A stretch of 64,000 nt of DNA. It comes from Psammoneis japonica. Its lineage: Eukaryota. The stretch lies in the NCBI GenBank assembly GCA_008632985.1, contig QPGO01000034.1:325311-389310 (forward strand), written 5' to 3'. Shown here one piece after another: positions 1 to 64,000 of this stretch (positions are counted from its first letter, which is position 1; each line of letters begins with the position of its first letter). The translations under genes were made by a program, and so were the position numbers. The notes under the pieces are model-generated. The model saw nothing but the letters and a program-made list of their open reading frames with translations. It was not told where the DNA came from and ran no database searches.

Positions 1-826
1 CTGACAGAGTCGCTCTCGTCAAATGATTGTTTCCTGTCGATTCTACTTTTCATATTCCGCAACTTCTCTGCTTGTCTCAGCAACTTGACCATGAAGGGTT
101 CATCCCCACTTTCTGAGTCTGTGTCGAGATCATAGTGTGGTCGTTGTCTTGATGTGACTAGTTTTGTCGCTCGTTTCTGTGTTTTATCAGAAGATACTTC
201 GGAATGCTGTCAAAGACTGAAGTAGTGTCAGCTTCATCCCGAGTCACAGCCGATTCTGGTGGCTCAGCTTTTGTGGTGGAAAGGCGTTGGTGGCATGACT
301 TTTCTTTGGGTGTGATGCGGGTGAATTCTCAAAAGCAGAGCTGGCGTAGTCCTTGTACTTGTTGACATCAGCGAATGAGCTCTCCGTCGAACTTTCTATG
401 TTAGTTAAGCTTGGCATGTCCTTGTCTCCGTCTTCAATGAGTTGTTGCACTTGTTGGACAACAGAAAGTGACATGTCGCCCGTCGTGCCAACGCGAGTGA
501 CCGTGACAAGTACGAGAGAGCTGCGACTCTTACAATATCAACAAATTGGTATTGATTTGAATAACGTATGACATGAAGCGGTGCGTAGCCGAGAGATTAG
601 TAATTGGTCGTTATCACTTGACACTCGGAACAGCAACATTCTTCGGTGCTTGGCGTTTTTTGTTGTTGTTGAAGAAAGCATGGCGGGAAAGCATGACTTG
701 CAGTCCTGCGACATTCACGACACTTTTCGAAAGAGCGGTAGTCGTAGAATTAGTACTAGAGCCCACGCACGATGGCGGCAAGTTCATTGCATTTTTGTCG
801 ATGTCCTCGTTTCCATATATTTTCAA
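1..826 (-). CDS. Possible partial hypothetical protein running off the left edge; structure unresolved
   Basis: Short Ser/acidic-rich minus-strand frames (614-826, 244-474, and HYDLDTDSESGDEPFMVKLLRQAEKLR near 1-150); no recognisable domain. Confidence 0.25.
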
Positions 827-1190
827 ATATATGTAATAAATAAATTGATAATAGTATATTTAAATAAATTATGTATATTTTAATATAACACTCAACGGGC
901 AATATTGATCGTTGAAACTGATATTCATTATTCAGTGATTTAATTATTTCAAATTTTCTAATTGCTATTTTTAAATAGTAAAGCAGGCCAACTAAAATGA
1001 CGTTTGATTTGATTTTCGCGCGGGAAAGCAACACCAGCGGGTATTCGTGTCGACGCTTTGATACGTGTACGTGAGACGAGAGACGAAGCATCCCGGATCC
1101 CGGTAGCAAAACAATCGAACAACAGCATTGCAACAATTGTGTTGAAAGAAGGACGGGACCTGTGCTAAACTACCGTCGCGTCGTGAAACA

Positions 1191-2601
1191 ATGGCCGGGC
1201 GCTTCGGGCGGAAAGGGATCATCACTAGCTGGAGCGAGAAGGGCTCTAAGAAGAAAAGGGCCGCCCCCAAAGTCGCGGCAGCGCGGAAGATGACGACGAC
1301 GAAGAAGTAGGGGGTTGCCTTGCTTGTCATATCGACGATGATCATCCCAACGTGATTTTATGCGATAAGTGCAACGGTGAATATCATATCTACTGTCTAA
1401 ATCCTCCCCTCACCTCTATTCCATCTGGGGATTGGTTCTGCGGTGAGTTGCGGATATCTTTTTCTGCTGATTTGGCTGAATTTCAATGTACATACCTCAC
1501 ATAAAAATGACACATTATGATTCCTCTGAAACCGGTTTTCATTTCAGAGAAATGCACCGTAACTCCTGACGATAATGACGGCGACGGATTAGACCGTCTG
1601 GTGGATGCCTTGCCACCTGAATTCACATCCCGGTTTGGAGAAATTGTGTGGGCCGCCGGAGGAGTAGGCTTTGGTTGGTGGCCGGCGGCTATATATGACC
1701 CGAGATTGACTGTAGGAAGTGCTCGAGAGTTGGCAAAGAAAAATCTAGGGAAGAAGCACCTGGTGTACTTCTTCGAATGTCACGAAGCTCCCTTTTCAGT
1801 CATGCTTAACTCGAGGCTGACAAAGTGGAATGAGGGTATTGCTGAAGACTACCATCTAGGGAAAACCGCAAGGGCAGCCGGAAAGAACCGATCTCAGAAG
1901 TTTGCGCACGCCCTTCAGTCTGCGATTGTAGAGAATGGCAAGCCAGTCGAGATGCGACTCGACTGGAATCATCAGGAATTGCCGCAGTCAATACCGTCTC
2001 CGCAGAAAAAAAGAAAAGGTCGAGCTCTAACAAGCGTCAGAAGGAGAAACAAGCAGCAAGAAACGTGGACGACAGTCAAGCAGAGACAAAGGCAGAGAAG
2101 AAGAAAAGAGCAAAGACGTCAACTTCAGAGTTCGCTCGTGCTACGCCTAATCGCAGCAACTTAAACTCGGCCCTTGCGTCATTGGCAGCCGCAGCACCGG
2201 CAAACCACATCGAGTCATCGTCAGAAGACGGAGAACTTTTTATCAAGGTTCTAAGGAGGCAGGCAGTGGAGCAATCAGAGACAGTGGAAAGTCTTGGCTT
2301 TGTCAAGCTGCAATCCCGCCTCTCTGCGAGCTTTGCAGACGCAAGAGCTGCAATTGACGAAGAGATTGAAAGCGAATCGCTACCTCAAGGTGCAAGGTGG
2401 AAGTTTTTTGTTCCTAACTTGGGTCCGGTGAGCACAAAACAAGAGAGGAAGGTGGGGCCCCTGCTCGCATTTCTTAGTCAGACGACATCTGATTCGCGAC
2501 TTGGTGATGGTAGCCTTCGCGATCCTCTCAAAGTTTTCATCGAAATCGTGTCACCGGGAAGGGAATCTTTGGATTCAACGTCGTCTCGCGCGTCACGCTA
2601 A
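1191..2601 (+). CDS. PHD finger + PWWP domain chromatin-reader protein (one intron, two apparent frameshifts)
   Basis: Manual translation of about 1315-1442 gives CLACHIDDDHPNVILCDKCNGEYHIYCLNPPLTSIPSGDWFC (PHD). GT..AG intron at about 1443-1547. PWWP-like FGEIVWAAGGVGFGWWPAAIYDP...LVYFF. Frame breaks near 1283 and at the A-run near 2010. Confidence 0.85.
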
Positions 2602-2680
2602 ACACCAGAAGTTGTTAAATACTGTACTTTCTATTTTAAGGGGCAAATTAATCTGAATCGCGTCTGCAATGGTGCAAAAG

Positions 2681-4039
2681 TCAGTAGCTAAAAAACTTCA
2701 ACTCAACAGCTGGTGGATGATCAATTTCGGCTGATACAGGCTGTTCGTTTTCTGGCGCCTCTTTTCGTATCATGTACACAGCCGGGCCAGGGCTGTCACT
2801 AGGCGATTTGCTGTCGTCGTCTTGCGCTGGACCGTCATCAGTGCTATTAATATCTGCCCCGCCGCCCGAGTCGTCGTCGTCGTTAGCGTGAATCTCGATT
2901 TCCCAAGTAGATGAGCCGCCACCAGCCCGCAGACCCGGAACTACTACATCGTCCAACCATCCTAGCCCGCTTTGAGTGTGCGCATTGAGATGCGAGATAA
3001 TCACCAAATAGCCTAAATCAGAATGGTACGCAGAAATGAGCCACTACAAGTTGTTGAATGTGGATGCAATGAGCGCGAATTCTATGTCTCGACTCCTCAC
3101 CTCCAACGGTCAGTACTCGTGCGCATTCAGCCACGATTGAGATACAATTCGAAACCCCATTTTCCTTGTCCGAGAGCATAGCATCGAGAGTACCTTTCTC
3201 GAGCACAAGATTGATTTCGCCCGCGGCGTATGGAAGCTTCCTTGCATCAGCTACAACATATTGAACCTGCAGCTCAGAGTTAGTCTCGCCGTTTTTTCCA
3301 TCGCTACTGGTACCAGTCTTACTGACTGTGTGCTCTTCCTGAGGAGCATCTAATGGCGAAGACATTAGCATCTGAATCACCGTCTCACTGTAATCACAGC
3401 ACACTATTGACTTGACAACGTTTCCTGCCTTTTCACCGGTTTCTGTTTCCATTTTTAACATGTCCCTTGCGATTTCTTTCCCCAATGGCACGTCGCCGCA
3501 TCCCACTTCCAAAATAGATATGGGTCCATTTTTGGCTAGCCCTTCCCGTTCTCCCGTCACGTCTACCTCTTCATCACTGTCGTAAACGTTCACGTCAGTA
3601 CTCTCTGCTGTTTTTGGATCTTGAACCTTTCTCGATTCAGAGTTTGTATTTTCCTTTTCCTTGCTCTCGTTTACTGATGGCAGTTTATCTTCCGTCGCTT
3701 CCTCGCCGCATTTCTTGGAAGAAATCTCTTCTTCATTGTTTGAGTCCGTCTCATCCCCCACACTTGCATCACCCATGATTCCCTCCATCGCCTCGCTCCC
3801 GAGTATCAACGGCAACAAAAGTGGTCTCAGTTCGTCATAGGTAAAGTACCACGAGTGAAAAGGCAGAGCGTCACTCTCACTGAGAGTTTCGCCATCCGCT
3901 GTGTAATCCTTGTTTTTCTTGTATCGATCTTCCCAGTATTCTCTAGAACCATATGATGGAGCTGCGTTGTTTTCGGACTAGACTCATCCGATGATGATTC
4001 ACTCTCGGTTCGGCGTCTCTTTGCAGCTGACGCTTTCAT
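2681..4039 (-). CDS. Class I SAM-dependent methyltransferase, EEF1AKMT4/METTL13-N-like
   Basis: PSYGSREYWEDRY (about 3920-3960), FHSWYFTYDELRP, ILEVGCGD, VADARKLPY, LEKGTLDAML. Probable short intron near 3015-3100 and a frameshift near 3970. Confidence 0.85.
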
Positions 4040-4522
4040 CCTTTGAAGAGGGCTTGTAACAAACGTTTAATCAAAAGGATTCAGAAGGCAGCATCCCCAA
4101 TCCCAGCAAAACAAACAACATCCGACCGCGCAATCGCCAATCCACAATTAACCTCAACACTAAACACTTCGCCGGCTCCATTGGCTACAGGCGTTGAATC
4201 TCTGAGGATGTCGTCGACGACTTGGGTACGGTCGCGACTTCGCTTTTTCCTTGTTGCTTGATGCTGTGTTGCTGTCCAGTTGTTTTGTTCCGTGTTGCCG
4301 TGTGCGTGTTGTTGGTTGTTGGTTGTTGTGTGTTGTGCACGCCGCGTTCGTGTCACGAGTCGTCGCGATTGGCGGGACTGGATGATTTCTTCATCACTCC
4401 ATCATCCATCTTACAGTATCACCACGCACTGCCGCTTTTCTGTTCGAGCGAACAAGACACTGCAAGCACCACTGCTTTTTCCTTTGTCTCTATTCGTTTA
4501 CGAGGCAAGAATAGGAGAGATC

Positions 4523-4774
4523 ATGCTTGGTTCAAATGTCTTGTTCAAGGCTTGTTGGTCTTCAAACAAGTGGTGGATAGCAACTAGTGTAGGAAGACGA
4601 ACCGTCTGGCATGGCTGCTATGCGGATGCGGCACGAGCAGAGGAAATTGCTAGCGACATTAAATTTCTTGTGGCTCGTTTGAAAGAGCTCAAGGAAAAAC
4701 TACGTGACACCGAATCAGGATTGAAGGAATTGAAGCAGAAATACAATGAGGTAACGGGGGAAGACTACGACTGA
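4523..4774 (+). CDS. Small hypothetical coiled-coil protein
   Basis: The 3' part of ORF 4280-4774 has heptad-like LVARLKELKEKLRDTESGLKELKQKY; start codon uncertain. Confidence 0.4.
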   Translation: MLGSNVLFKACWSSNKWWIATSVGRRTVWHGCYADAARAEEIASDIKFLVARLKELKEKLRDTESGLKELKQKYNEVTGEDYD

Positions 4775-4921
4775 ATTCCCAGAAAAAGTCGTACTGTGAA
4801 GGCAACCCATGAAATATCCTCAAAAGTCGACAACCGAAAGACATATTGTAATTTCAACCGATGGTCACAAAGATCGGATGATCTATTATTTAGACACACT
4901 ACTACCATGGATCTAATCCAA

Positions 4922-6026
4922 TCAGCCGACGACCCAACTTTGAGAATTCATATTGCACATCTTCTGGTGTTCCTTGCTTAGGGGATTATCAGTGTCTAGT
5001 TTTGTCCACTGATCCGTCGGCGGTTGTCGTCTTTTCCATTTCAACAGTTGATTGCCCACATACTCTCGGTTTAGTTGTACATTCGGCAGAAAGGAACAGT
5101 ACACAACGGATCTGGGATGCATTCCATCGTTCCGATAGGCATTGGCGTGAGGAATTCGGTTGTCCCACAACACGGCACTCCCTGCCCTCACGGCAACGTG
5201 CTGGATCCGATTCATTACCTCTCGATCCTCTACTGGCCGAATATGTGTATATTCCCCTACACAAGGTGGAGGGAACGATATTGTCTCCCCTCTCTTGGTG
5301 ATTCTCGTGGGCTGCCTTGACTCTGCCCATGTATCGAATTCTCTGTGAAATTTTGGTGCCGCTTCGAATCCCCCAGTGTTCTTTTCCAGATTATCCGTCA
5401 ATGATACAAAACACTGGATCGGTCTCCACTTTGTTTTGCCTGAGAAGAAGTTTTCGGGACAGCAATCAAGATGAGGCGTCAGGCATCGTTGAATTGGTTT
5501 AATTTTTGACTTGTTTGTATTCTCGTCAACACTGTGAGCAATTCTCTGCGCCATTTCAGTTGGAAGTCGGTATCCAATACGATCAATATAGGCGTAGCCT
5601 TCATTGGGATCGAACGCTCCGTACGGATGCCACTTGAAAGCTTTATCGTGATCTTTCAAGTCATCTCTCGTTTCCCCGTCATGGCAGTACGCAGCTTCCC
5701 ACAACTGACAAGTGACATGAAAGAGACGAGGATTTGTCGCTATATCCATCTTCCATCCCGGATAGAAAATATCTAAGACTCCGCCACTCCCATTCGTAGA
5801 GCTCAATTTCTGAAGCGCATATCCCGTTCGTTCCAGGTCGTTCGTGTCAACGCCGTGATGTTGCAGAGTCCTTGCCAAGCCAAGTCGAGCGTCTTTTATC
5901 TGTTCGGCATTCAACACATTCTCAACCACCAGAATCCCGTTTTCGATGAAATCACTGACTTGAGCCTTTGTGAGAAAGAGCTTGTCGTTCTCCCTCGTCC
6001 TCGAAAGCGCTGTTTGTCATCGCCAT
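4922..6026 (-). CDS. PhyH-like 2-oxoglutarate/Fe(II) dioxygenase
   Basis: HxD (TPHLD), PIQCFVSLTD, GGFEAAPKFH, AGSAVLWDNRIPHAN; N-terminal LTKAQVSDFIENGILVV. The ATG at 6026 joins via an apparent frameshift near 5975. Confidence 0.8.
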
Positions 6027-6225
6027 TTTCCTGGATTTCTGGCTGGGGTCGAAAGCTCAATCGCGCGTGGGGCTGCGCGACCACATACCGGTAGGCACAA
6101 GAACCTTGGTATTCAGTATGTGCGGTACATACGCATTCGTAGTACGAGCTCCTCGTAGGTGAATCAATCGGAACTGTTGCCGCTGTCACGGACGCGACGT
6201 CAAATAAAAATCTACCTACTCCACA

Positions 6226-6873
6226 ATGACACCGCCAGACACAATGAATACCACCTCAAGCTCCGAACGATCAAAACTAGCAAGAGACATGGAGATGAGA
6301 GGTAAGTGCACTTGTTATGAAAATGCGCTACTGTTCTTGAGTAGATGGCGAATGATCGGGACGTTGTTTTGTTCGCGCGATCTTGTGGCCGGTGTCGGTG
6401 TCGAGTTCGATTTTCGATTGCTAACACCGCATATTTTTCTCCTTGTAGCATCCCATATGCCGTACAGGGTAGCCATATTGGCAGCCATCGAATCGCTCCA
6501 CGATTTCCAGACACGATCGTCTGTTGACTCCATACGAAAATTTGTGAAATCAAACCTTCCGCCGGAAGTTGATTACAACAACAACTTGTTTCTGACAACT
6601 CTCCGGCAAGCAATCCAAGAAGGAGAACTTGAGCGTAACGCCTCTTTTTGTAATTTCTCGCAATCAATGAAACTGAAAAGAACCGACGAAATAGTGACGT
6701 TGTTGGAGAAGAAGCAAACAATCCCATCTAGTTCCAACCGAGATCCGGACTTTGCCGAAAAGGACGAACGCAAGGACGCAACATTGAAAAAGACGGTCCA
6801 CTCGAAAGCAAAGATCACTCCAAAAAAGGTATTGGACAAAGCAAGTATCAAGAATCCAATGGAAACCATCTGA
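6226..6873 (+). CDS. Linker histone H1/H15 winged-helix domain protein
   Basis: MPYRVAILAAIESL...SSVDSIRKFVKSN...FLTTLRQAIQEGELE, followed by a Lys-rich tail; in-frame GTAAGT..TAG intron at 6302-6448. Confidence 0.7.
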   Translation: MTPPDTMNTTSSSERSKLARDMEMRGKCTCYENALLFLSRWRMIGTLFCSRDLVAGVGVEFDFRLLTPHIFLLVASHMPYRVAILAAIESLHDFQTRSSVDSIRKFVKSNLPPEVDYNNNLFLTTLRQAIQEGELERNASFCNFSQSMKLKRTDEIVTLLEKKQTIPSSSNRDPDFAEKDERKDATLKKTVHSKAKITPKKVLDKASIKNPMETI

Positions 6874-7097
6874 CTATACTTCACTGTGGGGGTTGTATGA
6901 AAACAGGGTTTGACTATGGATGTGGGAGCTTCAGGGTTGCAGCTCAATGAATACCGGTGGCATCAGCATCTCTCGACTTCGCCAGGGGATCACGATGGCT
7001 TCTTACGGTTACCTCTATGGCCTGAGTCGTTGCTAGGAATCTATACTATGAGTTGTAGACGATATTAGAGAACTCATGTTGTGACAAAGCCATGCTG

Positions 7098-8450
7098 TTA
7101 CGACGTAGTCACTATGTGGTTCGCATTGGAGTTTCCAAACAATGCTCTACTACCGGCTGCGCTCTGAAACATGAGACAATGATCGTGAGGCACGCCTTTT
7201 GCAACCAAACGCTCGTGAACTTCTTTTCCGTATGTTTCTTTCATGGAAGAAAAGAAGCGCTCACTCCGTTCTCGTCGCGTTGCTCCCTGGAAGTCGTCAT
7301 CTTCGCAAGACGAGTGGAGTGGCTCAACATCAAGGTTGCCAGCCAAGTACACAACGTCTCGCGACTTGTATCTTTGGACCAAGCGTTCTCGACCGTCCGC
7401 TTCAGCGATTGCTCGATCTTTGTAGGGAGTAACGAGTCTACCCCCATCGTCCAAGCCCCACTCCCATTGATTGTAGCCTGGGCATGCAGATATCGCACGG
7501 CGGCTCGGACTGACAAGACTGCCATTGACGTATCGTCTCCCATCCAGATAGCAAAAAGAACAAGGGTTTGCTGCAACAACACGAATGGGCAGGATTCTTT
7601 TTGAGGTGTTAGTGACATCATCGCCCCACGCTAGACTGTTGGGTGTCAGCGTCCATCGATGTGTCAAAAGCAAGTATTTCCAACAACGTATCCATTGCAT
7701 CATGGGAGCTAACGTTGGCGTTAATGGCGTCCGCTCCGTATCGCCATGTATGTGCAATAGGATGCCTTTCATTCCATCTCAGAACCTCGAAATCACTCCC
7801 AGATATCGGGTTTGGGTCACTTCAGCAAGAAAGCGAGGAGCAAGAACCAAAACCGAGGCTGGGTCCAAGTATTTCGGGATAGAAGAAGTTGCGCAGCAGA
7901 AAAGTCGTCCGCGTTACGACCCGCCCATGAATAACAATGAAAGCAATGCGAGCATGCGCTTGCTACCGGAGTGCCTCTGAACTTTTGGAGTCGATGGATT
8001 GCATCGTGGAGTAATAAGCAAGACGTAAATTCTGAATGTGCTCCGCATCGATTGTTTGTTGGACCATTAAGCCATGAACTTGTAAAAGTGAGTCATTCCG
8101 TACACTGCAAAGTTTGTATCTTGGGAGAATCTTGGGAGATTCTGTTTGGTTTTGTAGCACACAAACGGGCCTGAGTTTTCCGTCGATTCTTCCACATTGG
8201 TATCCTGGCCCACATCCTGCCATCCCTGCATTTTTATCGTCATCACAACAGACGGCGGACCCCGAATGGTCTGGCTTTTGCTTACCCGTAAGGCGGGAGG
8301 ATTTTTCGTGGAGAGTCGGACAGCATGTGTTATAGTCGGGACAAACATCTCCTCCTGGGCAGGTAACCAGTAACCACGGAAAGAACTCGCACAGTGAACA
8401 GGCAACACCGTCAAAAGAGTTGCAGTAAGACATGCCAAATTCAACAATCC
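7098..8450 (-). pseudogene. Cys-rich (granulin-like) N-terminus + alpha/beta-hydrolase, disrupted
   Basis: CPGGDVCPDYNTCC..CCDD..CGPGYQC; IVIHG/AGRNADDF; VVAANP; CPGYNQWEWGL; QGATRRERS; GVPHDH. In-frame TAG at 7963-7965, frameshifts, and no GxSxG segment visible. Confidence 0.6.
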
Positions 8451-8774
8451 ATATCTCCAAATTGACATCTTCGAAAAAATGATCGTATGTTACGACAGAA
8501 CTCCAAGCTACAGACTGTGGACTGTTGTGGGTTGTGGATGTCATCACTCACACAGCGGCGACACTCTCCATGGTGAGGCCTACCGGGGCTGTATGCATCG
8601 ACCGCGCTGGTGCTTCGCACACCTACCGGTACGTACGTACAGTAGGGCCCTACCCAGCCTGCTGTGGCACACCCGCCCCGGGGCAACTGTCGACCGACGG
8701 ACAGACATAGGCTGAGCGAGTAGTTCGTCCGTCCGTCTACTAGCCCTGCCGGTGTGGACACCGGTGCTCCACAT

Positions 8775-8870
8775 GGGGCCTGCTCTCTACTCTGCTAGTT
8801 AGTGCTGTAGTTCTACTCTCTCTCTACTAGCTGCTGGTAGAGAGTGTCTGCTCTAGAGCATTCAAATCTA
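8775..8870. repeat. CTAG/CTAC/TAG-rich low-complexity tract at the left border of transposon block 1
   Basis: ctctactctgctagttagtgctgtagttctactctctctctactagctgctggtagagagtgtctgctctagag. Confidence 0.7.
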
Positions 8871-10149
8871 CCTCAATTGTTGAGGCAAGCGAAACGTGCC
8901 ACAGACAGAAAATGACATGCTGCTTTGGCAAACAACACAAGAGAAGATGGCATCAATCCCGTTGCATGCGCAAAGCAGTCTCTGCAACAACAATGAAGCC
9001 ATTTCAGTGCTTGCAACACCTTGCTTCACATGAACAATGTGCTTGCCAGCACCAAATTTGAATCTTGAGATCCACAAATTAGCCACAAACATGGGGGGAT
9101 GCAAGAGTGTCCCATCACACTCACAAAAACTCTTTGTTGACACACCTTCGACCACCACATCATCTGGCATTTGATGCACGTCAACACATCATGTGCTTGA
9201 CATTGTTGATTGTTGTGTTTTGGTGACATGAATTGACACAAAGATTGGTGATCTTGGTCATTTGTTGCGACAGCAACTCTGATGCTGCGATCGCAAAAAA
9301 TGCTCCTTGAAAGCTTCGCGCACAATGCAGCAAGCTTCTCTTGTGTGGAGAAGACATCCAGCTGTGCACACAGCACACATTTTCCAATGTTGTAGACTCA
9401 AATTTTTGAGGTGCCATTTTTTTGTGTTTTGTGCTTGAACCCTCCTTTTTTCTCAACTGTTGCCTCAATTTCGAGACTCGGACCACCATGACAAGGTTGT
9501 CCTTCTTGTGTTTCATGATTTTGTTTGAAGGTGGATTGTTGAGAGAGTCCCAGAGTTTGTAAAATGGTGGTTGCATCATTGTCAAAGTCCCAAAATTCAC
9601 ATGTTTTTGGCATGTGCATGTTTGCATGCCAACAAGGTGAAGAAAAAAATGTGTGGTCGATTGCAAATGAAGAGCCAAGTCATTGCCCCAAGAGGTTTAA
9701 AAGCATGGAGAACAACACTCCGATGTCACTTAAGGGCTGCAAAGGTTTCAGAGCCCTGCTTCAGTGATTTGGCAAGGGAGGTCAAGAAACCACCTCAATT
9801 GAGGTTTTTGTCTCAACTGAGGTGCTTGGTGGACTCTGGCCAGCTGGACACCACTGGCTGGGGCCCGGGATGTGGGGTTCCATGGTTCCACATGGAAATT
9901 TGTGAGGCAGAAGTGACAATTGCGGTGCTCACACACACACACTGCAGCATCATGGGTGTGCCATGCAGATGGTTGCTGCAATGGTTTTTTTATTTTCATG
10001 GACTGGAGCACCATCAACAAAGCAGCCAATCAACACAGAATGGCTGGGGCACAGATGATGGCCAGCCAAGCACACCATGGGAGTGTGTGGAGTTGTTGAA
10101 TGGCTCCAGAGGTGGTGAGTTCAAGACCATGCCAGCTGCTCAAGATGCA

Positions 10150-10720
10150 AGGAAGAGAATGAGGATGCCTGCCATTCAGCAGCCACAGCCAAATGGAGCA
10201 CAAACTCTTGCACAAACACATCAAGTGGATTGAAAAGAATGATGCATCCTTGGGTTTGGCCAAGGCCATGCAAGTTCATCTGCATGTGTGGCATGAGAAC
10301 AGACAGCTTCTGGTGAAAGCAGATCCCTTTTCCAGTCCTGCACTGTGCAAAGCAATCAGAGCCCAACACATCGTTGGGTGGGACAGGCTCTTGGAAAGCT
10401 GCGTGGCCAAAGAATGGGTGATCCTGCAAAATGAACACTTTCGACTAAGAGCCTCCAGGAAGACCAGTGCCAAATGGGCAAGACAATGGATCAAACAACT
10501 GTTGGATGCACCGCAGTGCCTCTGGAAGCACCGCAACAATGCAATCATCCACAACTGAGCAAACAGGCCATGTGGGAACTTGACACACATGCAAGTCATC
10601 GCTTTTCTTGTGGCCGTGAAAATTTGTTGACACACTTTGCTGCCCATTTTCAGGGGCATCTTGTTGCCCTGCTGTCCAAGGACCACACCTGCAAGTGACC
10701 ATGGCTTGCAAATGTTGTTG
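10150..10720 (+). mobile_element. Non-LTR retrotransposon C-terminal fragment (degenerate)
   Basis: AQHIVGWDRLLESCVAKEWVILQNEHF...KWARQWIKQLL...LWKHRNNAIIH resembles the Q..IGW...W...Q...W..RN...H C-terminal motif of stramenopile LINE ORFs, also seen near 57.4-57.7 kb. Confidence 0.6.
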
Positions 10721-13189
10721 CCGCATGCCAACGCCAATGAAGGACATTGGGAGATGGCATCCAATTACAAGTGAAAAGGGCAATGCTGTGCAAATGGGTT
10801 GTGGCACTGCCACAAATCAACAAACCCCAGAGAAAAGCACCAATGACAATGCCTCACCTTGTCCACAATGTTGTTGCTCACAGAAACAGGAGGACAAAAA
10901 CAGCATGTGTTCAAGGATTCTGCCACCAACTCTGATCACATGCAATGGATTTCAAGTTTGGTTTTGAAAGTTGTCAGCTGTGATGGGGACCTGTTCCATT
11001 GAAGCTGGAAAACCAATGGCTCTGTTCTTCCAGCCATGTGGCACCCTGCACTTGGGCCCCACACATGCAGGTCAACTGACACAAATGCTCCTTGATTGAC
11101 ATCAAGTGTGTCTTGTTCCATTGCACCCCTTTAGATGATGGTCTGGAGCATTTCTCTGTGAAGTCCTGTGACCAGCCAGCTGAAAGAAGCCTGCAAAGGG
11201 TGCTGGCACTGACTGGCAATCATTGTGTTGATTGATTGGTTGTTGAACTCCATCAAGGAGATAAAAAGACAGAAGACCCAGACATGATGGTGCCTTCCCA
11301 TGGGGGAAGCCAGAGTCATTGGGCTCATGTCAAGGCCTGTGGCAGGGCAGATGCAAGTTGATGACTGATGACAGAAGTGCACAAAGAGATGGCACAACAG
11401 AACTTTGAGATGACAGCAGAGCACATGTCCACCACTGCGAAGATGTTCTCCATTCACAACAATTTCAGGGGAGCATCTGAAATTGAGCATCAAACCAGCA
11501 AAGCTCACAAGCAGACCAAAGAACATTGGCAAACTGTTGGAAGCTGAGCCTCCTTGAGGCAAGGCACAGCATGATGTTGTCCATGGCAACCCAGCAGCAA
11601 TGAAGAGTGTGCATCAAAGACAGGTGCATTGCCGATGGATCATCAGGCAACAAGTTGTTGCAGCTGGCCCTGAGCAAGAGTGGCACTCATGACCTGTGTG
11701 GGAAGTCAAATGTTTGTTTGCCTGCCTGTGGCATGGACAAGAATGGGGCATGTGGAGCCCTCACCAACCTCATTGAAACCTTAGATGGTGACATTGTCAC
11801 AACTTGTTTTTGCAAGGGACAATGATGGTGGCGTCATTTGTGACATGCAGAAAGTGGTGTTGTTCTTCCACCATGAATTTTCACCTGCATGGAAATCACA
11901 TGAGTGGCTCTGCAGAGACTTGGAGTTCTTTGATTTGACTCTCAAGGCAACCAATGGTTGGATTGTGAATCTGATCTGTTTGTGACACATTGCACACTCA
12001 TTTGATGTGTGATTGATTGTTCTGTTGTGATGGGCGGTGCACCAGCTTTCACACTGCCGATTTGAAGGATGGCAGCAAAGAGGCATGTGAGGGAATCATT
12101 GCCCCTCCAGACCAGCCAGGTCAATCTGGCTGGAAGAACATCATTGCAAGTGGCAGGAGTGTGTTAGAGCATCCAGATTGTGGCAAATGTGAGAAACCCA
12201 GACATGTTGAAAAGAAGATGTTGAAGCTCCTGACATTGTGGATTTGGCAACTCTTTGCCAATCTCACTCACCTTTCAGCTCATCTCACTCTTTGGATGAG
12301 TGAGTCATCTGGGTCATTGAGCACCTGTTGTGCTGCATGTTTGAAGTTTAAGTGAGTGATCTGGGTCACTTGGTGCCTGTTGCATTGCATGTTTGAAGTT
12401 TGTGTCAACAACTTCCAGGCAAATGGGCAAACCATGGCTGCCAAAGTGGCCAGGGCAAGTGCAACAAGCAGCACAGGAAGCCTTGCGGGTTCCCTTTTGG
12501 CAACATTGACTTGCTGGTTCAACATGCTGAAGCTGTTGTTGGTTGCTTTGGCAAAAATTTCAGAGGTGTCACTCATTTTGGCAAATCTGCAGTGCTGCTC
12601 AAACAGTGTCTGCTTGTGTTCTCATGAAATTGGCTGATTTAGAAGCAGCTCAAAGACACAGACTGCACCCAGCTGCCACTGCTTTCTCCTTTTTTCTGTG
12701 TGCCAGCACTGCCAATTGCAACAAACACATCAAATCAGAGGTCTTTGAAATGCAAAAGGCTGCACAACAAAAAAAAGGATGAGTTGGGTGATTTAAAACC
12801 ACTGTGCAAAAGTTTGTCTGTCACTGCTCCTTTTGAGGCAGCCATCTGAAAGCCCGTGGTTCAAACAAACAACTTGTTCTGTGTTCTTAAAAAAAAACTT
12901 CTGTTTTGTGTGATGTGCTGCCTGTCAATGCATTAGATGGAATGAAAAAAGATTGCACCAAAAAGCAGAAATGTGCACAATTGCCACATGCCAGCTGATT
13001 TGGAGCCACTCACAACAAATTGTCTGTCACTGCCCCTTTCAAATCATGCCATTTGGGTGAAATTCAAAGGTGCAGCTTGCTTGCAGTTCTTGCAATGTCT
13101 CTTTGGTTGTTCATTGAAACCCCAAAAGCCATGCAGTTGCATCATCATCATCACCCACATCACCCACATTGTCCATGTCATCCATGTCA

Positions 13190-13270
13190 TCCACAACAAT
13201 GACAACAACAATGACAACAAAACAACTGCAGCAACAACAGCAGCAACAACAACAACAACAAAACAACAAT
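13190..13270. repeat. Imperfect (CAA/CAG)n microsatellite
   Basis: cacaacaatgacaacaacaatgacaacaaaacaactgcagcaacaacagcagcaacaacaacaacaaca. Confidence 0.8.
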
Positions 13271-14713
13271 GCACTCCCTGTCAACATCATGTGTTCATCC
13301 AACAAAACAGCACCCCAACAACACACAAATTTTGCATCCACAGTGCAATTTTGTGCTTGAAGAAGAATCTGCGCATCCCTGTCAAGGAAGAAATGTTCAA
13401 GTGAGCTGTGCTTCTTGTGTGCACACATGTGCACATCTGTGCAGAGAAGAGCATTGAGCTTGTCAACAAAACAGCTTCCCTGGACTTTGGACAAGCTCCA
13501 CCAAAACACAACAACAATGTGCAAAACAGCTTCAAACCTGATTTAAAAATTTTACAATGACAAAGCAATGAGGGCCAATTGTGTGAAAAGAGTTGCTGTC
13601 ATGTGACATGGTGTCCATGAGAAAGATCAACAATTTGGTGATGTTGGCAGGTGTCTTTGGTTGATGTGAGTTGAGCTGAGCAATGACATGGATGAAAGTG
13701 GGCCATTGACGGATCCCAAATGCATGCACCCACTGTGAAGGGGAGTTGCTGTCCTGGTGCAGCAGGTGGCTGCTCCAGTTGTGTGGTGGCGTGGGGTTTC
13801 CGCCCCCCATGTGGATGACCCATCAAACACATGCACACTGTGGTTTGGCATGGTCTGGAGGGGGGGGGGGGCATGTTGGGTGCACTGCACTTTCTTTTTC
13901 ATCTTTAGATTTTGGCAACAGCATGAAGAATTGCAGTCATTGTTTGAAGAGCTGTTGTTGTCACTGTTTTCACCAAATGAGCCCTCATTTGCAGCAGCAG
14001 CAGAAGCAGCGGCCTCATCTCTTTTTTCTGACTTGGCTTTCCTCAGCATCCTCATCTTCGCCATCAACAACATCATTGTCTGGCTCACTCAAATCTTTTG
14101 ACATCATCTTCATGTCCAGATTCATCATCACTGCTTCCAAAGATTTCCTCTTTGCTGGATTTTTGTTTTCATTGTCGTCTGCCTCAGCTCCCCCCCCCCC
14201 CCCCCTTCTCCTTGTCACTCAGTTGTTCAAACAAGCCCACAGGACAACAAGGCACCATGTCATTAGCAACTTGACTGTTGTTGATGAAGCCATCATTGGC
14301 TGGTTTTGTCTTTGGACTGGCGGTTTTAGCGCTTTGACTTTCCTTCTAGAATCTCCAGTCCAGGACGCTCAACTGCTCGGCTTTCTGCATTGTCATTCGG
14401 CAGCCTTTCGTTTGTGCTTCCTCAGCCGCTGTCTGCAGGGCCATAGCGACAGGAGATTAGTGCCTCTCGTTTCTAGCTCTCCGTAGAGACTGTAGAGAGG
14501 GAACGAGCCAGAGAATGAATCTTCCTGTTGACTTCAGCTCTCTACTGTACGCAGGCATGGCAAGGGAAAAACACAGCACTTCTAGTTACCAGGTAAGTAA
14601 AATGGCTCTAGACTTGGCGTTATGCATCTAAAACTTATGATTATTCGAGGGTGAGAAATGGATAAAATGGAAGCAAAAAAAAATTGTACATTCGAAGCCG
14701 AGCTCGATTCTAT

Positions 14714-15409
14714 TCAGAACTCTTCCCACGTCAATCGCTTGCGACAGCTCGGACAGTTTCGATCTTGTTCAATCCACTGATAGAGGCAAGGTAGATGGAA
14801 GTACGTTCTGTTTTCTCCACATCCACATAGCGTCGGCATTCTAGGGTTTGTTTCATCAAAATTTTCCATGCAAATAACACATTCATCTCCTTGCTCTTCC
14901 AAAGTCGACGAAGCGGAGTGGGCCATTCGTTTCTGTAAATCAGATCCGGGCAGCACAATCTCTTCGGTGGCAATAGTCGGCACACCAAGACCTGACTCTT
15001 CAAACTTGGATGCCGTTCGCAAAGAATAGCCAGGTCCCTCGACAGCGGTTTCAACATCTAGTCCTACAGAAGCCCCACGCGTATCGACGGACTCGTACTC
15101 GGAATTTCCCGAGATAAGTTTATTCCAAAGCCTGCGCAGGAAGCCAGATACCTCCTGTTTGTTCTCATTCCTGATACAGTCTGCCCCCTGTTCAACATCT
15201 TCGTCTAACTCTTGATCTGATGTAGCTACAGCTATTCTAGACGACCGAAACATTCGCTGCGCACCTGGTTCTGGCGCTCGGGGCGGATTGTACGACACGA
15301 CTGCACCCGCCTCAGCCTCCTGGTCGTCTGGCGAGTCTTCCAAGCAGCTTCGACGCAAACATAGAAATGCTGTACCCATGAAAGAGTTTTTGATGCTTTC
15401 GGTGCACAT
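14714..15409 (-). CDS. RING-finger E3 ubiquitin ligase
   Basis: C-terminal CVICMENFDETNPRMPTLCGCGENRTYFHLPCLYQWIEQDRNCPSCR. The true start may be MGTAFLC (about 15379). Confidence 0.85.
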   Translation of the reverse strand: MCTESIKNSFMGTAFLCLRRSCLEDSPDDQEAEAGAVVSYNPPRAPEPGAQRMFRSSRIAVATSDQELDEDVEQGADCIRNENKQEVSGFLRRLWNKLISGNSEYESVDTRGASVGLDVETAVEGPGYSLRTASKFEESGLGVPTIATEEIVLPGSDLQKRMAHSASSTLEEQGDECVICMENFDETNPRMPTLCGCGENRTYFHLPCLYQWIEQDRNCPSCRKRLTWEEF

Positions 15410-15639
15410 GCTTCAAAAAACAACACCGACAAATAAGAGCGCTCAACGCAACAACGCACTGTTCATGTTCAATGTTCGATTCGGCACTCGAAAGAAACGC
15501 GGGGCTAGCTACGGCGCTGGGGAACCACTTATCGTCATTCTTGCGTCAGCATGACATCATACTTATTACGGATTACGGTGAGTGCTCCCGCGTCCGTCAG
15601 CCCCCCGTCTCAAACCCGTTTCAAGTAAGGCCCTACGGT

Positions 15640-16050
15640 ACCGTGAGTACATGCGTAGGGCTACATAGACTACCTAACTCTCACGAACGAGAGAGTAGCT
15701 CTAGCTCTAGATGCCCTACTCTCTCTGCTCTACTCTCTCTATGATAGAGAGTAGAGGGCTAGAGTAGAGGGCCTACCGATACCGTACTCACTGTACCGTA
15801 CAAACAGGCCTCTCAGCCAGCTCTCTCTTCTACTCTAGAGTAGAGCCTAGAGTAGTAGCTAGAGAGGAAGAGTACAGTATTCTAGAGAGTTTTCTATCAA
15901 ACTAGGGCCTTATGGTACCGTCCAACTTATAGAGCAGCCTACACATAGAGAGAGAGAGTGTGTTAGCGTCAACTTTGCTATTGTGCCTCGCCAGATCTCT
16001 ACCGTAAACCATAGCATGGAAAAAGATTACCGGTAGCCCATAGAGCTACT
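15640..16050. repeat. TAG/CTA/AG-rich intergenic tract with imperfect inverted repeats
   Basis: gagagtagctctagctctag...ctactctctctatgatagagagtag...tactctagagtagagcctagagtagtagctagag. Confidence 0.75.
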
Positions 16051-16341
16051 TTTGTCTTCGTTAGTTATTGTTGTCGGCCGACGAGTGCTAGAGCCGGCAT
16101 TGTTTCAATTTGTGGTTCCTTTTGCCTATTAAGCTCTTCGTTACGTTCTAGATTGTACTTCTTTCAATCTCGATAGACCAACCATCAAGTACCGCACTGC
16201 CCGTACCATTCTCTAGAGAAATAGCTACTCGTACGCAAGTGTAGGCAAGAAACAACGAGTCTTAAAAACCTAAGTGACAAAATTCAGCAGACACTGTATT
16301 TATTCCAAATCTTTCTCTGTGGTGTAAGGAGCAAGCAGCTG

Positions 16342-18819
16342 CTACCAGGCCACCCAGTCCTCATCCTTCTTCACAGCCTTTGGTCTCGAGCTCCTTTTAC
16401 TCTCCTTCTGCTTCTTCATAAGCTGAAAATACTTCGCAATTTGCTGCGACTGTTCATCCTGCGTTTTCTTCGATTGTTGCCCGATCGATAGATTCCTTAT
16501 AGCTTGAGACTGAAGTAAAGCTGTTCTTGAATTGTTCACTCGCTGTAACACTTGTAGATCAGCATGCATCTCCCGGAGGACCAAATCCATCTCGGTGGCG
16601 TCATCGTTCGTTTCTTTGCCCTCATCGATGGATGACTCTTCCTCGATAAACTGAGAATTAGGTGGTGGTAGGAAAGGAGTGTCGAGAAGTCCAATGGAGC
16701 GAAGCTGTATGTAGGCACGCTCATCTACACTCAACTCCGAGAAATCGAAAACCGCGTCTTGTGGGGTATCAGTATCTTTACCCAAAGTTTGCGAACCTTG
16801 CGTTTCAGTGTCTGGCAAGACACTTCCGCGTCTGTTCCACGCCTCTGCGTACTCATCGTCGCTATCATCCATCTCATCATCGGAACCAACGTCAACCAAA
16901 AGCGCTTGCAAACGATCAAACAATGGTTTATCGGATAACTTCGGTGACGCTTCCATCGTCTCCGTATCCAGCTTGTCATGTTCTTGGTGCATTACGCGTA
17001 AAGGAAGAATGTCATGTCTATGAAAGCTCCGGTTCTTTGACTCTGGTTGCCACACACTATGAAGTATCTCTTTTATGTCGTCCTCCGTGTAGCTAGCAAA
17101 GTATGAAGACTTGCTTACCCATTCCCAAAGCGTCGCTGTGTTGACAACATGGGTCTCATCCTCGGCGATTTTCTGTAGCTCGTTGTCCTGGCGAAGAAGA
17201 GAAACTTCCCGGGCTTGTACCATCTCGCTATATTTCTTTTCAATATTGATCGCCTGAACTGATACAACGTCTGCAATCTGATGTCGACGCTGCGATGGAT
17301 TCAATTTGAAGTACGACTGTACAACGTCAACAGTTGGAACACTATCACCCTGCTTGTCGGATTGCAAATCGGCAGAAGATGACGATACCTTCCGTTTCCT
17401 GGATGCCGTCTTCTTGCTTACTTCGAGTTTTGGGCTTGTGCCAACGCCTGCTGTGGGACGTGATGTGTTTCCAGGAATCCGAGCAACAGTCATTTTGGCC
17501 TCCTTGAAGCCTTTGCATTTTATCTTTATCCTCAAGACCTTACCTCCACATCCAGATAGATTCTTGCCCAGAACAAGAGTACCCGAGAATGATTCCACAA
17601 GGGCACTTCGTTTCTTTCTAGCCAATTCAGCCGGCGATCCAAACACTTCTGCATGGTCTTCGACACTGAAGTTGTTGCGGCACCATCTTTCCATGTTTTC
17701 GACACTTTGGCCGACAAAATCATGTTGCCGCTTTAGCAGAGCACATATGGATCTCAGATCACTGATCAGCTTGGACCTGTCGATTTGTGACATAGCATTC
17801 CGCGCGGATGCAATCGCTGCGGCCAGTGACGCTCGACGTAGCATTTGGGCGGAATTGGGATCAGACGCACCGGGATGTTGATGGTCGTATTCAGGAAGAA
17901 TGAGCTTGAAAAGTGCTTCGTTCTCCGTTTCAGAGCTAGCGAGAGGTGTGGCTTGATTGGTATTGACTTGGCTACTTAGAGCCGTGCTAATTTTGTCAAA
18001 ACATGGATATAGGCGATGGCATTTCTTAGGAAGGGACGGTTCGGGGGGGAGTGAAGGCATGAAAGGGAAGAAGAGCGTCGACGAGGACGAAATGCCACAA
18101 AAAGTACTCTCTTGACCTGCATCGCTTGCAGATTTTTGTATCTGGTTTGCAACAGCCCCAGCGTAATTTCCCTTAACGCGGACCGGCGATGCTGCTGTTG
18201 TTCGCGATGTTGATGTTGACTTTGTCTTCGCCCCTTTCTGGGTTGTTCCGTAGCTACCTCGTTTCTGAGCACGGCCACCAAATTGCCCAGCAGCAGCAAC
18301 CATTCCGAGCCCCCCAGATGAAGCCCGTGCCATTGGCGGCGGCATAATCTTAGAAGTCTTGGTTCTTGACTTGGATTTGCTAGAGGTGGTGGACGAAGCG
18401 GGCGAAGGTGCTTCCTCTTTCCGTTTGGATTTACTTTTCGACTTTTTACTGGTTGTTTTTCGTCGCCTCTTCTTGGTCGGCGAAACATCATCACTGCTCT
18501 CATCCTCAAGTAGGGGTGGTGGGGTCTTCGTCTTGCGTTTGGTTTTCCGACGGCTCGTGGGCGTTGGAGCGGGAACGCCGACCTCAGGTGCGCCCAGAAG
18601 GTCGAATGGCATAGCATCCAGGTTCTCAGTTATTACTGTACCCTTCTTATTTTCATCCATCGCACCGGGGAGCTCTCCCATGCCGTCCAAGTCAATATCG
18701 AGACCATCGAAAAGGGAGTCGTCGCCGCCTTCGAACATGTCATCGAGGTTGAGGTCGTCCAAAGCATCGACACTCGGCGCAGGAGCCGGCGGCACAGCCT
18801 TTCGACTCGTTCTCGCCAT
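16342..18819 (-). CDS. 825-aa probable nuclear protein with a C-terminal Ada3-like motif
   Basis: Uninterrupted 825-codon ORF with basic NLS-like runs. LSVDERAYIQLRSIGLL...EMDLVLREMHADL....NNSR recalls the Ada3/NGG1 C-terminus (from memory). Confidence 0.7.
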   Translation of the reverse strand: MARTSRKAVPPAPAPSVDALDDLNLDDMFEGGDDSLFDGLDIDLDGMGELPGAMDENKKGTVITENLDAMPFDLLGAPEVGVPAPTPTSRRKTKRKTKTPPPLLEDESSDDVSPTKKRRRKTTSKKSKSKSKRKEEAPSPASSTTSSKSKSRTKTSKIMPPPMARASSGGLGMVAAAGQFGGRAQKRGSYGTTQKGAKTKSTSTSRTTAASPVRVKGNYAGAVANQIQKSASDAGQESTFCGISSSSTLFFPFMPSLPPEPSLPKKCHRLYPCFDKISTALSSQVNTNQATPLASSETENEALFKLILPEYDHQHPGASDPNSAQMLRRASLAAAIASARNAMSQIDRSKLISDLRSICALLKRQHDFVGQSVENMERWCRNNFSVEDHAEVFGSPAELARKKRSALVESFSGTLVLGKNLSGCGGKVLRIKIKCKGFKEAKMTVARIPGNTSRPTAGVGTSPKLEVSKKTASRKRKVSSSSADLQSDKQGDSVPTVDVVQSYFKLNPSQRRHQIADVVSVQAINIEKKYSEMVQAREVSLLRQDNELQKIAEDETHVVNTATLWEWVSKSSYFASYTEDDIKEILHSVWQPESKNRSFHRHDILPLRVMHQEHDKLDTETMEASPKLSDKPLFDRLQALLVDVGSDDEMDDSDDEYAEAWNRRGSVLPDTETQGSQTLGKDTDTPQDAVFDFSELSVDERAYIQLRSIGLLDTPFLPPPNSQFIEEESSIDEGKETNDDATEMDLVLREMHADLQVLQRVNNSRTALLQSQAIRNLSIGQQSKKTQDEQSQQIAKYFQLMKKQKESKRSSRPKAVKKDEDWVAW

Positions 18820-19290
18820 AGCGATTTAAAAAAAACCTCAAGTCCGAGGTAACACAAAGACGTTTTTAACCTTCGTGTCGGAGCGCCTTGTACCGGTATT
18901 CAGCACGAAGCACACCGATACCATTGCCCTACTGGAACGTCACACTCTTGAAGGTAAGACCTACGACCTACCGGTTTGTTTTTGTGGTTCATGCTTCATG
19001 CCTTTCGCTGGAAGAAATCATTGAAATATATTCATATCCGAATATGCATTTATATTCTGAGTAGCATACCTTGTGTACTGTTAGAGAGCCGCAAGGGAAT
19101 ACACCGAAGTGCGGGTCGAAGTCACCCTACCGGTATTCGCTTGTACATGTTGAAAGAAGAAACATCTATTTTACTCTGGCACCAAGGCATAGAGTGCTTT
19201 GTGACATATCACAATGAAAAGAGATTCACGAAACTGCGTCCGCTAAAGAAACATGGGATCCCACCCATTGCTAGCTATCCTACGCTTTTT

Positions 19291-22200
19291 TTAGCCGAAT
19301 CCGCGGCTGCCATTAGCCGCGCCAGGGGATACACCACCAAGAGAGTTGCCCCCAATGCCCATAAGGCTGATCGCCTCGATGTCAACATCCTGCGACGATG
19401 TGCTCTGAAACAAGTTGACATTCAAGTTGTTCAGCATTCCTGACATGACGTCAATGTCATTCTGCTCTTCGTCGCCATCGTCGATCAACTCGAACAATCG
19501 ACCGCGACGCCCAGCTCTACGAGAATCACCTGAGTAGCTGCTCGAAATAGAAGTCCCTCCGATGGCTCCGAACTCCGAGGGATTGGAGTCCTGAGATGGC
19601 GAATGCGAACCAACCGCTTCCTGGATCGCGACAGGACCCATGTTCAACGGATCGTTTGTAATGGCAGCGCCATTTGTGTACATGACAGGGATGTCCTGCG
19701 GTAGAGCGTTCTGATCATCACCGTTCAATGTCATCGAACGGACAATGTTGAGGATAGCCTCGTTGGACACAGCAAATCGCACATTACCGGCTTCATTCTG
19801 CAGGAGAGTGAAAAGACTTCCGGTGGCACAAACCTCCGGAAGACCTTCGCCATCGCCGTGTTGATAGGCATGTCGTCCGGCAGGGAGCACTTCAGCATAT
19901 CGAATAAGAGCGCTGGAGCGATCGCCAAGACGGCTATCAAGCAACGAAAGATCGTTCACACTAAGTTGCCGATTCATGTCACGAAAGCAGTCCATAGGAA
20001 GGAACACCGCAAATGACAAAGGGGTTCCTTCTTTCTCAGTCATCTCAAGAATGTCCACGATTCGTTGTACGTAGCGAGAAGCAACGAGCGCATCAAGCGG
20101 AAGAAGGGCGGAGATAGAGCCACCGGCCTTCATCAGAGTTGTTTCTCCTCCGCCCTCGTCTTTTCCGAACGGCAATAGACCTCCAAACATGGCATCAACA
20201 TCGGAAAAGATGCCACAAAAGGCATTCGAGCCGTAACAAGAAAACGGATCGGCCCAAAGCTCGACAGACACGAATGCGTCTCGCGCCAAGCTTGACTGAG
20301 TGTTCGGCGACAAACGAAAGTCCATCGGGGTTCCAGCAACAATCATTCTCAGCACATCATACGTCTTCTTGGCAGAGAACAGAGCAGTCAACAGCCTGGA
20401 TGGGGGACCCGCATAGCGATCCCTTAGCTTACTGAAAGTGGTGGCGGGGATGAAAACTTGGGCACGGTTTGCCCAGTCGACAACAATCATCGACCCACCT
20501 CCATTTGTCATCACCCCAGAAGCTGTGACGGGAACACCGGGATCAGCCCAATCTTGAGGAATTTGCGACTCAAGTTTCCCGCGAAACTGTACGAGGTCCT
20601 TAGCGAGGTTGTGACAGAGCGTCGCCATTGCCGTACCAGCTTCCTTGAGAGCTTCCATGCTGACCATCCCAGTACCACCCGATGGATTCATACCCTTACG
20701 ATTCTCCGAAATGAACTGTCGCTGAAAGAAAGCAGATAGCTCTTCGAGATCAGTCCAGCTGGGTATGATGTGATCCAAGCTAGATACCCTTTCATGAGTA
20801 GCACGTACGATCCATCGATAGACGACGGCTTTTGCTGTGCTTTCATCGACAACATTCAGCGGGTTTGTTCCTCTGGATGGAGAAAGGTCGACTGAAATTC
20901 TCTTAAAAAGCTCTGACAGCTTTTCTTCGCGATAAAGAGCGACGGCGGGATGTTCAATTCCGGGAAGCGGGTACGGGGTACGCACGTTGTTCAACATTCC
21001 TTCTGGTACCCCCGAATCAGCGTACGAATCATCCGCAGCGGGAGACTGGCGAACCATGGCAACTGGCGAGGTAGATAATCCTGATGGTGACTCAGTACTG
21101 ACTGGAGCGGCTTGTGAATCAAAATCGAGGAAATCCACAACACCTGTCGCCATACTTTGAAGATCGTCCTCCACAGAGACAGCCGGTTGAGGCTTTGCCG
21201 CGAAAGATCCCATAGAAGCACTTGCCATCTTTGGTGTCGGAGTCAAAGGAGCCTGCGGTGCAGATTTCAATGTTGCTGGCTTGTCCACTGAAGCCTTTTT
21301 TTCCGTTCTCAAAGCAGGGACACTTGGTGGGGGTTTCGTTTCCCATCCGCGTTTCGACTGCTTCACCGGCTTCGGTGACGTGGTTTTCGCAGTCTTCGCG
21401 ACGTTCCTTTTTCCGTCTCCGCTTTGCGGCGCGTCTGGTGCACCCTTTTTTCCACCCCTAGTTTTCGGAGCTCCCTTATTCCGCTTGTCAGCCTTTGGTG
21501 AGAATCCTACAGGGCTAACCTGCTTAGAAGACGCCTCCGCCTTCTTTTTCTCCAGTTTCCTACGCTCTTCCAGTTCTTTCTGCCGAGCAGCCATTTCCTT
21601 CATCTCTCGTGCTCTCTGTTCCCTTGCCTTCTGTTCACGTTCCTTGCGCTCCTGTTCCTCCTTCAACTTCCGTTGCTGCTCGCGCTCCTTCGCTGCTTTC
21701 TCCTCTCTTTCTTGTCGCTCACGCTCTTCCTTCATCTTCTGCTGGCGTTCGCGTTCACGCTTCTTCTTCTTTCTTGCACGTTTTGAATCCGCTGCTGCTT
21801 GCTCTTTCTGGGCCTTAGCATCCTCCTGTTCGAGTTCCAACAACAAAGCTTCCTCAGCAGCACGAGCTTGCTCTTCAGCGGATACTCTACTCGATTTCTT
21901 GCTTTTCTTCTTTTTCTTTCGAGACGACGGAGTACCTGCAGATTGGGGACTTCCATTCTCATGTAGTGCGGACCTTGACTCGTCTGATTCGTCTTGATCT
22001 GTCTCATCATCAGAGCTGAGTCCCAACAGACCTTCCTTTTGTTGTTTCTTCAATTGCAAGTTGATCAGCAAACGCGCTCGCTGTACCTTCTTTCGATCCC
22101 GTGAGCAGCGAGGGATGCTCGCCTTGTATTCCGTTACCATATCCACTGCTGTATCAATGAAGTTCTGTTCCACCAAGATAGATAAGGCGGTATCACCTTT

Positions 22201-24114
22201 CTTAGTAGTGACTGTGTGATCAGCACCATGACGAAGGAGTAACTCAACTGTGTCAGGAAGCCCCTTGGTAGCGGCCTGTAGCAAAGCGCTAAGAGTCGGA
22301 TCGGCCTCCTCCGTAGGCGCCCCCTCCTCAAGCAAGAGGCGAACTACATCGTCGTGTCCCTTGTATGCCGCGATGCTTAGAGGAGACCAGCCTGTGTCAG
22401 TACACTTACAAGGATCTGCTCCGGCTTTGAGCAGTGCTTCTACAGCATCGGCTTGCCCGTGATTGGCTGCCGTCAACAACGGTGTTTCCCTCCATTTGTT
22501 CAGTGCATGTACATCGGCGCCGCCCTCCAAGAGCTGCTTCACAGCAGAAAGATGGCCTTTTTTCCCGCCTGCACACGCTTTGTGCAGAGGCGTACTCAAG
22601 TCCTCGGTGACCCTGCAGTTCACAGGAGCCTTGTCTTTCAGTAGCATTGTAACGATTTCGTCGTAGCCCTAGAGTTAAAGTCGTACAGTAAACAAGAAGC
22701 AAAATTAGGAGACGTGCAAAGAAGCAGTCGGGATGGAGCCCGACATTTTACTCACCTTATGCGCAGCAAAAGTCAAAGCACTCCAACCTGCCTCGCTGCA
22801 ACGAGCTGGATCGGCCCCGTGCTTGAGCAGCACCTTTACTGCAGTTTTATGCCCATTGTTAGCAGCGATGAGAAGAGGAGTTTCTTTCCATTTGTTACAT
22901 GCGTTTCCATCTGCGCCTCGCTCCAAAAGTAAGTGCAACACCTCTAAAGAGCCGGTTATTGCGTTCGATGAACACGCCGTATGAAGCGGGGTGTAGAGGT
23001 CATCTTTGAACTTGCAGTTGACGCCCGCCCCCTGCGCAAGACACATCTTGACGGCATCTGCTTTGCCTTCTTCCACAGCACATTTGAGGTACAGTTCTGC
23101 ATCTTCAGGGTCAATGTTCACAGACGACGATTTGACGGTTACTGATGCCCGTACCGTTAGCGAGTCGTTCGAAATGAAACCATCCTGTTGAATTCGGTCG
23201 GACGTTATGAATTGCGACCAGCCCCAATCGATAGCCTTGGGACAGAGTTTGAATGTCTTGTCTGGATTTCTCTTGGCGTATCCCATGGTTGATCCTTTGG
23301 GGTGCTCCAGCGTGAGCACGTAGCTTACTGCTTTCTTCCAGCCAAAAGGTAAATCATCAGCATCCGCTACCTATGAGGAGAGAATAATCGTTGAGGAATG
23401 ACTAGGAGCGATGAAATTAGCGAGCAGAAGACGATACGAGACGAATGCCAAGCGTACCTGCAGGAACAAGCTCAGGTGATGATTACTAGCACGACCATTC
23501 CCATTGACGTAGACAATCAGCCGCCAACGATTTCCACAATCATCCACGGTTGTTTCTGAGTACTCCGCCTTTTTACACCCCGACTCCCTTTTCTGAGAGT
23601 AATTTTTGATTATATGAGTAAACTCGCATGTCGACTGTTTTGTTTGAGGACTCCATGATGAAGACGGCACCTGTGATTCTGCTGCTTCGTCTGGCGGTAG
23701 CGCATGATCTGATCCGCCAAGGTCGTCAACGCTGTCTATGGCTGCAGCCGCCCTTGAGGCTGGCTCGTTGGAGTTGCTTCCAATAACTTGTGATGCTCCG
23801 TCCAATGGTTTTGTCCCGTCAGGTGGCTTTTTGTTTCTGTTGTGTGACGAATCGTCGTCTATATCGCTGCCGTCGTCGTCGTCATCATCATGGTATTCAG
23901 AAGAAGCAGTAGCACCTGAGGCTGATAGTGATGAGCGAGGGCTTTCACGTTGTTCGCTTTCTCCATCATCTAGCTGTGACTGCTGGTTGCCCTGACTGTG
24001 GTTTTGCTTTTGCTCGTCATCTCCTAAAGCCCCCGATGCTGCGTTTGCCTCTACTGTGTCATTGTTTTCCTCGTTGGAAGGCTGAGAATCAGGGTTCGCC
24101 GGACGCCACCGCAT
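19291..24114 (-). CDS. MATH domain + ankyrin repeats + coiled coil + C-terminal PCIF1/CAPAM-like methyltransferase-fold protein (3 exons)
   Basis: Exons 24114-23458, 23370-22756, 22668-19291 with GT..AG introns. MATH: FTHIIKNYS, GNRWRLIVYVNG, HLSLFLQ, DWGWSQFI, FISNDSLTV. Multiple TPLH/TPLL ankyrin repeats. PCIF1-like motifs at about 19780-20960. Confidence 0.9.
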
Positions 24115-25001
24115 TTTGTTCGCGATCAACGTCCTTGTATTTCTATAAATTATTCTCTGTCCACCACAGCAACGCAAGATTCTGTTAGCGTTATATTGAA
24201 CGGTGCTGGTGAAACAAACACGCAACAAATAACCAGCACAAGCGCCAAGCAAAGGCAGAATATGACCAGAGACGAACTCCCACTCCCAACCCGCGACGTA
24301 GGCCAGTACTGAGTTTCTACGGAGCACCTCCGCGTGAGCAAGTCGAAAAGGCCTCCGCGAAACAGCGCCTCTTGCTCCTCCAACAACACGAAAACCGAGA
24401 TTGAAATCACACACTACGACGTGACAGTACCCTAAGAAGCTCTAGCGCGAAAATCAAGCTAAAGTAACAGAAGAAAGCGACCGAAAAACGATCCCCATTG
24501 TCCTTACATTCCAGCGGAAAAAGAAACTCACGTGCTTTTTATCGAGACGCGGTGAGGTGGCGTTGGTAGGAATGTACGTGAAGTGACCGTATGTAGAATA
24601 TGTAAGTGAAAGAGGCACTTTACGTAGAGGTCCGTACTCACGTACGTACATGAGAAGCATGAAGTGACAAGCGATGACTTATCGGACGCAAGGACAGGCC
24701 AAATAACGTAAGGCTCATAACCCACTAAATTCTTAGTCCGTTGAATCCTTTCGTGTCACGCAGTCACATTTGGTGTTCGCGTTCGTAGATTTCTACATGG
24801 GGTTGTATTGGAATAATAACGGAAACCGGTAAAGGCACAAAGCACGGACATCGTGCTGGCACAAAACGTGCCCGAGGTCCCTCTGTGGTGACGAGGACGA
24901 AGGAAACGACAAAGACCATCGGCAACTAGCCACGCTACCTATTCTGCTACTAGCTATCGGCGTTATAGTCTCTTTCTTTGTGCACGTCCCAAGCCGCGAC
25001 G

Positions 25002-26184
25002 ATGAACGATCGATTGGGAGACATTCCGTCATGGGCGATAGATGAAGCGGTAGCAGAGGAAGTTCCAAAGACGGAGCCCGTTGACCCCACGGCGCAGAAA
25101 AAGGGGAAGAAGCAACAGAAGCAGCATGAAGATCCTTTCGGAGACGTCGAAATGGGGGAGCAACCGGGAGCTCAGCCCAAGTATATGGAAACCTTTTTCA
25201 GTGAAGTTGATAAAATCAAGCTGGATATTGAGACTGTAAGAGACGCTACAAACACCATTCGAGATATCAACGAAGAAGCCCTGCTTGCGACCACAACCGA
25301 CCAGGAAAACGAGCTAAGTGCTAGACTCCAGCCGCTGGTTAACGAGACCAATAAGACTGCTAAACGGACAAAGAACCTCTTATCTCTGCTCAAAGAAGAA
25401 AACGCAAAACTGAAAAAAGAAGGAGAAATTAAGCAGAGTGATTTGCGAGTACGCGAGAACCTCATCAATACACTGACTCGCAAGTTTATAGATGAAATGA
25501 AATTGTATCAAAACGCACAACAGAAATACAAACAGGATATCAAGCAGAAAGCTACACGACAAGTTAGAACGATCAAACCGGATGCTACAGATGAAGAAGT
25601 GGATGCGGTTATGCGGAGTGAGGGAGGACGAGATGCTCTGTACCGCGAATCGATTCTTGCCGGCGGGGTGGCCGATTCCATCCAGTGAGTGGCGTTTATT
25701 CAACCACTGTATTCATTTTTGCGTTGCTTGTCGTGACTGTTTTCTGGTCGTGTCGCAAACAACCTTCTAAGCTTGGTCCGCACTTGTTTTTCGTGACAGG
25801 ACTGCATACACAAAGGTGGCAGGAAAGTATCAGGATGTGTTGACGTTGGAACAGTCTGTCGCAGAGTTGCATCAAATGTTTTTGGATTTCGCACTCCTTA
25901 CTGAACAACAAGGTGAACTCCTAGATCAAATCGAATTTCAAGTTAAGAGCGCCGCAGACTATATTGAGGATGCCAACGTGGATGTCCATGAAGCTATTGA
26001 ATATCAGAAGAGTATTCGAAAGAAGCAATGGTGGGTTGGCTTTGCGTCGTGTACGTAGCTTGGTATTCACTCCCACTCTCACTCTCGTCCTATTGCACTC
26101 CTTTCTATGTGCTACAGTTGTATCATTCTTATTGTGATTGTATGTCTGATTGTTGTCCTCTTTGCGACTGGCATTTTGCCTTGA
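25002..26184 (+). CDS. Syntaxin (Qa-SNARE, syntaxin-1/SYP1-like), paralog A
   Basis: Exons 25002-25684, 25800-26030, 26118-26184. METFFSEVDKIK (Habc), LEQSVAELHQMFLDFALLTEQQGELLDQIE (SNARE), C-terminal transmembrane segment. Confidence 0.93.
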
Positions 26185-26416
26185 GCTAAGTGTCTTGCAT
26201 CAATATGCACTCTTGTTGCTCATCACAATAGACATACGGTAACATTTTTCAAATGAGTGAAAAAGGTGAAATTGAGGTAAAAGTGGACTACCGTATAGCA
26301 AACTTTGTTAATGGTTGTATGTGTACGGTCATCATTGTCGCGCGTATTACAATTCTGATAACAACATTACGTGGAGCATGTGGTTCTAGTGTGTCGTGTC
26401 CTTCAACCCTGTGCCA

Positions 26417-27508
26417 TCATCCTTTCACGTTGAAGTGGTTGACTAGCACTGGTTGTTGGCAGTGCTTGCCGTCGGGTACTGAATGTGCATTGATTAAAAC
26501 AGCTTTTTGCTGCACAAAGGAGAGTTTGTCGTGTTCATCGTTGTTGGCTTCGTTCGAGGCGAGTTCGCTGTGCCCCCAGTAATCCGCAGCATCCAAGGCG
26601 ACAAGGCAACTCTCGCGCACAACGACGTTGTCATCCGTAGAAAACTCACGAAGAATGAGTTCCACATCTTCCCACCGGCCATCAATGGCGCCAAGGGCTT
26701 CAGCCGCCTCATGACGAACCATTTCGTGTTCGTCAACTCTTCGCAGGCTCTTCTCTAGCGCTTCAACAGAGGAAGGGTGCTGCATCTGTCCAAGCACATA
26801 TGCTACCTCATGTCGTAGCAATGCAGAGCTGGTGTCTGTTGTTAGAGCCCTGCACAATTGTTGCACCGCCTCTTCGCCTCCTCGATTTCTCAACGAGAAC
26901 ATTGCACGGTATCGTTCAAAAATCGCTTTCTCATCATTGCATAAAATATCCCCAAGTTCCGAAAACGGAAGTAAGGCGTGTGACGGGTGCGGTGGTGCTG
27001 GATCAACCGAAGAGTATGGATTCAGCATGCATGCACATACCGGCGGCGCTTCTCCATCACCACCATCTTCCTTCCAGTTCATGTAGTTCAAAGCCAATCG
27101 GCATGTATCAGAAAGCTCTGGAACACCCAAGTTCGCCTCCAATACATTTGTCAGACAATCGCGAGATCGACTTGCTCCGATGGCCCCGAGAGCCTCCGCA
27201 GCCTCGTGACGGACAATGACGCAATCGCTTGAATCAGCCAGAACTCGCTCCAACGTCGGAGAGCAGCGTTCATCTCGTAACTGACCCATAACATAGGCAA
27301 ACTCGTGACGCATCAGAGATCCATGCTTACGCTCCATCAAACCCATTGACAGAGCTTTGATTACTAGTTGCTGTTTCGTCTCGTCTCCCTCACTGTCAGC
27401 GTGCGCTTGTCGAAGGAAATATGCAGCTCGCATCCGCATGCCGATGGGATTTGATGAATCAGAGACGGCTTCTTGCAACGCGTCTAAAGGAGGACTCGTA
27501 CTCCACAT
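26417..27508 (-). CDS. DOHH: Deoxyhypusine hydroxylase
   Basis: Four His-Glu HEAT motifs (RHEFAYVMGQ, RHEAAEALGAI, RHEVAYVLGQ, RHEAAEALGAI), YSSVDPAPP, RYRAMFSLRN, VVRESCLVALD. Confidence 0.95.
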   Translation of the reverse strand: MWSTSPPLDALQEAVSDSSNPIGMRMRAAYFLRQAHADSEGDETKQQLVIKALSMGLMERKHGSLMRHEFAYVMGQLRDERCSPTLERVLADSSDCVIVRHEAAEALGAIGASRSRDCLTNVLEANLGVPELSDTCRLALNYMNWKEDGGDGEAPPVCACMLNPYSSVDPAPPHPSHALLPFSELGDILCNDEKAIFERYRAMFSLRNRGGEEAVQQLCRALTTDTSSALLRHEVAYVLGQMQHPSSVEALEKSLRRVDEHEMVRHEAAEALGAIDGRWEDVELILREFSTDDNVVVRESCLVALDAADYWGHSELASNEANNDEHDKLSFVQQKAVLINAHSVPDGKHCQQPVLVNHFNVKG

Positions 27509-27973
27509 TTTCGGGCGTCACTCTTTTTGTTGTGTCTTTCTTTTCGCTGCGGTGATCTTAGTGGTATCGTTGTTGCTGCTGTGTGTGTGTTTGAGGTCAT
27601 TACAGTGCCGAATGCCGAGTGGATGACGGATGGCGGAGGCGGAGGGAGTCAGTCGCGGAAAGAATAGAAGGCGGGGGGCCGGCGGGGGTAACAATAAAAA
27701 TGAAAAACATGGATGACGTCATTAAGTACGTTGAACCATACCAGAACTTGTGGTGACCGCGCTGGCTACTTACTTATGGTGTGGTATTAGGGGCCCTAGC
27801 TACTAGCAGGGGGGATGCGTCGGTGGGAGTTGGGAGTTTCACGTGCCCTTTATTTCTCTTGCCTCGTCGACTGCGACAGTCGACAGACGAAGCCACCGGT
27901 AAAACACAAAATAAAACAGCGCCCGGCCTTCTCCTGTATTCATTCTCTAACAAGCATACAGTACCAATAAACC

Positions 27974-28408
27974 ATGTCCTCCGGTAGAGACGCCGCTGGC
28001 ATTCGCGGATTCTTCTTACGTGCTGGACACTCATTTCAAGTCGGTGGCTCCTTCGCGAAAGAAACCGGAACTTGGTTGGCACAAAAGGCTGCTCGGATTG
28101 GATTGATTGTCGCAACCACTGCCATGGTAACCATGATGCCTCTACTACTGGAGATTGTGCGAGAAGGACAGGTGAGTTACTGTGTGCCGCTTGCACTATA
28201 GCCAGTAAGCTTGAAGAGTTGCTTGGGGATTTGTTGTGCTAAATTGCATGCTGCACTCGATTTGCTTCGTTCTAATCAGATGATCGAGACAGAGAGATCC
28301 CTGGTGAAGGATTACAGGGGGAAAGGGTACGCTGATAGGCAGCTTCTGGAAATGGGTTTCAGTGAAGCCTCCGTTCACAAACCATCGACTTTGCTCAGCA
28401 AGAAGTAG
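27974..28408 (+). CDS. Mitochondrial import receptor Tom22-like (short form)
   Basis: Exons 27974-28171 and 28280-28408; transmembrane segment IGLIVATTAMVTMMPLLLEIVREGQMIE with the conserved Pro and acidic C-flank. Confidence 0.7.
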
Positions 28409-28762
28409 TGTAGTGGGCATTGCGGGGTGTTAAGAATCCAGTTACCTGAAAGTCCTTCTTGCCAGTAGGTCGATAAGAAGACGAAACTTGGTTGATAGTG
28501 CTAAGCAGGAATGCTCTCTGCGCCTTTCCCAGTGACGGCATAGTAATTAGAATCTTTGTAATAGTAGATTCTAGCTCTCCGGAAGAAAACTGCCATGAAC
28601 TCAAGATGAACTAATGCTTGTCATGTGAGTACACAATGTGAAATAGAAACTTTCACGCAAAAAGCAGGATGATTCGCCATGCATGCGACTACTACTTTAC
28701 ATTTCACATATATACTACGGAAAGGGGTACCCCGCTCTAGACCATCAACTTTTGGGCGAAGC

Positions 28763-30104
28763 TCAGTTGAACAGAATGGCAAACACGACGGCAGCGATGA
28801 CCAAAACAATAACAATGATCCAGCTGTGTTTCAACAGACAGAACAGGATGTAACGTAAACGTGTGAGTAAAATGCATTCCACCTTCTTCTTTTATATTTC
28901 AGAAGACTCAGGAAGAAGTAAGAGAGTGGCTCACCATTGCTTCTTCCGAATTTTCCGCTGGTACTCCATAGAACGCACAAGGTCCACGTTGCCGTCATCG
29001 ACTGCTTCTGATGCCTTTTGGACATGCATTTCGATATGATCCAAAAGGTCGCCTTGTCCTTCAACAAGGAGCGCCACCTCAACAAATATTTGACGGAGCT
29101 CTCCAATGCTTCGCTCCAGAGTCATTATGTCCTTGTACTTTGAGCTTACGCTCTTGTAAGCGGTGCTTTCATGGACGAGTTACAACGAAGCAGTTGATGG
29201 TGAGGAATGGGAGATCCAGATATCAGCTCAAAGACAAAGTGACTCACTTGATTGGATCAGCGACACTGCCAGCTAAGATCGACTCCTTGTAAAGCGCGTC
29301 CCGCCCTCCATCGCTATGTATCACTGCATTGATGTCGGCGTCAGTCACGTCTGGCATGATAGCCTGTATTTGACGAGCGGCTTTTGACTTCATATCCACT
29401 TGATACATCTGCTGAGTCTTTTGATAAAGCTTCACTTCTTCGACAAACTTGCGGGTCAATGTATTGACAAGGTTCTCGCGAACACTACCGTGTGCCAATG
29501 AAGAGTAAGTGATGAATCAAAATCGTGAGTTTCTCGGTGGGAAAAGCGCTGCTGTACGGGGAAGGATTCTGCACATAAACTCTCACCGGATATTGCTCTG
29601 ACTCAGCTTGACTTCATGCTTCAACGTGGTTGTTTCTTCCTTCAGATGAGTTAAAATCTTCTTTGTGCGCTTTGCCATCGTGTTAGCTTTGCTAACTGTA
29701 GCTTCGAGACTTGTGCTGAGATTGTTTTCCTTTTCCGCTTTGCTTGCATTTATAGCTTCTTCGCTTATTTCACCTATACGATTGGATGCCTCTCTGATGG
29801 AATCAATGTTTTTCTTGATGATCTCAACGTCGCTGAAAAAGATCTTCATGTGCTGTTGGTCTGAGGTGCAACTAGTTTCATGCAGAGTCCCGAGTTCAAC
29901 GTCCCCGCAATCTTGCGATTTTTCTTGGGTCGTCTTCTTCTCACTTTCTTCTTCTTGACTTTCGCTTTTTCTATTGAAGAGGGGTTTCCACTGTTTATTT
30001 GGTTTCTTTGGCGGTGCCAACTTCTCTTGCATCTCTGAGGCACTATCCCGTCGCTCGTCGCTCCGCTCCTCGATGGAGTGAACATCAGCCAGCCGATCGT
30101 TCAT
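28763..30104 (-). CDS. Syntaxin (Qa-SNARE), paralog B
   Basis: Exons 30104-29587, 29484-29248, 29165-28935, 28823-28763. MNDRL start, VRENLVNTLTRKF, SNARE motif and transmembrane segment clearly homologous to paralog A. Confidence 0.9.
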
Positions 30105-30553
30105 TTTGACTTGTAATAGTCGATTTTATAGATAAGCGAAAAGTTTGTTGCTTTGCAAAATAGACGAGAGAATTCAAAAGCGCGAAATGAAATCAAGAAG
30201 TCTACCTCGCGTTTTGATTTGGTTTCAAAATGTGAGCATGACGAGAAACGAGAAAGCAAAAACGCAAATCCCCACCTGCACGAAGTCCCCCATGTCCGCG
30301 CGCCGGGTGCACCCTGCCCGACCACCCCACAAGCCGCTCCCAACTGTCTGACGGAATCTTTCTCCTGCCTTTTTTGTCGGTTGCTCTCTTTTTTACCTAT
30401 GTATGAGAGATATAAACATATATGTCGTGCCGGCGCGCGCAAGCTACAGCACATCAACTGTACAACATACAGTAGTGCTGTAGGTACAGTTAATGCCGTG
30501 CTGTACAGTACGTAGCCCCTAATGCTGTATGTGTCGCATGGGGCGAAGTGGTT

Positions 30554-31080
30554 TGCACCACCCGTCTCGCCAGTTCTCCTGCGGCCCTCTCTAGTTGCAG
30601 CATCTAGAGAGTCGCCGAAAAATTTTTAATGTGGTGGACTGGAATGGCTTCACTGGCAGATGCACAAGCCTCATTCCCACAAACCCAAGCTGGAGCGGCA
30701 GGGCCAGAGAGTGGAAGAGGTGGTGGGAGCGCGTCAAAGCCATCTGAGACGGCCTGCTGCTGCTCTTGGTTTGCTCTTCGGAAGAATGAGAAGAGCAAGT
30801 TGCTTTTCAAGAGAAAAATGGCCATTGCTCTCATTGCTCGCGCGCACGCATTCAAATTCAAAAAGGCCACAAATGACCCAATGGTCAGAAGGGGTCATTG
30901 CCTCGTCGAACTCCACGAGGTTGGTGGCTTGCACCACCCGTCTCGTTGGTTCTCCTGCGGCCCTCTAGCTGCAGCAACTGAAGCTGCAAAAAACATTCAA
31001 TGTGGTGGACTGGAATGGCTTTGCTGGTGGATGCACAAGCCTCATTCCCAAAAACCCAAGCTGGAGCGGCAGGGCCTTCC
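30554..31080. repeat. Dispersed repeat family in A-B-A arrangement, with further copies at about 50855-51052 (direct, B) and 52268-52470 (inverted, A + start of B)
   Basis: Shared strings ggactggaatggct...gatgcacaagcctcattccca...aacccaagctgga (A) and gaagaatgagaagagcaagttg...gaactccacgaggttggtgg (B). Confidence 0.85.
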
Positions 31081-31523
31081 AGCTCCAACCATCGTGCCGC
31101 GCACTTGAGGGCACGCACCTTTGGGAGGCCAGGGCGGGTGGGCCCGGCTGGAAGGCTGGGAGATCAGGCATCTGGCAGTTGTTGAGGATTCTGAGGAACA
31201 TTGGCATTTGGGTGGAGTGCGAAGTCTCCGCTGGCAAGCACGTCACGAGCGAAGTTGTGCATGACAGGTTCGGCCTGTGAATGAAGACAGCGCAACATTT
31301 CGTCTGATCTCCACAGGCCTGAGAGCCAGATTGGGTTGGTGTCAACGCAGGCACAAAGGAGGGCCATTGCGCCGGCAGCATGGAGACACCAAGCAGTGAT
31401 GTCTCTTGTGTTGAAACCAAAAGTGGCAGGGCCAAGAGCAGTGACAGCAGCGCGGAGCATGCTGGTGACATCGGCAGGGGACACTCATCACCAGGAGTTG
31501 TTTTTGAAGTGAGCACCCAGGGG

Positions 31524-33011
31524 CAGGGACATGAACATCCAGTCAGACGGGATGTGACACGCCCACGTGGCGGCTGCAGGGATCTTGTGCCCTTTGCGTT
31601 GATTTTGAGGTTCGTCCAATGCACACACACACACACAAAAATCAAATGTTAAAAATTGACACAGGCAATCCCTTTGACAGGCCAAAAGTGAGGGAAAACA
31701 AAAAATCAAACACCACGCAAATGTCACAGTGCATGCTGGGTTGGGGCTGCCAAATGTTCAGCCAAAAGTGCTCCAGCACCAGCAGTTGATTCCAAGAAGC
31801 CGCGGGATGACAAAGACAAAGGTGATGAGAAAGGTGCGCCCAACCCAGTGTGGAGCTGCACAGCTCGTGAGTGCAAAGCAGCTCAAAACAACCTCTGGTG
31901 CAGCAAGAAGGACAAGAAATGGCAGAGCCCACAACACCGGAATTACACTTTGTTCTTTTTCCTGCACAAGAGCGCACTTGAATCTTCACAATGGACCCAA
32001 GTTCATGCTGGCACTGCACTCCAATCAGTCTGACATCGAGGTCTCTTCTCCAGCATTCGTGGGTTTTGGCTCCACATTTGGAAAGATGCAACTGCACGGA
32101 AGATCGCTTCTTCAACAAAGGGTGACTCACTTTGGTGAAGAAATGGAATTAAAATTTGGAATTGCATTGGATGGGTTGCTGCAACAAAGAGATGCCAGGT
32201 GCGAAACATGCAAAGAACCTTGCCAATCTAAGTGCCGGTCGACGGAAACTGCCACTCGCCACAGACGCGGGAAACCAAGCCTGAGGAGAAGAAACAGAAC
32301 CAAAAAATTAGAAATGCACTGCATGGGGTGTGGCAACAAATGAAAGAGACACCAGAGATGCACCCTCTCACTTTGGTGCCGGTGCATGTCATGTGTGCCA
32401 CTCCTGCGATGGATGCTGAAAGTCGCTCGGATGGCTTTTTCACAACGCGGCATTTCTGAAGGAACCGAATTGCATTGTCAATTTAGTTGCTTTCACATGA
32501 GTTTCTTGCGCATGAGTTTCAATGAGCCACTGAAAAGAGAAAAAGGAAGACGATTGCAATGAGGGGCACGGCAAAATTTGACGCATCCAATGCAATGAAA
32601 TGCAGCAACACGACGAGAGGCGTTCGGCAAATGCTCACACACCACAAGAAGCAACAGATTGGAGCAGCAAGAGGAGCACAATTGCATTTTCAAAATGCAT
32701 TCACTCACAACAAGCCAATGGAGAAGTGAGTGCATCCGCACATGACCACGAGGGAGAGCAACAGTGGAATCACAAAGGAGAAAACAGCGGAACGAAGGCA
32801 TGTGGCATCATGTCGGTGTGAGGTGTGAGGTGTGCGTGTGCGTTTCAGTTTCCCTCACTTTTGGCCCATCAAAGGGATTGCCCGTGTCAATTTTTGACAT
32901 TGCATGTTTGTTCGTCTGCTGACATGTTGATGAACCTTAAAATCAACGCGAAGGGCCCATTTTTTTTGTGCCGCGTGTCACATCCCGTCTGACTGGACAT
33001 TTGTGTCCCTG
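31524..33011. mobile_element. TIR DNA transposon, about 1.5 kb and probably non-autonomous, with an 8-bp TSD (hAT-like termini)
   Basis: Imperfect TIRs of about 170 bp beginning CAGGGAC and ending GTCCCTG; identical flanks CCCAGGGG at 31516-31523 and 33012-33019. Removing it restores the YR frame (..SLDTPLGAHFKNN..). Confidence 0.9.
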
Positions 33012-33552
33012 CCCAGGGGAGTGTCAAGCGATGCACCATGAGTGCGCAAGTGTTTCACATGTCAGATGAGGGCTTGTGCAGGGCACAGGTTGGGGTGTCC
33101 TGACAAGCCAAGGCCTGATGCTTTGCCAGGGACTCCATTTTTTTTTTAGTGGTGAAGGTGAGGGTGGCAAAGTTTGCGGCATCAAGTTGCGCATGAGTGG
33201 CTTGAAACGTGTCAAGGTGCGCACCCCCTGAGGACAAGCATGTGCCGGCCAGCCAAAAGGGGGTTGCATTGGATGGCGCAGCCACATGTTCTCCCGGGCA
33301 AAGTGAGAAAAAGAAGGTGATGGCTGTCCTCATGTTGATGATGGCTTGCATGCCAGGATTGTTGCTGATGGCAGCGGCGCGCATGATCCACAGGAGGACC
33401 GCTGCTGGCACTGGTTTGACACAGTCAGGAGGTGGATCCTGCTTCTTGCAGTGACAGATTTGGTGGGCAAGGTGGAAATCCATGCCACCTTGGGATGTGT
33501 GGCGGGGATCCGGGGCCCCCATTGCAGCAAACGTTTGCCCAACCAAGTGCAC

Positions 33553-33828
33553 TGATGGAAATTGAAGGCAAATGGCAAGAATTCAAACAACAACTCCTTG
33601 CTGCTGTCTAAACAGCAGATGAGTCTCCGCTCAGAGACCGTCACAGGAGCCGAAAGACGTGTAAGTCGGTGTGATCGGGCCACTGTTGTTGTTCTTGTGA
33701 GCCTTGTGGCTCGAAAGCAAACTACATCGCGCGTGAACGCGCGGAACTAAAGCACACAAAACTGTGCGCGGAAAACTAAACAGCGCGCGATGCTTCGCGC
33801 GCATCCAAATCCTGTTCAAATCCTGTCA
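33553..33828 (-). repeat. 3' LTR of the Copia element
   Basis: Direct repeat of 40388-40663, same length, 14 nt mismatches by manual alignment. Confidence 0.95.
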
Positions 33829-36800
33829 CTCCCCAGTTTGCTTGAGGAGCCACAGAAACAGATTCGACTTCGGATGGAATGAAGTTCCAGAACATGAGGG
33901 GTCGGAGAAGGTCCCAGATTGGGGAGCAACCCCAATGCTTGCTGAGAATGTCAGCAGGGTTGCGGGAGCCTTCGATGAAGTGGAGCTCAAGGCAACCAGA
34001 GGCAATTGCCTCACGCACACGGTGGAACGATAGTGCGGTGTGTTGCTTGTGTAACTTGGAGTGCGGGATGGTGGCACTGTCTACAACCGACTTGTTGTCA
34101 CCGAACATGTAACTGACATTGCGGATCGGGACGCCAAGGCAGCGCAGGGTGATGCGCAGGTCGACAATCTGCTCAACACAATTCCTTGCAGCAACAAATT
34201 CAGATCCGCAGGTTGCAGTCTCCACGGTGGCTTGTTTCTTGGAGAACCAATCAGCCGGGAATTTGTTGAGGAAGTGGAGCATTCCCATGACAGAGCGCCC
34301 GGTGAGCATGCAATGGTGCAAGTTTGCATCGACGCAGTGGGTGGCAGTGACGAACTTGCCAAGGGGCGGTGGAGCGTCCTTCGGGATCATCTCTTCTGCT
34401 TCACCGTACACGGAATGCATCCATTCGTAGGCCGGAGCAGGGAGATCCGAATGGTCGGGCTCTTCCGTGCGAACGCGGAGAGCACCATGTCGCATCTTGG
34501 AGAGGCACCCACAGACGCGTTTGGCACGATCCAAGTGGCCTTGACGGGGCGCAGCTCGGAAGCTAGAGAGTGACATGACGGCCGTGGTGATGTCAATTCG
34601 ACCAAGGGACACTGCCCATTGGAGTGAACCAACAAGAGACTGGAACTTGTGAATGCCATCGGGTCCCAGCAGTTCGGAAGTGTCCAGTTCGGGGTGGTCA
34701 CCCTTCTCTAGAGGTGACAGGGCGTTGGTGGCAGGTTTCTCCCCAAACAGTCGGGCGTAGCTGTCGACCATGCGCTCGATGTACTTGCGCGGAGACAGGC
34801 ACAAGGTTCCGTCGGGGTCCCGGGAAAAGTCGCAACCCAGATGGAACTCAATGGGTCCCGCACCCTTGAGCTTGAACTTGTGCTTTTCCGTGAGAGTGTC
34901 GACGAAAGATTGAGGGTCCTTCATGGCAATGGCGAGGTCATCCACATAAACGGCAATGTGTTCACAGTGGTCGCCGTTCCTGCGCATCCAAATGTCGGGT
35001 TCGGCGCGGCAGGGGAAGAAGCCTTCAGCTCGCAGGCAGTCGGCAAAGCACTCGTGCCAGCGGAGACCGGAGCTGCGGAGTCCATACAGTGCCTTGTGGA
35101 TGACAAGGATGTGTCCTTTGAGTTTGCCAAATTCGGGTCCAGCTACAATGTAAAGCTTCTCCTTGGTGGTGGCTTCAAGGCAGGCATTGCCAATGTCGGT
35201 GGCCCATGTCTCCAGCTTGTTGAGTTCGGCCAGGAAAATCATCAGCCGAAGGCCACGAAGGGAGACTGCTCCGGAGTAGACACTGTCGACAGGTACGTCC
35301 GTGAGGTGCCCGTCGGCTACGAGTCGTGCCTTGTGGCGACCGTCGTGTTTCACGTCGCACACCAGGTGCACTCGGATCTTCTTGTGTCCCGCAGGAGGAG
35401 TGGAAGACTTGAAGGGCCCGCAGTCATGGAAGACTTCGTATTCGTCGAGTTGGTCCATCTCGAGATTAGTTGCGTCTCCCCACTTGCGGTTGCCGTTGCG
35501 TTCGTCTGGTGACATGGCGTGTTTGTAGTTCCGGGGAACTTCGTATCCGCACTTGTGGCGAGGTGCAGTGCGGAAGGAGCAAAGCTTGGCTTGGTTGGCC
35601 ATGCGAAATAGCTTCTTTTGGCGCCTCGCGATGGTGCGGAACCGCTTCCATCCATCCGTGTCGAGGAGTCCGTTCTCTCGTGCATAGATGGCACAGGTGA
35701 CGGGGTCGTCCTTGGCGATGATGGCAAGAGGCTCGGACGTGATCTCCCCACTTTCCCATTCAAGCATGATGTTGTAGCTTGAGCCTTTCCAGGTTGGGTC
35801 GTGAGGCTTCAGAGGGCCTTCGTGTGACACGATGCGTCGAAATTTCCAAATGGTGGTGTCTTCGTCTTCTTGCTCAATGTGATTCATGATGTCATTGTGG
35901 GCAAGGACTTCCTCGCATTCGTCATTGTTGACAGAGCAGACGAACTTGGTGAGCTCGGGATTGCCGTTCACTTTCCATTCGTGGTCTTCGACGGCCTTGA
36001 CGATGCGAGCTCTGTGGCGTTGTCCGTCCTCTTGTGGCTGCATGAGGAAGGTACGTCCAATGATGTCTTGCAGATCGAAAACTGGCATCTTGGGTGTCCT
36101 GATCTCCCCATCAGGAGAATCGACGGGGTTGTCGTCATGGCGAGATTTGATGATGGGTTCAGGTGGCTCCCCATCAGGAGGATCAAGACGCAGGTTTCGA
36201 ACGGCAGGATCGGGGGTGGCGGAGCGAACGTTGGACCGGCAGAGGATCTTCTGAGTCTCGTCAGATAGAATCTTGAAGGTCATCTGGTGGCCGACGTGCT
36301 CAGCAATGCCAACGAAGCGTCCACGCAACTCACGAGATTCGGACGGCCAATCGGAGTCATCGAGGTGGAAGTGCACTGGTTCCCACCAGTGAAAGCGAAG
36401 CAATGGGCTGATGTCCGGGGTGGATCCAGTGAGAGTCTCGAGGGGCGTGCGCCAGTGGAGACGTGGGGATGCTGCATGGTTGAGCATGAAGCACACGTGC
36501 ATGAGCGCCAGCAGCCATGTGTGGGCGGGCGAACCAAAACGGTCCATGACAGTGTTCGCCATGCGCTTCACAGTCTGGTGTCGACGCTCGGCAAAGTTTT
36601 GGTGTTGCTGGTGAGGCTCACTTTGCCAGCTGGAGATGAAGAGGGCGCGTAGGATCCCGAGCACTTTGTTGCTGATCTCAACTTGAGCACGGTCGCCAAT
36701 GAGTTTGGATGGGGCACCACGTTCACGGATCTGATCCTCGAGTGTGTTGACAAACTCTTTGTCCGTCTCAGTGCCGCAGACGTCAGTGACGGTAGACTCG

Positions 36801-39475
36801 GTGCCAACAAACAGTTGGGCGCTGGTGCAACCAGAGTCGACGGCCGGGGTGTCGGCACAAACGGTGTCAGTGGCGATGGGCTCGTTGCGACGGTGCACAT
36901 TAAGGGCGGGGTTGGGTGATTTGAAGGCCTTGCGAAGGTGTGCACCGGCGGGCATGCGGGCGCACTGCGTGGTGCAGTCAAAAGTACGACGGACCGCATC
37001 GGCAGGCAGGAAGCCAAAGTGAGGCCGAAGAGACTCGAAGGGGGGGTCCTTGGGCTGCACAGTGCGCTCCGGAGGTGGAACGTCATCGCCCTTGGGGTCA
37101 ATCGCATGCAGATGACACTCGTAGAACACGTCGTCGTTCGGAATGAGGTGATCATCGAGGGCGGACGCGTGATCGGCAGACAAGGAAGCGGACAAGATGG
37201 TCTCGTTGACAACGACACGGTGACGGCAGTTGCCGCATTCATCAAACAGGTTGGCAGTGGGATCGTCCTGTTTGTCAGAGATCGCGTCGCACCACTGGTC
37301 ATCGTCAGTGACAGAGTGATCGAGGACGGAAGGGTCCCATGTGTCATCACCGGTGAGGATGACGTGGGGCAGGGTGTCCCATTCGGCGTCAGTGTAAGGT
37401 CGCATGGCAACACAAGGCAGGCCAGCCTTGATGTCAATGGGGATGACACAGCCATCAGGAGTGGCAATGCGTTGCAAACCGTTGGGCACCTTGACAGAGC
37501 GATCGTTGACATCCTGTTTGCACCATTCGAGCTGGCCGCAGGAATGGATGGTCTTGCCCTTTCCCGTGCATGCGCACTGATGGAGGATGGCGATGACGGG
37601 ACCACGCTGGGTCTCAATGACGGCACCAGCGGTGACAATGGGGATGTCCACCAATTGATGATCGTCAATGCCCTGAACGTCGACTTGGCGAGAGGTGCGT
37701 GCGATGACGCGGACGTCGTCGCCAGCAATGCCGCCGTTGGCCCCACGATCGACTAGAGCGCCAGTGCGTGTGGAGCGATGAGCAGAGGCAGAGCAAATGA
37801 CATTGTGGTTGTCAACGCGGCGGCAAGTGCGGCCGTTAAGTTCCATGTCATCTGCAGAAGCTGGCGGGGTAGAGGAAGCGGCGGATGGCCCCGGTCGACT
37901 GGCATTGGGGGCTTGGTTAGGAGACAACAGACGTTGCAGATCACCGGGTGGCAGTGGCTTGCGCTTGGTGAGGTGCGCCAGGACAGGATTGTCCGAAATG
38001 GCGTCCACATGTGCAGCGGAGTCACCACAGTCAGCAGGAGTCGTGTTGGACAAGTTGACATCACCGTCACTCCCAAGGTGTTGGTCGTGAAGGTTGGCCG
38101 TAACAGACTCATGGCAGTTGCTGGCTCGCGGGTTGCGGGGAGGCGGACGAGAGTGCTCAAGGATGATTGCCTTGGAGGAATCGGGCAACAAATCCCAGAG
38201 CCGTTGGTGGTCGGGAGGGAGACGTCTCCATTGGACACCGGTGAGGCTGGGACCACGGGTGCAGGCAGCATTGGCTTGAAGGACGTCAACGTCGCTGTCA
38301 ATGTCGTAGAACACATCGTTGGACGGTTCCTCGGAGCAGACGTCGTGTGCGCACATGGCGCGTCGGGGAGCTCGAGGTGTCGTCTTGGGTTGAAATGTGC
38401 TGTCGCACTGAGCTGCCGCGGAGAGGAGCAAGCCACAGCATTGATCGCATGTGAGGCTCTTGCCACTCTGCGTACGATGCTGATCAGCTTGGTTCTTGAC
38501 AGCACGGAGTTCCTCGACAGGGTGCACGGCATTCTCGAGCATGACGCGCTTCTGTCCTTCAGAGAAGTGGTCGCTGGCGGGGATGAGTGCCTCGCACTTG
38601 CGCAACTGATCTTGCCAATGAAGGATGAACCCGTGGGTCGGACCTTTCCAAGTGCCATCACCAAGACGTGCGGTGGTGAGGTGCGTGAGCAGGGTGGAGG
38701 ACTCGATGGATGCACGGGTGGAGGCAAGCGCGCATTCAGACAAGGAGCGGTGGACGGTCTGTGCGCCAGAGGACCCCACATTTTCGCGAATGAGAGCCTT
38801 GCCCTTGTCGGTGAGAAGGATGCGTTCGAAGACGGCGAACATGCACTTTTGCTGTTCAGCAAAGAGCAGTTTGTCTTCGGGGCTGGTCGGTTTGTACGAC
38901 GAGTCTAGAATGCACTCGACGTCTTGGGCACGGGCTTGTGCCACAAGTGAGGTGTGCCAAGTGTGCCACTGCTTGTCGGATTTGAGAGCCGTGAAAGCGG
39001 TGGGATCACGCTTGATGCCTCGCTTGAAGTCTCGCACCGGGTCGCGTGCCTTGGTCAGGTTGGTGACATGTGGAGGTGCAAGGGGTGAGCTGCCGATGGA
39101 CAGAGAGGACATGCAGTCCGGGCTGAGGCGGTGGGCAAGGAACTCGTCATGCGCGAACAAAGAGGAGTCATTGGCAACGTCAAGACCTTTGTGTGCTTTG
39201 ACAATGTACAGGCTAACTGGTGCTGCTAACATGTTCTCATAACCACGGGGCAAAGGGATTACATTGGTGCCGTTGTCGCACTCAAGCGAGTCGATTTGGG
39301 ACGGCATGAACGTGAACAGTTCCTGACACGAGTCCGTGCCGTCTTGGGCCAAAGCCAAACGAAGAGGACTCCCAGCACCTTGGGCAAGCACGGTTCCAAC
39401 AACGTGCTCGAAACCATCGGTTTGTTGCTGACGAGTGAGAACCATGGCAGACAAAAGTGGTGTCAGGACAATCAA
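33776..39475 (-). CDS. Copia gag-pol polyprotein, open but heavily missense-mutated
   Basis: PR ALVDRGANGG; IN ATDT..GDRAQVE..QNFAERR; RT KHDGRHKARLVADG, KALYGL, AVYVDD; RH VDANL, ETATCGSE, GDNKSV, NPADILSK. Confidence 0.93.
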   Translation of the reverse strand: MIVLTPLLSAMVLTRQQQTDGFEHVVGTVLAQGAGSPLRLALAQDGTDSCQELFTFMPSQIDSLECDNGTNVIPLPRGYENMLAAPVSLYIVKAHKGLDVANDSSLFAHDEFLAHRLSPDCMSSLSIGSSPLAPPHVTNLTKARDPVRDFKRGIKRDPTAFTALKSDKQWHTWHTSLVAQARAQDVECILDSSYKPTSPEDKLLFAEQQKCMFAVFERILLTDKGKALIRENVGSSGAQTVHRSLSECALASTRASIESSTLLTHLTTARLGDGTWKGPTHGFILHWQDQLRKCEALIPASDHFSEGQKRVMLENAVHPVEELRAVKNQADQHRTQSGKSLTCDQCCGLLLSAAAQCDSTFQPKTTPRAPRRAMCAHDVCSEEPSNDVFYDIDSDVDVLQANAACTRGPSLTGVQWRRLPPDHQRLWDLLPDSSKAIILEHSRPPPRNPRASNCHESVTANLHDQHLGSDGDVNLSNTTPADCGDSAAHVDAISDNPVLAHLTKRKPLPPGDLQRLLSPNQAPNASRPGPSAASSTPPASADDMELNGRTCRRVDNHNVICSASAHRSTRTGALVDRGANGGIAGDDVRVIARTSRQVDVQGIDDHQLVDIPIVTAGAVIETQRGPVIAILHQCACTGKGKTIHSCGQLEWCKQDVNDRSVKVPNGLQRIATPDGCVIPIDIKAGLPCVAMRPYTDAEWDTLPHVILTGDDTWDPSVLDHSVTDDDQWCDAISDKQDDPTANLFDECGNCRHRVVVNETILSASLSADHASALDDHLIPNDDVFYECHLHAIDPKGDDVPPPERTVQPKDPPFESLRPHFGFLPADAVRRTFDCTTQCARMPAGAHLRKAFKSPNPALNVHRRNEPIATDTVCADTPAVDSGCTSAQLFVGTESTVTDVCGTETDKEFVNTLEDQIRERGAPSKLIGDRAQVEISNKVLGILRALFISSWQSEPHQQHQNFAERRHQTVKRMANTVMDRFGSPAHTWLLALMHVCFMLNHAASPRLHWRTPLETLTGSTPDISPLLRFHWWEPVHFHLDDSDWPSESRELRGRFVGIAEHVGHQMTFKILSDETQKILCRSNVRSATPDPAVRNLRLDPPDGEPPEPIIKSRHDDNPVDSPDGEIRTPKMPVFDLQDIIGRTFLMQPQEDGQRHRARIVKAVEDHEWKVNGNPELTKFVCSVNNDECEEVLAHNDIMNHIEQEDEDTTIWKFRRIVSHEGPLKPHDPTWKGSSYNIMLEWESGEITSEPLAIIAKDDPVTCAIYARENGLLDTDGWKRFRTIARRQKKLFRMANQAKLCSFRTAPRHKCGYEVPRNYKHAMSPDERNGNRKWGDATNLEMDQLDEYEVFHDCGPFKSSTPPAGHKKIRVHLVCDVKHDGRHKARLVADGHLTDVPVDSVYSGAVSLRGLRLMIFLAELNKLETWATDIGNACLEATTKEKLYIVAGPEFGKLKGHILVIHKALYGLRSSGLRWHECFADCLRAEGFFPCRAEPDIWMRRNGDHCEHIAVYVDDLAIAMKDPQSFVDTLTEKHKFKLKGAGPIEFHLGCDFSRDPDGTLCLSPRKYIERMVDSYARLFGEKPATNALSPLEKGDHPELDTSELLGPDGIHKFQSLVGSLQWAVSLGRIDITTAVMSLSSFRAAPRQGHLDRAKRVCGCLSKMRHGALRVRTEEPDHSDLPAPAYEWMHSVYGEAEEMIPKDAPPPLGKFVTATHCVDANLHHCMLTGRSVMGMLHFLNKFPADWFSKKQATVETATCGSEFVAARNCVEQIVDLRITLRCLGVPIRNVSYMFGDNKSVVDSATIPHSKLHKQHTALSFHRVREAIASGCLELHFIEGSRNPADILSKHWGCSPIWDLLRPLMFWNFIPSEVESVSVAPQANWGVTGFEQDLDAREASRAV

Positions 39476-40387
39476 TTCTGGTTGGGAAGCGAAGGCAGAC
39501 TCGAAACTTGGGTGAGAATGGACTTGACTTGAAATGGACTTGACTTGAAATCTTGAACTGTCTTAAAATCAGAAGTCGCCGGGCTTTGTTGTCCCGTTCG
39601 TTGTTGGGTGCTAAACTTCCTGTCCGGACCGCAGAGTTGTGCCAGCACGTCCGAACCCGCAGCCAGCGGCGCTTTGGGTTGCTTGCGAGCGGAGCAGCGG
39701 GTTGTAAACCCCTGCAGGCAAGCTGACTAGAGGTGGACAAGACCCCCGAACCGTTCTTGTTTTACATCGGTTGGATTTCCCGATCAGGCTGGCCAGTTGA
39801 CGCAGGCGTCAGGCGCTGTGGACGAACGAACAAACGCGGGAAAGCACCCTCGCCCCAACGCAGGCTGCAATCACGGCTGCTTGCTCTCACAGTCGTCCTC
39901 GTGGACCTGGCAGAACTGCAGAGCACCAGCAGTCCGGGGCAGATCAGGTGCAATGGACTCGGTGTGCTTGCAGAGTGGCAGCAAAACCGCAGTCCGAAGA
40001 GTGGATAAAGGTTCTTGGCCGTGAAGACATGCATGTGTGTGTGCATGTCTTCAGCGACTAAGATCCTTGAACATGTGGGGTTCTTGACCGTTGACCGAGG
40101 AATGGGCATGTCAAGGGATGTTGATCAAGGATAGACTTGGATATGACCGTTGAACATAAGTCTTCAGCGATCAAAGGTGGCACAATCAATCCAGATATCC
40201 AGCGGTAAGGAGACTTGACGGTGACGTTAACTTCCTGCCGATGCCCTGGCCATTGAATGCGCGTAGACTTGCCGATGTATGTAGAACATATACGGAGGTC
40301 CACGTAGAATTGAAATAGCGTCGTTGGCAAATCAACGACGACGATGGCGGTTGCTCAATGGGTTGACAATGAGCAAGACTGTTAATC

Positions 40388-40663
40388 TGACAGAAATTGA
40401 AGGCAAATGGCAAGAATTCAAACAATGACTCCTTACTGCTGTCTAAATGGCAGATGAGTCTCCGCTCAGAGACCGTCACAGGAGCCGAAAGACGTGCAAG
40501 TCGGCATAATCGGGCCACTGTTGTCATTCTTGTGAGCCTTGTGGCTCGAAAGCAAACTACATCGCGCGTGAACGCGCGGAACTAAAGCACACAAAACTGT
40601 GCGCGGTAAACTAAACAGCGCGCGATGCTTCGCGCGCATCCAAATCCTGTTCAAATCCTGTCA
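40388..40663 (-). repeat. 5' LTR of the Copia element
   Basis: TGACAG...CTGTCA termini; direct repeat of 33553-33828. Confidence 0.95.
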
Positions 40664-43600
40664 TGCACGGCATCCTCAGCGGTTTGTCCCCAGATGGGAT
40701 TGCCAGGGGGTGCAAGTTCTCCAATGTGGCATCAGTGGAGGAAGACTTGGAAGAAGACAACTGGATCTTTGATGTCTTTGAGGAGTGGGTTGATGGCCAA
40801 AGTGGTGCAGAAGTTGCGCCACTTGCCCCAATGGGTGTTGGTGGCAGAGGCTCTTGAAGAGGTGATGCCGAGTTGCACAGCATGTTGAGCAGTGTGGAGG
40901 TCATGAAGGAATGCAGTTCTGGTGGTGGCATGCAAAGACGCCAGGAGAGTGCATGTGGACAACACAACATGTCAAAGTGGGACAAAAACTCACGGTTGGA
41001 GAGATGCTGCAGATGAGAGGCATCATCGGCAGCGGTGTTCAGGTGACCAGGCCAGCAGCTGTGGAGGCCAACATGGTGGTGACAGCATTGGTGCAGTGCT
41101 TGGAACTGGAGGAGTTTGGTGGTGGGCTTGATCATTGTGGTGGAACCCTTGTGTTGCCAGTGCATGGTGCAGGAGTTGTTGGTGCATGACAGGTTGGTGC
41201 GCTCCTGAAGGTCAAAACAGTCTGAGGCACAGTGGGGCTGGGTGACACTGCCGGCAAGTTCCAGGTCTGTGTTGGCAATGGGGCCATGTGGGTTGGAGCA
41301 TGTGGATGGGCGGTTTGTCGCTGCCTTTGGAAAGGGGAGTTGCCACACTGTGGGACCCGCGTTGTGTTGGCGGTGGCCCCTGCCATTGCCAAATTGGAGA
41401 GTGGCAGTGCGCGGTGCAGTGGCGGCTGTGGGGAGGAGGACACCTCTGGCACCGTGGCTGGCTGCATCATGGCAGCCAGCAAGAGTGGGCTGCAATGGAG
41501 CCAACTCTTGGTGGAGTTTCAAGTGTGGATTTGAGCTCTTGAAAATCGTCAAGTGCGGCATGTGCACCAGTGACAATTTGGACCCATGAGTCCGGAGTGG
41601 TGTGTCGGAGATTTTCTTGCAGCTCTGAGCAGAGACCCCGAGAGCCAGGAACAGCAATTCCTGGCAAAACCAGAGCTCCCCAAGAAGCTTGTGATGCTCT
41701 GTGACGGTGGCCCGTTTGTGGGTGTGGGGAAAATCCTGGTGCAGCACAGTGTGGAGTCTTGCTCAGCATTGTGCCATGAGGCAAATGGTCATGGAATGGG
41801 CATCAATGAGCCAGCCAAGAACTTCTTTCTCTGCAGACCAAGTTGCATCACCCTGTTTGAGCTTTTTGATGGAGACAGGCTCTTTGCGGGTGGGAGCATC
41901 TTGTGTGTTGAGTGGTCGGAAAACATCATCAAGGGCCCAAAGGATTGTACGATGTGCTTTGCGACGGGCACATTTTGATCCTTGTGCAGCCCCAATGAAA
42001 TCATCAGCACAGTTCAATGCATTGGAGGAGGCGGCGGCGTGCATGGTTGAGATGCGGGTCAGGCACAGATGGCAGTGGAATGGCATCTTGAGTGCATGGC
42101 CGTGGTGGTTGGTGCTTTGGTGGGCAGCTGTCCAAAAGGTGTTCGAGTGGGAGAGGTGGTGCTTGAACATTGCAGAGGAGGTCCTGACTGGCAAGATCTG
42201 CAACAGTTTCTGCTGCTGTGCAGAAAAGTGGGGGTGAATTCGCCCAACCCATTGGCAGTTGGATTGGAAGGGCGACAAGTGGTGGTTCCCCAGGCAAGTT
42301 GGGAAACACGACACCCAACAGTGGCACTCCATTGGGTGCCAGTTGCGTGTGATGGTGGCCATTGGCTAGATCTGTCTTCATGATGTAGACCTTGCCCTTC
42401 CTTGGGTCTGCAAGGAGGATCCGGTGTTGAAGGCGGTCAAAGGCCCATCCAAACTGCATGGACTTGACGGCTGTGTTGGGCTGTGTGGCAGGGTTAAGAC
42501 CACAGAAGGTGTGGCTGACAACAGGCCTGGGTTGGCGGCCATGTTGTGGGACAACACCAACAGGACTGAGAAGCAATGTCGGGTTGTTGTGCACTTTGGC
42601 ACATGGGACCACAATCCAGAAGCCTTTGTCAACCATGTCGGCCATGTCATCTGGTGGGATCTCAACATGCTGGCAGGCAGATTTGTGAGGTCCCCCATTG
42701 ACACTGGCATCTGGCTCAGCTGATGTCCAGGGCACGTCTGCCACAGTGACGGGCGTGCCCCTGTGCTTGCAGGCGCACAGCAGGCGGTGTGCTGGATGGC
42801 ATTGTGTGTTGTTGTGTGGCTGGCCCCAATCACCTCGACCGCTGCACAAACGCAGCAAGCAGCTGAGTCCTTGGTGATGCAAACAGCAGCATCATTGGAA
42901 ATGTGCTCACCCAGTTTGTCACTGTGAATGGTGGCAGTGACATCCTGTCCACGAGCAGTGGGGCAGGTGCTCTGCCTCTTGAAACTCTCTGCAGTCGGGG
43001 GTTGTGGATGCAACAGTGCTGGAGCTTTTGCTGGGAGAGGCTCTTGGCACCAAGTCCCTGCACTTGGACCATTGCCAAAGACCCATTTGGTCTTCCAGTT
43101 TTCCTCCCCCCAGGCCAAAAAGCATGCCTGTTCCACCTCGGTGTGGTTGTTGTGGTGATCATGGCTTGCACCGCAGTTGGTGTTGCACTGGCCTTTGATG
43201 TGGTGTGGGTTGCAGTGCACGCGGCCTTGATCATCTTTGGGGAGGTCAATCCCTTTGCGGGCACAGTGTTGCTTGACTTCACGGGATCACACATTGGGGC
43301 GGTCATGCAGTGGGGCAAAGCACTCAGGTGCAGGCGGTGGAGTTGGGAGATTGGGAGCGAACGCTGCTTGCGAGATGGGTTGGGCTGGTTGCATTGATGC
43401 AAGCAGACTCCAGTGCCAATGCAGGGTGCCTTTTGCTGCTTCTAAGACAATGCCAAGAGGTGTGAAGGGGACCGGCTGGTCGCTGGTTGCCTGCGTCTTG
43501 AGCCAGTGTCAGATCTCCACCTGCACACAGCATTGAAAATTGGCTGGCAGCGTGGGATGGTGCAAGCACTGGATGGCAAGCTCATTCATGTGTCTGTCCA

Positions 43601-44329
43601 CATCCATGCACTGTCAAGTCAACCACTGCAGGATGGGATGGTTGATGCCAAGTGCAGCAGAGAACACGAGCCGGCAGCCATCATGAGATTGCTGGGTGGC
43701 CTGCATGGTGGTCGCAACGAGAGCTTTGTCTGGTGCATCCAGCAGTTTGGCATCCTGCAGCCACAAGACTCTGGCACCCCCGTGAATTTGAGCACACATG
43801 GAGTTGCGACAGGTGATTTGCTCAGCACATTCCGGCATGGCAAGTCCAAACATGAAGGGGTCAATGCCTTGTGTGGGCTCGTCTGTGGCATCCACGAACT
43901 CGGCCAGAGCAAACTGTCCTCTTGTGAGGTCACCAACTGTGGTGCAGGTGTGGCCATCCCACGGCTCGGCAGGACCCACCAATGTTGCAGGACATGTCAA
44001 CACTTGATGGAGGGCTTGAATTTGGCCCTCACCAGCTGCATCATTGGCTTGACAGTGTGCATGACAATGGCCATGGGCTGGTTGTGGCTTGACGCAGCTG
44101 CAACACAAGCATGCAGGGTGCCCGGGTTGTGCTGCAACTGGCCCTGAACTGGCACGGCAAAATCCAACATGGCTTCACCACAATTGCCTTGGTGGGGGTC
44201 CTTCGCTGCTGCATGACAGCAGTCCTGATGTGTCTGAATGACCGGTGGTGCCACTGGGGCAGCGGCTCCTGCTGGTGGAGGTGGAACATCTGGGACGCCA
44301 ACAATCTGGGTCTGACCGTCTGCCACAAT

Positions 44330-45760
44330 CTGGGTGTTTCTTGACTTTGATGCCAGATCATTGTCAACTTGTGAGCCAATTCTCTCCTTAAATGTGACAC
44401 AAGAACCCCAATTGACATTTGCGGTTTCTCGTTCTTTCAACACAAATGTTGCCACTTGTGATCCACCCTCCTTTTCCACCAACTTGTCCTGCATTTTATC
44501 TCTTTGCCATGTCATTTTCAAATCCAAGTTCCCAATTGCCACACGTTCTTGCATCTGAACCGCATTGCAGAATGTTTTTTTTTATTTTCACTCATCCAGA
44601 TTTCATTGTTTGTTTCAAATTGCGTTTGCACACCAGTTTGGTTGGTGGCCATTGCGGCATTTGCCACCACTCTCCGTTGCCTGCAGCCACCACCTGCAAT
44701 GGCAGGTCCTCTCCCATCGGCGCCGCCCATCCTCCCTCTCTCTCCTTTCTTTTTTCCTCTCTTTTGCATTTCTTGTTTTCCTCCTGAGACAAGTTCATCT
44801 TCTCTTGCCTTCTCTCCTTGAACCATGCACAGAATCCCTGGCTGTTCTCTCTGTCTTTCACCACCCACTGACACAGATCACTGCACTTCTTGATCCCCTC
44901 CTTGCTCCATCCTTGGCTCCTCTTTGCCAATTCCCCCGCCGCCTGCGCTGTGCACTTTGCAGGAGCAGCATCTTTCACAGTTGGCTTTCTTCTCCTTGCA
45001 ACATTTTCTTCCTTTTCCAATTTCTCTGCCGTGTCCTTCACCTTGTTGCAGCAGCTCAAGTGCGCTGGCAGAGCAAACACCTTTGATGAAACAGAAAGCC
45101 ACTCCTGAAGCGTGTCGGCTGTGCTTCCACCAAACTGCGCTTGTCCCACCACCGTTGGCACCACAGTTTCCAAGAACCACGCGTGTGTGTCCTTGTCATT
45201 TCTCCCCTTTATCAAATCTTTGCAATCCACCAGCGATTCCTCTAAAGCAGCAACTGCACAGACAAAAGCAAAGGAAGCAACACTCATCCCGTCAGACAAT
45301 CGCCTCCAACACAATCAATGGCATGCACACATCTGCTTGCCTGTCATTCTCCTCCTGATGTTGTCCTGCACATTGTTCCTCTTTTGGTTGAGTTTGGTCC
45401 TGAACACCTCTTTGCATTCTTCCCAGAACGCCTCCGGTGAAGACGCCATGCTCCTCAACTCCTGCAGAACCAATTTCATGCAATCTCCTCCTGCGGCAAG
45501 CTCATGATTGAAGATTGTGAACTTGCGACATGGCCAAACACTCTCACTGATGACCTTTGTCAACATCGATGCCATCAATTTCTCGCCCACTGCTGGCGCA
45601 TGATCCAACACAAGACATCCCTCTGTGGGAGTCACTGCCGAACTTGAATCCCCACCTGCGCACTGGAATCTGTTCAATCCCCCATGTTCGTTTCTTTGTG
45701 CATGCAACAAGGCCGCCACCACAGGACTCATGGTGACTTCATGTGACACCACACAGACAA
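44330..45760 (-). pseudogene. Degenerate transposon-associated ORF of unknown family
   Basis: FWEECKEVFRTKLNQKRNN, WFLETVVPTVVG, LSVSSKVFAL, GWSKEGIKKCSDLCQWVVKDR look like a decayed protein. Tyr-free; family not established. Confidence 0.45.
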
Positions 45761-46712
45761 ACCCAATTCTGTCAGTTCATCAGCAACTCTTTGTCATGTC
45801 CTTTCTCAACCTCACTTGCCGCTGGAAGTCACACTTCCTCCCTCCGTTGCTCCTGTGAGAACTGCATCCTCCATCTTTTTTACCTCCCCAATGGCTTCCT
45901 CTTATTTGGAACTTCTGTCCTTTCCTGTCACTTTGTGAAAGGTGAGTTGCAAAATGAACGCACTTTGCATGTGATTTTCTCGTTTTTGTCGTTGCTCGTG
46001 TGTCCTCTCTCGATTCAAACAGGTCTTTGCATCATTTTTGAGTGCTCATTCCCAACCCCATGTTTGAATTTCTATCAACGTTCCACTGTTTTGAATTGTG
46101 CACCTTTTTTTGCCAATCCAACACACCAATGAAGATTGCAACATCATTTGAATCAATGTCAAACAATGTGTTGCATCTCCTCATGTCAAGGCATGCATTG
46201 CGCCTGCTTCCTGATGCAACATCTGTTTCATTTGGTTTGTCAAGTCGTGTCAAACCTCCCATTTGTTCACACAAATCCATGTCGCTCATTGTCTCATGTT
46301 AATTTGTCCCTGTCTCAATGGGTCATTCTCTCTGCTTCCCCGATGCCATGTCTCTCCAACTGCTCTCTCTGTTGCCCAAATTATCCAATCTACTTTCAAT
46401 GGCTGCCAAAGGGTGTCATTGTCACCAAGATGTGGTTGTTGTGAGTCGTTCCCATTGTGGGAATGCGCGTTCCCTCCGCTGCAATCATGTGCTGCCAATT
46501 GATGATCAAATTGGTCGTTTTGCTGGTGGTGGTGTGGAATCACACAGTGGCGCGGCAAGCTTTGCCTTCTTCACCGAGGTCATTTGTAACCCCGCTCTCC
46601 TTGAGGCCCAAATTCGAAGCCCTTTTAATTTCCTCGACGTTGGTGGTGGTGTTGGCGGTTTTGCGATTGCCTGTCGTTTGCTTGTTCCTGCCTGCAATGC
46701 CTGCAGCATTGA

Positions 46713-46918
46713 GCTCCACCACCCCTGTCATGACTTGGGCTCTCAGTGGTGCAATGCCATCTGGCATGACCACACCAGTTGCTGTCCCACCCTGATCAAT
46801 CAGGACTTCCTCTCTGCTCCACCACCCCTGTCATGACTTGGGCTCTCAGCGGTGCAATGCCATCTAGCATGACCACACCAGTCACTGTCCCACCCTGATT
46901 AATCAGGACTTCCTCTCT
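46713..46918. repeat. 103-bp tandem duplication
   Basis: gctccaccacccctgtcatgacttggg...aatcaggacttcctctct occurs twice, with four differing sites. Confidence 0.92.
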
Positions 46919-47935
46919 GAAGATGATGCTGTGCGTTGGTTGTGATGTCTGAACAACTTGAGGATGGATCTGAGTGCTGCGGTCTAATTTAAAACAGCTC
47001 ACATTTCCCGCACTTCACCGTGTCATTTTGACCTGCCTCGGAACACCCCCGAACACTTGTGCGTTTGTCAATTCCTCACAGGGGCTGTTAGACGGCCATG
47101 GGAGCTGCACATTCAGTGCTTCAAATGCCACTTGTCGACCCATGCCCTGTTGTCAGGTCGAAAAAAACACCAATTTTTGCTAAAATCGGGCTTCTCATGG
47201 GAGATCAGCGGCGACTTTCCGGGAAATGCCGACAAGTGGCATTTGACTGGCTGCAGACATGTCTGCAGTCATTGAGATAAAAGTCGCGCATGGTCACACC
47301 TGTTGTTCAAGCATTCTAGGGTGTCTGGCGAACGGACAAAGTTCGACCCATCGCTGAAATTTTTTTTTGCGAACGCGCGCGCATTCACTGCGATGCATCC
47401 GGGTTGTTTGTGCAAAAATTGCGAGCTCCCAAAAAACAGACTGCAGCACGTAGATCCATCCTTAAAGATTTTCTTCAATGACTGCAATGGGCAAATGCTT
47501 TTTGACAACAATGTGACACAGAACCAACTCAAGGAGACACTGTCCAACGAGTGTCCTGAAGGTGCTGTCGTCATTTCACTGGATGTGATGTTTTGTGTGC
47601 ACACCCACAAATGGAGGCATGGAGCATTCTTTGTTCCTGCCTGTCCAGACGATCTGTCATGGGGAGGTGGTGTTGATGGGCACCCACTTCACAAGCACAC
47701 CAAGAAAAGAGATGATGCTGTGGAGCCAAGGCATTCCACCAGGAACGACCCAGGGTCTGACATCAAACAAAAATTCAAGCCTGCCAAAAGTGGGTGACTT
47801 TGCAATTCCCCTTTGTTTGCAATGTGACTTTCTTCTGTGCAAGCAATGCATTGTCAATTGGCCCTTTGCACAAACCCACTTTTCACCTCTGCCAACTTGC
47901 TGCTTCACCAGTTTCGCATTCCAACAGCTGCTTGT

Positions 47936-48736
47936 TCAAATGCTTGCTGTGTTGAAATCATGGACCAGACACACCATGTTCCTTCGATCCGAGTTTGTTT
48001 TGTCAGGCAAAGCTCGGTGCAACACTCTTGCATCAAAAACAAATGCAGTGCCTGCTTCTCCAACCAGCAATTGTTTTTCCAAACCCAACCTGACCAAGTG
48101 TCTTTCGCGTTCCTTCTCATTCAATGTTGCCTCACAACCATCCGGCCACATCTCAACTGCACCATTGTGCTCCATTGTGTCATCAAGGAACAGAAACATG
48201 GCGAAAATTTTGTCACCAGGTGACGATTTTGTTTCCACGTGATCGCGATGAATTTCCCCCTTTGACCAGAAGTTTGATCTTGAACTTGAAGCAGGAGCAT
48301 TTGCTGCTGTGTGCCGGGATGTCTTTCTGCACAAATCACCTGCTGGGGGAAAGCCAGGAATCAACTCCAACATTTTTTCTGCCAACTCAATGCCTTCCGC
48401 CTTGTCCTTTTTGTCAATGGCAAACTCACCAACAAAACAGTGTCCTTCCTTCTCTTGCTTGCTGCTTGGTGCCTTGTTTGCCAGTGTTGTCATCTGGCTG
48501 AGCAGGGGTTGTGGTGTTTTGAATTTTTGCAAGCAGCCTTTTTTCCCTTCCTGGTGCACTCTTTCTTTGGACCCGGCCGTCTTGCTCTTGACGACATGAG
48601 ATTTCATTTCACCCGGTTGTGTCAGCAACTTGCCATGTTTCTGACATGATGTTGTCGGCCAACGGGCAAATTTCTGGCATCCGTTGACAGAACACTTCCG
48701 CGCCATTCTCTGAAAATGCCTGTTCCACCAAATCAA
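47936..48736 (-). pseudogene. PhyH-like 2OG-Fe(II) dioxygenase with an N-terminal CX4C..CX2HG zinc finger, inside the transposon block
   Basis: CSVNGCQKFARWPTTSCQKHG; EIHRD; FLFLDD..EHNGAVEMWP; GEAGTAFVFDARVLHRA..N.DRR. No Tyr in 266 aa. Confidence 0.65.
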
Positions 48737-49506
48737 ATGGTGCCCAGTCTTTTTTTTTTTAAGTGGAACAGACCCAATTCAGCGAAAGTCCGCATCCATT
48801 GCTGTGCAACAAAAACGGCTTTCTCGCGAAACATGTGTTGCCAATGGCAGTCCATCTGTTGGGTGCACCACAGACATTTTTTTCATAAATGGTCCCCTGT
48901 GACATGATCTTCGTTGATCCTGTTTGCTGCATGATCTCATCAAATGGGTCATCCCAGCCATCTCAAAAGCACAGAAAACAATTTTGTTGCACACTGTCTT
49001 GCCAGTGTTGTTGTGAGACATTTTCATGTCGCCGCCGCGGCAGACACAAAGGAACAGCCACCATCCACCATTCATTCCGCACCACAAACAAACTCTTTTG
49101 AAAGAATGCATGCAATGAACAATTGCCAATGACAGGCATCACTTTTTTGTCAATGCACCCATCTGTCAACAGAGCAATTTGGTGTCACTTTTTTGTTGTT
49201 GCAACTGTGTGTCAACAAAGTGATTTGGCATCACTTTTCCATTGTTGCGCACACTTGTCAACAGAAGAAGTGTCAGTTTTTTGTCAATGCACACATCTGT
49301 TGATGCATGCCTTTGGCATGTTTGTGCACTCAATGCCAGCCTGCACATCATTGTGACATGAAGCACATCTCCCGCAGCAAACCACATTCTCCCGAATCTT
49401 GTCCAAGTTGCTGATCAACTCATGTTGAGCAGCAAACAGACAACGTTTGGGCAACTCTGTCTCTTGTCCTCCGCAGCCTTGTCATTCCCTTTGCAAAACA
49501 ACAGCC

Positions 49507-50145
49507 TCAAGCTGGAGAAGAATTGTCCGATGGTGTGGGAGGAGATGGAGATGGATTCCAAAGGACTTCGGGGAGGGGAGGAGGGGGTTTGTCGTCGGAG
49601 AAACCAAACCCAGCAGGATCATCATGGTTGTCCAGTGATTCATCATGGTCATCCAGTGATTCATCGTCTGGAGGGGGAAGTGCATTGGCGGCAGCAGAAG
49701 ATGCGGCATGCAGGCGAAGGGACATTTCCTCCTTTTCATGGCAGGGCAAGTGCTTCTGTAGATGAAGGGCGATGTTGGAAAAGGGGACACGGCAATGGGG
49801 GCATTTGGGTTTGTTGGTGTTGGATCCAAGGGAGCCAACGGAGGCGGAATCCAGAGGATGAGAGGAAAGAGATGTTCCGCCAGATGAAGAAGACAATTGG
49901 GTTGTGTGGCGCAACTGTGTCAATGGGGGATGGACACCAGATGCTGCAGCGCAGTGCTGAGACAGGAGGTGACACTGCACATTGTTTTCGGAGTCAAATC
50001 CATGTTGTCCACAATGAGGACAACCAAAAGACTTGGTGGAAACGGCAGAACGGAGGCAGTCAGTTGCGATGTGCCTGCTGAGACCACGTTCAGAAAAGAA
50101 ACCAGTTCGTTTGCACCATGGACAAACAAGACCATCAGACAACAT
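49507..50145 (-). pseudogene. Degenerate C2H2-like zinc-finger ORF, possibly the N-terminus of a DNA-transposon protein
   Basis: CPWCKRTGFFSERGLSRH, CPHCGQHGFDSE...CHL, CPHCRVPFSNIALHLQKHLPC. Confidence 0.5.
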
Positions 50146-50989
50146 GGCCGATGTGCAGAGACAAAGGAGTTGAGAAGAGAATCAAAAGGAAACAGCATGT
50201 GCAGCAACAATCACTTGGGGACACAGCGAGGGCAGAAACACAGAGAAACAACGTGCGATCGACATGGAAGGCATCGTGGATGGAGGGGAAGGAAGGATGG
50301 AATGGGCAGGGAGAGAAAATTGAGAAGACAGCTGGAATCTACATTGACAGACACAGGCGGAGATTTTGATCCAGAAAGTTGATCAACACACAATCCAGAA
50401 ATTAAAACAGAATTAAACACACACATGAGGCTTGTGGGATGGGGGGGTGAACAGCCAAATTGAGGAAAACAGATGTTTGTTGTTGAACATTTCAGAAAAG
50501 CTGACTTGACAAATCAGCACGATCTTGGATTAAAGGGAGAGAATGTTGGTTTTCATTTCAAGAAATCTTGACAGCCAGTGCAACACCTGGATCATTGGTG
50601 TCCCAGATGAAGGGGTTGTTGCGCACCTGCTGCAGGGGCCATGGGCACTTGCGGTGGTGGTGGCACATTCACCCTGGCCCCTCCCCCATTCGCTTGCAGC
50701 ACCAGAGGCACTTGCTGGGGCACCATGTTGGGATCCAGCACATTGGCCGCATCCTGAGCTGCTGGCACTGCTGCTTGCCAATTCATTGGGATGTGCTTGC
50801 AGACTTCCTGCAAACAAACAAGAGACAGCAGAAGGCATCCTGCACGGCAACGACAGTGTTAAAACTGTCTGAGACAGCCTGTTGCTCTTGGTCTGCTCTT
50901 CAGAAGAATGAGAAGAGCAAGTTGTTGCTCTTCAAGAGAAAAATGGCTGTTGCTCTCATTGCTTGTGCACATGCGTTCAAATTCAAAAA

Positions 50990-52262
50990 TGGCCACAAAT
51001 GACCCAACGGTCAGAAGGGGTCATTGCCTCGTTGAACTCCACGAGGTTGGTGGACGATGCAGTGGACGTGTGCACCCCCCCCCCCCCCCCCCCCCAGGGT
51101 GAAGCTGATGATGATGCACCAATCCTTGGGGGCAACTTGTCAGTGCCAAGGGACCTCGCCAAAAAGTGCAATGAAACTGCCAAGTTGGAAATGGGAGATG
51201 AATGCAGACAAAACTGTCATCAGAGGAGACTTGCATGTTTGGCCAAGTTTTGGAAGGAGAAGGATCCTGAATGTCACTCTGTTGGCATCAGAGAGGTCTC
51301 TGCTGAAGACCTTGGTGATCCAACCAAGTGTGCCACTTCAGTCAGCACCAAGAAGACCTTGTGCATGCATGTGTGAACAACCAGTTTGCATTTGCATTTC
51401 TTGGTGTTAAACAAGAGAAAGGCTGATGGAGAAAGCTCAAGTTGTTTGAAAACATCCAAGAAAATGCAAAGATGCCACAATGTGGGGTGCCCAGATGGCT
51501 GAAGAGGGCTTGCCTGAGAGCTTCCACACAAAGGTTGTTGAGTTCCTTGCTGGGTGCAAGAAGGAGCATGCTCAAGCAACGAAGACAGGAGATGCAGATG
51601 AAAACTCTGCTGATCCCATTCCCAGCACAGAAGCCAACAATGTGTTTGTGTGTGGCTCTGGACCACTGCACAGTGGAATTTCATGGCAAGGGGTCAGCAT
51701 CCATGGACCCCTTGTGGTGGATGAAGAATTTCAGGCTGGGTGCAGACAGCTTGATTGGAAAGCATGCAGAAGCAAAGGCCAACAAGTCTGGAGAGAGGCT
51801 TTCAGAGAAAAACATGTGTGCCAACCCACTGGATTGGATGATGTGCTTTTGGACAGGTGCGGGCATTCACTGTGCTCTTCATGGCAACAAATTTGTCAGC
51901 AATGATGCTCTCTTTTTGGACAAAAGTGTGCAGGAAGGAACGCGTGCCACAAAGCATTGTGTGAGCAGATTGCTGGAATTTTGTGAGCCCACTTGGAGGA
52001 AGTCGCAAATCACATGGATCTGAGTCATGTGAGTCCATGTGGCACTCAAAAGAGCTTGTCAACCTGCACCTTGAATGGGGCCACTTCCCCCCCATCAACT
52101 CCAGCTGTTGCACATTGTGGAGAATGGACTGTTGGGAGTGTCCTTGATTGCCGCCGGCACTTTGGCAGCATTGGTGGCCAACAACTTGGGTGCATTCTTG
52201 CTGGCTTGGATCCTGACAATGCATTGTTTGACATGCTTCCACCTCATTGGAAGCTTGCAGAT
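50990..52262 (+). mobile_element. Degenerate Crypton-like tyrosine recombinase, 3'-truncated
   Basis: DSLIGKHAEAKANKSGE...NMCANPLDW..CF..G.G, PCGTQK, PPSTPAVAHCGEWTVGSVLD..HFGSIG.Q.LG.ILAGL...FDMLPPHW resemble stramenopile Crypton YR motifs (from memory). Confidence 0.7.
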
Positions 52263-53156
52263 TCTCGCTCTTTGCTCATTCTTCCAAAGAGCAACAAAGA
52301 GCAAAGACCGACAGATGGTTTTCAGCGCTCCCACCTCTCACGCCCTCTGGCCCTGCCATTCCAGCTTGGGTTTTTGGGAATGAGGGGCTTGTGCATCCGC
52401 CAGCAAAGCCATTCCAGTCCATTGCTGGAAGATCTCCAGTTCACCCCAGAGAGCCGCAGGAGAAGGAAGGAGATGGGCGGCACTGGCCGCTAGTGAGCAG
52501 ACTTTTTCCCAAAGTTTTGGGTCTTGCCCAGCGTCAACCAATTGCCAGGATCAGCTGCAATCAGCCTCACTTTGACTGCAATCACTGTTGCAAACTCGAT
52601 TGCAATGACCTGATTGTCGGGAAGGAGCCAAGGTCGCAATCACAGTCGACTGTTGCAATCGACTGCAGCCGAAATTCGAGCTCTTTTTTTGGCTGAAACA
52701 AGCAAAGTGGCTCGATTTCTTCGCCTGCGGTGGGCTTTTCTCCTGCGCGGAGTGCGCTCTTGCGCAGAGGAATTGCTGGTCCACAGCGATGCAATCGACT
52801 GATTTGGGGGAAGTCTCCAGCCAGCTGCTGGCTGAAGAATTTTGTGTGGAAATTGCACTGAAAGAGTCTGTCAATCTGTGCGATGGGGTGTTTTGGTGAA
52901 CGCTGGACAGACTCGTCTGCTTTTGCGCGTGTGTAAAAAAAATAAAAATTGCACCTGCAAAACCCCCAAACGCACTGATGAGCAGACTTTTTCCAGCCAG
53001 CAGCTGGGCTGGCTGGAGACTTCCCCCAGATAGATTGCAATCTGATTGCTGCAGAAAACTTTGCAATTAGTTAACTTGAAACTCTGTGGCAAATTTTGCC
53101 TCCAAGCTCCAAGTTTCTCGACACTCCACATTCCACATAAGTACGGTAGAAGTGCC

Positions 53157-54215
53157 ATGGTGTTGAAGGAGGGCGACGAAAGTATTGGACGTGAGCTACC
53201 GCTGGCGTTCGTTGACGCACACCACCATTTCTTAGACACCGGAGCAAACGATTTCCAGTCGTTTCTCGGCTCGCTGGTCCCTGACACTAGCTACCTACCC
53301 GAAGAATACGAAAAGGACGTCGTAGCACCTTTGGAACAGAACGGGATTCGCTTTGTTGGCTCGGTTCATGTCGAATGCCTTCCTGATGATGGAGCCAAAG
53401 AGGTGTCATGGGTGGATTCGCTTGCAAGCAAGCAAAACGATAATGGCTCGCCTGGTGTTCGCGCCATTGTTGCTTCGTTGGATTTGACGTCAGGAAAAGT
53501 GGAGTCGGAAATCAACCGTATTCTCGAGGCCTCACCGCTGGTCCGGGGTGTTCGATGGATTCTGGATTATGTTGGACCGTTTGAAGGGGGTAAGACCGCA
53601 ACGCACGTGGCCACCACACGGCACAAGAATGTGGGTGATTACTTGCGAGGTCATGCTGGTGAGAAAGTATTCCCGTCGTTTGAACGAGGGTATGCTTTGC
53701 TGGCGGAACACAATGGTTCCTTGAGCTTTGATTTGCAATGTGCTCCGGCACAATTGCACATGGCAGCGGAACTGGCTTCACGGTATCCAATGGTTCCTGT
53801 TTGTATCGACCATTTGGGCAAGCCTCGCACTGTCCTTAACGTCGATGGATCTCCCAATGAAGAAGAGATACAGGTTTGGAGGGACGGTATGCGTGCTATG
53901 GCGGCTTTGTCTCACGTTTACTGTAAGATTTCGATGTTGGGGTATGCCATACCTGGGTGGGTCAAACTGGACAGTGGTCGAGCCCTCATGAAGGATCTTG
54001 TTTGCGAAACAGTGCAAATGTTTGGTCCCCATCGGTGTATGGTAGGACTGAATTGGTGGAAGAATGGGGCTCTGTCGGATTCAGATGGCTTAAGCAATCT
54101 TGGTCCCGACCCCCTCGAGTTTATCAAGCATTGTGCGTGGTTCTTTGACAAGTTCAGCAAGGACGATCGAAAACTATTATTCTGCGATACCGCGAGAGCG
54201 TTCTATAGATTTTAG
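53157..54215 (+). CDS. Amidohydrolase 2 family protein (sugar-lactonase-like)
   Basis: VDAHHHF, SVHVE, VRGVR, SFDLQ, IDHLGKP, VYCKIS, FGPHRCM, TARAFY. Confidence 0.9.
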   Translation: MVLKEGDESIGRELPLAFVDAHHHFLDTGANDFQSFLGSLVPDTSYLPEEYEKDVVAPLEQNGIRFVGSVHVECLPDDGAKEVSWVDSLASKQNDNGSPGVRAIVASLDLTSGKVESEINRILEASPLVRGVRWILDYVGPFEGGKTATHVATTRHKNVGDYLRGHAGEKVFPSFERGYALLAEHNGSLSFDLQCAPAQLHMAAELASRYPMVPVCIDHLGKPRTVLNVDGSPNEEEIQVWRDGMRAMAALSHVYCKISMLGYAIPGWVKLDSGRALMKDLVCETVQMFGPHRCMVGLNWWKNGALSDSDGLSNLGPDPLEFIKHCAWFFDKFSKDDRKLLFCDTARAFYRF

Positions 54216-54539
54216 AAAGAAATTTGTGAAGAATCTCGACTAATACCAGAACACGCCAAGCTCGTGACAGCTCTACCGTAGGCCCTCTAGACTCTAGAGG
54301 TTCTTGGTTTGTCATTGCTACAGTACATTGAAACATGGTAAACAGTAGTAGGGCTACCATACTTGCAACAAAGGCTGTGCTTGCAACTTGCAAGCTGCAA
54401 TCTCGAAATCGTCACCTCGCACGCATGACAAACCCTCGCTTATTCAGGATGTTAGTTATGCATGTTGGATCGGATCGCGCTTGTGCCCCGGTTTGCCATT
54501 TTGCGGTGTTGTGTGTTGCCACAACGAACATCGTCTATC

Positions 54540-56672
54540 ATGTCGGCAACAGACTCTGAAGGAAGCGTTGCTTTAGCTCAGGCATTTGTGGATCGTTTCA
54601 ACGATGATTACGCTGCAAAGCACTTCGCGTTTGAGGAGCAGTTCTGGGGTACGAAGATGGCGCTCTCGGATACTGATGCCAAGCAGTTCTCGTCTGAACT
54701 TCTCTCGCGGACAAAGAAGGAAATGGAAGACCTCTTGTCGGATCCGAAAATGTTGGAGGAGGCCAAGTCGCACCGTGCTTTCTTAGAAGGTTTTGACGGT
54801 ATCGAAGACTTGACCAAGACTCTCGATGTTATCATACGCACGTGCAAGTGCAATGATATGTCTGAATCCCCCGAAGCAAAGACTATCAGGGAGGAAACGA
54901 GTAAAATCGAAAGCGACCTCGAAAAGTCTAGGAATGAGATGAAACTAGGCTACACTTCGCCTGAAGATGGTACCTTCCACACCTTGTCATCCGTCGGGCT
55001 TAGGAATCTCATGCGCACAAATGCTGACGAAAGTACACGCAAAGCAGCTTACGAAGGTCTTCGGTCTATCGGACCTTTTGTTTGTTCGAACGGATTCGTC
55101 GACATTGTCAAGTTGCGAAACAAAATGGCAAAGAGGGTTGGGTTTCGTAGACTACTATGACTACAAGGTCACCAATGCGGAAGGCTTTGACAAAGCCAGA
55201 CTCTTTGAGATTCTTGATGATTTGGAACAGAGCACTCGCGCATTGATGGAAGAAGGAAGGAAAGAGCTCGAGCGGCGTTTCGGGAAAGAGGCATTAGAAC
55301 CATGGAATACGTCTTTTATGATGGCTGGGTCGGTCGTCAAGAAGATGGTAAGCAATCAACGAAAATGTACATGGAGAATGCAAGTTCTCTACGTCTCACC
55401 TTAGTTTCACAATGCCCGCGTGTTTGCAGGATCCTTATTTCCCATTTTCAAAGTCGGTGGTGCGATTCATTCGTTCCTACGCTGCCCTTGGCATATCATA
55501 TTCGGGTGCAACAATGAACCTAGACCTGCTTGATCGGCCGAAAAAATATAGCAATGGGTTTTGTCATTGGCCTACGCCCGCATGGGTGAAGCCCGGTGGA
55601 ATTTGGCAGCCGTCTGTAGCCAATTTTACGTCCCTTGCTGACCCCTCCGCCGTAGGAAGTGGCCTAACGGCGTTGAAAACGCTCATGCATGAAGCAGGCC
55701 ATGCAAGCCACTTTGCAAATATCAAGCAGCCGTCACCTCTTTTTAGTCAAGAGAGGGCACCAACATCTGTGGCGTATGCTGAGAATCAGAGCATGTTCCT
55801 TGATTCCCTTGTAGGCGACGCAGCCTGGAGGGCGAAATATGCCCGTGATTTAAATGGAAAGCCTCTTCCGTTCGAGATCATTGAGGAGGAAATCCTTGCC
55901 ACCCACCCATTCAAGGTGTTCCAACTCCGTGCGATGCTTTCTGTCTCTTACTTTGAAAAAGCCCTCTACGAGCTTCCAGAGAGCAAGCTTACCGCAGATG
56001 CGATTCAGAAACTTGCGGACGAGATAGAAATGTCTATCCAAGGTGGCTTAAGTCCCCGACCTCTTCTAAGCGTTCCTCACATTTTGAGTGACGAAGCCAG
56101 CTGTTACTACCAGGGATACACGGTGCGTGATGTTCAATGTGTTGCACGATTTCTTGATTCGCTTGCGTCTGTGGCTCTTTGTTTACATGCGGTGCCCTCT
56201 TCGCGCCCTTGTGTCTTCGTAGCTTGCCGAAATGAGCGTTCACCAGACTCGCGAGTTTTTCAAGAAAATGTATGGCTACATCGTAGATAACCGAAAGGTT
56301 GGTCCGACTCTAACCAAAGTTTATTGGGAATGCGGAAATTCTCGGCCTTTTCTTGAAATCGTGAAGGAGCTGACTGGGAAGGAACTCTCCGGTGAAGCTT
56401 GGACGAATGAGCTCAAAGAGGGTGTGGATGATCGCGTCAAACGCGAGAGGAAAGAGTACCACAAAATTTTGGAAAAAGGCGTAAATGATTGTCAAGACGA
56501 CGTTGATTTGGACATGGTAGTAAGGTTTGTCGATGGTGACACTCTCATCTCAGACTCATCACAGGCCAATGGGGGTTTGCTAGGTGCATGTACTGAATTC
56601 GAAATGTTTGTAGAGGATCGCATTGCCAAGGCAAAAGCAGAGTCAGCCTTGAAGAAACAGAAAACATCTTGA
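54540..56672 (+). CDS. M3 family zinc oligopeptidase (two introns, one apparent frameshift)
   Basis: HEAGH (HExxH), AYAENQSMFLD, KYSNGFCHWP, CYYQGY/LAEM. Introns 55348-55429 and 56123-56222; frameshift at aagagggttggg near 55135. Confidence 0.92.
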
Positions 56673-57249
56673 TTTCATCGGAGGATGAGAATTTACACCC
56701 AACAGGGAGATTTATGAGAATTGCATGGTGTGGAAGTAGTTGTCTTAGAAAACGATTTAGCTCTTTACGTCACATGATTTACTGTTGTGGTCAGATTCCG
56801 CCGCCGTACAGCACTGTTCTCTCGTGGTTACAGCATCAACAAGAAGTGGTGGAGCAAGTGCATTGGTAATCTCGTGGCTTCGTCACTCTCTGAAGCATCC
56901 TTCACAACTTTCTCGAATGCTTTCCAATCCGCTAGAATGGCTTCGACAAAGATGATGTCATCCATTTTGCTCTTCTCTTTCTGCACACGCTCATGACCCG
57001 CTGTCAACCAAATCCCAATGAAAAGTTCTAGTCTGGAACAATGACTCCAAAAAAATCAGATCTAACTTTTAAGTGCTGTCACTCCATTGCCAGCCATGCC
57101 AGCGCCAGCCAACCCACACTTCCAGTGCACTGCACCAGTGCGGCAGAAGGGGAAAAGGGCTGGCCGTTCCGCCCTTCCAAAATGAGTGGCAATGGAACGA
57201 GTGCCACAAAGCGTGAGTCGCTTCGCTTCTTTGATGTTGGCTTTAAGGT

Positions 57250-60200
57250 GGGGCTTGATCATGGCCACCCAGCTCACAATCTGCAAAGTGCCGCATGACA
57301 TGTGGTCCTCCAATGAATCCACACAAACTGCCTCGTCTTTTGCGAGACGTCCCTGTCTCTTGTTGCAAATGGCAGCAAGTTTGGCCTTGGTGGTGCATCA
57401 TTGAGAAGATTTCCAAGAATCCACATTGTGTCCGTGAATGTGCTTGTTGTGTCTTTCCTGCAGTTCCCACCATGAGTGCCACACATGTGATCCAATCTCA
57501 ACTGCCCATGCCAGGGGAGGGCAATTTTTTTTGCAGCATTGCTCCAACAAACCTGACTTGCGTAAGTGCACCTCTTGAAAAGTGTTCCACAAGGAGGAGC
57601 ATCAGCCGTTGAAACTCTGTTGCCATCCAATGCTGGTCTGTGCCTGCCACAATGAGCAGAGCATTGGGAGCACGTCGGCTGCACACATCACCCTGCCATG
57701 GAGCCACACTTCCAAGGAAGAAAGAAGAAGATCTTGCAGGGGAGGCATGGCGTCAATCTTGTCACAGCACTTGTGCAATCCCTGAAGAAAGGTGCATCTC
57801 CAGTGTCCTCCATTGGGCTCTTGCATGACAGGCAATGGTGAGGGCAGATGGGGTTGCATCTCTGGGCCATCTTGTTGCTGGTGGTCAGCAAGAGCTCATG
57901 GATCAATTTGACTGTGGACACATGTTGTTCAGAAAAACATTTGACAAGGGCAGCATGAATGTCCCAGTCAATCTGCAACATCATGGTGTCATCCCATTGG
58001 CTTCTCTCCTGTGTGCAGTTCATGAGAGCAGGGGCCATTGCTGCACACCAGACCAAGGCTTTGAGGCCAGCCGTTGCAGTGCCATCTGAGAGAGAAAGGC
58101 AGGCTTGGCAGTGTGGGAAGGGAATGACTGTGGTTGCATCCTCAGAGATTTGTGTCTGATGCCGGCCAGCCAGTCTGTCAGCCTGGTTGTTTGCTCTGGC
58201 ATTCAGAGGCAGTGCTGCAACTGGGGATTGCCAGCCTTGATGTCTTTTGACCCACTCAATGGGAGGAACTTGCCCTTGGGAAGAGCAGCCCAGCAACTCT
58301 TGAATTTCCACAGTTGTCTGAAGCATCTCGTTTGCAACATCCCAATCTGAGGACAACACATTGGCACCATGATGGCAATGCAGCAATCTTTGTCTTGGTT
58401 GTCTTGAACACTGGAGTCAATGGAAGGGCAGGAAGAATGCAATTGCTGCAGCACTTTGACTGAGGTGCCTTGTCATCTCACCAGTTTTCCAAACCTTGAC
58501 AGTCAGAAACTTTGCAATGCTCAAGAATGTGAGACAGAAATCGCAGAATTGATGGAACATCACATGCTTCTGCATGGTGAGAAGATGGTGACATGCTGAA
58601 AATGGGGCTGGCACAGTCAACCAGTGGAGTGCCCTGAATTGTGATTGTCCATCCAAAAGCAGCCTGCTGGTGAAAAAGGGAGCCATTGCTGCTGGCAGCA
58701 AGACTGCCAGTTGTCAAAAGGTCAATCAGGGAATTGAGGGGCACATGAAGAGTCACCTCCCTAAAGAGAGCTGATTCCCATCAAGGCAAAGCTTGCAGGT
58801 GATCTTGGAAGAAGTCCGAAAGAGGCAGTTGTCATTCTGGTGCCAGACCAGTGCAATGTGGAGTAAATGGCCAGAAGCCTTTTTGGGAAGTGCACATTTC
58901 CACAGGGAACAAGTCTTCGGAAGGATTGGGAACAGTCTCCAATGGAGACATTGTTTCTGCCACGGTCACACCTGAGACAACTGGAGAGATGTCATGGCCA
59001 GTTGGGGAGCAGACGTTTGGGCGAGTTTGGGAGGAGAGAAGCACGCTCCAGCACTCATTCTCATCTGAGAAGTTGGAGCCAGCCAGTCACCCAGCAGATC
59101 ACGCAGAACCGTGGAGTCCGGGTGGCACAGAGACTCACACAGGTGGATCCATGGAAGCCATGCTTGATGGCAAGGTTTTTCTTGTTTGACATTGTTGAGC
59201 ATGCTTGTGCTGCTGAGACAGGCAAAATTTCCATGTGTTTTTGATTCATTGAGTTGCAGCCCACAGGCAAGAGTGATGTCAGACATGGTGAGAACCTTGA
59301 GGTGCATTTGGCAACAATTTGTCCACCAGATGTCTTGCACTGAGAAACAATCAGAGTCCAGAGCCACACCCATTGTGCGTTGGTCATTGTTCCTTTGGAG
59401 GGGGAGGACCCCATCATTGGATGAATGAATCATGCCATCCACATGGTGCAAGAATGACCAAACAGAGGTAAACCACAGGGATTTGCACTGTGGTGAGGAG
59501 TGCTTGCATCCAACAGAAAACTGACACCTGTGCCCACTTGCTGCTGAATCCAAGAAATGGCAATGTGCACAGCTTTGCAAGGTTGATCATTGGTCAAAAG
59601 TGCCTGGGCACCTCTGGCATGGTGCAGAAGTTGTTGCATCTGTGCCACCCCCTGCTTGACATCCAGCAACCTGGATCCTCCTCTGCCCAGAGATTGACGC
59701 CTGAAGAGCACAATTCATTTTGTGTTGCAGTTGCATCCGCACTTGGCAAAAATGACTCTCATTGCACATTGTTGGATTTTCAAAAGCTCCTTCATGGCAA
59801 AGTGGGAGTTGGCCAGGACAAATGTGACAGACGGCAAATGACACGCACGACAACACCTCCATGACTCGACTCGATCCAGTGGAGCTGACCTGATGAACAG
59901 GGCTTTCTCATTGCTCTTTGCCTTGAGCACTTGAAGCTGTTTCTTCAGCTGGCCAAGGGCAACAGACAAGAAAGACCAAGCATCTTGTGGGGTGCAAACA
60001 AGGGCAATTGGATGCTGCATTGCAAAGCAGAGCAGTCAGCAGAAAAAATTCAACATCAAGGTCATTGTTGCAAGGCCAAAGACTCAGCTCTCCGAATTCC
60101 AAAAACACCCACTCAGTGATGTGGAAGGAGCATTTAAGGAGCTCTGGCTCATGGCCACTGGCATGCAGCAAATCACACCACAATTCTTGGTTGTCATGTT

Positions 60201-63200
60201 TGAGATGCAGGGCCAGTTCATCCGCTGGGGGCTGAGGAGACACACAGAAATCATTCACCTGTTTAGAGGTGTCATTGACGCAACCCCGCACAAAGATGCA
60301 AAGCTGCTGTGAGCTGTCCGGAGATTCAAAGAAAGCCCCATGAGCTTTGGAATCAAAAATGTCAAATGGCAAGCTGCACAGATTGTTCCAACAAAAGGAG
60401 GAGCTGCCACTTCCTTGGCCCATTCCACAAATGGGGTGCTCTGAGCAGTGAGAGTGGAGTTCTGCTGCTGTGCCCAAAAGAGTGAGTGACCAGCATCTTG
60501 CCAGATGAATGGTCTGAATGGCAGCTGCAACTTCCATTGGATCCATGCCCCCAAGCTTGCTGAGATGACAGCCATGAGAGCCGGAATGTTCCAGTTGTGC
60601 AGTTGGCAATGTTCCATGTGCTGTGTGCAAAAGCACACCATTTGATGCTCACAATCAATTGGAAGTCTGCCTTGCAGCTCTGAATGACACGCAGATGGTG
60701 GATTTTGTTGTTGCCTGGCTCTTTGAAAAAATCACAATGTTCACCATGTCATGCCATCTGTCATTTGAGCAGCCCCATTTCAGTGCACAGTTCAACAGAT
60801 TCAGATGGATTGCCTGCAGAGTCTCTTGCATTTGGTCCAACTCAATGCACTGGAACAATGACTCAAACAGAAAGTTGTGAACAATGCCCACATCAAGGCA
60901 GCAGCATGGAATGGCAATGAGAGCAGGCACATCTTTGGAGTGCTGCTTGGCACCAATCAAGACATTCAGCCTGTTGTTTGGATCAAGACATTGCCTTCAT
61001 TTTTGGATGCCAAAAGCCTGCTCCCAGTCATTGCCCAGCCAGAGAAGCAAGCATGGTTTGCCACTCTGCCACACTGAAGCTGCTTGCTGCTCCAGGATTC
61101 CTCAGCTGGGTTGTTTTCTTGACTCTTGCAGTCTTGCTCCACTCAAACTGATCATGGCTCATTGCAAAAATTAAAACATGGACAAGTTTTGCCAATTTTG
61201 ATGCCAGCACTGGGGGTCTTCTTTGGATTGCAGCCACACAGAAACCCTTTCTGGAATGCTGGAGGCTGCCAAGTGTGAAAGCCTGACATTGTTGGAGAAG
61301 TGTTTGGAAAGTGAGCCAAGGGTGGTGGTCACATGCAAAAAGGCACCAGCCAAGGAGGTCAGGGCTGTCATGCAAGTGTTGTCATTCTGGGAAAGCTCAG
61401 CACCTTGTGGACCCTGTTTGACTTAGACTGGGACAAAGCTGAAGTTTGTCATGCTGGAACCAAGCAAATGCAAGGGGACAATCAGTGAGTGCTCTCCAGA
61501 GCCTTCTTGCATGCATTTTGTGCCTGAGAGCCATCTCATGAGACAGGCATTCTTTCAAATTTATGTCACAGAAACTGCACTGGTTTTGTGTGCACAGGCT
61601 GCATGTTTTAGCACCAGGTGCAAAAATGCATGTGAACCTCTGCAGATGGGTCCCCCCATGATTGCAGCATTCTGCCATAAAAATGACCAGCATTGACTCC
61701 TGCATCAAGACTGCAAAGAACTCTTGTTTGTCATGTGCTCAACATTGGCACTCTCCCATTGGGTCCCCACACTTTGTTTTGCACCAGAGGGCTGGTTGAG
61801 AGCCAATCAGCAAACCCTCACATTTTTCCTTTCTTGTCTCTCCTGGCAGAAACTCCATGGGCAAGACTGTCAGATTTGCAGCTTGCAATGCTGCACAGTG
61901 GTGCAATGAGTGCAGAGGAAGCTGTTTTTTTCACTGGTTCTTCACAATTTTAGACCAAAAAAGTCACTCCAGACCAAAGGGGAAGGTGGCCAGCACAGCT
62001 CAAATTTGTGCTCTCAACTCTCCATGATGGGCTGCAAAAAGGTTGACTCCAACTCTCTGGCAATTCCGAAAAATTCCCCAGAGAGATTTGCAGATGGCTT
62101 GCTGACAGCCTGTCTCATTGACATGCCAAGCCAAGCCCAGAGCTCTGTTTCACTCTTGTCAGAGGAGTGTGCACTGCTGCTCTTTTGTGAAAAAAAAGAG
62201 TGAAGTGTGACTTCATTTGGACAAGCACCAGAGTCATGGAGCAGGGCCAAGCTTGAGCACAAAACACTGTTGGCCTGCCAATCATCTTGGCAGATCTCAG
62301 CTTGACAAGTGACAAACATGTCAGACCATGTGGGCTGGGAGTTCCAAGCACACAACTGCTGTGCCAAAGTGAGAGAACTTGGGGTGCCAGAGAGTGACCA
62401 ACACTCTGGCTGCTGGGCTCACTTTCAGGTTTTGACATCTTCTTTTGATGCCGAGGTCCCCCAAAGAATGTGAGAGCTGCAAAACTGAAACAAATGTTGT
62501 CCCACCCAGCCAGTGTGGGCAGCAAGCTGATGGCAGCCATTGCTGCAGCTCAGTGCAACAGGCATGAGGGTGGAAAAGCACTGTGATCAAAGTTGACAAT
62601 GTGCCAGTTTCCTCAGCTGCAGCAAGCTCTTGAGTGTGCCTTCTTTGACAAACTGCAATCTCAAGAGAAAAAATTGCAGTCTTTCTGCCTCACATGACAA
62701 AAAGCAGGAGAGACAGCACCCCAAAGTCAATGACAATGTGGCAGGCAACAGACTGTGTCACAAAGAGATCTGTGTGGCTGGACAGCTGCCAGGTGTGATG
62801 CAGCTGCATGATTCCCTGCCCCTTGTGCTTCTCTCTCAATGACCAGTTTGCATGTTCTCTTGGGTGGTGTGCACAGCAAGGCACAAAGCAGAGCATGTTG
62901 ATGTCTTTTGTTTGTGCCCATGTTGTCATTCACAGAAGTGCTCCCAAGCAAGCCATGAAGTGCAGAGTTTGCTGCAAAGATTTGCACACCAAGCCCCTCC
63001 CTTTTTGTCACACACAAAAAAATGGTTTTGACCCATTCAACTGCTTTTTGACTCACTCAGTTGACATCCTCCTTTTTTGTTTACAAGCACTCATGAACAA
63101 GAAAATTGAAACACCTTTTTTGTGGAAAAGAAAACCTCACAAAAACACATTCATTCTTCTTGCTGTGTGCAAAACACACATGTGATGACCATTGTCACTT
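57250..63200 (-). mobile_element. Highly degenerate non-LTR retrotransposon with RT and RNase H (Ambal-like)
   Basis: RT: PICGMGQGSGSS..CW, GCVNDT, LLHASG..ELLKCSF. RNase H: AASSNGS..AAFGW, IEWVKRHQ, NNQADRLA. C-terminus: IDWD, CLSCK, IGWQQ, WELQERHNKHIHG. 5' limit uncertain. Confidence 0.8.
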
Positions 63201-64000
63201 GCGATGATGCACTGGCACAAAAAGTGTTTGTCATCATCTCACAATGAACACACATGGAAATGCACAAACTCTGCCTCACAGTTGTCAAGTGACTGTGCAG
63301 CAACAAAGCAGAAGAGCCTTGTGACCCACCAAAAAGTGAGAAGCAGTGAAAGCCAAAAGAGGTGGGTGCTTGTGTGGGCCACAATGGCACCTGCCACCAC
63401 TGGCATCTCAAGATGATGACATGGTGCAACATGGGTCATGTTGAGCCTCCAAATGTTCTTGGCTGCTGTGCAGAGCTCCAGAAAAAGTTTGCAAGAGGCC
63501 CAGGTTGTCACAGGCACAATTTGTTGAGCTTGCCAAAATGTGTGAGGACTCTGATTGTTTTCACAGATGAAAAGAGGGTGGTGCACAGGATGCTTGCAGG
63601 GTGGAAGACACTCCACTGAGATTGTTGCCACTTCCTGTGCCTCAACACCTTGGATGTGGGTGGGCATCAATCAACCTGTTAGAAGCCACAGCTGTTGCTG
63701 AAGGAGCTGTGAGAGAGTGTTCTTTCATTTTTTCACAGAGTTTGGCTCAACCACACGATGTGAAAAATTTCTTTTGATGCCCACTGACTCTGACAATGCC
63801 TGCAAACACACAAAAAAAACTGAGGTCAATGGATTTCCTGTTGTGCTGTGGGTTCAACCAATGTGAAGGAGAGTCCTTGTCAGCACTTTCAGGCAGCCTG
63901 CTAGGTTGAATGACAAGAGTCTCTTGTGCTCTTTGGTGAGTTCTGGATGACATCATCTTTGAGCTGTGCAGCTGTGGTGAGTGTGGAAATGTTGCAAAAC

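Follow-up and report, generated by a model that had tools for sequence, protein, structure and literature searches.

Precedents for dinucleotide-specific hypermutation

In the literature searched, the one report so far of hypermutation that erases TpA is a 2026 preprint by Mettrop et al. (bioRxiv 10.64898/2026.01.13.699255), which concerns an unrelated alga, the chlorarachniophyte rhizarian Bigelowiella natans; this kind of process is therefore already in print. In Illumina data from B. natans MA lines, two integrated viral regions carried 231 SNMs, of which 230 were A→G or T→C; all of those transitions fell at TpA, and the rate was raised ~1000-fold. The TpA-depleted CDS of the same alga are enriched in TE Pfams (reverse-transcriptase and DDE); the authors propose an ADAT2-like deaminase and cite reports of ADAT2 DNA activity in amphioxus and trypanosomes (10.64898/2026.01.13.699255, available sections). 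The original prediction for the diatom locus described below knew of no description of such a process; on this point it is overtaken by the de novo measurement of the same signature.

The diatom locus shares with B. natans the A→G/T→C change at TpA only, the restriction to foreign or selfish DNA, a rate some three orders of magnitude over background, and clusters depleted in TpA and enriched in CpA and TpG. The two differ in host, a diatom (Stramenopila) against a rhizarian; in targets, LTR and other retroelements against NCLDV or virophage inserts; and in extent, with depletion near saturation here (TA o/e about 0.02-0.1) against 0.45 in the B. natans NCLDV region. The diatom evidence is historical, drawn from LTRs and homologues, whereas the B. 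natans events were seen de novo, and the 3'-neighbour rule and TTAA immunity set out below have no counterpart in the main text of the preprint, which holds no trinucleotide analysis. A literature search for TpA hypermutation in diatoms found none.

Other systems resemble the process in part. Deamination of 5-methylcytosine at CpG also yields TpG and CpA, and CpG decay is present in the old blocks of the locus and in L001, a metagenomic relative of one of its elements, but this reaction cannot remove TpA. ADAR and APOBEC3 are deaminases that defend against selfish nucleic acids by hypermutating them, as may apply here; they act on RNA or pre-integration cDNA with a strand bias, whereas the diatom LTRs diverged after integration and on both strands, and APOBEC gives G→A/C→T where A→G is seen here. 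Fungal RIP acts mainly at CpA, and because it changes C to T there, it creates TpA and lowers GC, whereas the diatom process destroys TpA and raises GC; RIP also makes stop codons, which this process cannot. The likeness to RIP (C→T; PMC7296669, available part) lies in region-confined, dinucleotide-specific transitions with sharp borders that inactivate repeated or selfish chromosomal DNA.

TadA-derived editors and ADAT2 provide a fold able to deaminate DNA adenine, the activity proposed here. The engineered adenine base editors derived from TadA deaminate adenine in DNA and so convert A:T to G:C; we know of no characterised natural DNA adenine deaminase that is chromatin-targeted and TpA-specific. 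A precedent of another kind is 5hmU, which in dinoflagellates prefers TpA, while 5-formyluracil mispairs; to our knowledge, no 5hmU mark is known in diatoms. The dinoflagellate system (PMC11572971) resembles the present case in modifying A:T pairs preferentially on repeats, with a role in silencing, in another lineage of SAR, and is a possible route to T→C at TpA, but the available text treats 5hmU as an epigenetic mark rather than as a source of mutations, and reports no TpA loss.

TA-depleted blocks in the window

The segment is nuclear DNA of a diatom, analysed as one stretch of 64,000 nt (the window), and contains three blocks:

8870..14300, no strand: B1, TA-depleted and CpG-depleted block of unclassified repeat or degenerate element DNA
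30590..52934, no strand: B2, TA-depleted block of nested elements of differing ages, delimited by TA o/e and border TAs
57070..64000 (reaches the window end), no strand: B3, TA-depleted block of unclassified degenerate element DNA

Within sharp domain borders, TA is lost with a matching gain of TG and CA. The original prediction had described TA as nearly absent over 30600-53050, with TG and CA in excess and both outcomes on one strand, and these observations are confirmed. TA o/e is 0.105 in this interval against 0.603 in the host DNA of the window (131 TAs in 22,451 nt, with 754 expected at the host ratio), and without the young copia element 52 TAs stand against 550 expected; TG and CA reach 1.53 and 1.64, where host DNA has 1.11 and 1.12. 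Among the other dinucleotides only CG shifts much, to 0.60 from 1.00 in the host. Over 64 block windows of 1 kb, TA o/e has a median of 0.06 and a maximum of 0.48, while none of the 53 host windows lies below 0.35 (median 0.59). Both strands are targeted, and the + strand counts of TG and CA are near-equal in most sub-blocks (e.g., 631/637, 376/373 and 794/781).

The predicted borders of B2 prove right to about 100 nt: on the left, the TAs at 30528, 30592, 30605 and 30627 are followed by the next at 30966, and on the right, the TA at 52491 is followed by those at 52934, 52943, 53031 and onward. The edges of B1 fall between TAs at 8869 and 9080 and at 14264 and 14327, and the border of B3 between those at 57070 and 57244. 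Per kb, TA o/e is 0.03-0.08 and CpG 0.05-0.26 in B1; the corresponding ranges in B3 are 0.00-0.09 and 0.00-0.28. B1, B3 and the CpG decay that accompanies TA loss in the old blocks were absent from the original prediction. No Pfam match was found in any of the 15 ORFs of at least 110 aa in B1 or in the 21 ORFs of B3, for which Atlas was likewise without a match. CpG is depleted in all old parts (o/e 0.05-0.6, and down to 0.00 in B3), and the young copia element at 33553-40663 is spared. The following features lie in or bracket B2:

33553..40663, - strand: young Ty1/copia LTR retrotransposon nested in B2 (LTRs, target-site duplication, RVT_2 E 4.6e-26)
33553..33828, - strand: its 3' LTR, left on the + strand (LTR-LTR comparison)
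40388..40663, - strand: its 5' LTR, right on the + strand (LTR-LTR comparison)
33776..39475, - strand: its polyprotein frame, 1899 aa, open (homologue comparison)
42004..42891, - strand: RT-like frame of a second, older retroelement, with TA and CpG both depleted
46713..46919, + strand: tandem duplication, 2 x 103 nt (copy-copy comparison)
30635..30799, + strand: left arm of an inverted repeat that brackets B2 (blastn)
52264..52421, - strand: right arm of the same repeat (blastn)

The bracketing arms align in inverted orientation at 80% over 169 columns (blastn) and possibly mark the ends of a large host element as its terminal inverted repeats. Depletion spans all the nested DNA, unclassified non-coding stretches included, and ends at shared domain borders. 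Retroelements are struck, as had been predicted; the DNA elements named beside them are not borne out, since no DNA transposon could be identified among the block elements.

Change after integration, on both strands

Both LTRs of the copia element are 276 nt long and have TG...CA ends; the element is flanked by a perfect 5-bp target-site duplication, TGCAC (33548-33552 and 40664-40668). About two-thirds of its TA is gone (79 TAs remain; TA o/e 0.12-0.28) and its CpG is intact (o/e 0.84-0.96); the TA process and CpG decay are therefore separable, and TA loss is far faster than CpG decay in the same elements. The LTRs of one insertion are made from the same template and are identical on integration. 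Those of this element differ at 14 nt, 13 of them TA-derived, as five TG/CA double differences, three sites with TA against TG or CA, and one transversion. Susceptible TAs change hundreds of times faster than other sites, a ratio whose denominator is a single non-TA difference between the LTRs. The copies of the tandem duplication also differ mainly at TA-derived sites (one TG against CA, two TA against TG/CA, one CG against TG), and seven repeat pairs in the window hold 14 TG/CA double differences and eight of TA against TG/CA, alongside 24 transversions, 23 differences of the CpG type and 18 further transitions.

The changes arose after integration, on chromosomal DNA. Editing before integration, in which an ADAR-like enzyme converts A to I in double-stranded retroelement RNA or cDNA that is then reverse-transcribed and inserted, would agree with the fact that every classifiable element is a retroelement, with some TG/CA states that copies of the copia family have in common, and with the preference of ADAR for adenines that have a 5' U (as cited in 10.64898/2026.01.13.699255, available sections). 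It is very improbable given that LTRs from one template differ at eight TA sites, five as TG against CA, that the tandem duplication and non-coding repeat arms carry like differences, that the strands are struck about equally, and that depletion follows domain borders and takes in unclassified non-coding nested DNA; the B. natans substrate, moreover, is integrated dsDNA virus sequence that mutates in culture (10.64898/2026.01.13.699255, available sections).

TA-poor sequence is present in the reads. Seven contigs of run X1 together span 4,637 nt of unique, TA-poor sequence; six letters differ, and four of the contigs show no difference from the window. The word depth of the seven is 44-68, against 60.8 in the host flank. 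X1 comes from the assembly's own sample, with its platform not on record, and is therefore not fully independent. Each of three further small runs matches X1 on family-majority letters at 23 to 26 of the 32 copia rows listed, and most of the other rows have no contig; single-base deletions in these runs suggest a different, noisier technology than that of X1. The family-majority letters include CA at three listed sites where the window copia has TA, and part of the load may therefore stem from already-mutated progenitors, not from this locus. The contigs depart from the assembly at one cluster:

30450, 30452 and 30477, no strand: sites just outside the B2 border, TA in the run contigs and CA, CA and TG in the window

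These three readings, from one contig at depth 51.9 (flank 60.8), are what a sequencing or base-calling artefact would produce if a modified base at a true TA were read as G or C, and the shared sample and unrecorded platform leave it some room. Such an artefact is nonetheless a shade less probable even than editing before integration: X1 reproduces the TA-poor sequence, the small runs agree with it on the family-majority letters, an artefact would neither spare TTAA nor produce in a consensus the orderly two-strand context rule described below, and the same signature is real in the Illumina MA data of B. natans (10.64898/2026.01.13.699255, available sections).

The proteins bear the same mark. 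Tyrosine makes up 1.05% of the copia polyprotein, against 3.86% in 120 homologues (at least 2.86% in each), and cysteine and histidine are raised (3.05 against 0.97 and 4.58 against 3.52). Among 50 columns with tyrosine in at least 70% of 45 homologues, the residue is kept in 13 and has become Cys in 21 and His in 10; most non-Tyr residue classes are retained at 82-100% (Thr 71%). The surviving tyrosines are clustered, with 12 of 13 at residue 1194 or beyond, a pattern that a uniform process does not predict. The frame in the older retroelement, with 1939 homologues at E<=0.001, an RVT_1 match below its cut-off in three of seven long homologues and an Atlas lead to RVT_1, has 0.34% Tyr, 5.76% Cys and 6.44% His, against 2.25, 1.37 and 3.92 in homologues, and its three conserved tyrosine columns are all replaced (His, His, Cys).

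At first look, the open, low-TA frame of 1899 aa could pass as a working gene, as if these families had evolved or been selected to be TA-poor before insertion, perhaps to evade a TA-directed nuclease or to keep their RNA stable. This is contradicted by the data and is the least probable of the readings considered. Cys or His stands at 31 of the 50 conserved tyrosines, the two LTRs of a single insertion do not agree at TA sites, Tyr and TA are both normal in relatives, and unrelated and non-coding nested sequences are depleted too, within common sharp borders. In L001, TA o/e is 0.59 and CpG 0.19; TA poverty is not intrinsic to the copia family. Judged by its sequence, the polyprotein is a hypermutated dead copy, whose frame is still open because TA→TG/CA cannot make an in-frame stop. 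The LTR differences, the replaced tyrosines, the run contigs and the normal TA of L001 together uphold the predicted conversion of A:T to G:C at TpA after integration, and the wider interpretation is partly supported.

Target context and candidate chemistry

TA is lost where it stands in the context 5'-T-A-B-3', and TTAA escapes almost entirely. Of the 88 TAs that survive in the old blocks, 74 are followed by A (+1) or preceded by T (-1), compared with 408 of 1160 in host DNA; block-to-host ratios are 0.71 for TTAA, 0.26 for CTAA, 0.004 for ATAC and 0.006 for ATAT. An additive two-strand context model, with host DNA as baseline and four parameters for ten classes, gives R2 0.95 and loss exponents of 2.68 for T, 2.29 for C, 1.27 for G and 0.07 for A. 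Loss of the adenine of 5'-T-A-N-3' is thus quickest before T or C, slower before G and almost nil before A, which is why TTAA survives. The 3'-neighbour order of ADAR differs from the T, C > G >> A seen here, and the tRNA substrates of ADAT2/3, which include A34-A35, offer no obvious match to it.

Real post-integration TpA hypermutation, whatever the enzyme, is assigned a probability of roughly 0.85. On this account, the three transposon-derived blocks have undergone region-confined hypermutation of chromosomal DNA after insertion, from A:T to G:C almost only at TpA, the strand struck setting TG or CA as the outcome. If the process is real, adenine deamination of the TadA/ADAT2 kind is the preferred chemistry, at about even odds; the whole account, with this chemistry included, is likewise evenly balanced. 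A polynucleotide adenosine deaminase of this kind would convert DNA adenine to hypoxanthine, which pairs with C; it may be drawn to chromatin that is silenced and CpG-methylated, or be led by an RNA guide. Its role would be genome defence, and the process may be the same as in B. natans. No deaminase or TET/JBP domain was found in window ORFs of at least 110 aa, in line with the expectation that the enzyme would not be identifiable there.

The two chemistries are inseparable from sequence, because A→I on one strand equals T modification on the other. In the thymine version, a post-integration, region-targeted TET/JBP-type dioxygenase would oxidise T in 5'-V-T-A-3', leaving 5hmU or 5fU as a mark on silenced transposons that sometimes pairs with G; T→C hypermutation would be its side effect. 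Since TA is palindromic, T→C in V-T-A fits every observation equally. The blocks resemble silenced, methylated chromatin with CpG decay, and in dinoflagellates TET/JBP homologues make 5hmU, which marks transposons and silences them (PMC11572971, available part). Thymine oxidation is nevertheless a distinctly less likely chemistry than adenine deamination: a literature search gave no report of 5hmU in diatoms, the window carries no TET/JBP domain, the mark would have to be mutagenic enough to erase >95% of sites with other changes rare, and the B. natans authors favour deamination (10.64898/2026.01.13.699255, available sections).

For coding sequence, the process erases the stops TAA and TAG and makes none in frame, while Tyr→Cys/His and like changes ruin the protein, so frames stay open. 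Tyrosine codons with favoured context on both strands (previous base A or G) have become Cys in 10 cases and His in 7.

Blocks of TA depletion and the elements within them

The observed/expected (o/e) ratio of TA, taken per kb, falls from 0.45-0.8 in host DNA, i.e., the window outside the blocks, to 0.00-0.1 in three stretches, referred to here as B1 to B3. The original prediction had described a 22-kb block with TA nearly absent, TG and CA in excess and sharp borders, and this description holds: over 30600-53050, TA o/e is 0.105 vs 0.603 in the remaining host DNA (131 TAs observed, 754 expected at the host ratio), TG o/e is 1.53 (host 1.11), CA o/e is 1.64 (host 1.12) and CG o/e is down to 0.60, with no appreciable shift of the remaining dinucleotides. 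Only TA (and CG) is lowered and only TG and CA are raised. None of the 53 host 1-kb windows has a TA o/e below 0.35, and the median of the 64 block windows is 0.06; the depletion of the blocks is real and far beyond chance. Lists of TA positions place the borders, within about 100 nt, at 8869/9080, 14264/14327, 30627/30966, 52491/52934 and 57070/57244. On the + strand, TG and CA counts are nearly equal in most sub-blocks; both products thus occur on one strand, as had been proposed. Fungal RIP changes C to T at CpA, creating TpA and enriching AT. It is rejected as an explanation because the change here runs the other way: TpA is lost, and GC in the blocks is no lower than in host DNA.

Features of the TA-poor blocks (window coordinates)
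~8.9-14.3 kb: TA-poor stretch by per-kb TA o/e (B1)
30.6-52.9 kb: TA-poor stretch by per-kb TA o/e (B2)
57.1 kb to window end: TA-poor stretch by per-kb TA o/e (B3)
33553-40663, - strand: Ty1/copia LTR retrotransposon; 276-nt LTRs ending TG...CA; perfect 5-bp target-site duplication TGCAC
42004-42891, - strand: RT-like frame of a second retroelement; 1939 homologues; sub-threshold RVT_1 in 3 of 7 long homologues
30635-30799 vs 52264-52421, inverted: inverted repeat around B2, 80% identity
30548-30705 vs 30924-31076; 30743-30927 vs 50868-51053: further sub-terminal repeats, an inverted/direct system bracketing the 22-kb block

Hypermutation is limited to these three sharp-bordered blocks and spares the host genes; two retroelements are recognised within. 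The element at 33553-40663 is assigned to Ty1/copia by its TG...CA LTRs, its 5-bp target-site duplication and an RVT_2 domain (Pfam, E 4.6e-26) in a single polyprotein. Its uninterrupted frame of 1899 aa has 1350 homologues in public data at 60-71% identity, all of which, among the matches listed, carry PF07727; a Pfam scan of this copy detected no integrase and no protease domain. The element is nested in older DNA that includes the second retroelement, for whose frame the Atlas also leads to RVT_1. Retroelements are thus affected, as the original prediction stated, in the form of the copia element and the older RT-like element inside B2. These two are the only elements that could be classified; that DNA elements are affected too, as the original prediction also has it, is not confirmed. 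Four copia homologues used in tblastn against the window revealed no additional copia fragments.

The repeat system around B2 is only suggestive of the arrangement expected of a large terminal-inverted-repeat element with nested insertions; no transposase was found for such an element. B2 also holds a tandem duplication (2 x 103 nt). Pfam matches at E<=0.01 are confined to three of 106 block ORFs of at least 110 aa (14 of 120, lying in copia, were left out): a weak one to PhyH/2OG oxygenase, one to a C2H2 zinc finger, and one to a methyltransferase that stays below threshold. A relaxed domain scan of eight block ORFs added nothing credible, and the Atlas gave no lead for the frame 59911-60648. 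The PhyH/2OG-Fe(II) oxygenase-like frame (47939-48778, - strand), inside the hypermutated block, encodes 280 aa without tyrosine and has no homologues at E<=0.001; the C2H2 zinc-finger frame (49510-50181, - strand) lies in the same block, and the two may have been carried in by an element or be captured host genes. A host gene at 4925-6016 (- strand) has Gig2-like and weak PhyH (2OG oxygenase) matches; the two PhyH-like sequences are unrelated, and paralogy between them is rejected. The flanking genes are ordinary eukaryotic ones, encoding PWWP, linker histone, syntaxin, ankyrin/MATH and RING proteins and a deoxyhypusine hydroxylase whose best named matches are diatom proteins (Epithemia 60%, Seminavis 55%, Striatella, Chaetoceros), which identifies the host as a diatom.

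Mutation after integration, its tempo and CpG decay

The LTRs of a single insertion are identical on landing. Those of the copia element now differ at 14 nt, and 13 of these differences are transitions at an ancestral TA: the pair shows one transversion, three sites at which TA stands against TG or CA, and five double differences, where one copy has TG and the second CA. Such a double difference is what is expected if a single ancestral TA mutated separately in each LTR, to TG here and to CA there. The four TAs common to both LTRs all follow C, three of them in CTAA. Taken together, the seven repeat pairs of the window show 14 such double differences and eight sites with TA against TG or CA; the rest are 23 CpG-type differences, 24 transversions and 18 transitions of other kinds. 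ADAR or APOBEC editing before integration would leave the same edits in both LTRs and a strand bias. The LTRs differ at eight TA sites, and such editing fails this test and is rejected; its strand bias is likewise at odds with TG and CA being similarly frequent on one strand in most sub-blocks.

The TA-poor sequence is present in the reads as well as in the assembly, as contigs of the sequencing run X1 and of three small runs indicate. X1, for which no platform is recorded, was made from the same sample as the assembly and so is not fully independent of it; of the words sampled from a 10-kb stretch, it contains 80%. Compared with 27000-46999, its contigs have a word depth of about 60 over host flank, and of 44-68 where the block is unique. 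Across seven X1 contigs that together span 4,637 nt of TA-poor DNA, six letters deviate from the window; four of the contigs match it throughout. The small runs, also of this sample, contain single-base deletions not seen in X1, which probably reflect a noisier technology; in 23 to 26 of the 32 listed copia rows each has the family-majority letter seen in X1, the other rows mostly having no contig or the window's letter. Summed read depth over copia is 1000-2000 times that of the flank, a figure that is not a copy number and suggests that the family is very abundant. The 32 listed positions at which reads and copia differ, which come from 40 of 366 rows, were classed: 18 are TA-related (five TG/CA pairs, three with TA in the window and CA in the reads, five with TG or CA in the window and TA in the reads), six are CpG-related, six are other transitions and two are transversions.

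Just outside the left border, reads have TA at 30450, 30452 and 30477, where the window has CA, CA and TG. The contig over 30450-30477 has a mean depth of 51.9 vs 60.8 alongside, which fits two alleles and a recent change equally well, and the three sites are only a hint of ongoing activity. They lie in a TA-dense stretch (30394-30528, 20 TAs in 135 nt, with GTACAG-like repeats) that adjoins B2 from outside and is unmutated except at these sites, where assembly and run contigs disagree; the stretch may show where the targeted domain ends, or reflect allelic variation.

About 13 events at some 24 TA site-copies of the LTR pair, vs one at about 500 other site-copies, suggest a TA event rate a few hundred-fold over that of other sites, with a wide error given the single background event. 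The young copia has lost around two-thirds of its TAs, with 79 left (TA o/e 0.12-0.28 vs 0.6), while its CpG o/e is 0.84-0.96, compared to 0.05-0.6 in the old parts of the blocks; the original prediction mentions neither this CpG loss nor its absence from the young element. TA loss is therefore far faster than CpG decay; the latter is confined to older DNA and, though it co-occurs with TA loss, is separable from it. A related copia fragment on a metagenome contig (1257 nt, environmental sample) presents the converse, with a TA o/e of 0.59 and a CpG o/e of 0.19; thus, CpG decay without TpA loss occurs in the hosts of some relatives. Deamination of 5mC is rejected as the cause of TA loss on both counts: copia lost TA with CpG at 0.84-0.96, and the metagenomic relative shows CpG decay alone. 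The metagenome scan for relatives found this one locus only, with TA normal and overall GC different, and none of 120 copia and 150 RT-family homologues is as poor in Tyr and rich in Cys and His as the window copies. By these sequence comparisons, TA depletion is not a family trait.

Sequence context and coding consequences

Of the 88 TAs that survive in the old blocks, i.e., the blocks minus the young copia, 74 are followed by A (+1) or preceded by T (-1); in host DNA this applies to 408 of 1160. Strand-symmetric tetranucleotide ratios, with host DNA as the baseline, range from 0.71 for TTAA to 0.004 for ATAC.

Density of TA-centred tetranucleotides in blocks relative to host DNA
TTAA: 0.71
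CTAA: 0.26
ATAA: 0.11
CTAG: 0.095
GTAA: 0.08
CTAC: 0.03
GTAC: 0.014
ATAG: 0.012
ATAT: 0.006
ATAC: 0.004

A model in which 5'-T-A-N-3' is lost independently on each strand, with four parameters for ten classes, fits the old blocks with an R2 of 0.95 and loss exponents of 2.68 for N=T, 2.29 for C, 1.27 for G and 0.07 for A; the younger copia follows the same order of N more weakly (R2 0.82). Trinucleotide retention is 0.24 for TAA, 0.08 for TAG, 0.03 for TAC and 0.02 for TAT, and TGA is the least enriched TGN. Conserved Tyr codons became His, by a change on the other strand, in none of six cases after T vs three of six after A, albeit in small numbers. Where the context is favoured on both strands, Tyr codons gave 10 Cys vs 7 His, and thus there is no strong strand bias.

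A TAY codon changed to TGY encodes Cys and one changed to CAY encodes His. The copia frame has 1.05% Tyr vs 3.86% in 120 homologues (minimum 2.86%), 3.05% Cys vs 0.97% and 4.58% His vs 3.52%. Aligned with the first 45 homologues of 1800-1990 aa, it has 50 columns in which Tyr is present in at least 70%; the window copy has Tyr in 13 of these, Cys in 21, His in 10, Phe in 5 and Trp in 1, with Cys or His thus at 31 of the 50. Most remaining residue classes are 82-100% conserved, Thr 71%. The RT-like frame has 0.34% Tyr, 5.76% Cys and 6.44% His, vs 2.25, 1.37 and 3.92% in 150 homologues, and all three of its conserved Tyr columns are changed. The predicted proteins show the direction of change, namely that TA was lost. 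The original prediction of a chromosomal A:T to G:C change at TpA in element DNA is borne out by the 13 of 14 TA-derived LTR differences and by the 31 of 50 conserved tyrosines turned to Cys or His: the process is real, chromosomal, post-integration and domain-confined, acts on both strands, is specific for T-A-B and converts A:T to G:C.

Judged from its predicted product, the seemingly intact 1899-aa frame belongs to a copy killed by hypermutation; conversion of TA to TG or CA makes no in-frame stop and removes TAA and TAG, and so the frame has remained open. Stop density per kb of strand in blocks vs host is 2.0 vs 7.7 for TAA and 1.3 vs 10.1 for TAG, with TGA unchanged. Owing to this erasure of TAA and TAG, long open frames are found on either strand of dead elements, e.g., of 392, 376, 369 and 272 aa over the copia frame (33776-39475; 36500-39300), and overlapping frames of 200-390 aa are many. 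Gene callers will take such frames for genes, a hazard for annotation.

The tyrosines that survive in copia are clustered: 12 of the 13 conserved ones lie at residue 1194 or beyond, in the reverse-transcriptase/RNase H half (1194-1899), and the N-terminal 1193 residues of the polyprotein keep one of 24. Selection on progenitors that were partly mutated yet could still move may explain this pattern, as may uneven targeting. Given the cluster and the family majority of CA at the three listed sites where the window has TA, part of the mutation load may be inherited from progenitors already mutated in part but still transposing.

A counterpart in Bigelowiella and the candidate agent

The expectation that no such process had been described does not stand, since the same signature appears, at preprint level, in the chlorarachniophyte B. 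natans (Mettrop et al., bioRxiv 10.64898/2026.01.13.699255). As reported there from mutation-accumulation lines sequenced with Illumina, 230 of 231 SNMs in integrated giant-virus and virophage regions are A to G or T to C, and these transitions are all at TpA, giving TpG or CpA. The rate is put at ~6e-7 per site per generation, ~1000 times that of the rest of the genome, in some lines only. The preprint further describes 124 clusters depleted in TpA and enriched in CpA and TpG, and an enrichment of reverse-transcriptase and DDE domains among TpA-depleted CDS; its authors propose an ADAT2-like adenosine deaminase as the agent. Its main text mentions no diatoms and contains no trinucleotide analysis. 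The diatom window is alike in showing A to G and T to C changes at TpA, TpG and CpA products, and restriction to selfish DNA; unlike that report, it adds near-saturation and a neighbour rule. Searches of the literature, including a 2025 diatom TE preprint, yielded no report of TpA loss in diatom repeats, and the blocks are rated as the first evidence found for TpA hypermutation in diatoms, and on LTR retrotransposons. RIP, which is set off premeiotically by duplicated sequence and depends on a RID-type methyltransferase, differs in creating the TpA that the diatom process destroys.

Adenine deamination in DNA would account for A:T to G:C changes at TpA and is the favoured agent, with the odds close to even. 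Modification of thymine, with thymine oxidation as the nearest alternative chemistry, is distinctly less probable. The context rule can equally be read as thymine in 5'-V-T-A-3', and in dinoflagellates 5hmU, made by TET/JBP enzymes, is described as marking and silencing transposons (PMC11572971). Other chemistry takes up the likelihood that these two leave. As originally anticipated, the enzyme cannot be picked out here: none of the genes within the 64-kb window is a candidate. The targeting signal of the process could be silenced, CpG-methylated chromatin or an RNA guide, and its role would be genome defence. More broadly, diatoms and chlorarachniophytes might share a dedicated, chromatin- or RNA-guided DNA adenine deaminase acting at 5'-T-A-B-3', a natural A:T to G:C editor that would kill transposons and integrated viruses by recoding (Tyr to Cys or His, and others) without making stops, and would drive local GC gain; a tentative proposal, to which we assign a probability of roughly one in three.

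Diatoms are major primary producers, and copia-type elements shape their genomes. Erasure of TpA in inserted DNA, hundreds-fold over background, would largely govern how transposons die in diatoms, as well as local GC content and dinucleotide bias there. The proposed shared editor, if widespread in SAR algae, would constitute a third major eukaryotic mutational route of repeat inactivation, next to RIP and the decay of 5mC. With the B. natans signature in a second lineage, distantly related, the enzyme becomes findable through genes common to lineages with the signature and absent elsewhere, and the T-A-B rule with the immunity of TTAA offers a biochemical read-out for testing candidates. A natural DNA adenine deaminase, if this is the agent, would be of interest for base editing.

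In the host ORF at 19291-22647 (- strand, 1118 aa), ankyrin repeats at the N-terminus are joined to a PCIF1_WW domain. The PCIF1 family comprises cap-adenosine N6-methyltransferases, and the presence of this adenine-directed enzyme family beside the blocks is probably a coincidence.

Follow-up and report, generated by a model that had tools for sequence, protein, structure and literature searches.

RIP of ascomycete fungi converts CpA/TpG to TpA by C-to-T mutation, with the result that TpA is enriched and stop codons are created. A mutation-accumulation study of Bigelowiella natans, presented as a preprint, described a hypermutation of integrated viral DNA that is specific to TpA (Mettrop et al., bioRxiv 10.64898/2026.01.13.699255). 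According to its main text, new mutations arose in real time, in episodes, at a per-site, per-generation rate of about 1e-7 to 1e-6, and an ADAT2-like adenine deaminase is raised as a hypothesis only (10.64898/2026.01.13.699255). In diatoms, CpG methylation of TEs, with DNMT5a, is described in the available text of Hoguin et al. (2023, PMC9998398). Our literature search for a TpA signature in diatoms, or for a TA or A-to-G genome defence, found only the B. natans preprint, within a coverage that leaves out most subscription journals; the available text of a diatom mutation-accumulation paper (PMC6604790) does not contain the words "TpA" or "transposable". Here we analyzed a stretch of 64,000 nucleotides (the window) that holds an LTR retrotransposon with TpA-to-TpG/CpA changes. 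We confirmed that the observation is real; the target is new for the recently described hypermutation, and so, it appears, is the host.

The element is a Ty1/copia LTR retrotransposon on the minus strand, with two direct LTRs ending in TG...CA, a 5-bp TSD and an RVT_2 polyprotein. Its parts are as follows.

33548..33552, no strand: left copy of the TSD, TGCAC, read directly; the same 5 bases stand on both sides of the element
33553..33828, minus strand: 3' LTR (element orientation), 276 nt, TG...CA; its 8 TA-type sites read TG at 5, CA at 2 and TA at 1
33829..33840, minus strand: candidate polypurine tract, purine-rich on the minus strand (…GGGGAG), proposed from reading the sequence; adjoins the 3' LTR upstream
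33776..39445, minus strand: copia polyprotein frame, from Met-40, where 48 of 60 relatives begin; extends into the LTR
34760..35395, minus strand: reverse-transcriptase domain RVT_2, residues 1390-1601 (PF07727, E = 4.7e-26)
40388..40663, minus strand: 5' LTR (element orientation), 276 nt; its 8 TA-type sites read CA at 4, TG at 2 and TA at 2
40664..40668, no strand: right copy of the TSD, TGCAC, read directly

The polyprotein frame is open from stop to stop (33776-39562) over 1928 codons. RVT_2 was its sole Pfam match, and integrase, protease and gag went undetected in this mutated copy. PF07727 is present in every one of the 120 best among 1676 homologues. The bases adjoining the 5' LTR, where a primer-binding site would be expected, do not start with TGG. 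A search among shorter proteins for fragments of the same family found none above 69% identity and no within-family protein copies, and a 24-base LTR word had 0 matches in a metagenome scan. The amino acid composition of the polyprotein is unusual for its relatives: Tyr is 1.04%, Cys 3.01% and His 4.62%, compared to medians of 3.87, 0.95 and 3.54 in 120 long relatives, none of which has Tyr below 3.03% or Cys above 1.61%.

The LTRs are the only direct-repeat family that the repeat finder reported (33552-33828 and 40387-40663, 95% identity), and the TSD, which is identical on both flanks, ties both to a single insertion. The first-pass annotation had counted 14 differing nucleotides at nine sites by manual alignment, and an ungapped comparison of 33553-33828 with 40388-40663 reproduced both the count and its classes exactly (five TG/CA, two TG/TA, one TA/CA and one AA/TA, the last an A/T transversion). 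The sites are listed below, left LTR first.

33556/7: TG versus CA
33591/2: CA versus TG
33600: TG versus TA
33613/4: CA versus TG
33662: TA versus CA
33670/1: TG versus CA
33673: TG versus TA
33690/1: TG versus CA
33772: A versus T, a transversion

The claim that every mismatch is compatible with an ancestral TpA thus stands for eight of the nine sites; the ninth, as a transversion, lies outside a TA-to-TG/CA process. The differences are clustered in a manner that chance rarely gives, since, when 14 differences were scattered at random over 276 sites 200,000 times, five pairs of adjacent differences were reached only 36 times. Moreover, all 13 transitions fall in pyrimidine-purine steps, which make up 142 of the 276 positions (0.514^13 = 1.8e-4). 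The CpGs had also been described as intact. This is the case in the LTRs, where all 21 CpGs per LTR are common to both, but in the internal region this copy has lost at least five CpGs privately. Each LTR displays derived states on both strands, and the TSD is identical on both sides. This supports the proposal that the two LTRs were hit separately after integration, with both strands acted upon, although the LTR pair by itself leaves a small probability that reverse-transcription intermediates were edited before the element integrated. The warning that LTR dating would be inflated is borne out: raw divergence is 14/276 (5.1%) and falls to 1/276 (0.36%) once TA-type changes are removed, an inflation of about 14-fold.

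To polarise these changes with outgroup proteins, we took the 48 columns where 70% or more of 60 relatives have Tyr. In this copy, 21 of these columns are Cys, 10 His, 3 Phe, 1 Trp and 13 Tyr, such that TAY has become TGY or CAY at 31 of 48 (0.65). Among conserved columns other than Tyr, 89 of 820 were changed (Fisher p = 1e-21 against the Tyr columns). Both products are therefore present in the coding region, as TG and CA states are within each LTR; the ratio of Cys to His (21:10) leans mildly towards the coding strand (p = 0.07). In a strand-run test, the succession of Cys and His events along the frame did not depart significantly from random (10,450 of 100,000 shuffles).

Four TAs are common to both LTRs, and all four are preceded by C, from which a preference of context had been suggested. 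We reject CTA as a protected context for the coding region: 11 of 17 conserved cTAY Tyr codons were converted (Fisher p = 0.52), and one CTA has become CCA at 35508. Region and CTA context are confounded in the LTRs, because three of the four shared TAs lie in the CpG-rich half of the LTR, the half without any TA-type change.

We also polarised the changes with copies of the family, using 14,071 pieces of public contigs from run X1 aligned to the element. The family is very abundant (LTR depth about 441,000, compared to about 52 for the exact single-copy contig), the same TG/CA/TA polymorphism is present in its public contigs, and 407 of its 481 variable places are transitions. Among the listed rows, the share of the TA-type letter was at least that of the CG-type letter at all six adjacent TG/CA pairs. 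Four listed pairs lie within one codon, and at these 60, 50, 45 and 45 of the 60 outgroup relatives have Tyr, whereas none has Arg (CGY). At residue 1808, for example, Cys makes up about 59% of the family, His 39% and Tyr 2%, and the outgroup is Tyr in 60 of 60. Conversely, this copy retains Tyr at residues 1818, 1602, 1346, 1340 and 1493, where 32-90% of family depth is Cys or His, so family copies were hit independently of this one. Outgroup Tyr columns, family copies and the failure of a CG-ancestral model (below) agree that the ancestral state was TA, as the first-pass annotation had held.

Among the 40 listed of 482 variant rows, 33671 and 33681 are the only LTR places, and for most LTR sites the polarity is taken over, by analogy, from the internal region. 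The two LTRs both read CA at 33681, where 77% of family depth has T (giving TA), as predicted for a "hidden" site that was hit in one and the same direction in both LTRs. In the family, the CA form is listed at depth 5926 for the LTR start (33556/7), with no TA form shown. At some sites (e.g., 34031 and 34758) a single product makes up about 90% of family depth, in contrast to the roughly 50:50 expected of independent hits on random strands; further copying of some already mutated copies, or a strand bias at these sites, may lie behind this.

We estimated the extent of loss in three ways. Maximum likelihood on the LTR pair gave a loss of p = 0.63 of TAs per LTR, and this value agrees with the Tyr codons and with a TpA o/e of 0.23 in the element (baseline about 0.6); hence, we place TA loss at about 63% in the LTRs and the coding region. 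The fit of a homogeneous rate to the LTR counts is only moderate (chi2 = 5.5, p = 0.019), and therefore susceptibility differs between sites or regions. The private CpG losses, at least five among 513 CpGs in the element, place the rate of CpG decay below that of the TpA process by about two orders of magnitude.

The signature extends beyond the element, as about half of the window lies in sharp-edged blocks with a TpA o/e of about 0.00-0.1 in which CpG is depleted as well.

8870..14300, no strand: second depleted block; TpA o/e 0.03-0.08, CpG o/e 0.05-0.26, CpA+TpG o/e 1.85-2.06
30630..52930, no strand: older TpA/CpG-depleted block that hosts the copia insertion; outside the element TpA o/e 0.02-0.16 and CpG o/e 0.16-0.70; sharp edges
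57071..64000, no strand: third depleted block, running past the window end; TpA o/e 0.00-0.09, CpG o/e 0.00-0.28

Depletion is restricted to these blocks: near 8870, 14300, 30630, 52930 and 57070, TpA o/e in 1-kb bins switches between 0.5-0.7 and 0.0-0.1 over tens of bases, and the parts of the window with normal TpA hold ordinary genes. The total of pyrimidine-purine dinucleotides is conserved (baseline 23.8%, old blocks 24.1%, element 25.1%). When pyrimidine-purine steps were collapsed, identity rose from 95.2% to 100% in a 103-nt tandem repeat and from 89.4% to 95.0% in the repeat pair 30731/50856. The flank of the element (33300-33536) is itself repeated, with a summed contig depth of 534 compared to about 52 for the exact contig. 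Among 61 frames of at least 130 aa in the depleted blocks, Pfam gave only weak matches to PhyH/2OG-oxygenase, C2H2 and methyltransferase domains, and no deaminase domain was found among the window's frames. We considered whether the PhyH frame of the depleted block derives from the PhyH-like gene at 4925-6016, but it is not a copy of that gene. The host itself is indicated by one gene only, at 19294-22668 on the minus strand, whose organism-named homologues are all diatoms at 36-42% identity (Attheya, Seminavis, Cylindrotheca (2), Nitzschia, Staurosira and a Bacillariaceae MAG).

We consider it likely that a young Ty1/copia element inserted once and was then hit by a host hypermutation process that converts TpA to TpG/CpA at the DNA level. 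In this model, the intact 5-bp TSD would mark the single insertion, and the host process would make A:T-to-G:C transitions at the A of 5'-TA-3' on either strand, giving TpG, or CpA if the other strand is hit. About 63% of TpAs would have been converted in each LTR and in the coding region, with CpGs left almost untouched, and the dead copy would keep its full-length open frame because such a process cannot create TAA or TAG stops. The same process, combined with a much slower decay of CpG to TpG/CpA that is probably 5mC deamination, would bring older repeat blocks to near-zero TpA and CpG. The chemistry, along the lines proposed for B. natans, is most likely a deamination in DNA, in which a TadA/ADAT-like enzyme that prefers a 5'-T turns adenine into hypoxanthine, and we infer that the process recognizes repeats or foreign DNA.

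We weighed this model against other sources of the LTR differences. If the TG/CA pairs had come from methylated CpGs, with opposite strands of an ancestral CG deaminated in the two LTRs, one might point to the CpG decay that does exist in this genome, namely 11 CG/TG and 10 CA/CG differences in six other repeat pairs of the window, a CpG o/e of 0.00-0.6 in the older blocks and the private CpG losses in the internal region of this copy. Such a history would, however, leave more CG sites hit in one LTR than in both. We found 0 single-hit CG sites, 21 untouched and 5 double (chi2 = 43, p = 5e-11), which upholds the earlier argument that CpG decay is not the source of these pairs. An ancestral CG also cannot yield the three sites at which TA is paired with TG or CA, and it conflicts with the Tyr, never Arg, at in-codon pairs in the outgroup and with the excess of TA as the intermediate at the six listed family pairs. 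Thus, this origin is highly improbable. We regard a sequencing or assembly artefact, such as miscalls at a modified base in TA, as equally far-fetched. Sampled 31-letter words of the stretch were found at only 0.64 in the best run, and there are several places where no contig has the letter of the window; yet the missing words are explained by contig building, which drops rare variants. The TG/CA/TA polymorphism occurs in the k-mer contigs of run X1 at depths of tens of thousands, and the longest record of this run is 315 kb, which points to accurate reads. Random miscalls, moreover, would give neither the Tyr-to-Cys/His pattern nor sharp-edged blocks at the kilobase scale.

Editing before integration, by ADAR-like A-to-I change on RNA or by deamination of single-stranded cDNA during reverse transcription with LTR differences set by the order of strand transfer, accords with the preference of ADAR for a 5' U (noted in the Discussion of the preprint, 10.64898/2026.01.13.699255) and with the mild coding-strand excess of Cys over His. 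RNA editing, however, predicts identical LTRs and A-to-G changes on the coding strand only, whereas the other strand accounts for 10 of the 31 Tyr events, and derived states occur on both strands in both LTRs. Repeats that are not retroelements, such as the 103-nt tandem repeat, display the same change classes, and depletion is stronger in the older host block than in the insert, which is younger, a sign that the process continues to act on resident DNA. The loss per LTR (0.63) also equals, in essence, the total loss in the internal region (0.65), so that few hits are likely to have preceded integration, and we therefore judge this route improbable. We assign a similarly low probability to gene conversion or recombination with family copies that had already diverged. 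The family is abundant, and its TG and CA forms are both at high frequency, but the identical TSD opposes a crossover between elements, conversion tracts would have brought in differences of other kinds (only 1 of 14 is), and the family variants would still require a TpA process as their maker. A variant of our own model, in which the T of TpA is modified, for example by oxidation to a 5-hydroxymethyluracil-like base, and mispairs with G (T to C), is unlikely, though less so than the alternatives above. Since TA is its own reverse complement, T-to-C and A-to-G changes at TpA look alike in sequence, and a 2OG-Fe(II)/PhyH-type oxygenase frame lies in a depleted block (47939-48778), which is only a coincidence of place. 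Against this chemistry, the ADAT2-like adenine deaminase of the preprint is the only published proposal for the signature.

A wider reading, which we advance tentatively and to which we give somewhat less than an even chance, is that a TpA-directed editing defence, a "reverse RIP", also exists in diatoms and is thus old or widespread in SAR, acting chronically on resident retrotransposons and repeats in sharp chromatin domains alongside CpG methylation. If so, the erasure of TAA and TAG would leave genomes full of "ghost" frames that are long and open, and of LTR pairs that look falsely old. The copia polyprotein P0289 of another public assembly, which the search among shorter proteins brought to light and which was independently hit (of 24 conserved Tyr columns, 7 are Cys and 4 are His), hints that more hosts may have a TpA process. 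Should the host prove to be a diatom, a defence that was described for the first time in 2026, in one rhizarian alga, would also operate in major ocean primary producers, and its distribution, enzyme and targeting would be directly testable in tractable model diatoms. Gene and TE annotation will go astray in genomes of this kind, as dead elements retain full-length frames and Tyr-to-Cys/His changes hide domains, leaving only RVT_2 visible in a polyprotein of 1928 codons. The LTR pair, by contrast, serves as an internal control, a genetics-free assay usable on any assembly that tells post-insertion TpA editing from CpG decay.

How does this locus compare with known systems? Diatom CpG methylation decay likewise targets TEs and yields TpG/CpA, according to the available text (PMC9998398), and a decay of this type is the probable cause of the CpG depletion of the older blocks, but it leaves TpA alone. 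APOBEC3, acting on retroelement cDNA, and ADAR, acting on repeat RNA, resemble the process here in that deaminases drive clustered transitions in retroelements of animals, and the 5' U of ADAR fits TA; these enzymes, however, act before integration on one strand and leave LTRs alike, whereas here both strands and both LTRs were hit separately. RIP shares dinucleotide-specific transitions at the DNA level, on both strands, that kill repeats in place and inflate the divergence of copies. The outcome is opposite, since here TpA is destroyed (o/e 0.23 in the element), stops are erased, CpA/TpG is enriched and Tyr is lost.

The closest match is B. natans, in which, as the preprint's main text describes it, the products are exclusively TpA to TpG and TpA to CpA, as are 13 of the 14 differing LTR bases here. 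Its changes likewise fall in discrete foreign or selfish regions with a long-term footprint in which TpA is scarce but CpA+TpG is abundant, and 26 of the 64 1-kb bins of the window pass the preprint's two thresholds. That process was observed de novo, and the one here is known from one assembly window and the contigs of one sample. The main text of the preprint contains no occurrence of LTR, retrotransposon, CpG, copia or context (10.64898/2026.01.13.699255). The two cases differ in host and target, with a chlorarachniophyte and a giant-virus or virophage insertion there, compared to diatom homologues of one host gene, an LTR retrotransposon and unannotatable repeats here. In the older blocks here, CpG loss accompanies TpA depletion, and depletion is far deeper (TpA o/e 0.00-0.1) than in the viral region described in the preprint (0.45).

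We found one family of direct repeats (277 nt; 33552-33828 and 40387-40663; 95% identity by the repeat finder), and this search together with an ungapped comparison bore out both the existence and the coordinates of the LTRs proposed in the first-pass annotation. The features of the element are:

33553-33828, left LTR (3' LTR of the element), TG...CA ends
40388-40663, right LTR (5' LTR of the element), TG...CA ends
33548-33552 and 40664-40668, target-site duplication TGCAC, the same five bases on both sides
33776-39562, minus strand, stop-to-stop frame of 1928 codons between the LTRs
residues 1390-1601 of this frame, minus strand, RVT_2, copia-type reverse transcriptase, the sole Pfam match of the frame (E = 4.7e-26)

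Based on the LTRs, the target-site duplication and the frame with RVT_2, this is a structurally complete Ty1/copia insertion. The purine run GGGGAG (minus strand) adjoins the left LTR and fits the minus-strand orientation, and residue 40 of the query (Met) is the start in 48 of 60 aligned relatives; no primer-binding site was identified.

The ungapped comparison reproduced the earlier counts: the LTRs differ at 14 bases in 9 sites (5 CA/TG, 2 TA/TG, 1 CA/TA and 1 A/T transversion at 33772), all 21 CpGs in each LTR are common to both, and four TAs are common to both, each preceded by C. Pyrimidine-purine steps account for 142 of 276 positions and hold all 13 transitions, and placing the differences at random gave five adjacent pairs in 36 of 200,000 trials. 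When the four pyrimidine-purine dinucleotides were collapsed, the LTRs went from 94.9% to 99.3% identity. The claim that every mismatch is compatible with TpA therefore stands for eight sites, but not for the ninth, the transversion at 33772, which is not a product of the proposed process.

To assign direction, we used outgroup proteins. A database search with the element polyprotein yielded 1676 homologous polyproteins, all metagenome proteins or proteins wrongly labelled bacterial, the closest with 71% identity. Relative to the best 120 of these 1676, this copy has less Tyr (1.04%; median 3.87%, minimum 3.03%), more Cys (3.01%; median 0.95%, maximum 1.61%) and more His (4.62%; median 3.54%). 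From the 120, we took the first 60 listed matches of more than 1800 aa, aligned them with the query and considered the 868 columns in which at least 70% of the 60 relatives have the same residue. The query was altered in 35 of 48 Tyr columns (21 Cys, 10 His, 3 Phe, 1 Trp), compared to 89 of 820 other conserved columns (Fisher P = 1e-21). Since Tyr is encoded by TAY, Cys by TGY and His by CAY, these losses show that the changes ran from TA to TG and from TA to CA, on both strands. With 31 conserved tyrosines lost, the polyprotein of this copy must be dead; its frame is still open because a process converting TpA to TpG or CpA cannot create TAA or TAG. TAA and TAG are almost missing from 33553-40663 and from the blocks of the window depleted in TpA and CpG, which leaves long, stop-free "ghost" frames in several reading frames of both strands (24 of them, each 100 aa or longer, overlap the 7-kb element). 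Thus, an open frame in these regions is no indicator of an intact gene.

We also examined other copies of the family, placing contigs of one public sample that contains this stretch (runs X1-X4) on 33300-40386 at a likeness of at least 80% (14,071 pieces in X1). The copia family is very abundant: summed contig depth was ~441,000 in the LTR bin and 42,000-164,000 in internal bins, while an exact single-copy contig of the flank had ~52. Transitions made up 407 of 481 variable places. Among the 40 listed variant rows of 482, which represent 34 sites, there were 17 single TA/TG or TA/CA sites, 6 adjacent TG/CA pairs, 7 sites involving CG and 4 others. In all six listed pairs, the share of the TA-giving letter was at least that of the CG-giving letter (at 35556/7, C at 42% and A at 81% of depth imply at least 38% TA), which argues against family CG at the TG/CA sites and for the ancestral TA of the first-pass annotation. 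At the four in-codon TG/CA pairs, outgroups have Tyr in 60, 50, 45 and 45 of 60, and never Arg. Moreover, residue 1808 is ~59% Cys, 39% His and 2% Tyr in the family, and this copy keeps Tyr at five places with Cys or His in 32-90% of family depth. These mixed states, and the Tyr kept here at places mutated in the family, show that different copies were hit separately at the same ancestral TAs. In the LTR, A is 47% of family depth at 33671 (one of two LTR places among the 40 rows listed of 482); 33681, CA in both LTRs, has T in 77% of family depth, i.e., TA, and is a hidden same-direction double hit of the kind the model predicts. At the ancestral TA sites 34031 and 34758, one product accounts for ~90% of family depth instead of the two sharing it about equally as TG and CA, which suggests either that mutated copies were copied onward or that there is strand bias at these places.

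CpG decay, an alternative source of TG/CA pairs, had been judged unlikely, and we reject it for these sites: CG ancestry would require five double hits, no single hits and 21 untouched CpGs, for which a one-rate model fails (chi2 = 43, P = 5e-11), and the three TA-containing differences cannot arise by CpG decay at all. Nevertheless, this genome does undergo CpG decay. Among the differences in six other repeat pairs of the window, 21 involve CG, 7 involve TA and 9 are CA/TG, and the earlier statement that CpGs are intact, while true of the LTRs, does not extend to the interior, where the listed rows include at least five private CpG to TpG or CpA losses in this copy (35045, 35050, 35218, 36072, 36572). 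The family keeps CG in 90-100% of depth at these five places, and outgroup residues confirm two of the losses (Arg to Cys at 35050; Pro to Leu at 36072). Thus, the element too undergoes CpG decay, at a far lower rate than TpA loss, with the removal of ~1% of CpGs (at least 5 of 513; o/e 0.93) compared to ~63% of TpAs. This slower loss fits the CpG methylation of diatom transposable elements described in PMC9998398.

The per-LTR probability of a TpA hit was 0.63 by maximum likelihood (5 different double hits, 3 single, 4 untouched), similar to estimates from Tyr codons in the coding region (31/48 = 0.65) and from composition (~0.62; TpA o/e 0.23 in the element vs. ~0.6 baseline). As differences between LTRs record only events after LTR formation, this agreement indicates that nearly all damage postdates insertion and that the parent was largely unmutated, in line with the proposal that each LTR was hit independently after integration. 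Each copy and each LTR acquired its transitions separately. LTR divergence is 5.1% with all changes and 0.36% without TA-type changes (TpA to TpG or CpA); therefore, LTR dating would be ~14-fold too old, which puts a figure on the inflation that had been foreseen.

The process is patchy. A one-rate TpA model fit the LTR counts only moderately (P = 0.019), and well without the four shared CTAs (P = 0.89). The suggested CTA context preference did not hold up, since conserved cTAY Tyr codons were converted in 11 of 17 cases (P = 0.52) and CTA became CCA at 35508, which rules out CTA as a generally protected context. TA-type LTR differences are confined to offsets 4-138, and three of the four shared TAs are at 172-226, in the CpG-rich half. 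Retained Tyr occurs at 12 of 23 columns in the reverse-transcriptase region vs. 1 of 25 elsewhere (P = 2e-4, post hoc), with 12 of 13 retained Tyr within residues 1258-1719. Along the polyprotein (39280-33928, minus strand), Cys occupies 13 of the first 16 conserved Tyr columns, followed by a His run (36580-35899); hits are perhaps strand-coordinated. A runs test of Cys/His order was not significant (P about 0.10).

Scored in 64 one-kilobase bins, the window is a mosaic in which the depleted blocks have sharp edges.

Composition of the window
Normal stretches, between blocks: TpA o/e 0.36-1.1, mostly 0.5-0.7; CpG o/e ~1 (0.75-1.25); ordinary eukaryotic genes
Depleted blocks, ~8870-14300, 30630-52930 and 57071-64000: TpA o/e 0.00-0.16; CpG o/e 0.00-0.70; CpA+TpG o/e 1.5-2.1
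Copia insert, 33553-40663, in the second block: TpA o/e 0.11-0.37; CpG o/e 0.58-0.96; depletion milder than the host block

Genes in the normal stretches encode PWWP, histone H1, syntaxin, RING, MATH+ankyrin, HEAT, amidohydrolase and M2/M3-type peptidase proteins. Pfam found no convincing domain in 61 frames of the depleted blocks. The blocks are left with hardly any TpA and have lost much or all of their CpG; one bin (62001-63000), for example, has TpA o/e 0.00 and CpG o/e 0.03, and CpA+TpG o/e reaches 2.06 in the blocks. The pyrimidine-purine total is unchanged (23.8% baseline, 24.1% old blocks, 25.1% element), such that the blocks look like normal sequence with TA and CG turned into TG/CA, and the copia insert is depleted more mildly, as a more recent arrival would be if the process is still running. 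The TpA transitions are limited to bounded blocks and are much faster than CpG decay. Repeats in the blocks behaved similarly on collapsing dinucleotides: a 103-nt two-copy tandem repeat (about 46713-46919) went from 95.2% to 100% identity, all five differences being pyrimidine-purine transitions (1 CG/TG, 1 TA/TG, 1 CA/TG pair, 1 CA/TA), and a direct repeat (30731-30927 vs. 50856-51053) went from 89% (89.4%) to 95.0%.

This direct repeat and an inverted repeat (30635-30799 vs. 52264-52421; 81% identity) lie close to both ends of the 22-kb block, which may represent a single large element, bounded by terminal inverted repeats, that later received the copia insertion. A second inverted repeat inside the block (70 nt; 31628-31697 and 32849-32918; 86% complementary; 1151 nt between arms) may be a small element of this type. 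Finally, 87 TAs survive in the depleted blocks, mostly in TTA/TAA context (5' flanks on both strands: T 99, C 43, G 19, A 13 of 174; baseline T 19%, C 25%, G 31%, A 25%; chi2 P = 9e-37); the context is either resistant to the process, or its TAs are newly arisen.

The finding is real and the main interpretation of the first-pass annotation is right: resident DNA underwent transitions at TpA, and either strand could be hit. None of the rival explanations (CpG decay, editing of RNA or cDNA before integration, conversion between family copies, artefact) explains the full combination of an identical target-site duplication, both-strand changes in both LTRs, matching classes of change in repeats that are not retroelements, and the outgroup Tyr. 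The underlying chemistry is probably deamination of the A to hypoxanthine by an enzyme that prefers a 5' T; if the T of TpA were instead modified and mispaired, the signature would be the same, and sequence alone does not separate the two. No deaminase domain was found within the window.

The same TpA process may act in other hosts. One copia polyprotein from another public metagenome assembly (P0289; 735 aa), which shares no more than 68% identity with any of the others compared, retains Tyr at 12 of 24 conserved Tyr columns and has Cys at 7 and His at 4, and its altered sites differ from those of the window copy. A second protein (P0333) has 1 Cys and 5 His at such columns, and the median for other relatives is 0.

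A full-text literature search returned one directly relevant paper, a mutation-accumulation study of Bigelowiella natans (Mettrop et al., bioRxiv 10.64898/2026.01.13.699255), and nothing on a TpA signature in diatoms. The main text of this preprint places 231 of 302 new nuclear single-nucleotide mutations in an integrated giant-virus region and a virophage region; 230 of these 231 were A to G or T to C, all on TpA, and the rate was ~6e-7 per site per generation. Coding sequences low in TpA were enriched for reverse-transcriptase and DDE domains, and the agent proposed there is an ADAT2-like DNA adenine deaminase (10.64898/2026.01.13.699255). The words LTR, retrotransposon, CpG, copia and context are absent from that main text, as is the argument from an LTR pair as internal control. 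The signature in the window is the same as that in the main text, and 26 of the 64 bins fall within both thresholds given there. In contrast, the host here appears different: for one window gene (19294-22668, minus strand), all organism-named homologues are from diatoms (36-42% identity; best other homologue 59%). The finding is a further case of a just-described kind of genome defence, new in its probable host lineage and in its target class.

What the first reader, a model, noticed from the sequence alone, without database searches (positions are those of the whole stretch)
33830..39475. Systematic Tyr-to-Cys/His replacement in the Copia polyprotein
Only about 20 Tyr in 1899 aa by manual count. 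Positions that are normally Tyr read Cys or His: GNACLEA (NAYL), DHCEHIAVYVDD (YEYI), RVCGCL, ETATCGSE, LRCLGVP, KHWGC, LVCDVKHDG. TAY to TGY (Cys) and TAY to CAY (His) are exactly the two products of TpA mutation and cannot arise from CpG decay. The host YR element shows the same pattern (CADD for YVDD; catalytic MLRYLH reading MLRCLH). Expected residues are from remembered motifs.
Basis: partly seen in the sequence, partly recalled or inferred. Interest (0 to 1): 0.85.

Follow-up and report, generated by a model that had tools for sequence, protein, structure and literature searches.

The report
TpA hypermutation in diatom transposons
A retrotransposon gene in a diatom genome has lost most of its tyrosines because the DNA step T-A was rewritten to C-A or T-G throughout the transposon-filled parts of this region, a mutation process that the literature searches here found reported for only one unrelated alga.

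Summary
The 1899-aa Copia polyprotein (33776-39475, minus strand) has 20 Tyr (1.05%), against 2.86-4.47% in 85 full-length relatives. At 38 columns where at least 80% of relatives have Tyr, it keeps 11 and reads Cys at 17 and His at 7.

The cause lies in the DNA and extends far beyond this gene. Three sharply bounded domains (8870-14263, 30628-52933, 56934-64000) have TpA at 0.02-0.28 of expectation, against about 0.58 in the host genes between them. The matching excess is in CpA and TpG.

The element's two LTRs differ at 9 events. Five are CA-versus-TG doublets and three are TA versus CA or TG, while all 21 CpGs are intact. These changes therefore arose after the LTRs were duplicated, from ancestral TpA, on either strand. 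TTAA is largely spared. The process cannot create stop codons, so the ORF stays open although the copy is damaged.

Host genes are diatom-like. The same signature was reported in 2026 for integrated viruses of the chlorarachniophyte Bigelowiella natans. My searches found no report for diatoms or for retrotransposons. The enzyme, perhaps a DNA adenine deaminase, is inferred, not shown.

The parts
33776..39475 (-). Copia-type polyprotein ORF, 1899 aa. It is open but carries Tyr-to-Cys/His replacements at 24 of 38 conserved Tyr columns.
   Evidence: (RVT_2, E=4.6e-26, aa 1361-1572)
33553..40663 (-). Complete Copia LTR retrotransposon (7111 bp), inserted into the tyrosine-recombinase gene of an older element. 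TpA o/e is 0.12-0.37 per kb and CpG o/e about 0.8-0.96.
33553..33828 (-). 3' LTR (TG...CA)
40388..40663 (-). 5' LTR. It differs from the 3' LTR by 5 CA/TG doublets, 3 TA versus CA/TG singles and 1 transversion.
33548..33552 (.). Target-site duplication TGCAC (plus strand), left copy
40664..40668 (.). Target-site duplication TGCAC (plus strand), right copy
40664..42891 (-). DIRS-like host element: RT/RNase H region (motif CADD where relatives read YVDD/FVDD) and the first ~100 aa of the tyrosine recombinase. TpA o/e is 0.02-0.06 and CpG about 0.35.
31164..33547 (-). DIRS-like host element: the rest of the tyrosine recombinase (aa ~102-391 of relatives). The catalytic-motif Tyr reads Cys (MLRCLH) and invariant Arg residues read His or Trp.
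30628..52933 (.). TpA-depleted domain 2 (22.3 kb), holding the DIRS-like element, the nested Copia and unidentified sequence. Its edges were set from TA positions.
8870..14263 (.). TpA- and CpG-depleted domain 1 (20 TA and 40 CG in 5394 bp). No family recognised.
56934..64000 (.). TpA- and CpG-depleted domain 3 (19 TA and 53 CG in 7067 bp). It runs off the window and no family was recognised.
14265..30627 (.). Host gene region used as internal control (TpA o/e about 0.4-1.1 per kb, CpG about 1). It includes a deoxyhypusine hydroxylase gene at 26420-27508 (minus strand).

Best explanation
After integration, the DNA of transposon-filled domains in this diatom genome undergoes a very fast, dinucleotide-specific transition. 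Either the T or the A of a TpA step changes, giving CpA or TpG. That is one A:T-to-G:C transition on one strand or the other, after which the site is no longer a target.

The Copia copy at 33553-40663 is caught part-way, with roughly two thirds of its susceptible TpA converted. Its older neighbours are saturated and have also lost CpG. Tyr is the only amino acid whose codons all contain an in-frame TA, so the protein reads as a systematic Tyr-to-Cys/His replacement.

The process cannot make a stop codon and destroys TAA and TAG. The ORF therefore stays open although the copy is very probably dead.

Shown: the specificity for TpA, that it acts on either strand, that it acts after LTR duplication, the sharp domain edges, and the sparing of TTAA.

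Inferred: that it is an enzymatic genome-defence process aimed at silenced foreign DNA, a functional analogue of fungal RIP. The chemistry most likely is deamination of adenine to hypoxanthine in a 5'-TA-3' context by a TadA/ADAT-type deaminase acting on DNA, as was proposed for Bigelowiella natans. The CpG loss in the older blocks is most simply ordinary decay of methylated CpG, a separate and slower process.
For: 1. Dinucleotide profile. Three blocks have TpA o/e 0.02-0.28 and CA/TG o/e 1.3-2.06. Host DNA between them has TpA about 0.4-1.1. By TA positions the edges are sharp to within tens of bases. A 4-kb host island at 52934-56933, between two blocks, is unaffected.

2. Mass balance. Missing TA+CG against excess CA+TG is 454/521, 177/190, 152/210, 871/878 and 614/602 in the five blocks.

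3. LTR test. Eight of 9 events lie at inferred ancestral TpA, five of them as CA-versus-TG doublets. No CpG changed (21 of 21 shared). A control pair of host paralogues shows 1 such doublet among 76 differences.

4. Other repeats inside the old element show 8 more CA/TG doublets, plus 19 CpG-type singles.

5. Protein level. Tyr-to-Cys/His occurs at 24 of 38 conserved Tyr columns. The catalytic-motif Tyr of the recombinase reads Cys where 119 of 120 relatives have Tyr.

6. Other copies in the same organism keep TA where this copy has CA or TG: 17 of 40 listed sites, against 3 for the reverse.

7. Contigs rebuilt from run X1 match the depleted DIRS pieces with 0-2 differences at single-copy depth.

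8. Context. TA density relative to host is 0.70 for TTAA, 0.24 for CTAA/TTAG and 0-0.03 for most other contexts. N-TA-A sites gain N-CA-A rather than N-TG-A.

9. Precedent. In B. natans mutation-accumulation lines, 230 of 231 mutations in two integrated viral regions were A>G or T>C. All the GC-biased ones fell on TpA, at about 1000 times the background rate (passages read).

10. From general knowledge, not tested here: the natural substrate of TadA/ADAT is A34 preceded by the invariant U33, that is a UA step.
Against: No enzyme, base modification or chromatin mark can be examined from one window. The link to silencing or defence is therefore inference.

The runs that confirm the sequence come from one sample and one study. 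They are probably the source of the assembly and their library type is not on record, so they are not independent of the organism or the data set.

The ancestral composition of the unidentified blocks is unknown. Host DNA was used as the baseline.

The rate contrast in the LTRs rests on a single non-TpA difference.

CpG and TpA are lost together in the older blocks, and the outcome bias towards CAA appears to apply to both. One process acting on both palindromic YpR steps is therefore not excluded.

Copia relatives from other marine samples show normal TpA: two loci at o/e 0.6, and 84 of 85 relatives with at most 3 Cys+His at the Tyr columns. The process is not general to diatom-like hosts.
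Confidence: 0.75

Rival explanations
1. A passive regional mutation bias with no dedicated system. A lesion or mispair specific to TpA is left unrepaired in compact, silenced chromatin. Candidates are an oxidised thymine such as 5-formyluracil that pairs with G, or a UV T-A photoproduct. Transposon domains would then drift from TpA to CpA/TpG.
For: The domains coincide with transposon-rich, probably silenced DNA, which also loses CpG. Because the site is palindromic, sequence alone cannot tell a change at A from a change at the paired T.
Against: The contrast is extreme and the edges are sharp to tens of bases. In a young element more than half of the TpA sites changed while 21 of 21 CpGs and all but one other LTR position stayed intact. 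Flank dependence is strong, with TTAA at 0.70 against 0-0.03 elsewhere, which suggests recognition by a protein. In B. natans the process is switched on in only some lines.
Confidence: 0.12
2. Editing during retrotransposition. The RNA or cDNA of the element is edited (ADAR-like A-to-I on double-stranded RNA, or a cDNA deaminase), and edited copies integrate. The changes would then predate integration.
For: A-to-G with a 5' U preference is the ADAR signature (passage). The family is very large and diverged: 13,633 contigs were laid at 90% likeness or more.
Against: RNA editing gives two identical LTRs, yet here they differ by CA-versus-TG doublets at the same sites. The same depletion, stronger, covers the DIRS-like element, non-coding parts and unidentified blocks with shared sharp domain edges. 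Both strands are hit about equally. Editing of the cDNA after both LTRs were made is not strictly excluded for the Copia alone.
Confidence: 0.08
3. A sequencing or assembly artefact. Modified bases at TpA and CpG in silenced DNA are miscalled by a long-read base-caller, and the consensus becomes CA or TG.
For: This would explain the joint loss of CpG and TpA in the same blocks. The window differs from an X1 contig at 30450, 30452 and 30477, where the window has CA, CA, TG and the contig has TA.
Against: Contigs rebuilt from the raw reads of run X1 match the depleted DIRS pieces over 321-1046 bp each with 0-2 differences, at the same depth as host DNA. The two LTRs show opposite outcomes (CA versus TG) in identical sequence context, which a context-driven miscall would not produce. 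Thousands of distinct family contigs carry different states. The library type of X1 is not on record, so this is not fully closed.
Confidence: 0.03
4. A lineage-specific protein feature. This Copia lineage simply uses Cys or His where others use Tyr.
For: The ORF is open over 1899 codons.
Against: Relatives carry Tyr at these columns (77-85 of 85 at the quoted motifs). Other copies in the same genome carry TA. Non-coding LTR positions show the same change. An open frame is expected because the process cannot create stops.
Confidence: 0.01

Closest known systems
TpA-specific hypermutation of integrated NCLDV and virophage DNA in Bigelowiella natans (Mettrop et al., bioRxiv 10.64898/2026.01.13.699255; abstract and passages read, supplements closed)
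   Same: Almost exclusively A:T-to-G:C transitions, only at TpA, giving CpA or TpG according to strand. The process is confined to integrated foreign DNA. The long-term footprint is TpA depletion with CpA+TpG enrichment in clustered 1-kb windows. The rate is orders of magnitude above background.
   Different: The host here is a diatom (stramenopile), not a chlorarachniophyte (rhizarian). The targets are an LTR retrotransposon, a DIRS-like element and unidentified repeats, whereas the preprint names transposable elements only as potential targets. Depletion is near saturation here (TpA o/e 0.02-0.1), against 0.45 for the B. natans NCLDV region. CpG loss accompanies it in the older blocks, while the preprint text mentions CpG 0 times. 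There is no direct rate measurement here.
Repeat-induced point mutation (RIP) of fungi
   Same: Post-integration DNA-level transition hypermutation of repeated or foreign DNA with a dinucleotide preference. It leaves a compositional footprint with sharp edges and kills transposon genes.
   Different: The direction is opposite. RIP turns C to T (CpA to TpA), creates TpA, lowers GC and makes many stop codons. Here TpA is destroyed, GC rises (Copia 57% against about 48% in flanks) and no stops can arise. Dependence on duplication and on a sexual stage was not testable.
ADAR and APOBEC hypermutation of retroelements and viruses in animals
   Same: Deaminase-type transition clusters in selfish elements. 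ADAR prefers a 5' U before the edited A.
   Different: Those act on RNA or on cDNA during replication, so the two LTRs stay alike. Here the LTRs differ at the target sites, non-retro sequence is also hit, and C-to-T changes are absent from the young element.
Decay of methylated CpG in diatom transposons (CpG methylation of LTR elements in P. tricornutum: PMC2806351 and PMC9998398, passages read)
   Same: The older blocks have CpG o/e 0.0-0.7, and CG versus TG/CA differences occur between old repeats.
   Different: It cannot produce Tyr to Cys or His. The young Copia has intact CpGs yet has already lost most TpA, so the TpA process is separate and much faster.

Membership tests
TpA-specific hypermutation of integrated DNA (B. 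natans type) | Mutations are almost only A:T-to-G:C transitions | tested here: met
   LTR pair: 13 of 14 differing columns are such transitions, with 1 transversion
TpA-specific hypermutation of integrated DNA (B. natans type) | Mutations fall on TpA and give CpA or TpG according to strand | tested here: met
   5 CA/TG doublets and 3 TA versus CA/TG singles among 9 LTR events. 24 of 27 lost conserved Tyr are Cys or His. Mass balance.
TpA-specific hypermutation of integrated DNA (B. natans type) | Confined to integrated foreign DNA, with neighbouring host DNA unaffected | tested here: met
   Sharp edges at 8870/14263, 30628/52933 and 56934. Copia and DIRS-like content. Two of the three domains hold no recognised family.
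TpA-specific hypermutation of integrated DNA (B. natans type) | Directly measured rate about 1000-fold above background, active in only some lineages | not testable with these tools
   Only an indirect estimate is possible. At least 13 of 24 LTR lineage-sites at TpA changed, against 1 difference at about 250 other columns.
Fungal RIP | C-to-T transitions (CpA to TpA) that raise TpA and AT content and create stop codons | tested here: not met
   TpA is depleted, not enriched. The ORF has no stops.
ADAR-type RNA hyperediting copied into new insertions | Changes are made before integration, so both LTRs carry the same state | tested here: not met
   The LTRs differ by CA versus TG at 5 sites
APOBEC-type cDNA editing | C-to-T or G-to-A changes | tested here: not met
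   No C-to-T difference between the LTRs outside ancestral TpA sites. 21 of 21 CpGs are shared.
Ty1/Copia LTR retrotransposon | Copia-type reverse transcriptase (Pfam RVT_2) | tested here: met
   PF07727, E=4.6e-26, 92.3 bits against a cut-off of 31.6
Ty1/Copia LTR retrotransposon | Direct LTRs (TG...CA) flanked by a 5-bp target-site duplication | tested here: met
   276-bp LTRs, 94.9% identical. TSD TGCAC on both sides.
Ty1/Copia LTR retrotransposon | Membership of the diatom CoDi clades | not tested
No named CoDi reference was aligned. Relatives are unnamed marine metagenome proteins.
DIRS-like tyrosine-recombinase retroelement | RT/RNase H followed by a tyrosine recombinase in one element | tested here: met
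   tblastn of relatives: RT/RH at 42891-40692, YR at 40962-40663 and 33543-31173, all on the minus strand. Pfam itself recognised neither.
DIRS-like tyrosine-recombinase retroelement | Inverted terminal repeats | tested here: inconclusive
   One inverted match, 30635-30799 against 52421-52264, 80% identical. Not examined further.

The most novel reading that the evidence does not exclude
Diatoms, or at least this one, possess a chromatin-guided DNA-editing genome defence. It deaminates adenine at TpA on either strand, sparing TTAA, across whole transposon domains at several hundred times the background rate. It is a mirror image of fungal RIP that raises GC and never makes stop codons. Its presence in both a stramenopile and a rhizarian would make it an old SAR-wide system whose enzyme could be found by comparing carriers with non-carriers.
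Probability: 0.35. Interest if true: 0.9.

Novelty: new member of a known kind. Interest (0 to 1): 0.72.

Why it matters
A transposon-directed mutator that turns A:T into G:C at a single dinucleotide was found described only once in my literature searches, in a 2026 preprint on a chlorarachniophyte, and its enzyme is unknown.

Finding the same footprint at near saturation on retrotransposons of a diatom does three things.

1. It shows the process is neither a peculiarity of one alga nor limited to viral insertions.

2. It gives a second, distant carrier. Together with related elements from other marine samples that lack the footprint, this makes a comparative search for the responsible gene feasible.

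3. It warns annotators. In such genomes an uninterrupted transposon ORF is no sign of activity, since the process removes TAA and TAG and cannot create stops. Here ORFs of 120 aa or more are 1.8 times as frequent in depleted blocks as in host DNA. Heavily edited elements also escape Pfam.

It would also be a natural precedent for context-specific A-to-G editing of DNA.

Tried and rejected
- **Whole genome:** none is held for this window, so no genome-wide map or deaminase search was possible.
- **Earlier scan notes:** four look-ups gave nothing on this genome or on eukaryotic TpA hypermutation. The 8 shown of 41 'TpA' hits were mostly about phages and none concerned eukaryotic TpA hypermutation.
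- **Metagenome scan for relatives' DNA:** Both have normal TpA (0.59, 0.60) and low CpG.
- **Pfam on depleted blocks:** 81 ORFs of 120 aa or more gave only a weak PhyH hit and a zinc finger. Domains 1 and 3 and the stretch 43-53 kb remain unidentified. tblastn with Copia, YR and RT relatives also found nothing there.
- **Strand bias:** CA and TG counts on the plus strand are about equal per kb, so no transcription- or replication-linked asymmetry was seen.
- **Cys versus His among Tyr losses:** the ratio is 17 to 7. With a T before the codon the outcome was Cys in 3 of 3 mutated cases, which fits the rule that N-TA-A goes to N-CA-A. The numbers are small.
- **Loss of the original stop codon:** not demonstrable. 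Relatives end at variable positions, query residues 1870-1899.
- **RNA evidence:** no RNA holder is listed among the runs.
- **GC-biased gene conversion among copies:** considered and rejected, because it is not dinucleotide-specific.
- **Literature:** searches found no paper on TpA hypermutation in diatoms. The B. natans preprint mentions diatoms 0 times. Subscription journals and supplements of preprints were not searchable.
Full report
**What is there.**
The flagged ORF is real. It runs 33776-39475 on the minus strand, 1899 codons with no internal stop, and carries a Copia-type reverse transcriptase (Pfam RVT_2, E=4.6e-26).

It lies in a complete LTR retrotransposon at 33553-40663. The element has 276-bp LTRs of TG...CA form, 94.9% identical, and a 5-bp target-site duplication, TGCAC on the plus strand, on both sides.

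The element sits inside the tyrosine-recombinase gene of an older DIRS-like element. That element's RT/RNase H and recombinase pieces lie at 42891-40663 and 33543-31173 on the minus strand.

The host genes in the window have long, intron-poor ORFs. The deoxyhypusine hydroxylase at 26420-27508 is closest, among named proteins, to diatoms: Fistulifera solaris 63%, Epithemia 60%. No hit exceeds 68%. The organism is therefore a diatom-like alga whose own proteins are not in the collection. It is not Bigelowiella natans.

**The observation.**
The protein has 20 Tyr (1.05%), 58 Cys and 87 His. Eighty-five full-length relatives, 60-71% identical, have Tyr 2.86-4.47%, Cys 0.47-1.28% and His 2.71-4.24%.

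At the 38 columns where at least 80% of the relatives have Tyr, the window's protein keeps Tyr at 11. It reads Cys at 17, His at 7, Phe at 2 and Trp at 1.

In the relatives, the non-Tyr residues at those columns are mostly Phe: 128 of 207 non-Tyr cells among 3230. Only 8 are Cys, and 7 of those are in one protein, P0116.

In six the residue in question is Tyr in 77-85 of 85 relatives. The seventh column is Phe 59 / Tyr 26.

The same holds in the host element. The recombinase motif reads MLRCLH where 119 of 120 relatives have Tyr. The RT motif reads CADD where 136 relatives read YVDD 59, FVDD 40, YMDD 11.

**The cause is in the DNA and extends beyond this gene.**
TpA observed/expected is 0.18 in the ORF. 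A 1-kb profile of the window shows three blocks with TpA at 0.02-0.28, with one 1-kb window at 0.37. CpA and TpG stand at 1.3-2.06. In the host DNA between the blocks, TpA is about 0.4-1.1.

From the positions of individual TA steps, the blocks are 8870-14263, 30628-52933 and 56934 to the window end. Their edges are sharp to within tens of bases. A 4-kb host island between the last two blocks is untouched.

In each block, the number of missing TA plus CG relative to host density equals the excess of CA plus TG to within about 15-40% in the small blocks and within 1-2% in the large ones. The pairs are 454/521, 177/190, 152/210, 871/878 and 614/602.

The older blocks have also lost CpG (o/e 0.0-0.7). 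The Copia has not (0.8-0.96).

**Timing and direction.**
The two LTRs of a retrotransposon are made from one template, so differences between them arise afterwards. Over 277 aligned bases they differ at 14 columns, which form 9 events:
- five CA-versus-TG doublets
- three TA-versus-CA or TA-versus-TG singles
- one transversion

All 21 CpGs are identical in both copies, and four TA steps survive in both.

A CA-versus-TG doublet is what an ancestral TA leaves when the T changed in one copy and the A in the other. As a control, a pair of host paralogues shows one such doublet among 76 differences. Four repeat pairs inside the old element add eight more doublets, together with 19 CpG-type singles, 18 other transitions, 22 transversions and 40 indel columns.

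At least 13 of 24 LTR lineage-sites at detectable ancestral TpA have changed, against one difference at about 250 other columns. The TpA rate is thus some hundreds of times the rate elsewhere. This is an order-of-magnitude inference that rests on a single non-TpA event.

**Is the sequence right?**
One study holds the stretch, in four runs of one sample whose library type is not on record. It is probably the source of the assembly.

Contigs rebuilt from run X1 match the host part (28001-30298) exactly. They match five listed pieces of the depleted DIRS-like element (321-1046 bp each) with 0-2 differences, at the same word depth of about 44-68.

Over the Copia, 13,633 contigs were laid at 90% likeness or more. 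Their summed word depth is 70,000-144,000. The tool warns that this is no copy number, but it shows a very large and diverged family.

In X1, places with a transition against the window (A>G 64, C>T 72, G>A 83, T>C 66) far outnumber places with a transversion (42 in all).

Of the 40 best-supported variable sites listed (293 more were not shown), 17 have TA in other copies where the window has CA or TG, and 3 show the reverse. Several are adjacent TG/CA pairs.

Opposite outcomes in identical LTR context also argue against a context-driven base-calling error. I therefore put an artefact at about 3%.

**Sequence context.**
In the saturated blocks, the density of surviving TA relative to host DNA varies strongly with the flanking bases (one search shows the same trend):

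| Context | TA density relative to host |
|---|---|
| TTAA | 0.70 |
| CTAA/TTAG | 0.24 |
| CTAG | 0.10 |
| ATAA/TTAT | 0.10 |
| GTAA/TTAC | 0.07 |
| The other five contexts | 0-0.03 |

In the half-converted Copia the order is the same: 0.53 for TTAA and 0.14-0.19 with an A before or a T after.

Sites of the form N-TA-A have gained N-CA-A but little N-TG-A. The A of a TAA, or equivalently the T of a TTA, is therefore the refractory partner.

The host baseline is a rough stand-in for the unknown ancestral composition. Only the large contrasts should be trusted.

**Consequences for the protein.**
Of 86 replaced residues at 742 conserved columns, 32 can be explained by one TpA change. These are the 24 Tyr, plus:
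- three T>A, one K>E and one S>G across codon boundaries
- one L>P (CTA to CCA)
- one V>A (GTA to GCA)
- one I>M (ATA to ATG)

Of the remainder, 6 are CpG-type, 6 are other transitions, 23 are transversions and 19 need two or more changes. Most of these are probably lineage divergence from relatives only 60-70% identical.

A change of TpA to CpA or TpG cannot create TAA, TAG or a new TGA. It removes existing TAA and TAG in three of four outcomes. This follows from the genetic code.

The counts agree. TAA and TAG trinucleotides fall from 7.7 and 10.1 per kb in host DNA to 1.8 and 0.8 in the saturated blocks. ORFs of 120 aa or more rise from 1.54 to 2.82 per kb. The open 1899-codon frame is therefore no evidence that this copy is functional.

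**Mechanism.**
Shown:
- a TpA-specific A:T-to-G:C transition
- action on either strand
- action after LTR duplication
- confinement to transposon-filled domains
- dependence on flanking bases

Inferred: that a protein does this as a defence against integrated foreign DNA. The best precedent is a 2026 preprint on B. natans (abstract and passages read). In its mutation-accumulation lines, 230 of 231 mutations in an integrated giant-virus region and a virophage region were A>G or T>C. All the GC-biased ones fell on TpA, at about 6e-7 per site per generation against 3.5e-10 elsewhere, and in only some lines. The authors propose adenine deamination by an ADAT2-like enzyme.

That chemistry fits here too. 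From general knowledge, TadA/ADAT enzymes act on A34 after the invariant U33, which is a UA step. Sequence alone cannot separate deamination of A from a lesion on the paired T.

The CpG loss in the older blocks is most simply decay of methylated CpG. Transposon CpG methylation is documented in P. tricornutum (passages of PMC2806351 and PMC9998398). A single process acting on both palindromic pyrimidine-purine steps is not excluded.

**Novelty.**
Six full-text searches found no report of TpA hypermutation in diatoms or in retrotransposons. The B. natans preprint mentions diatoms 0 times and names transposable elements only as possible further targets.

I file this as a new member of that recently described kind. 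It occurs in a distant lineage, on a different class of target, and at near saturation.

Relatives' DNA from two metagenome contigs has normal TpA (0.59, 0.60). Of the 85 relatives, 84 have at most 3 Cys+His at the 38 Tyr columns. One, P0116, shows 7 Cys and 4 His. The process is thus patchy in nature.

Noticed in passing
window 30450, 30452, 30477: The window reads CA, CA, TG where the only X1 contig covering the place (733 nt, depth 51.9) reads TA at all three sites. The three sites lie within 28 bp, about 150-180 bp outside the edge of depleted domain 2, in otherwise TA-rich sequence. They could be allelic, which would mean recent clustered TpA events at a domain edge, or an assembly difference.
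   Followed up: partly
protein P0116 (relative from a public marine metagenome assembly): It is the only one of 85 Copia relatives that also shows the signature: 7 Cys and 4 His at the 38 conserved Tyr columns, Tyr 2.86%. It is 61% identical to the window's protein, so it belongs to another lineage and perhaps another host. Its DNA could not be fetched.
   Followed up: partly
window 8870-14263, 30628-33552, 40664-52933, 56934-64000: TAA and TAG are nearly absent on both strands (1.8 and 0.8 per kb, against 7.7 and 10.1 in host DNA). Long spurious ORFs therefore abound in all six frames: 78 ORFs of 120 aa or more in 27.7 kb. This is a trap for gene callers.
   Followed up: yes
window 47939-48778 (-): An ORF of 280 aa inside the depleted domain has a weak match to phytanoyl-CoA dioxygenase / 2OG-Fe(II) oxygenases (Pfam PhyH E=2e-5; Atlas feature score 0.88, a lead only). 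It is not known whether this is cargo of a mobile element or a decayed host gene.
   Followed up: partly
window 49510-50181 (-): An ORF with weak C2H2 zinc-finger matches lies inside the depleted domain.
   Followed up: no
window 40052-40551: Eighteen TA steps survive in this 500-bp stretch (the leader after the 5' LTR), against 2-10 per 500 bp elsewhere in the Copia. Nine of the 11 surviving conserved Tyr also cluster at aa 1234-1690. Conversion is therefore uneven along the element.
   Followed up: partly
window 33546 / 40665: An X1 contig (depth 46.6) joins 33546 to 40665 with two letters between. That is the site without the Copia. It is either an empty allele or a paralogous copy of the DIRS-like element (table 5c).
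   Followed up: no
window 33776-33828: The polyprotein ORF runs 53 bases into the 3' LTR. Of 85 relatives, 75 end 10-29 residues earlier. This is consistent with loss of the original TAA or TAG stop by the same process, but not shown.
   Followed up: partly
window 28168-28277: Run X2 holds a contig that skips 108 bases with GT..AG ends. X2 therefore probably contains spliced RNA of a host gene, although it is listed as 'DNA?'.
   Followed up: no
window 24969-25688 (+) and 29583-30125 (-): Two diverged, inverted paralogous ORFs with similar N-terminal sequence (67.8% DNA identity over 242 bp) flank the deoxyhypusine hydroxylase region. They served as the host control pair.
   Followed up: no
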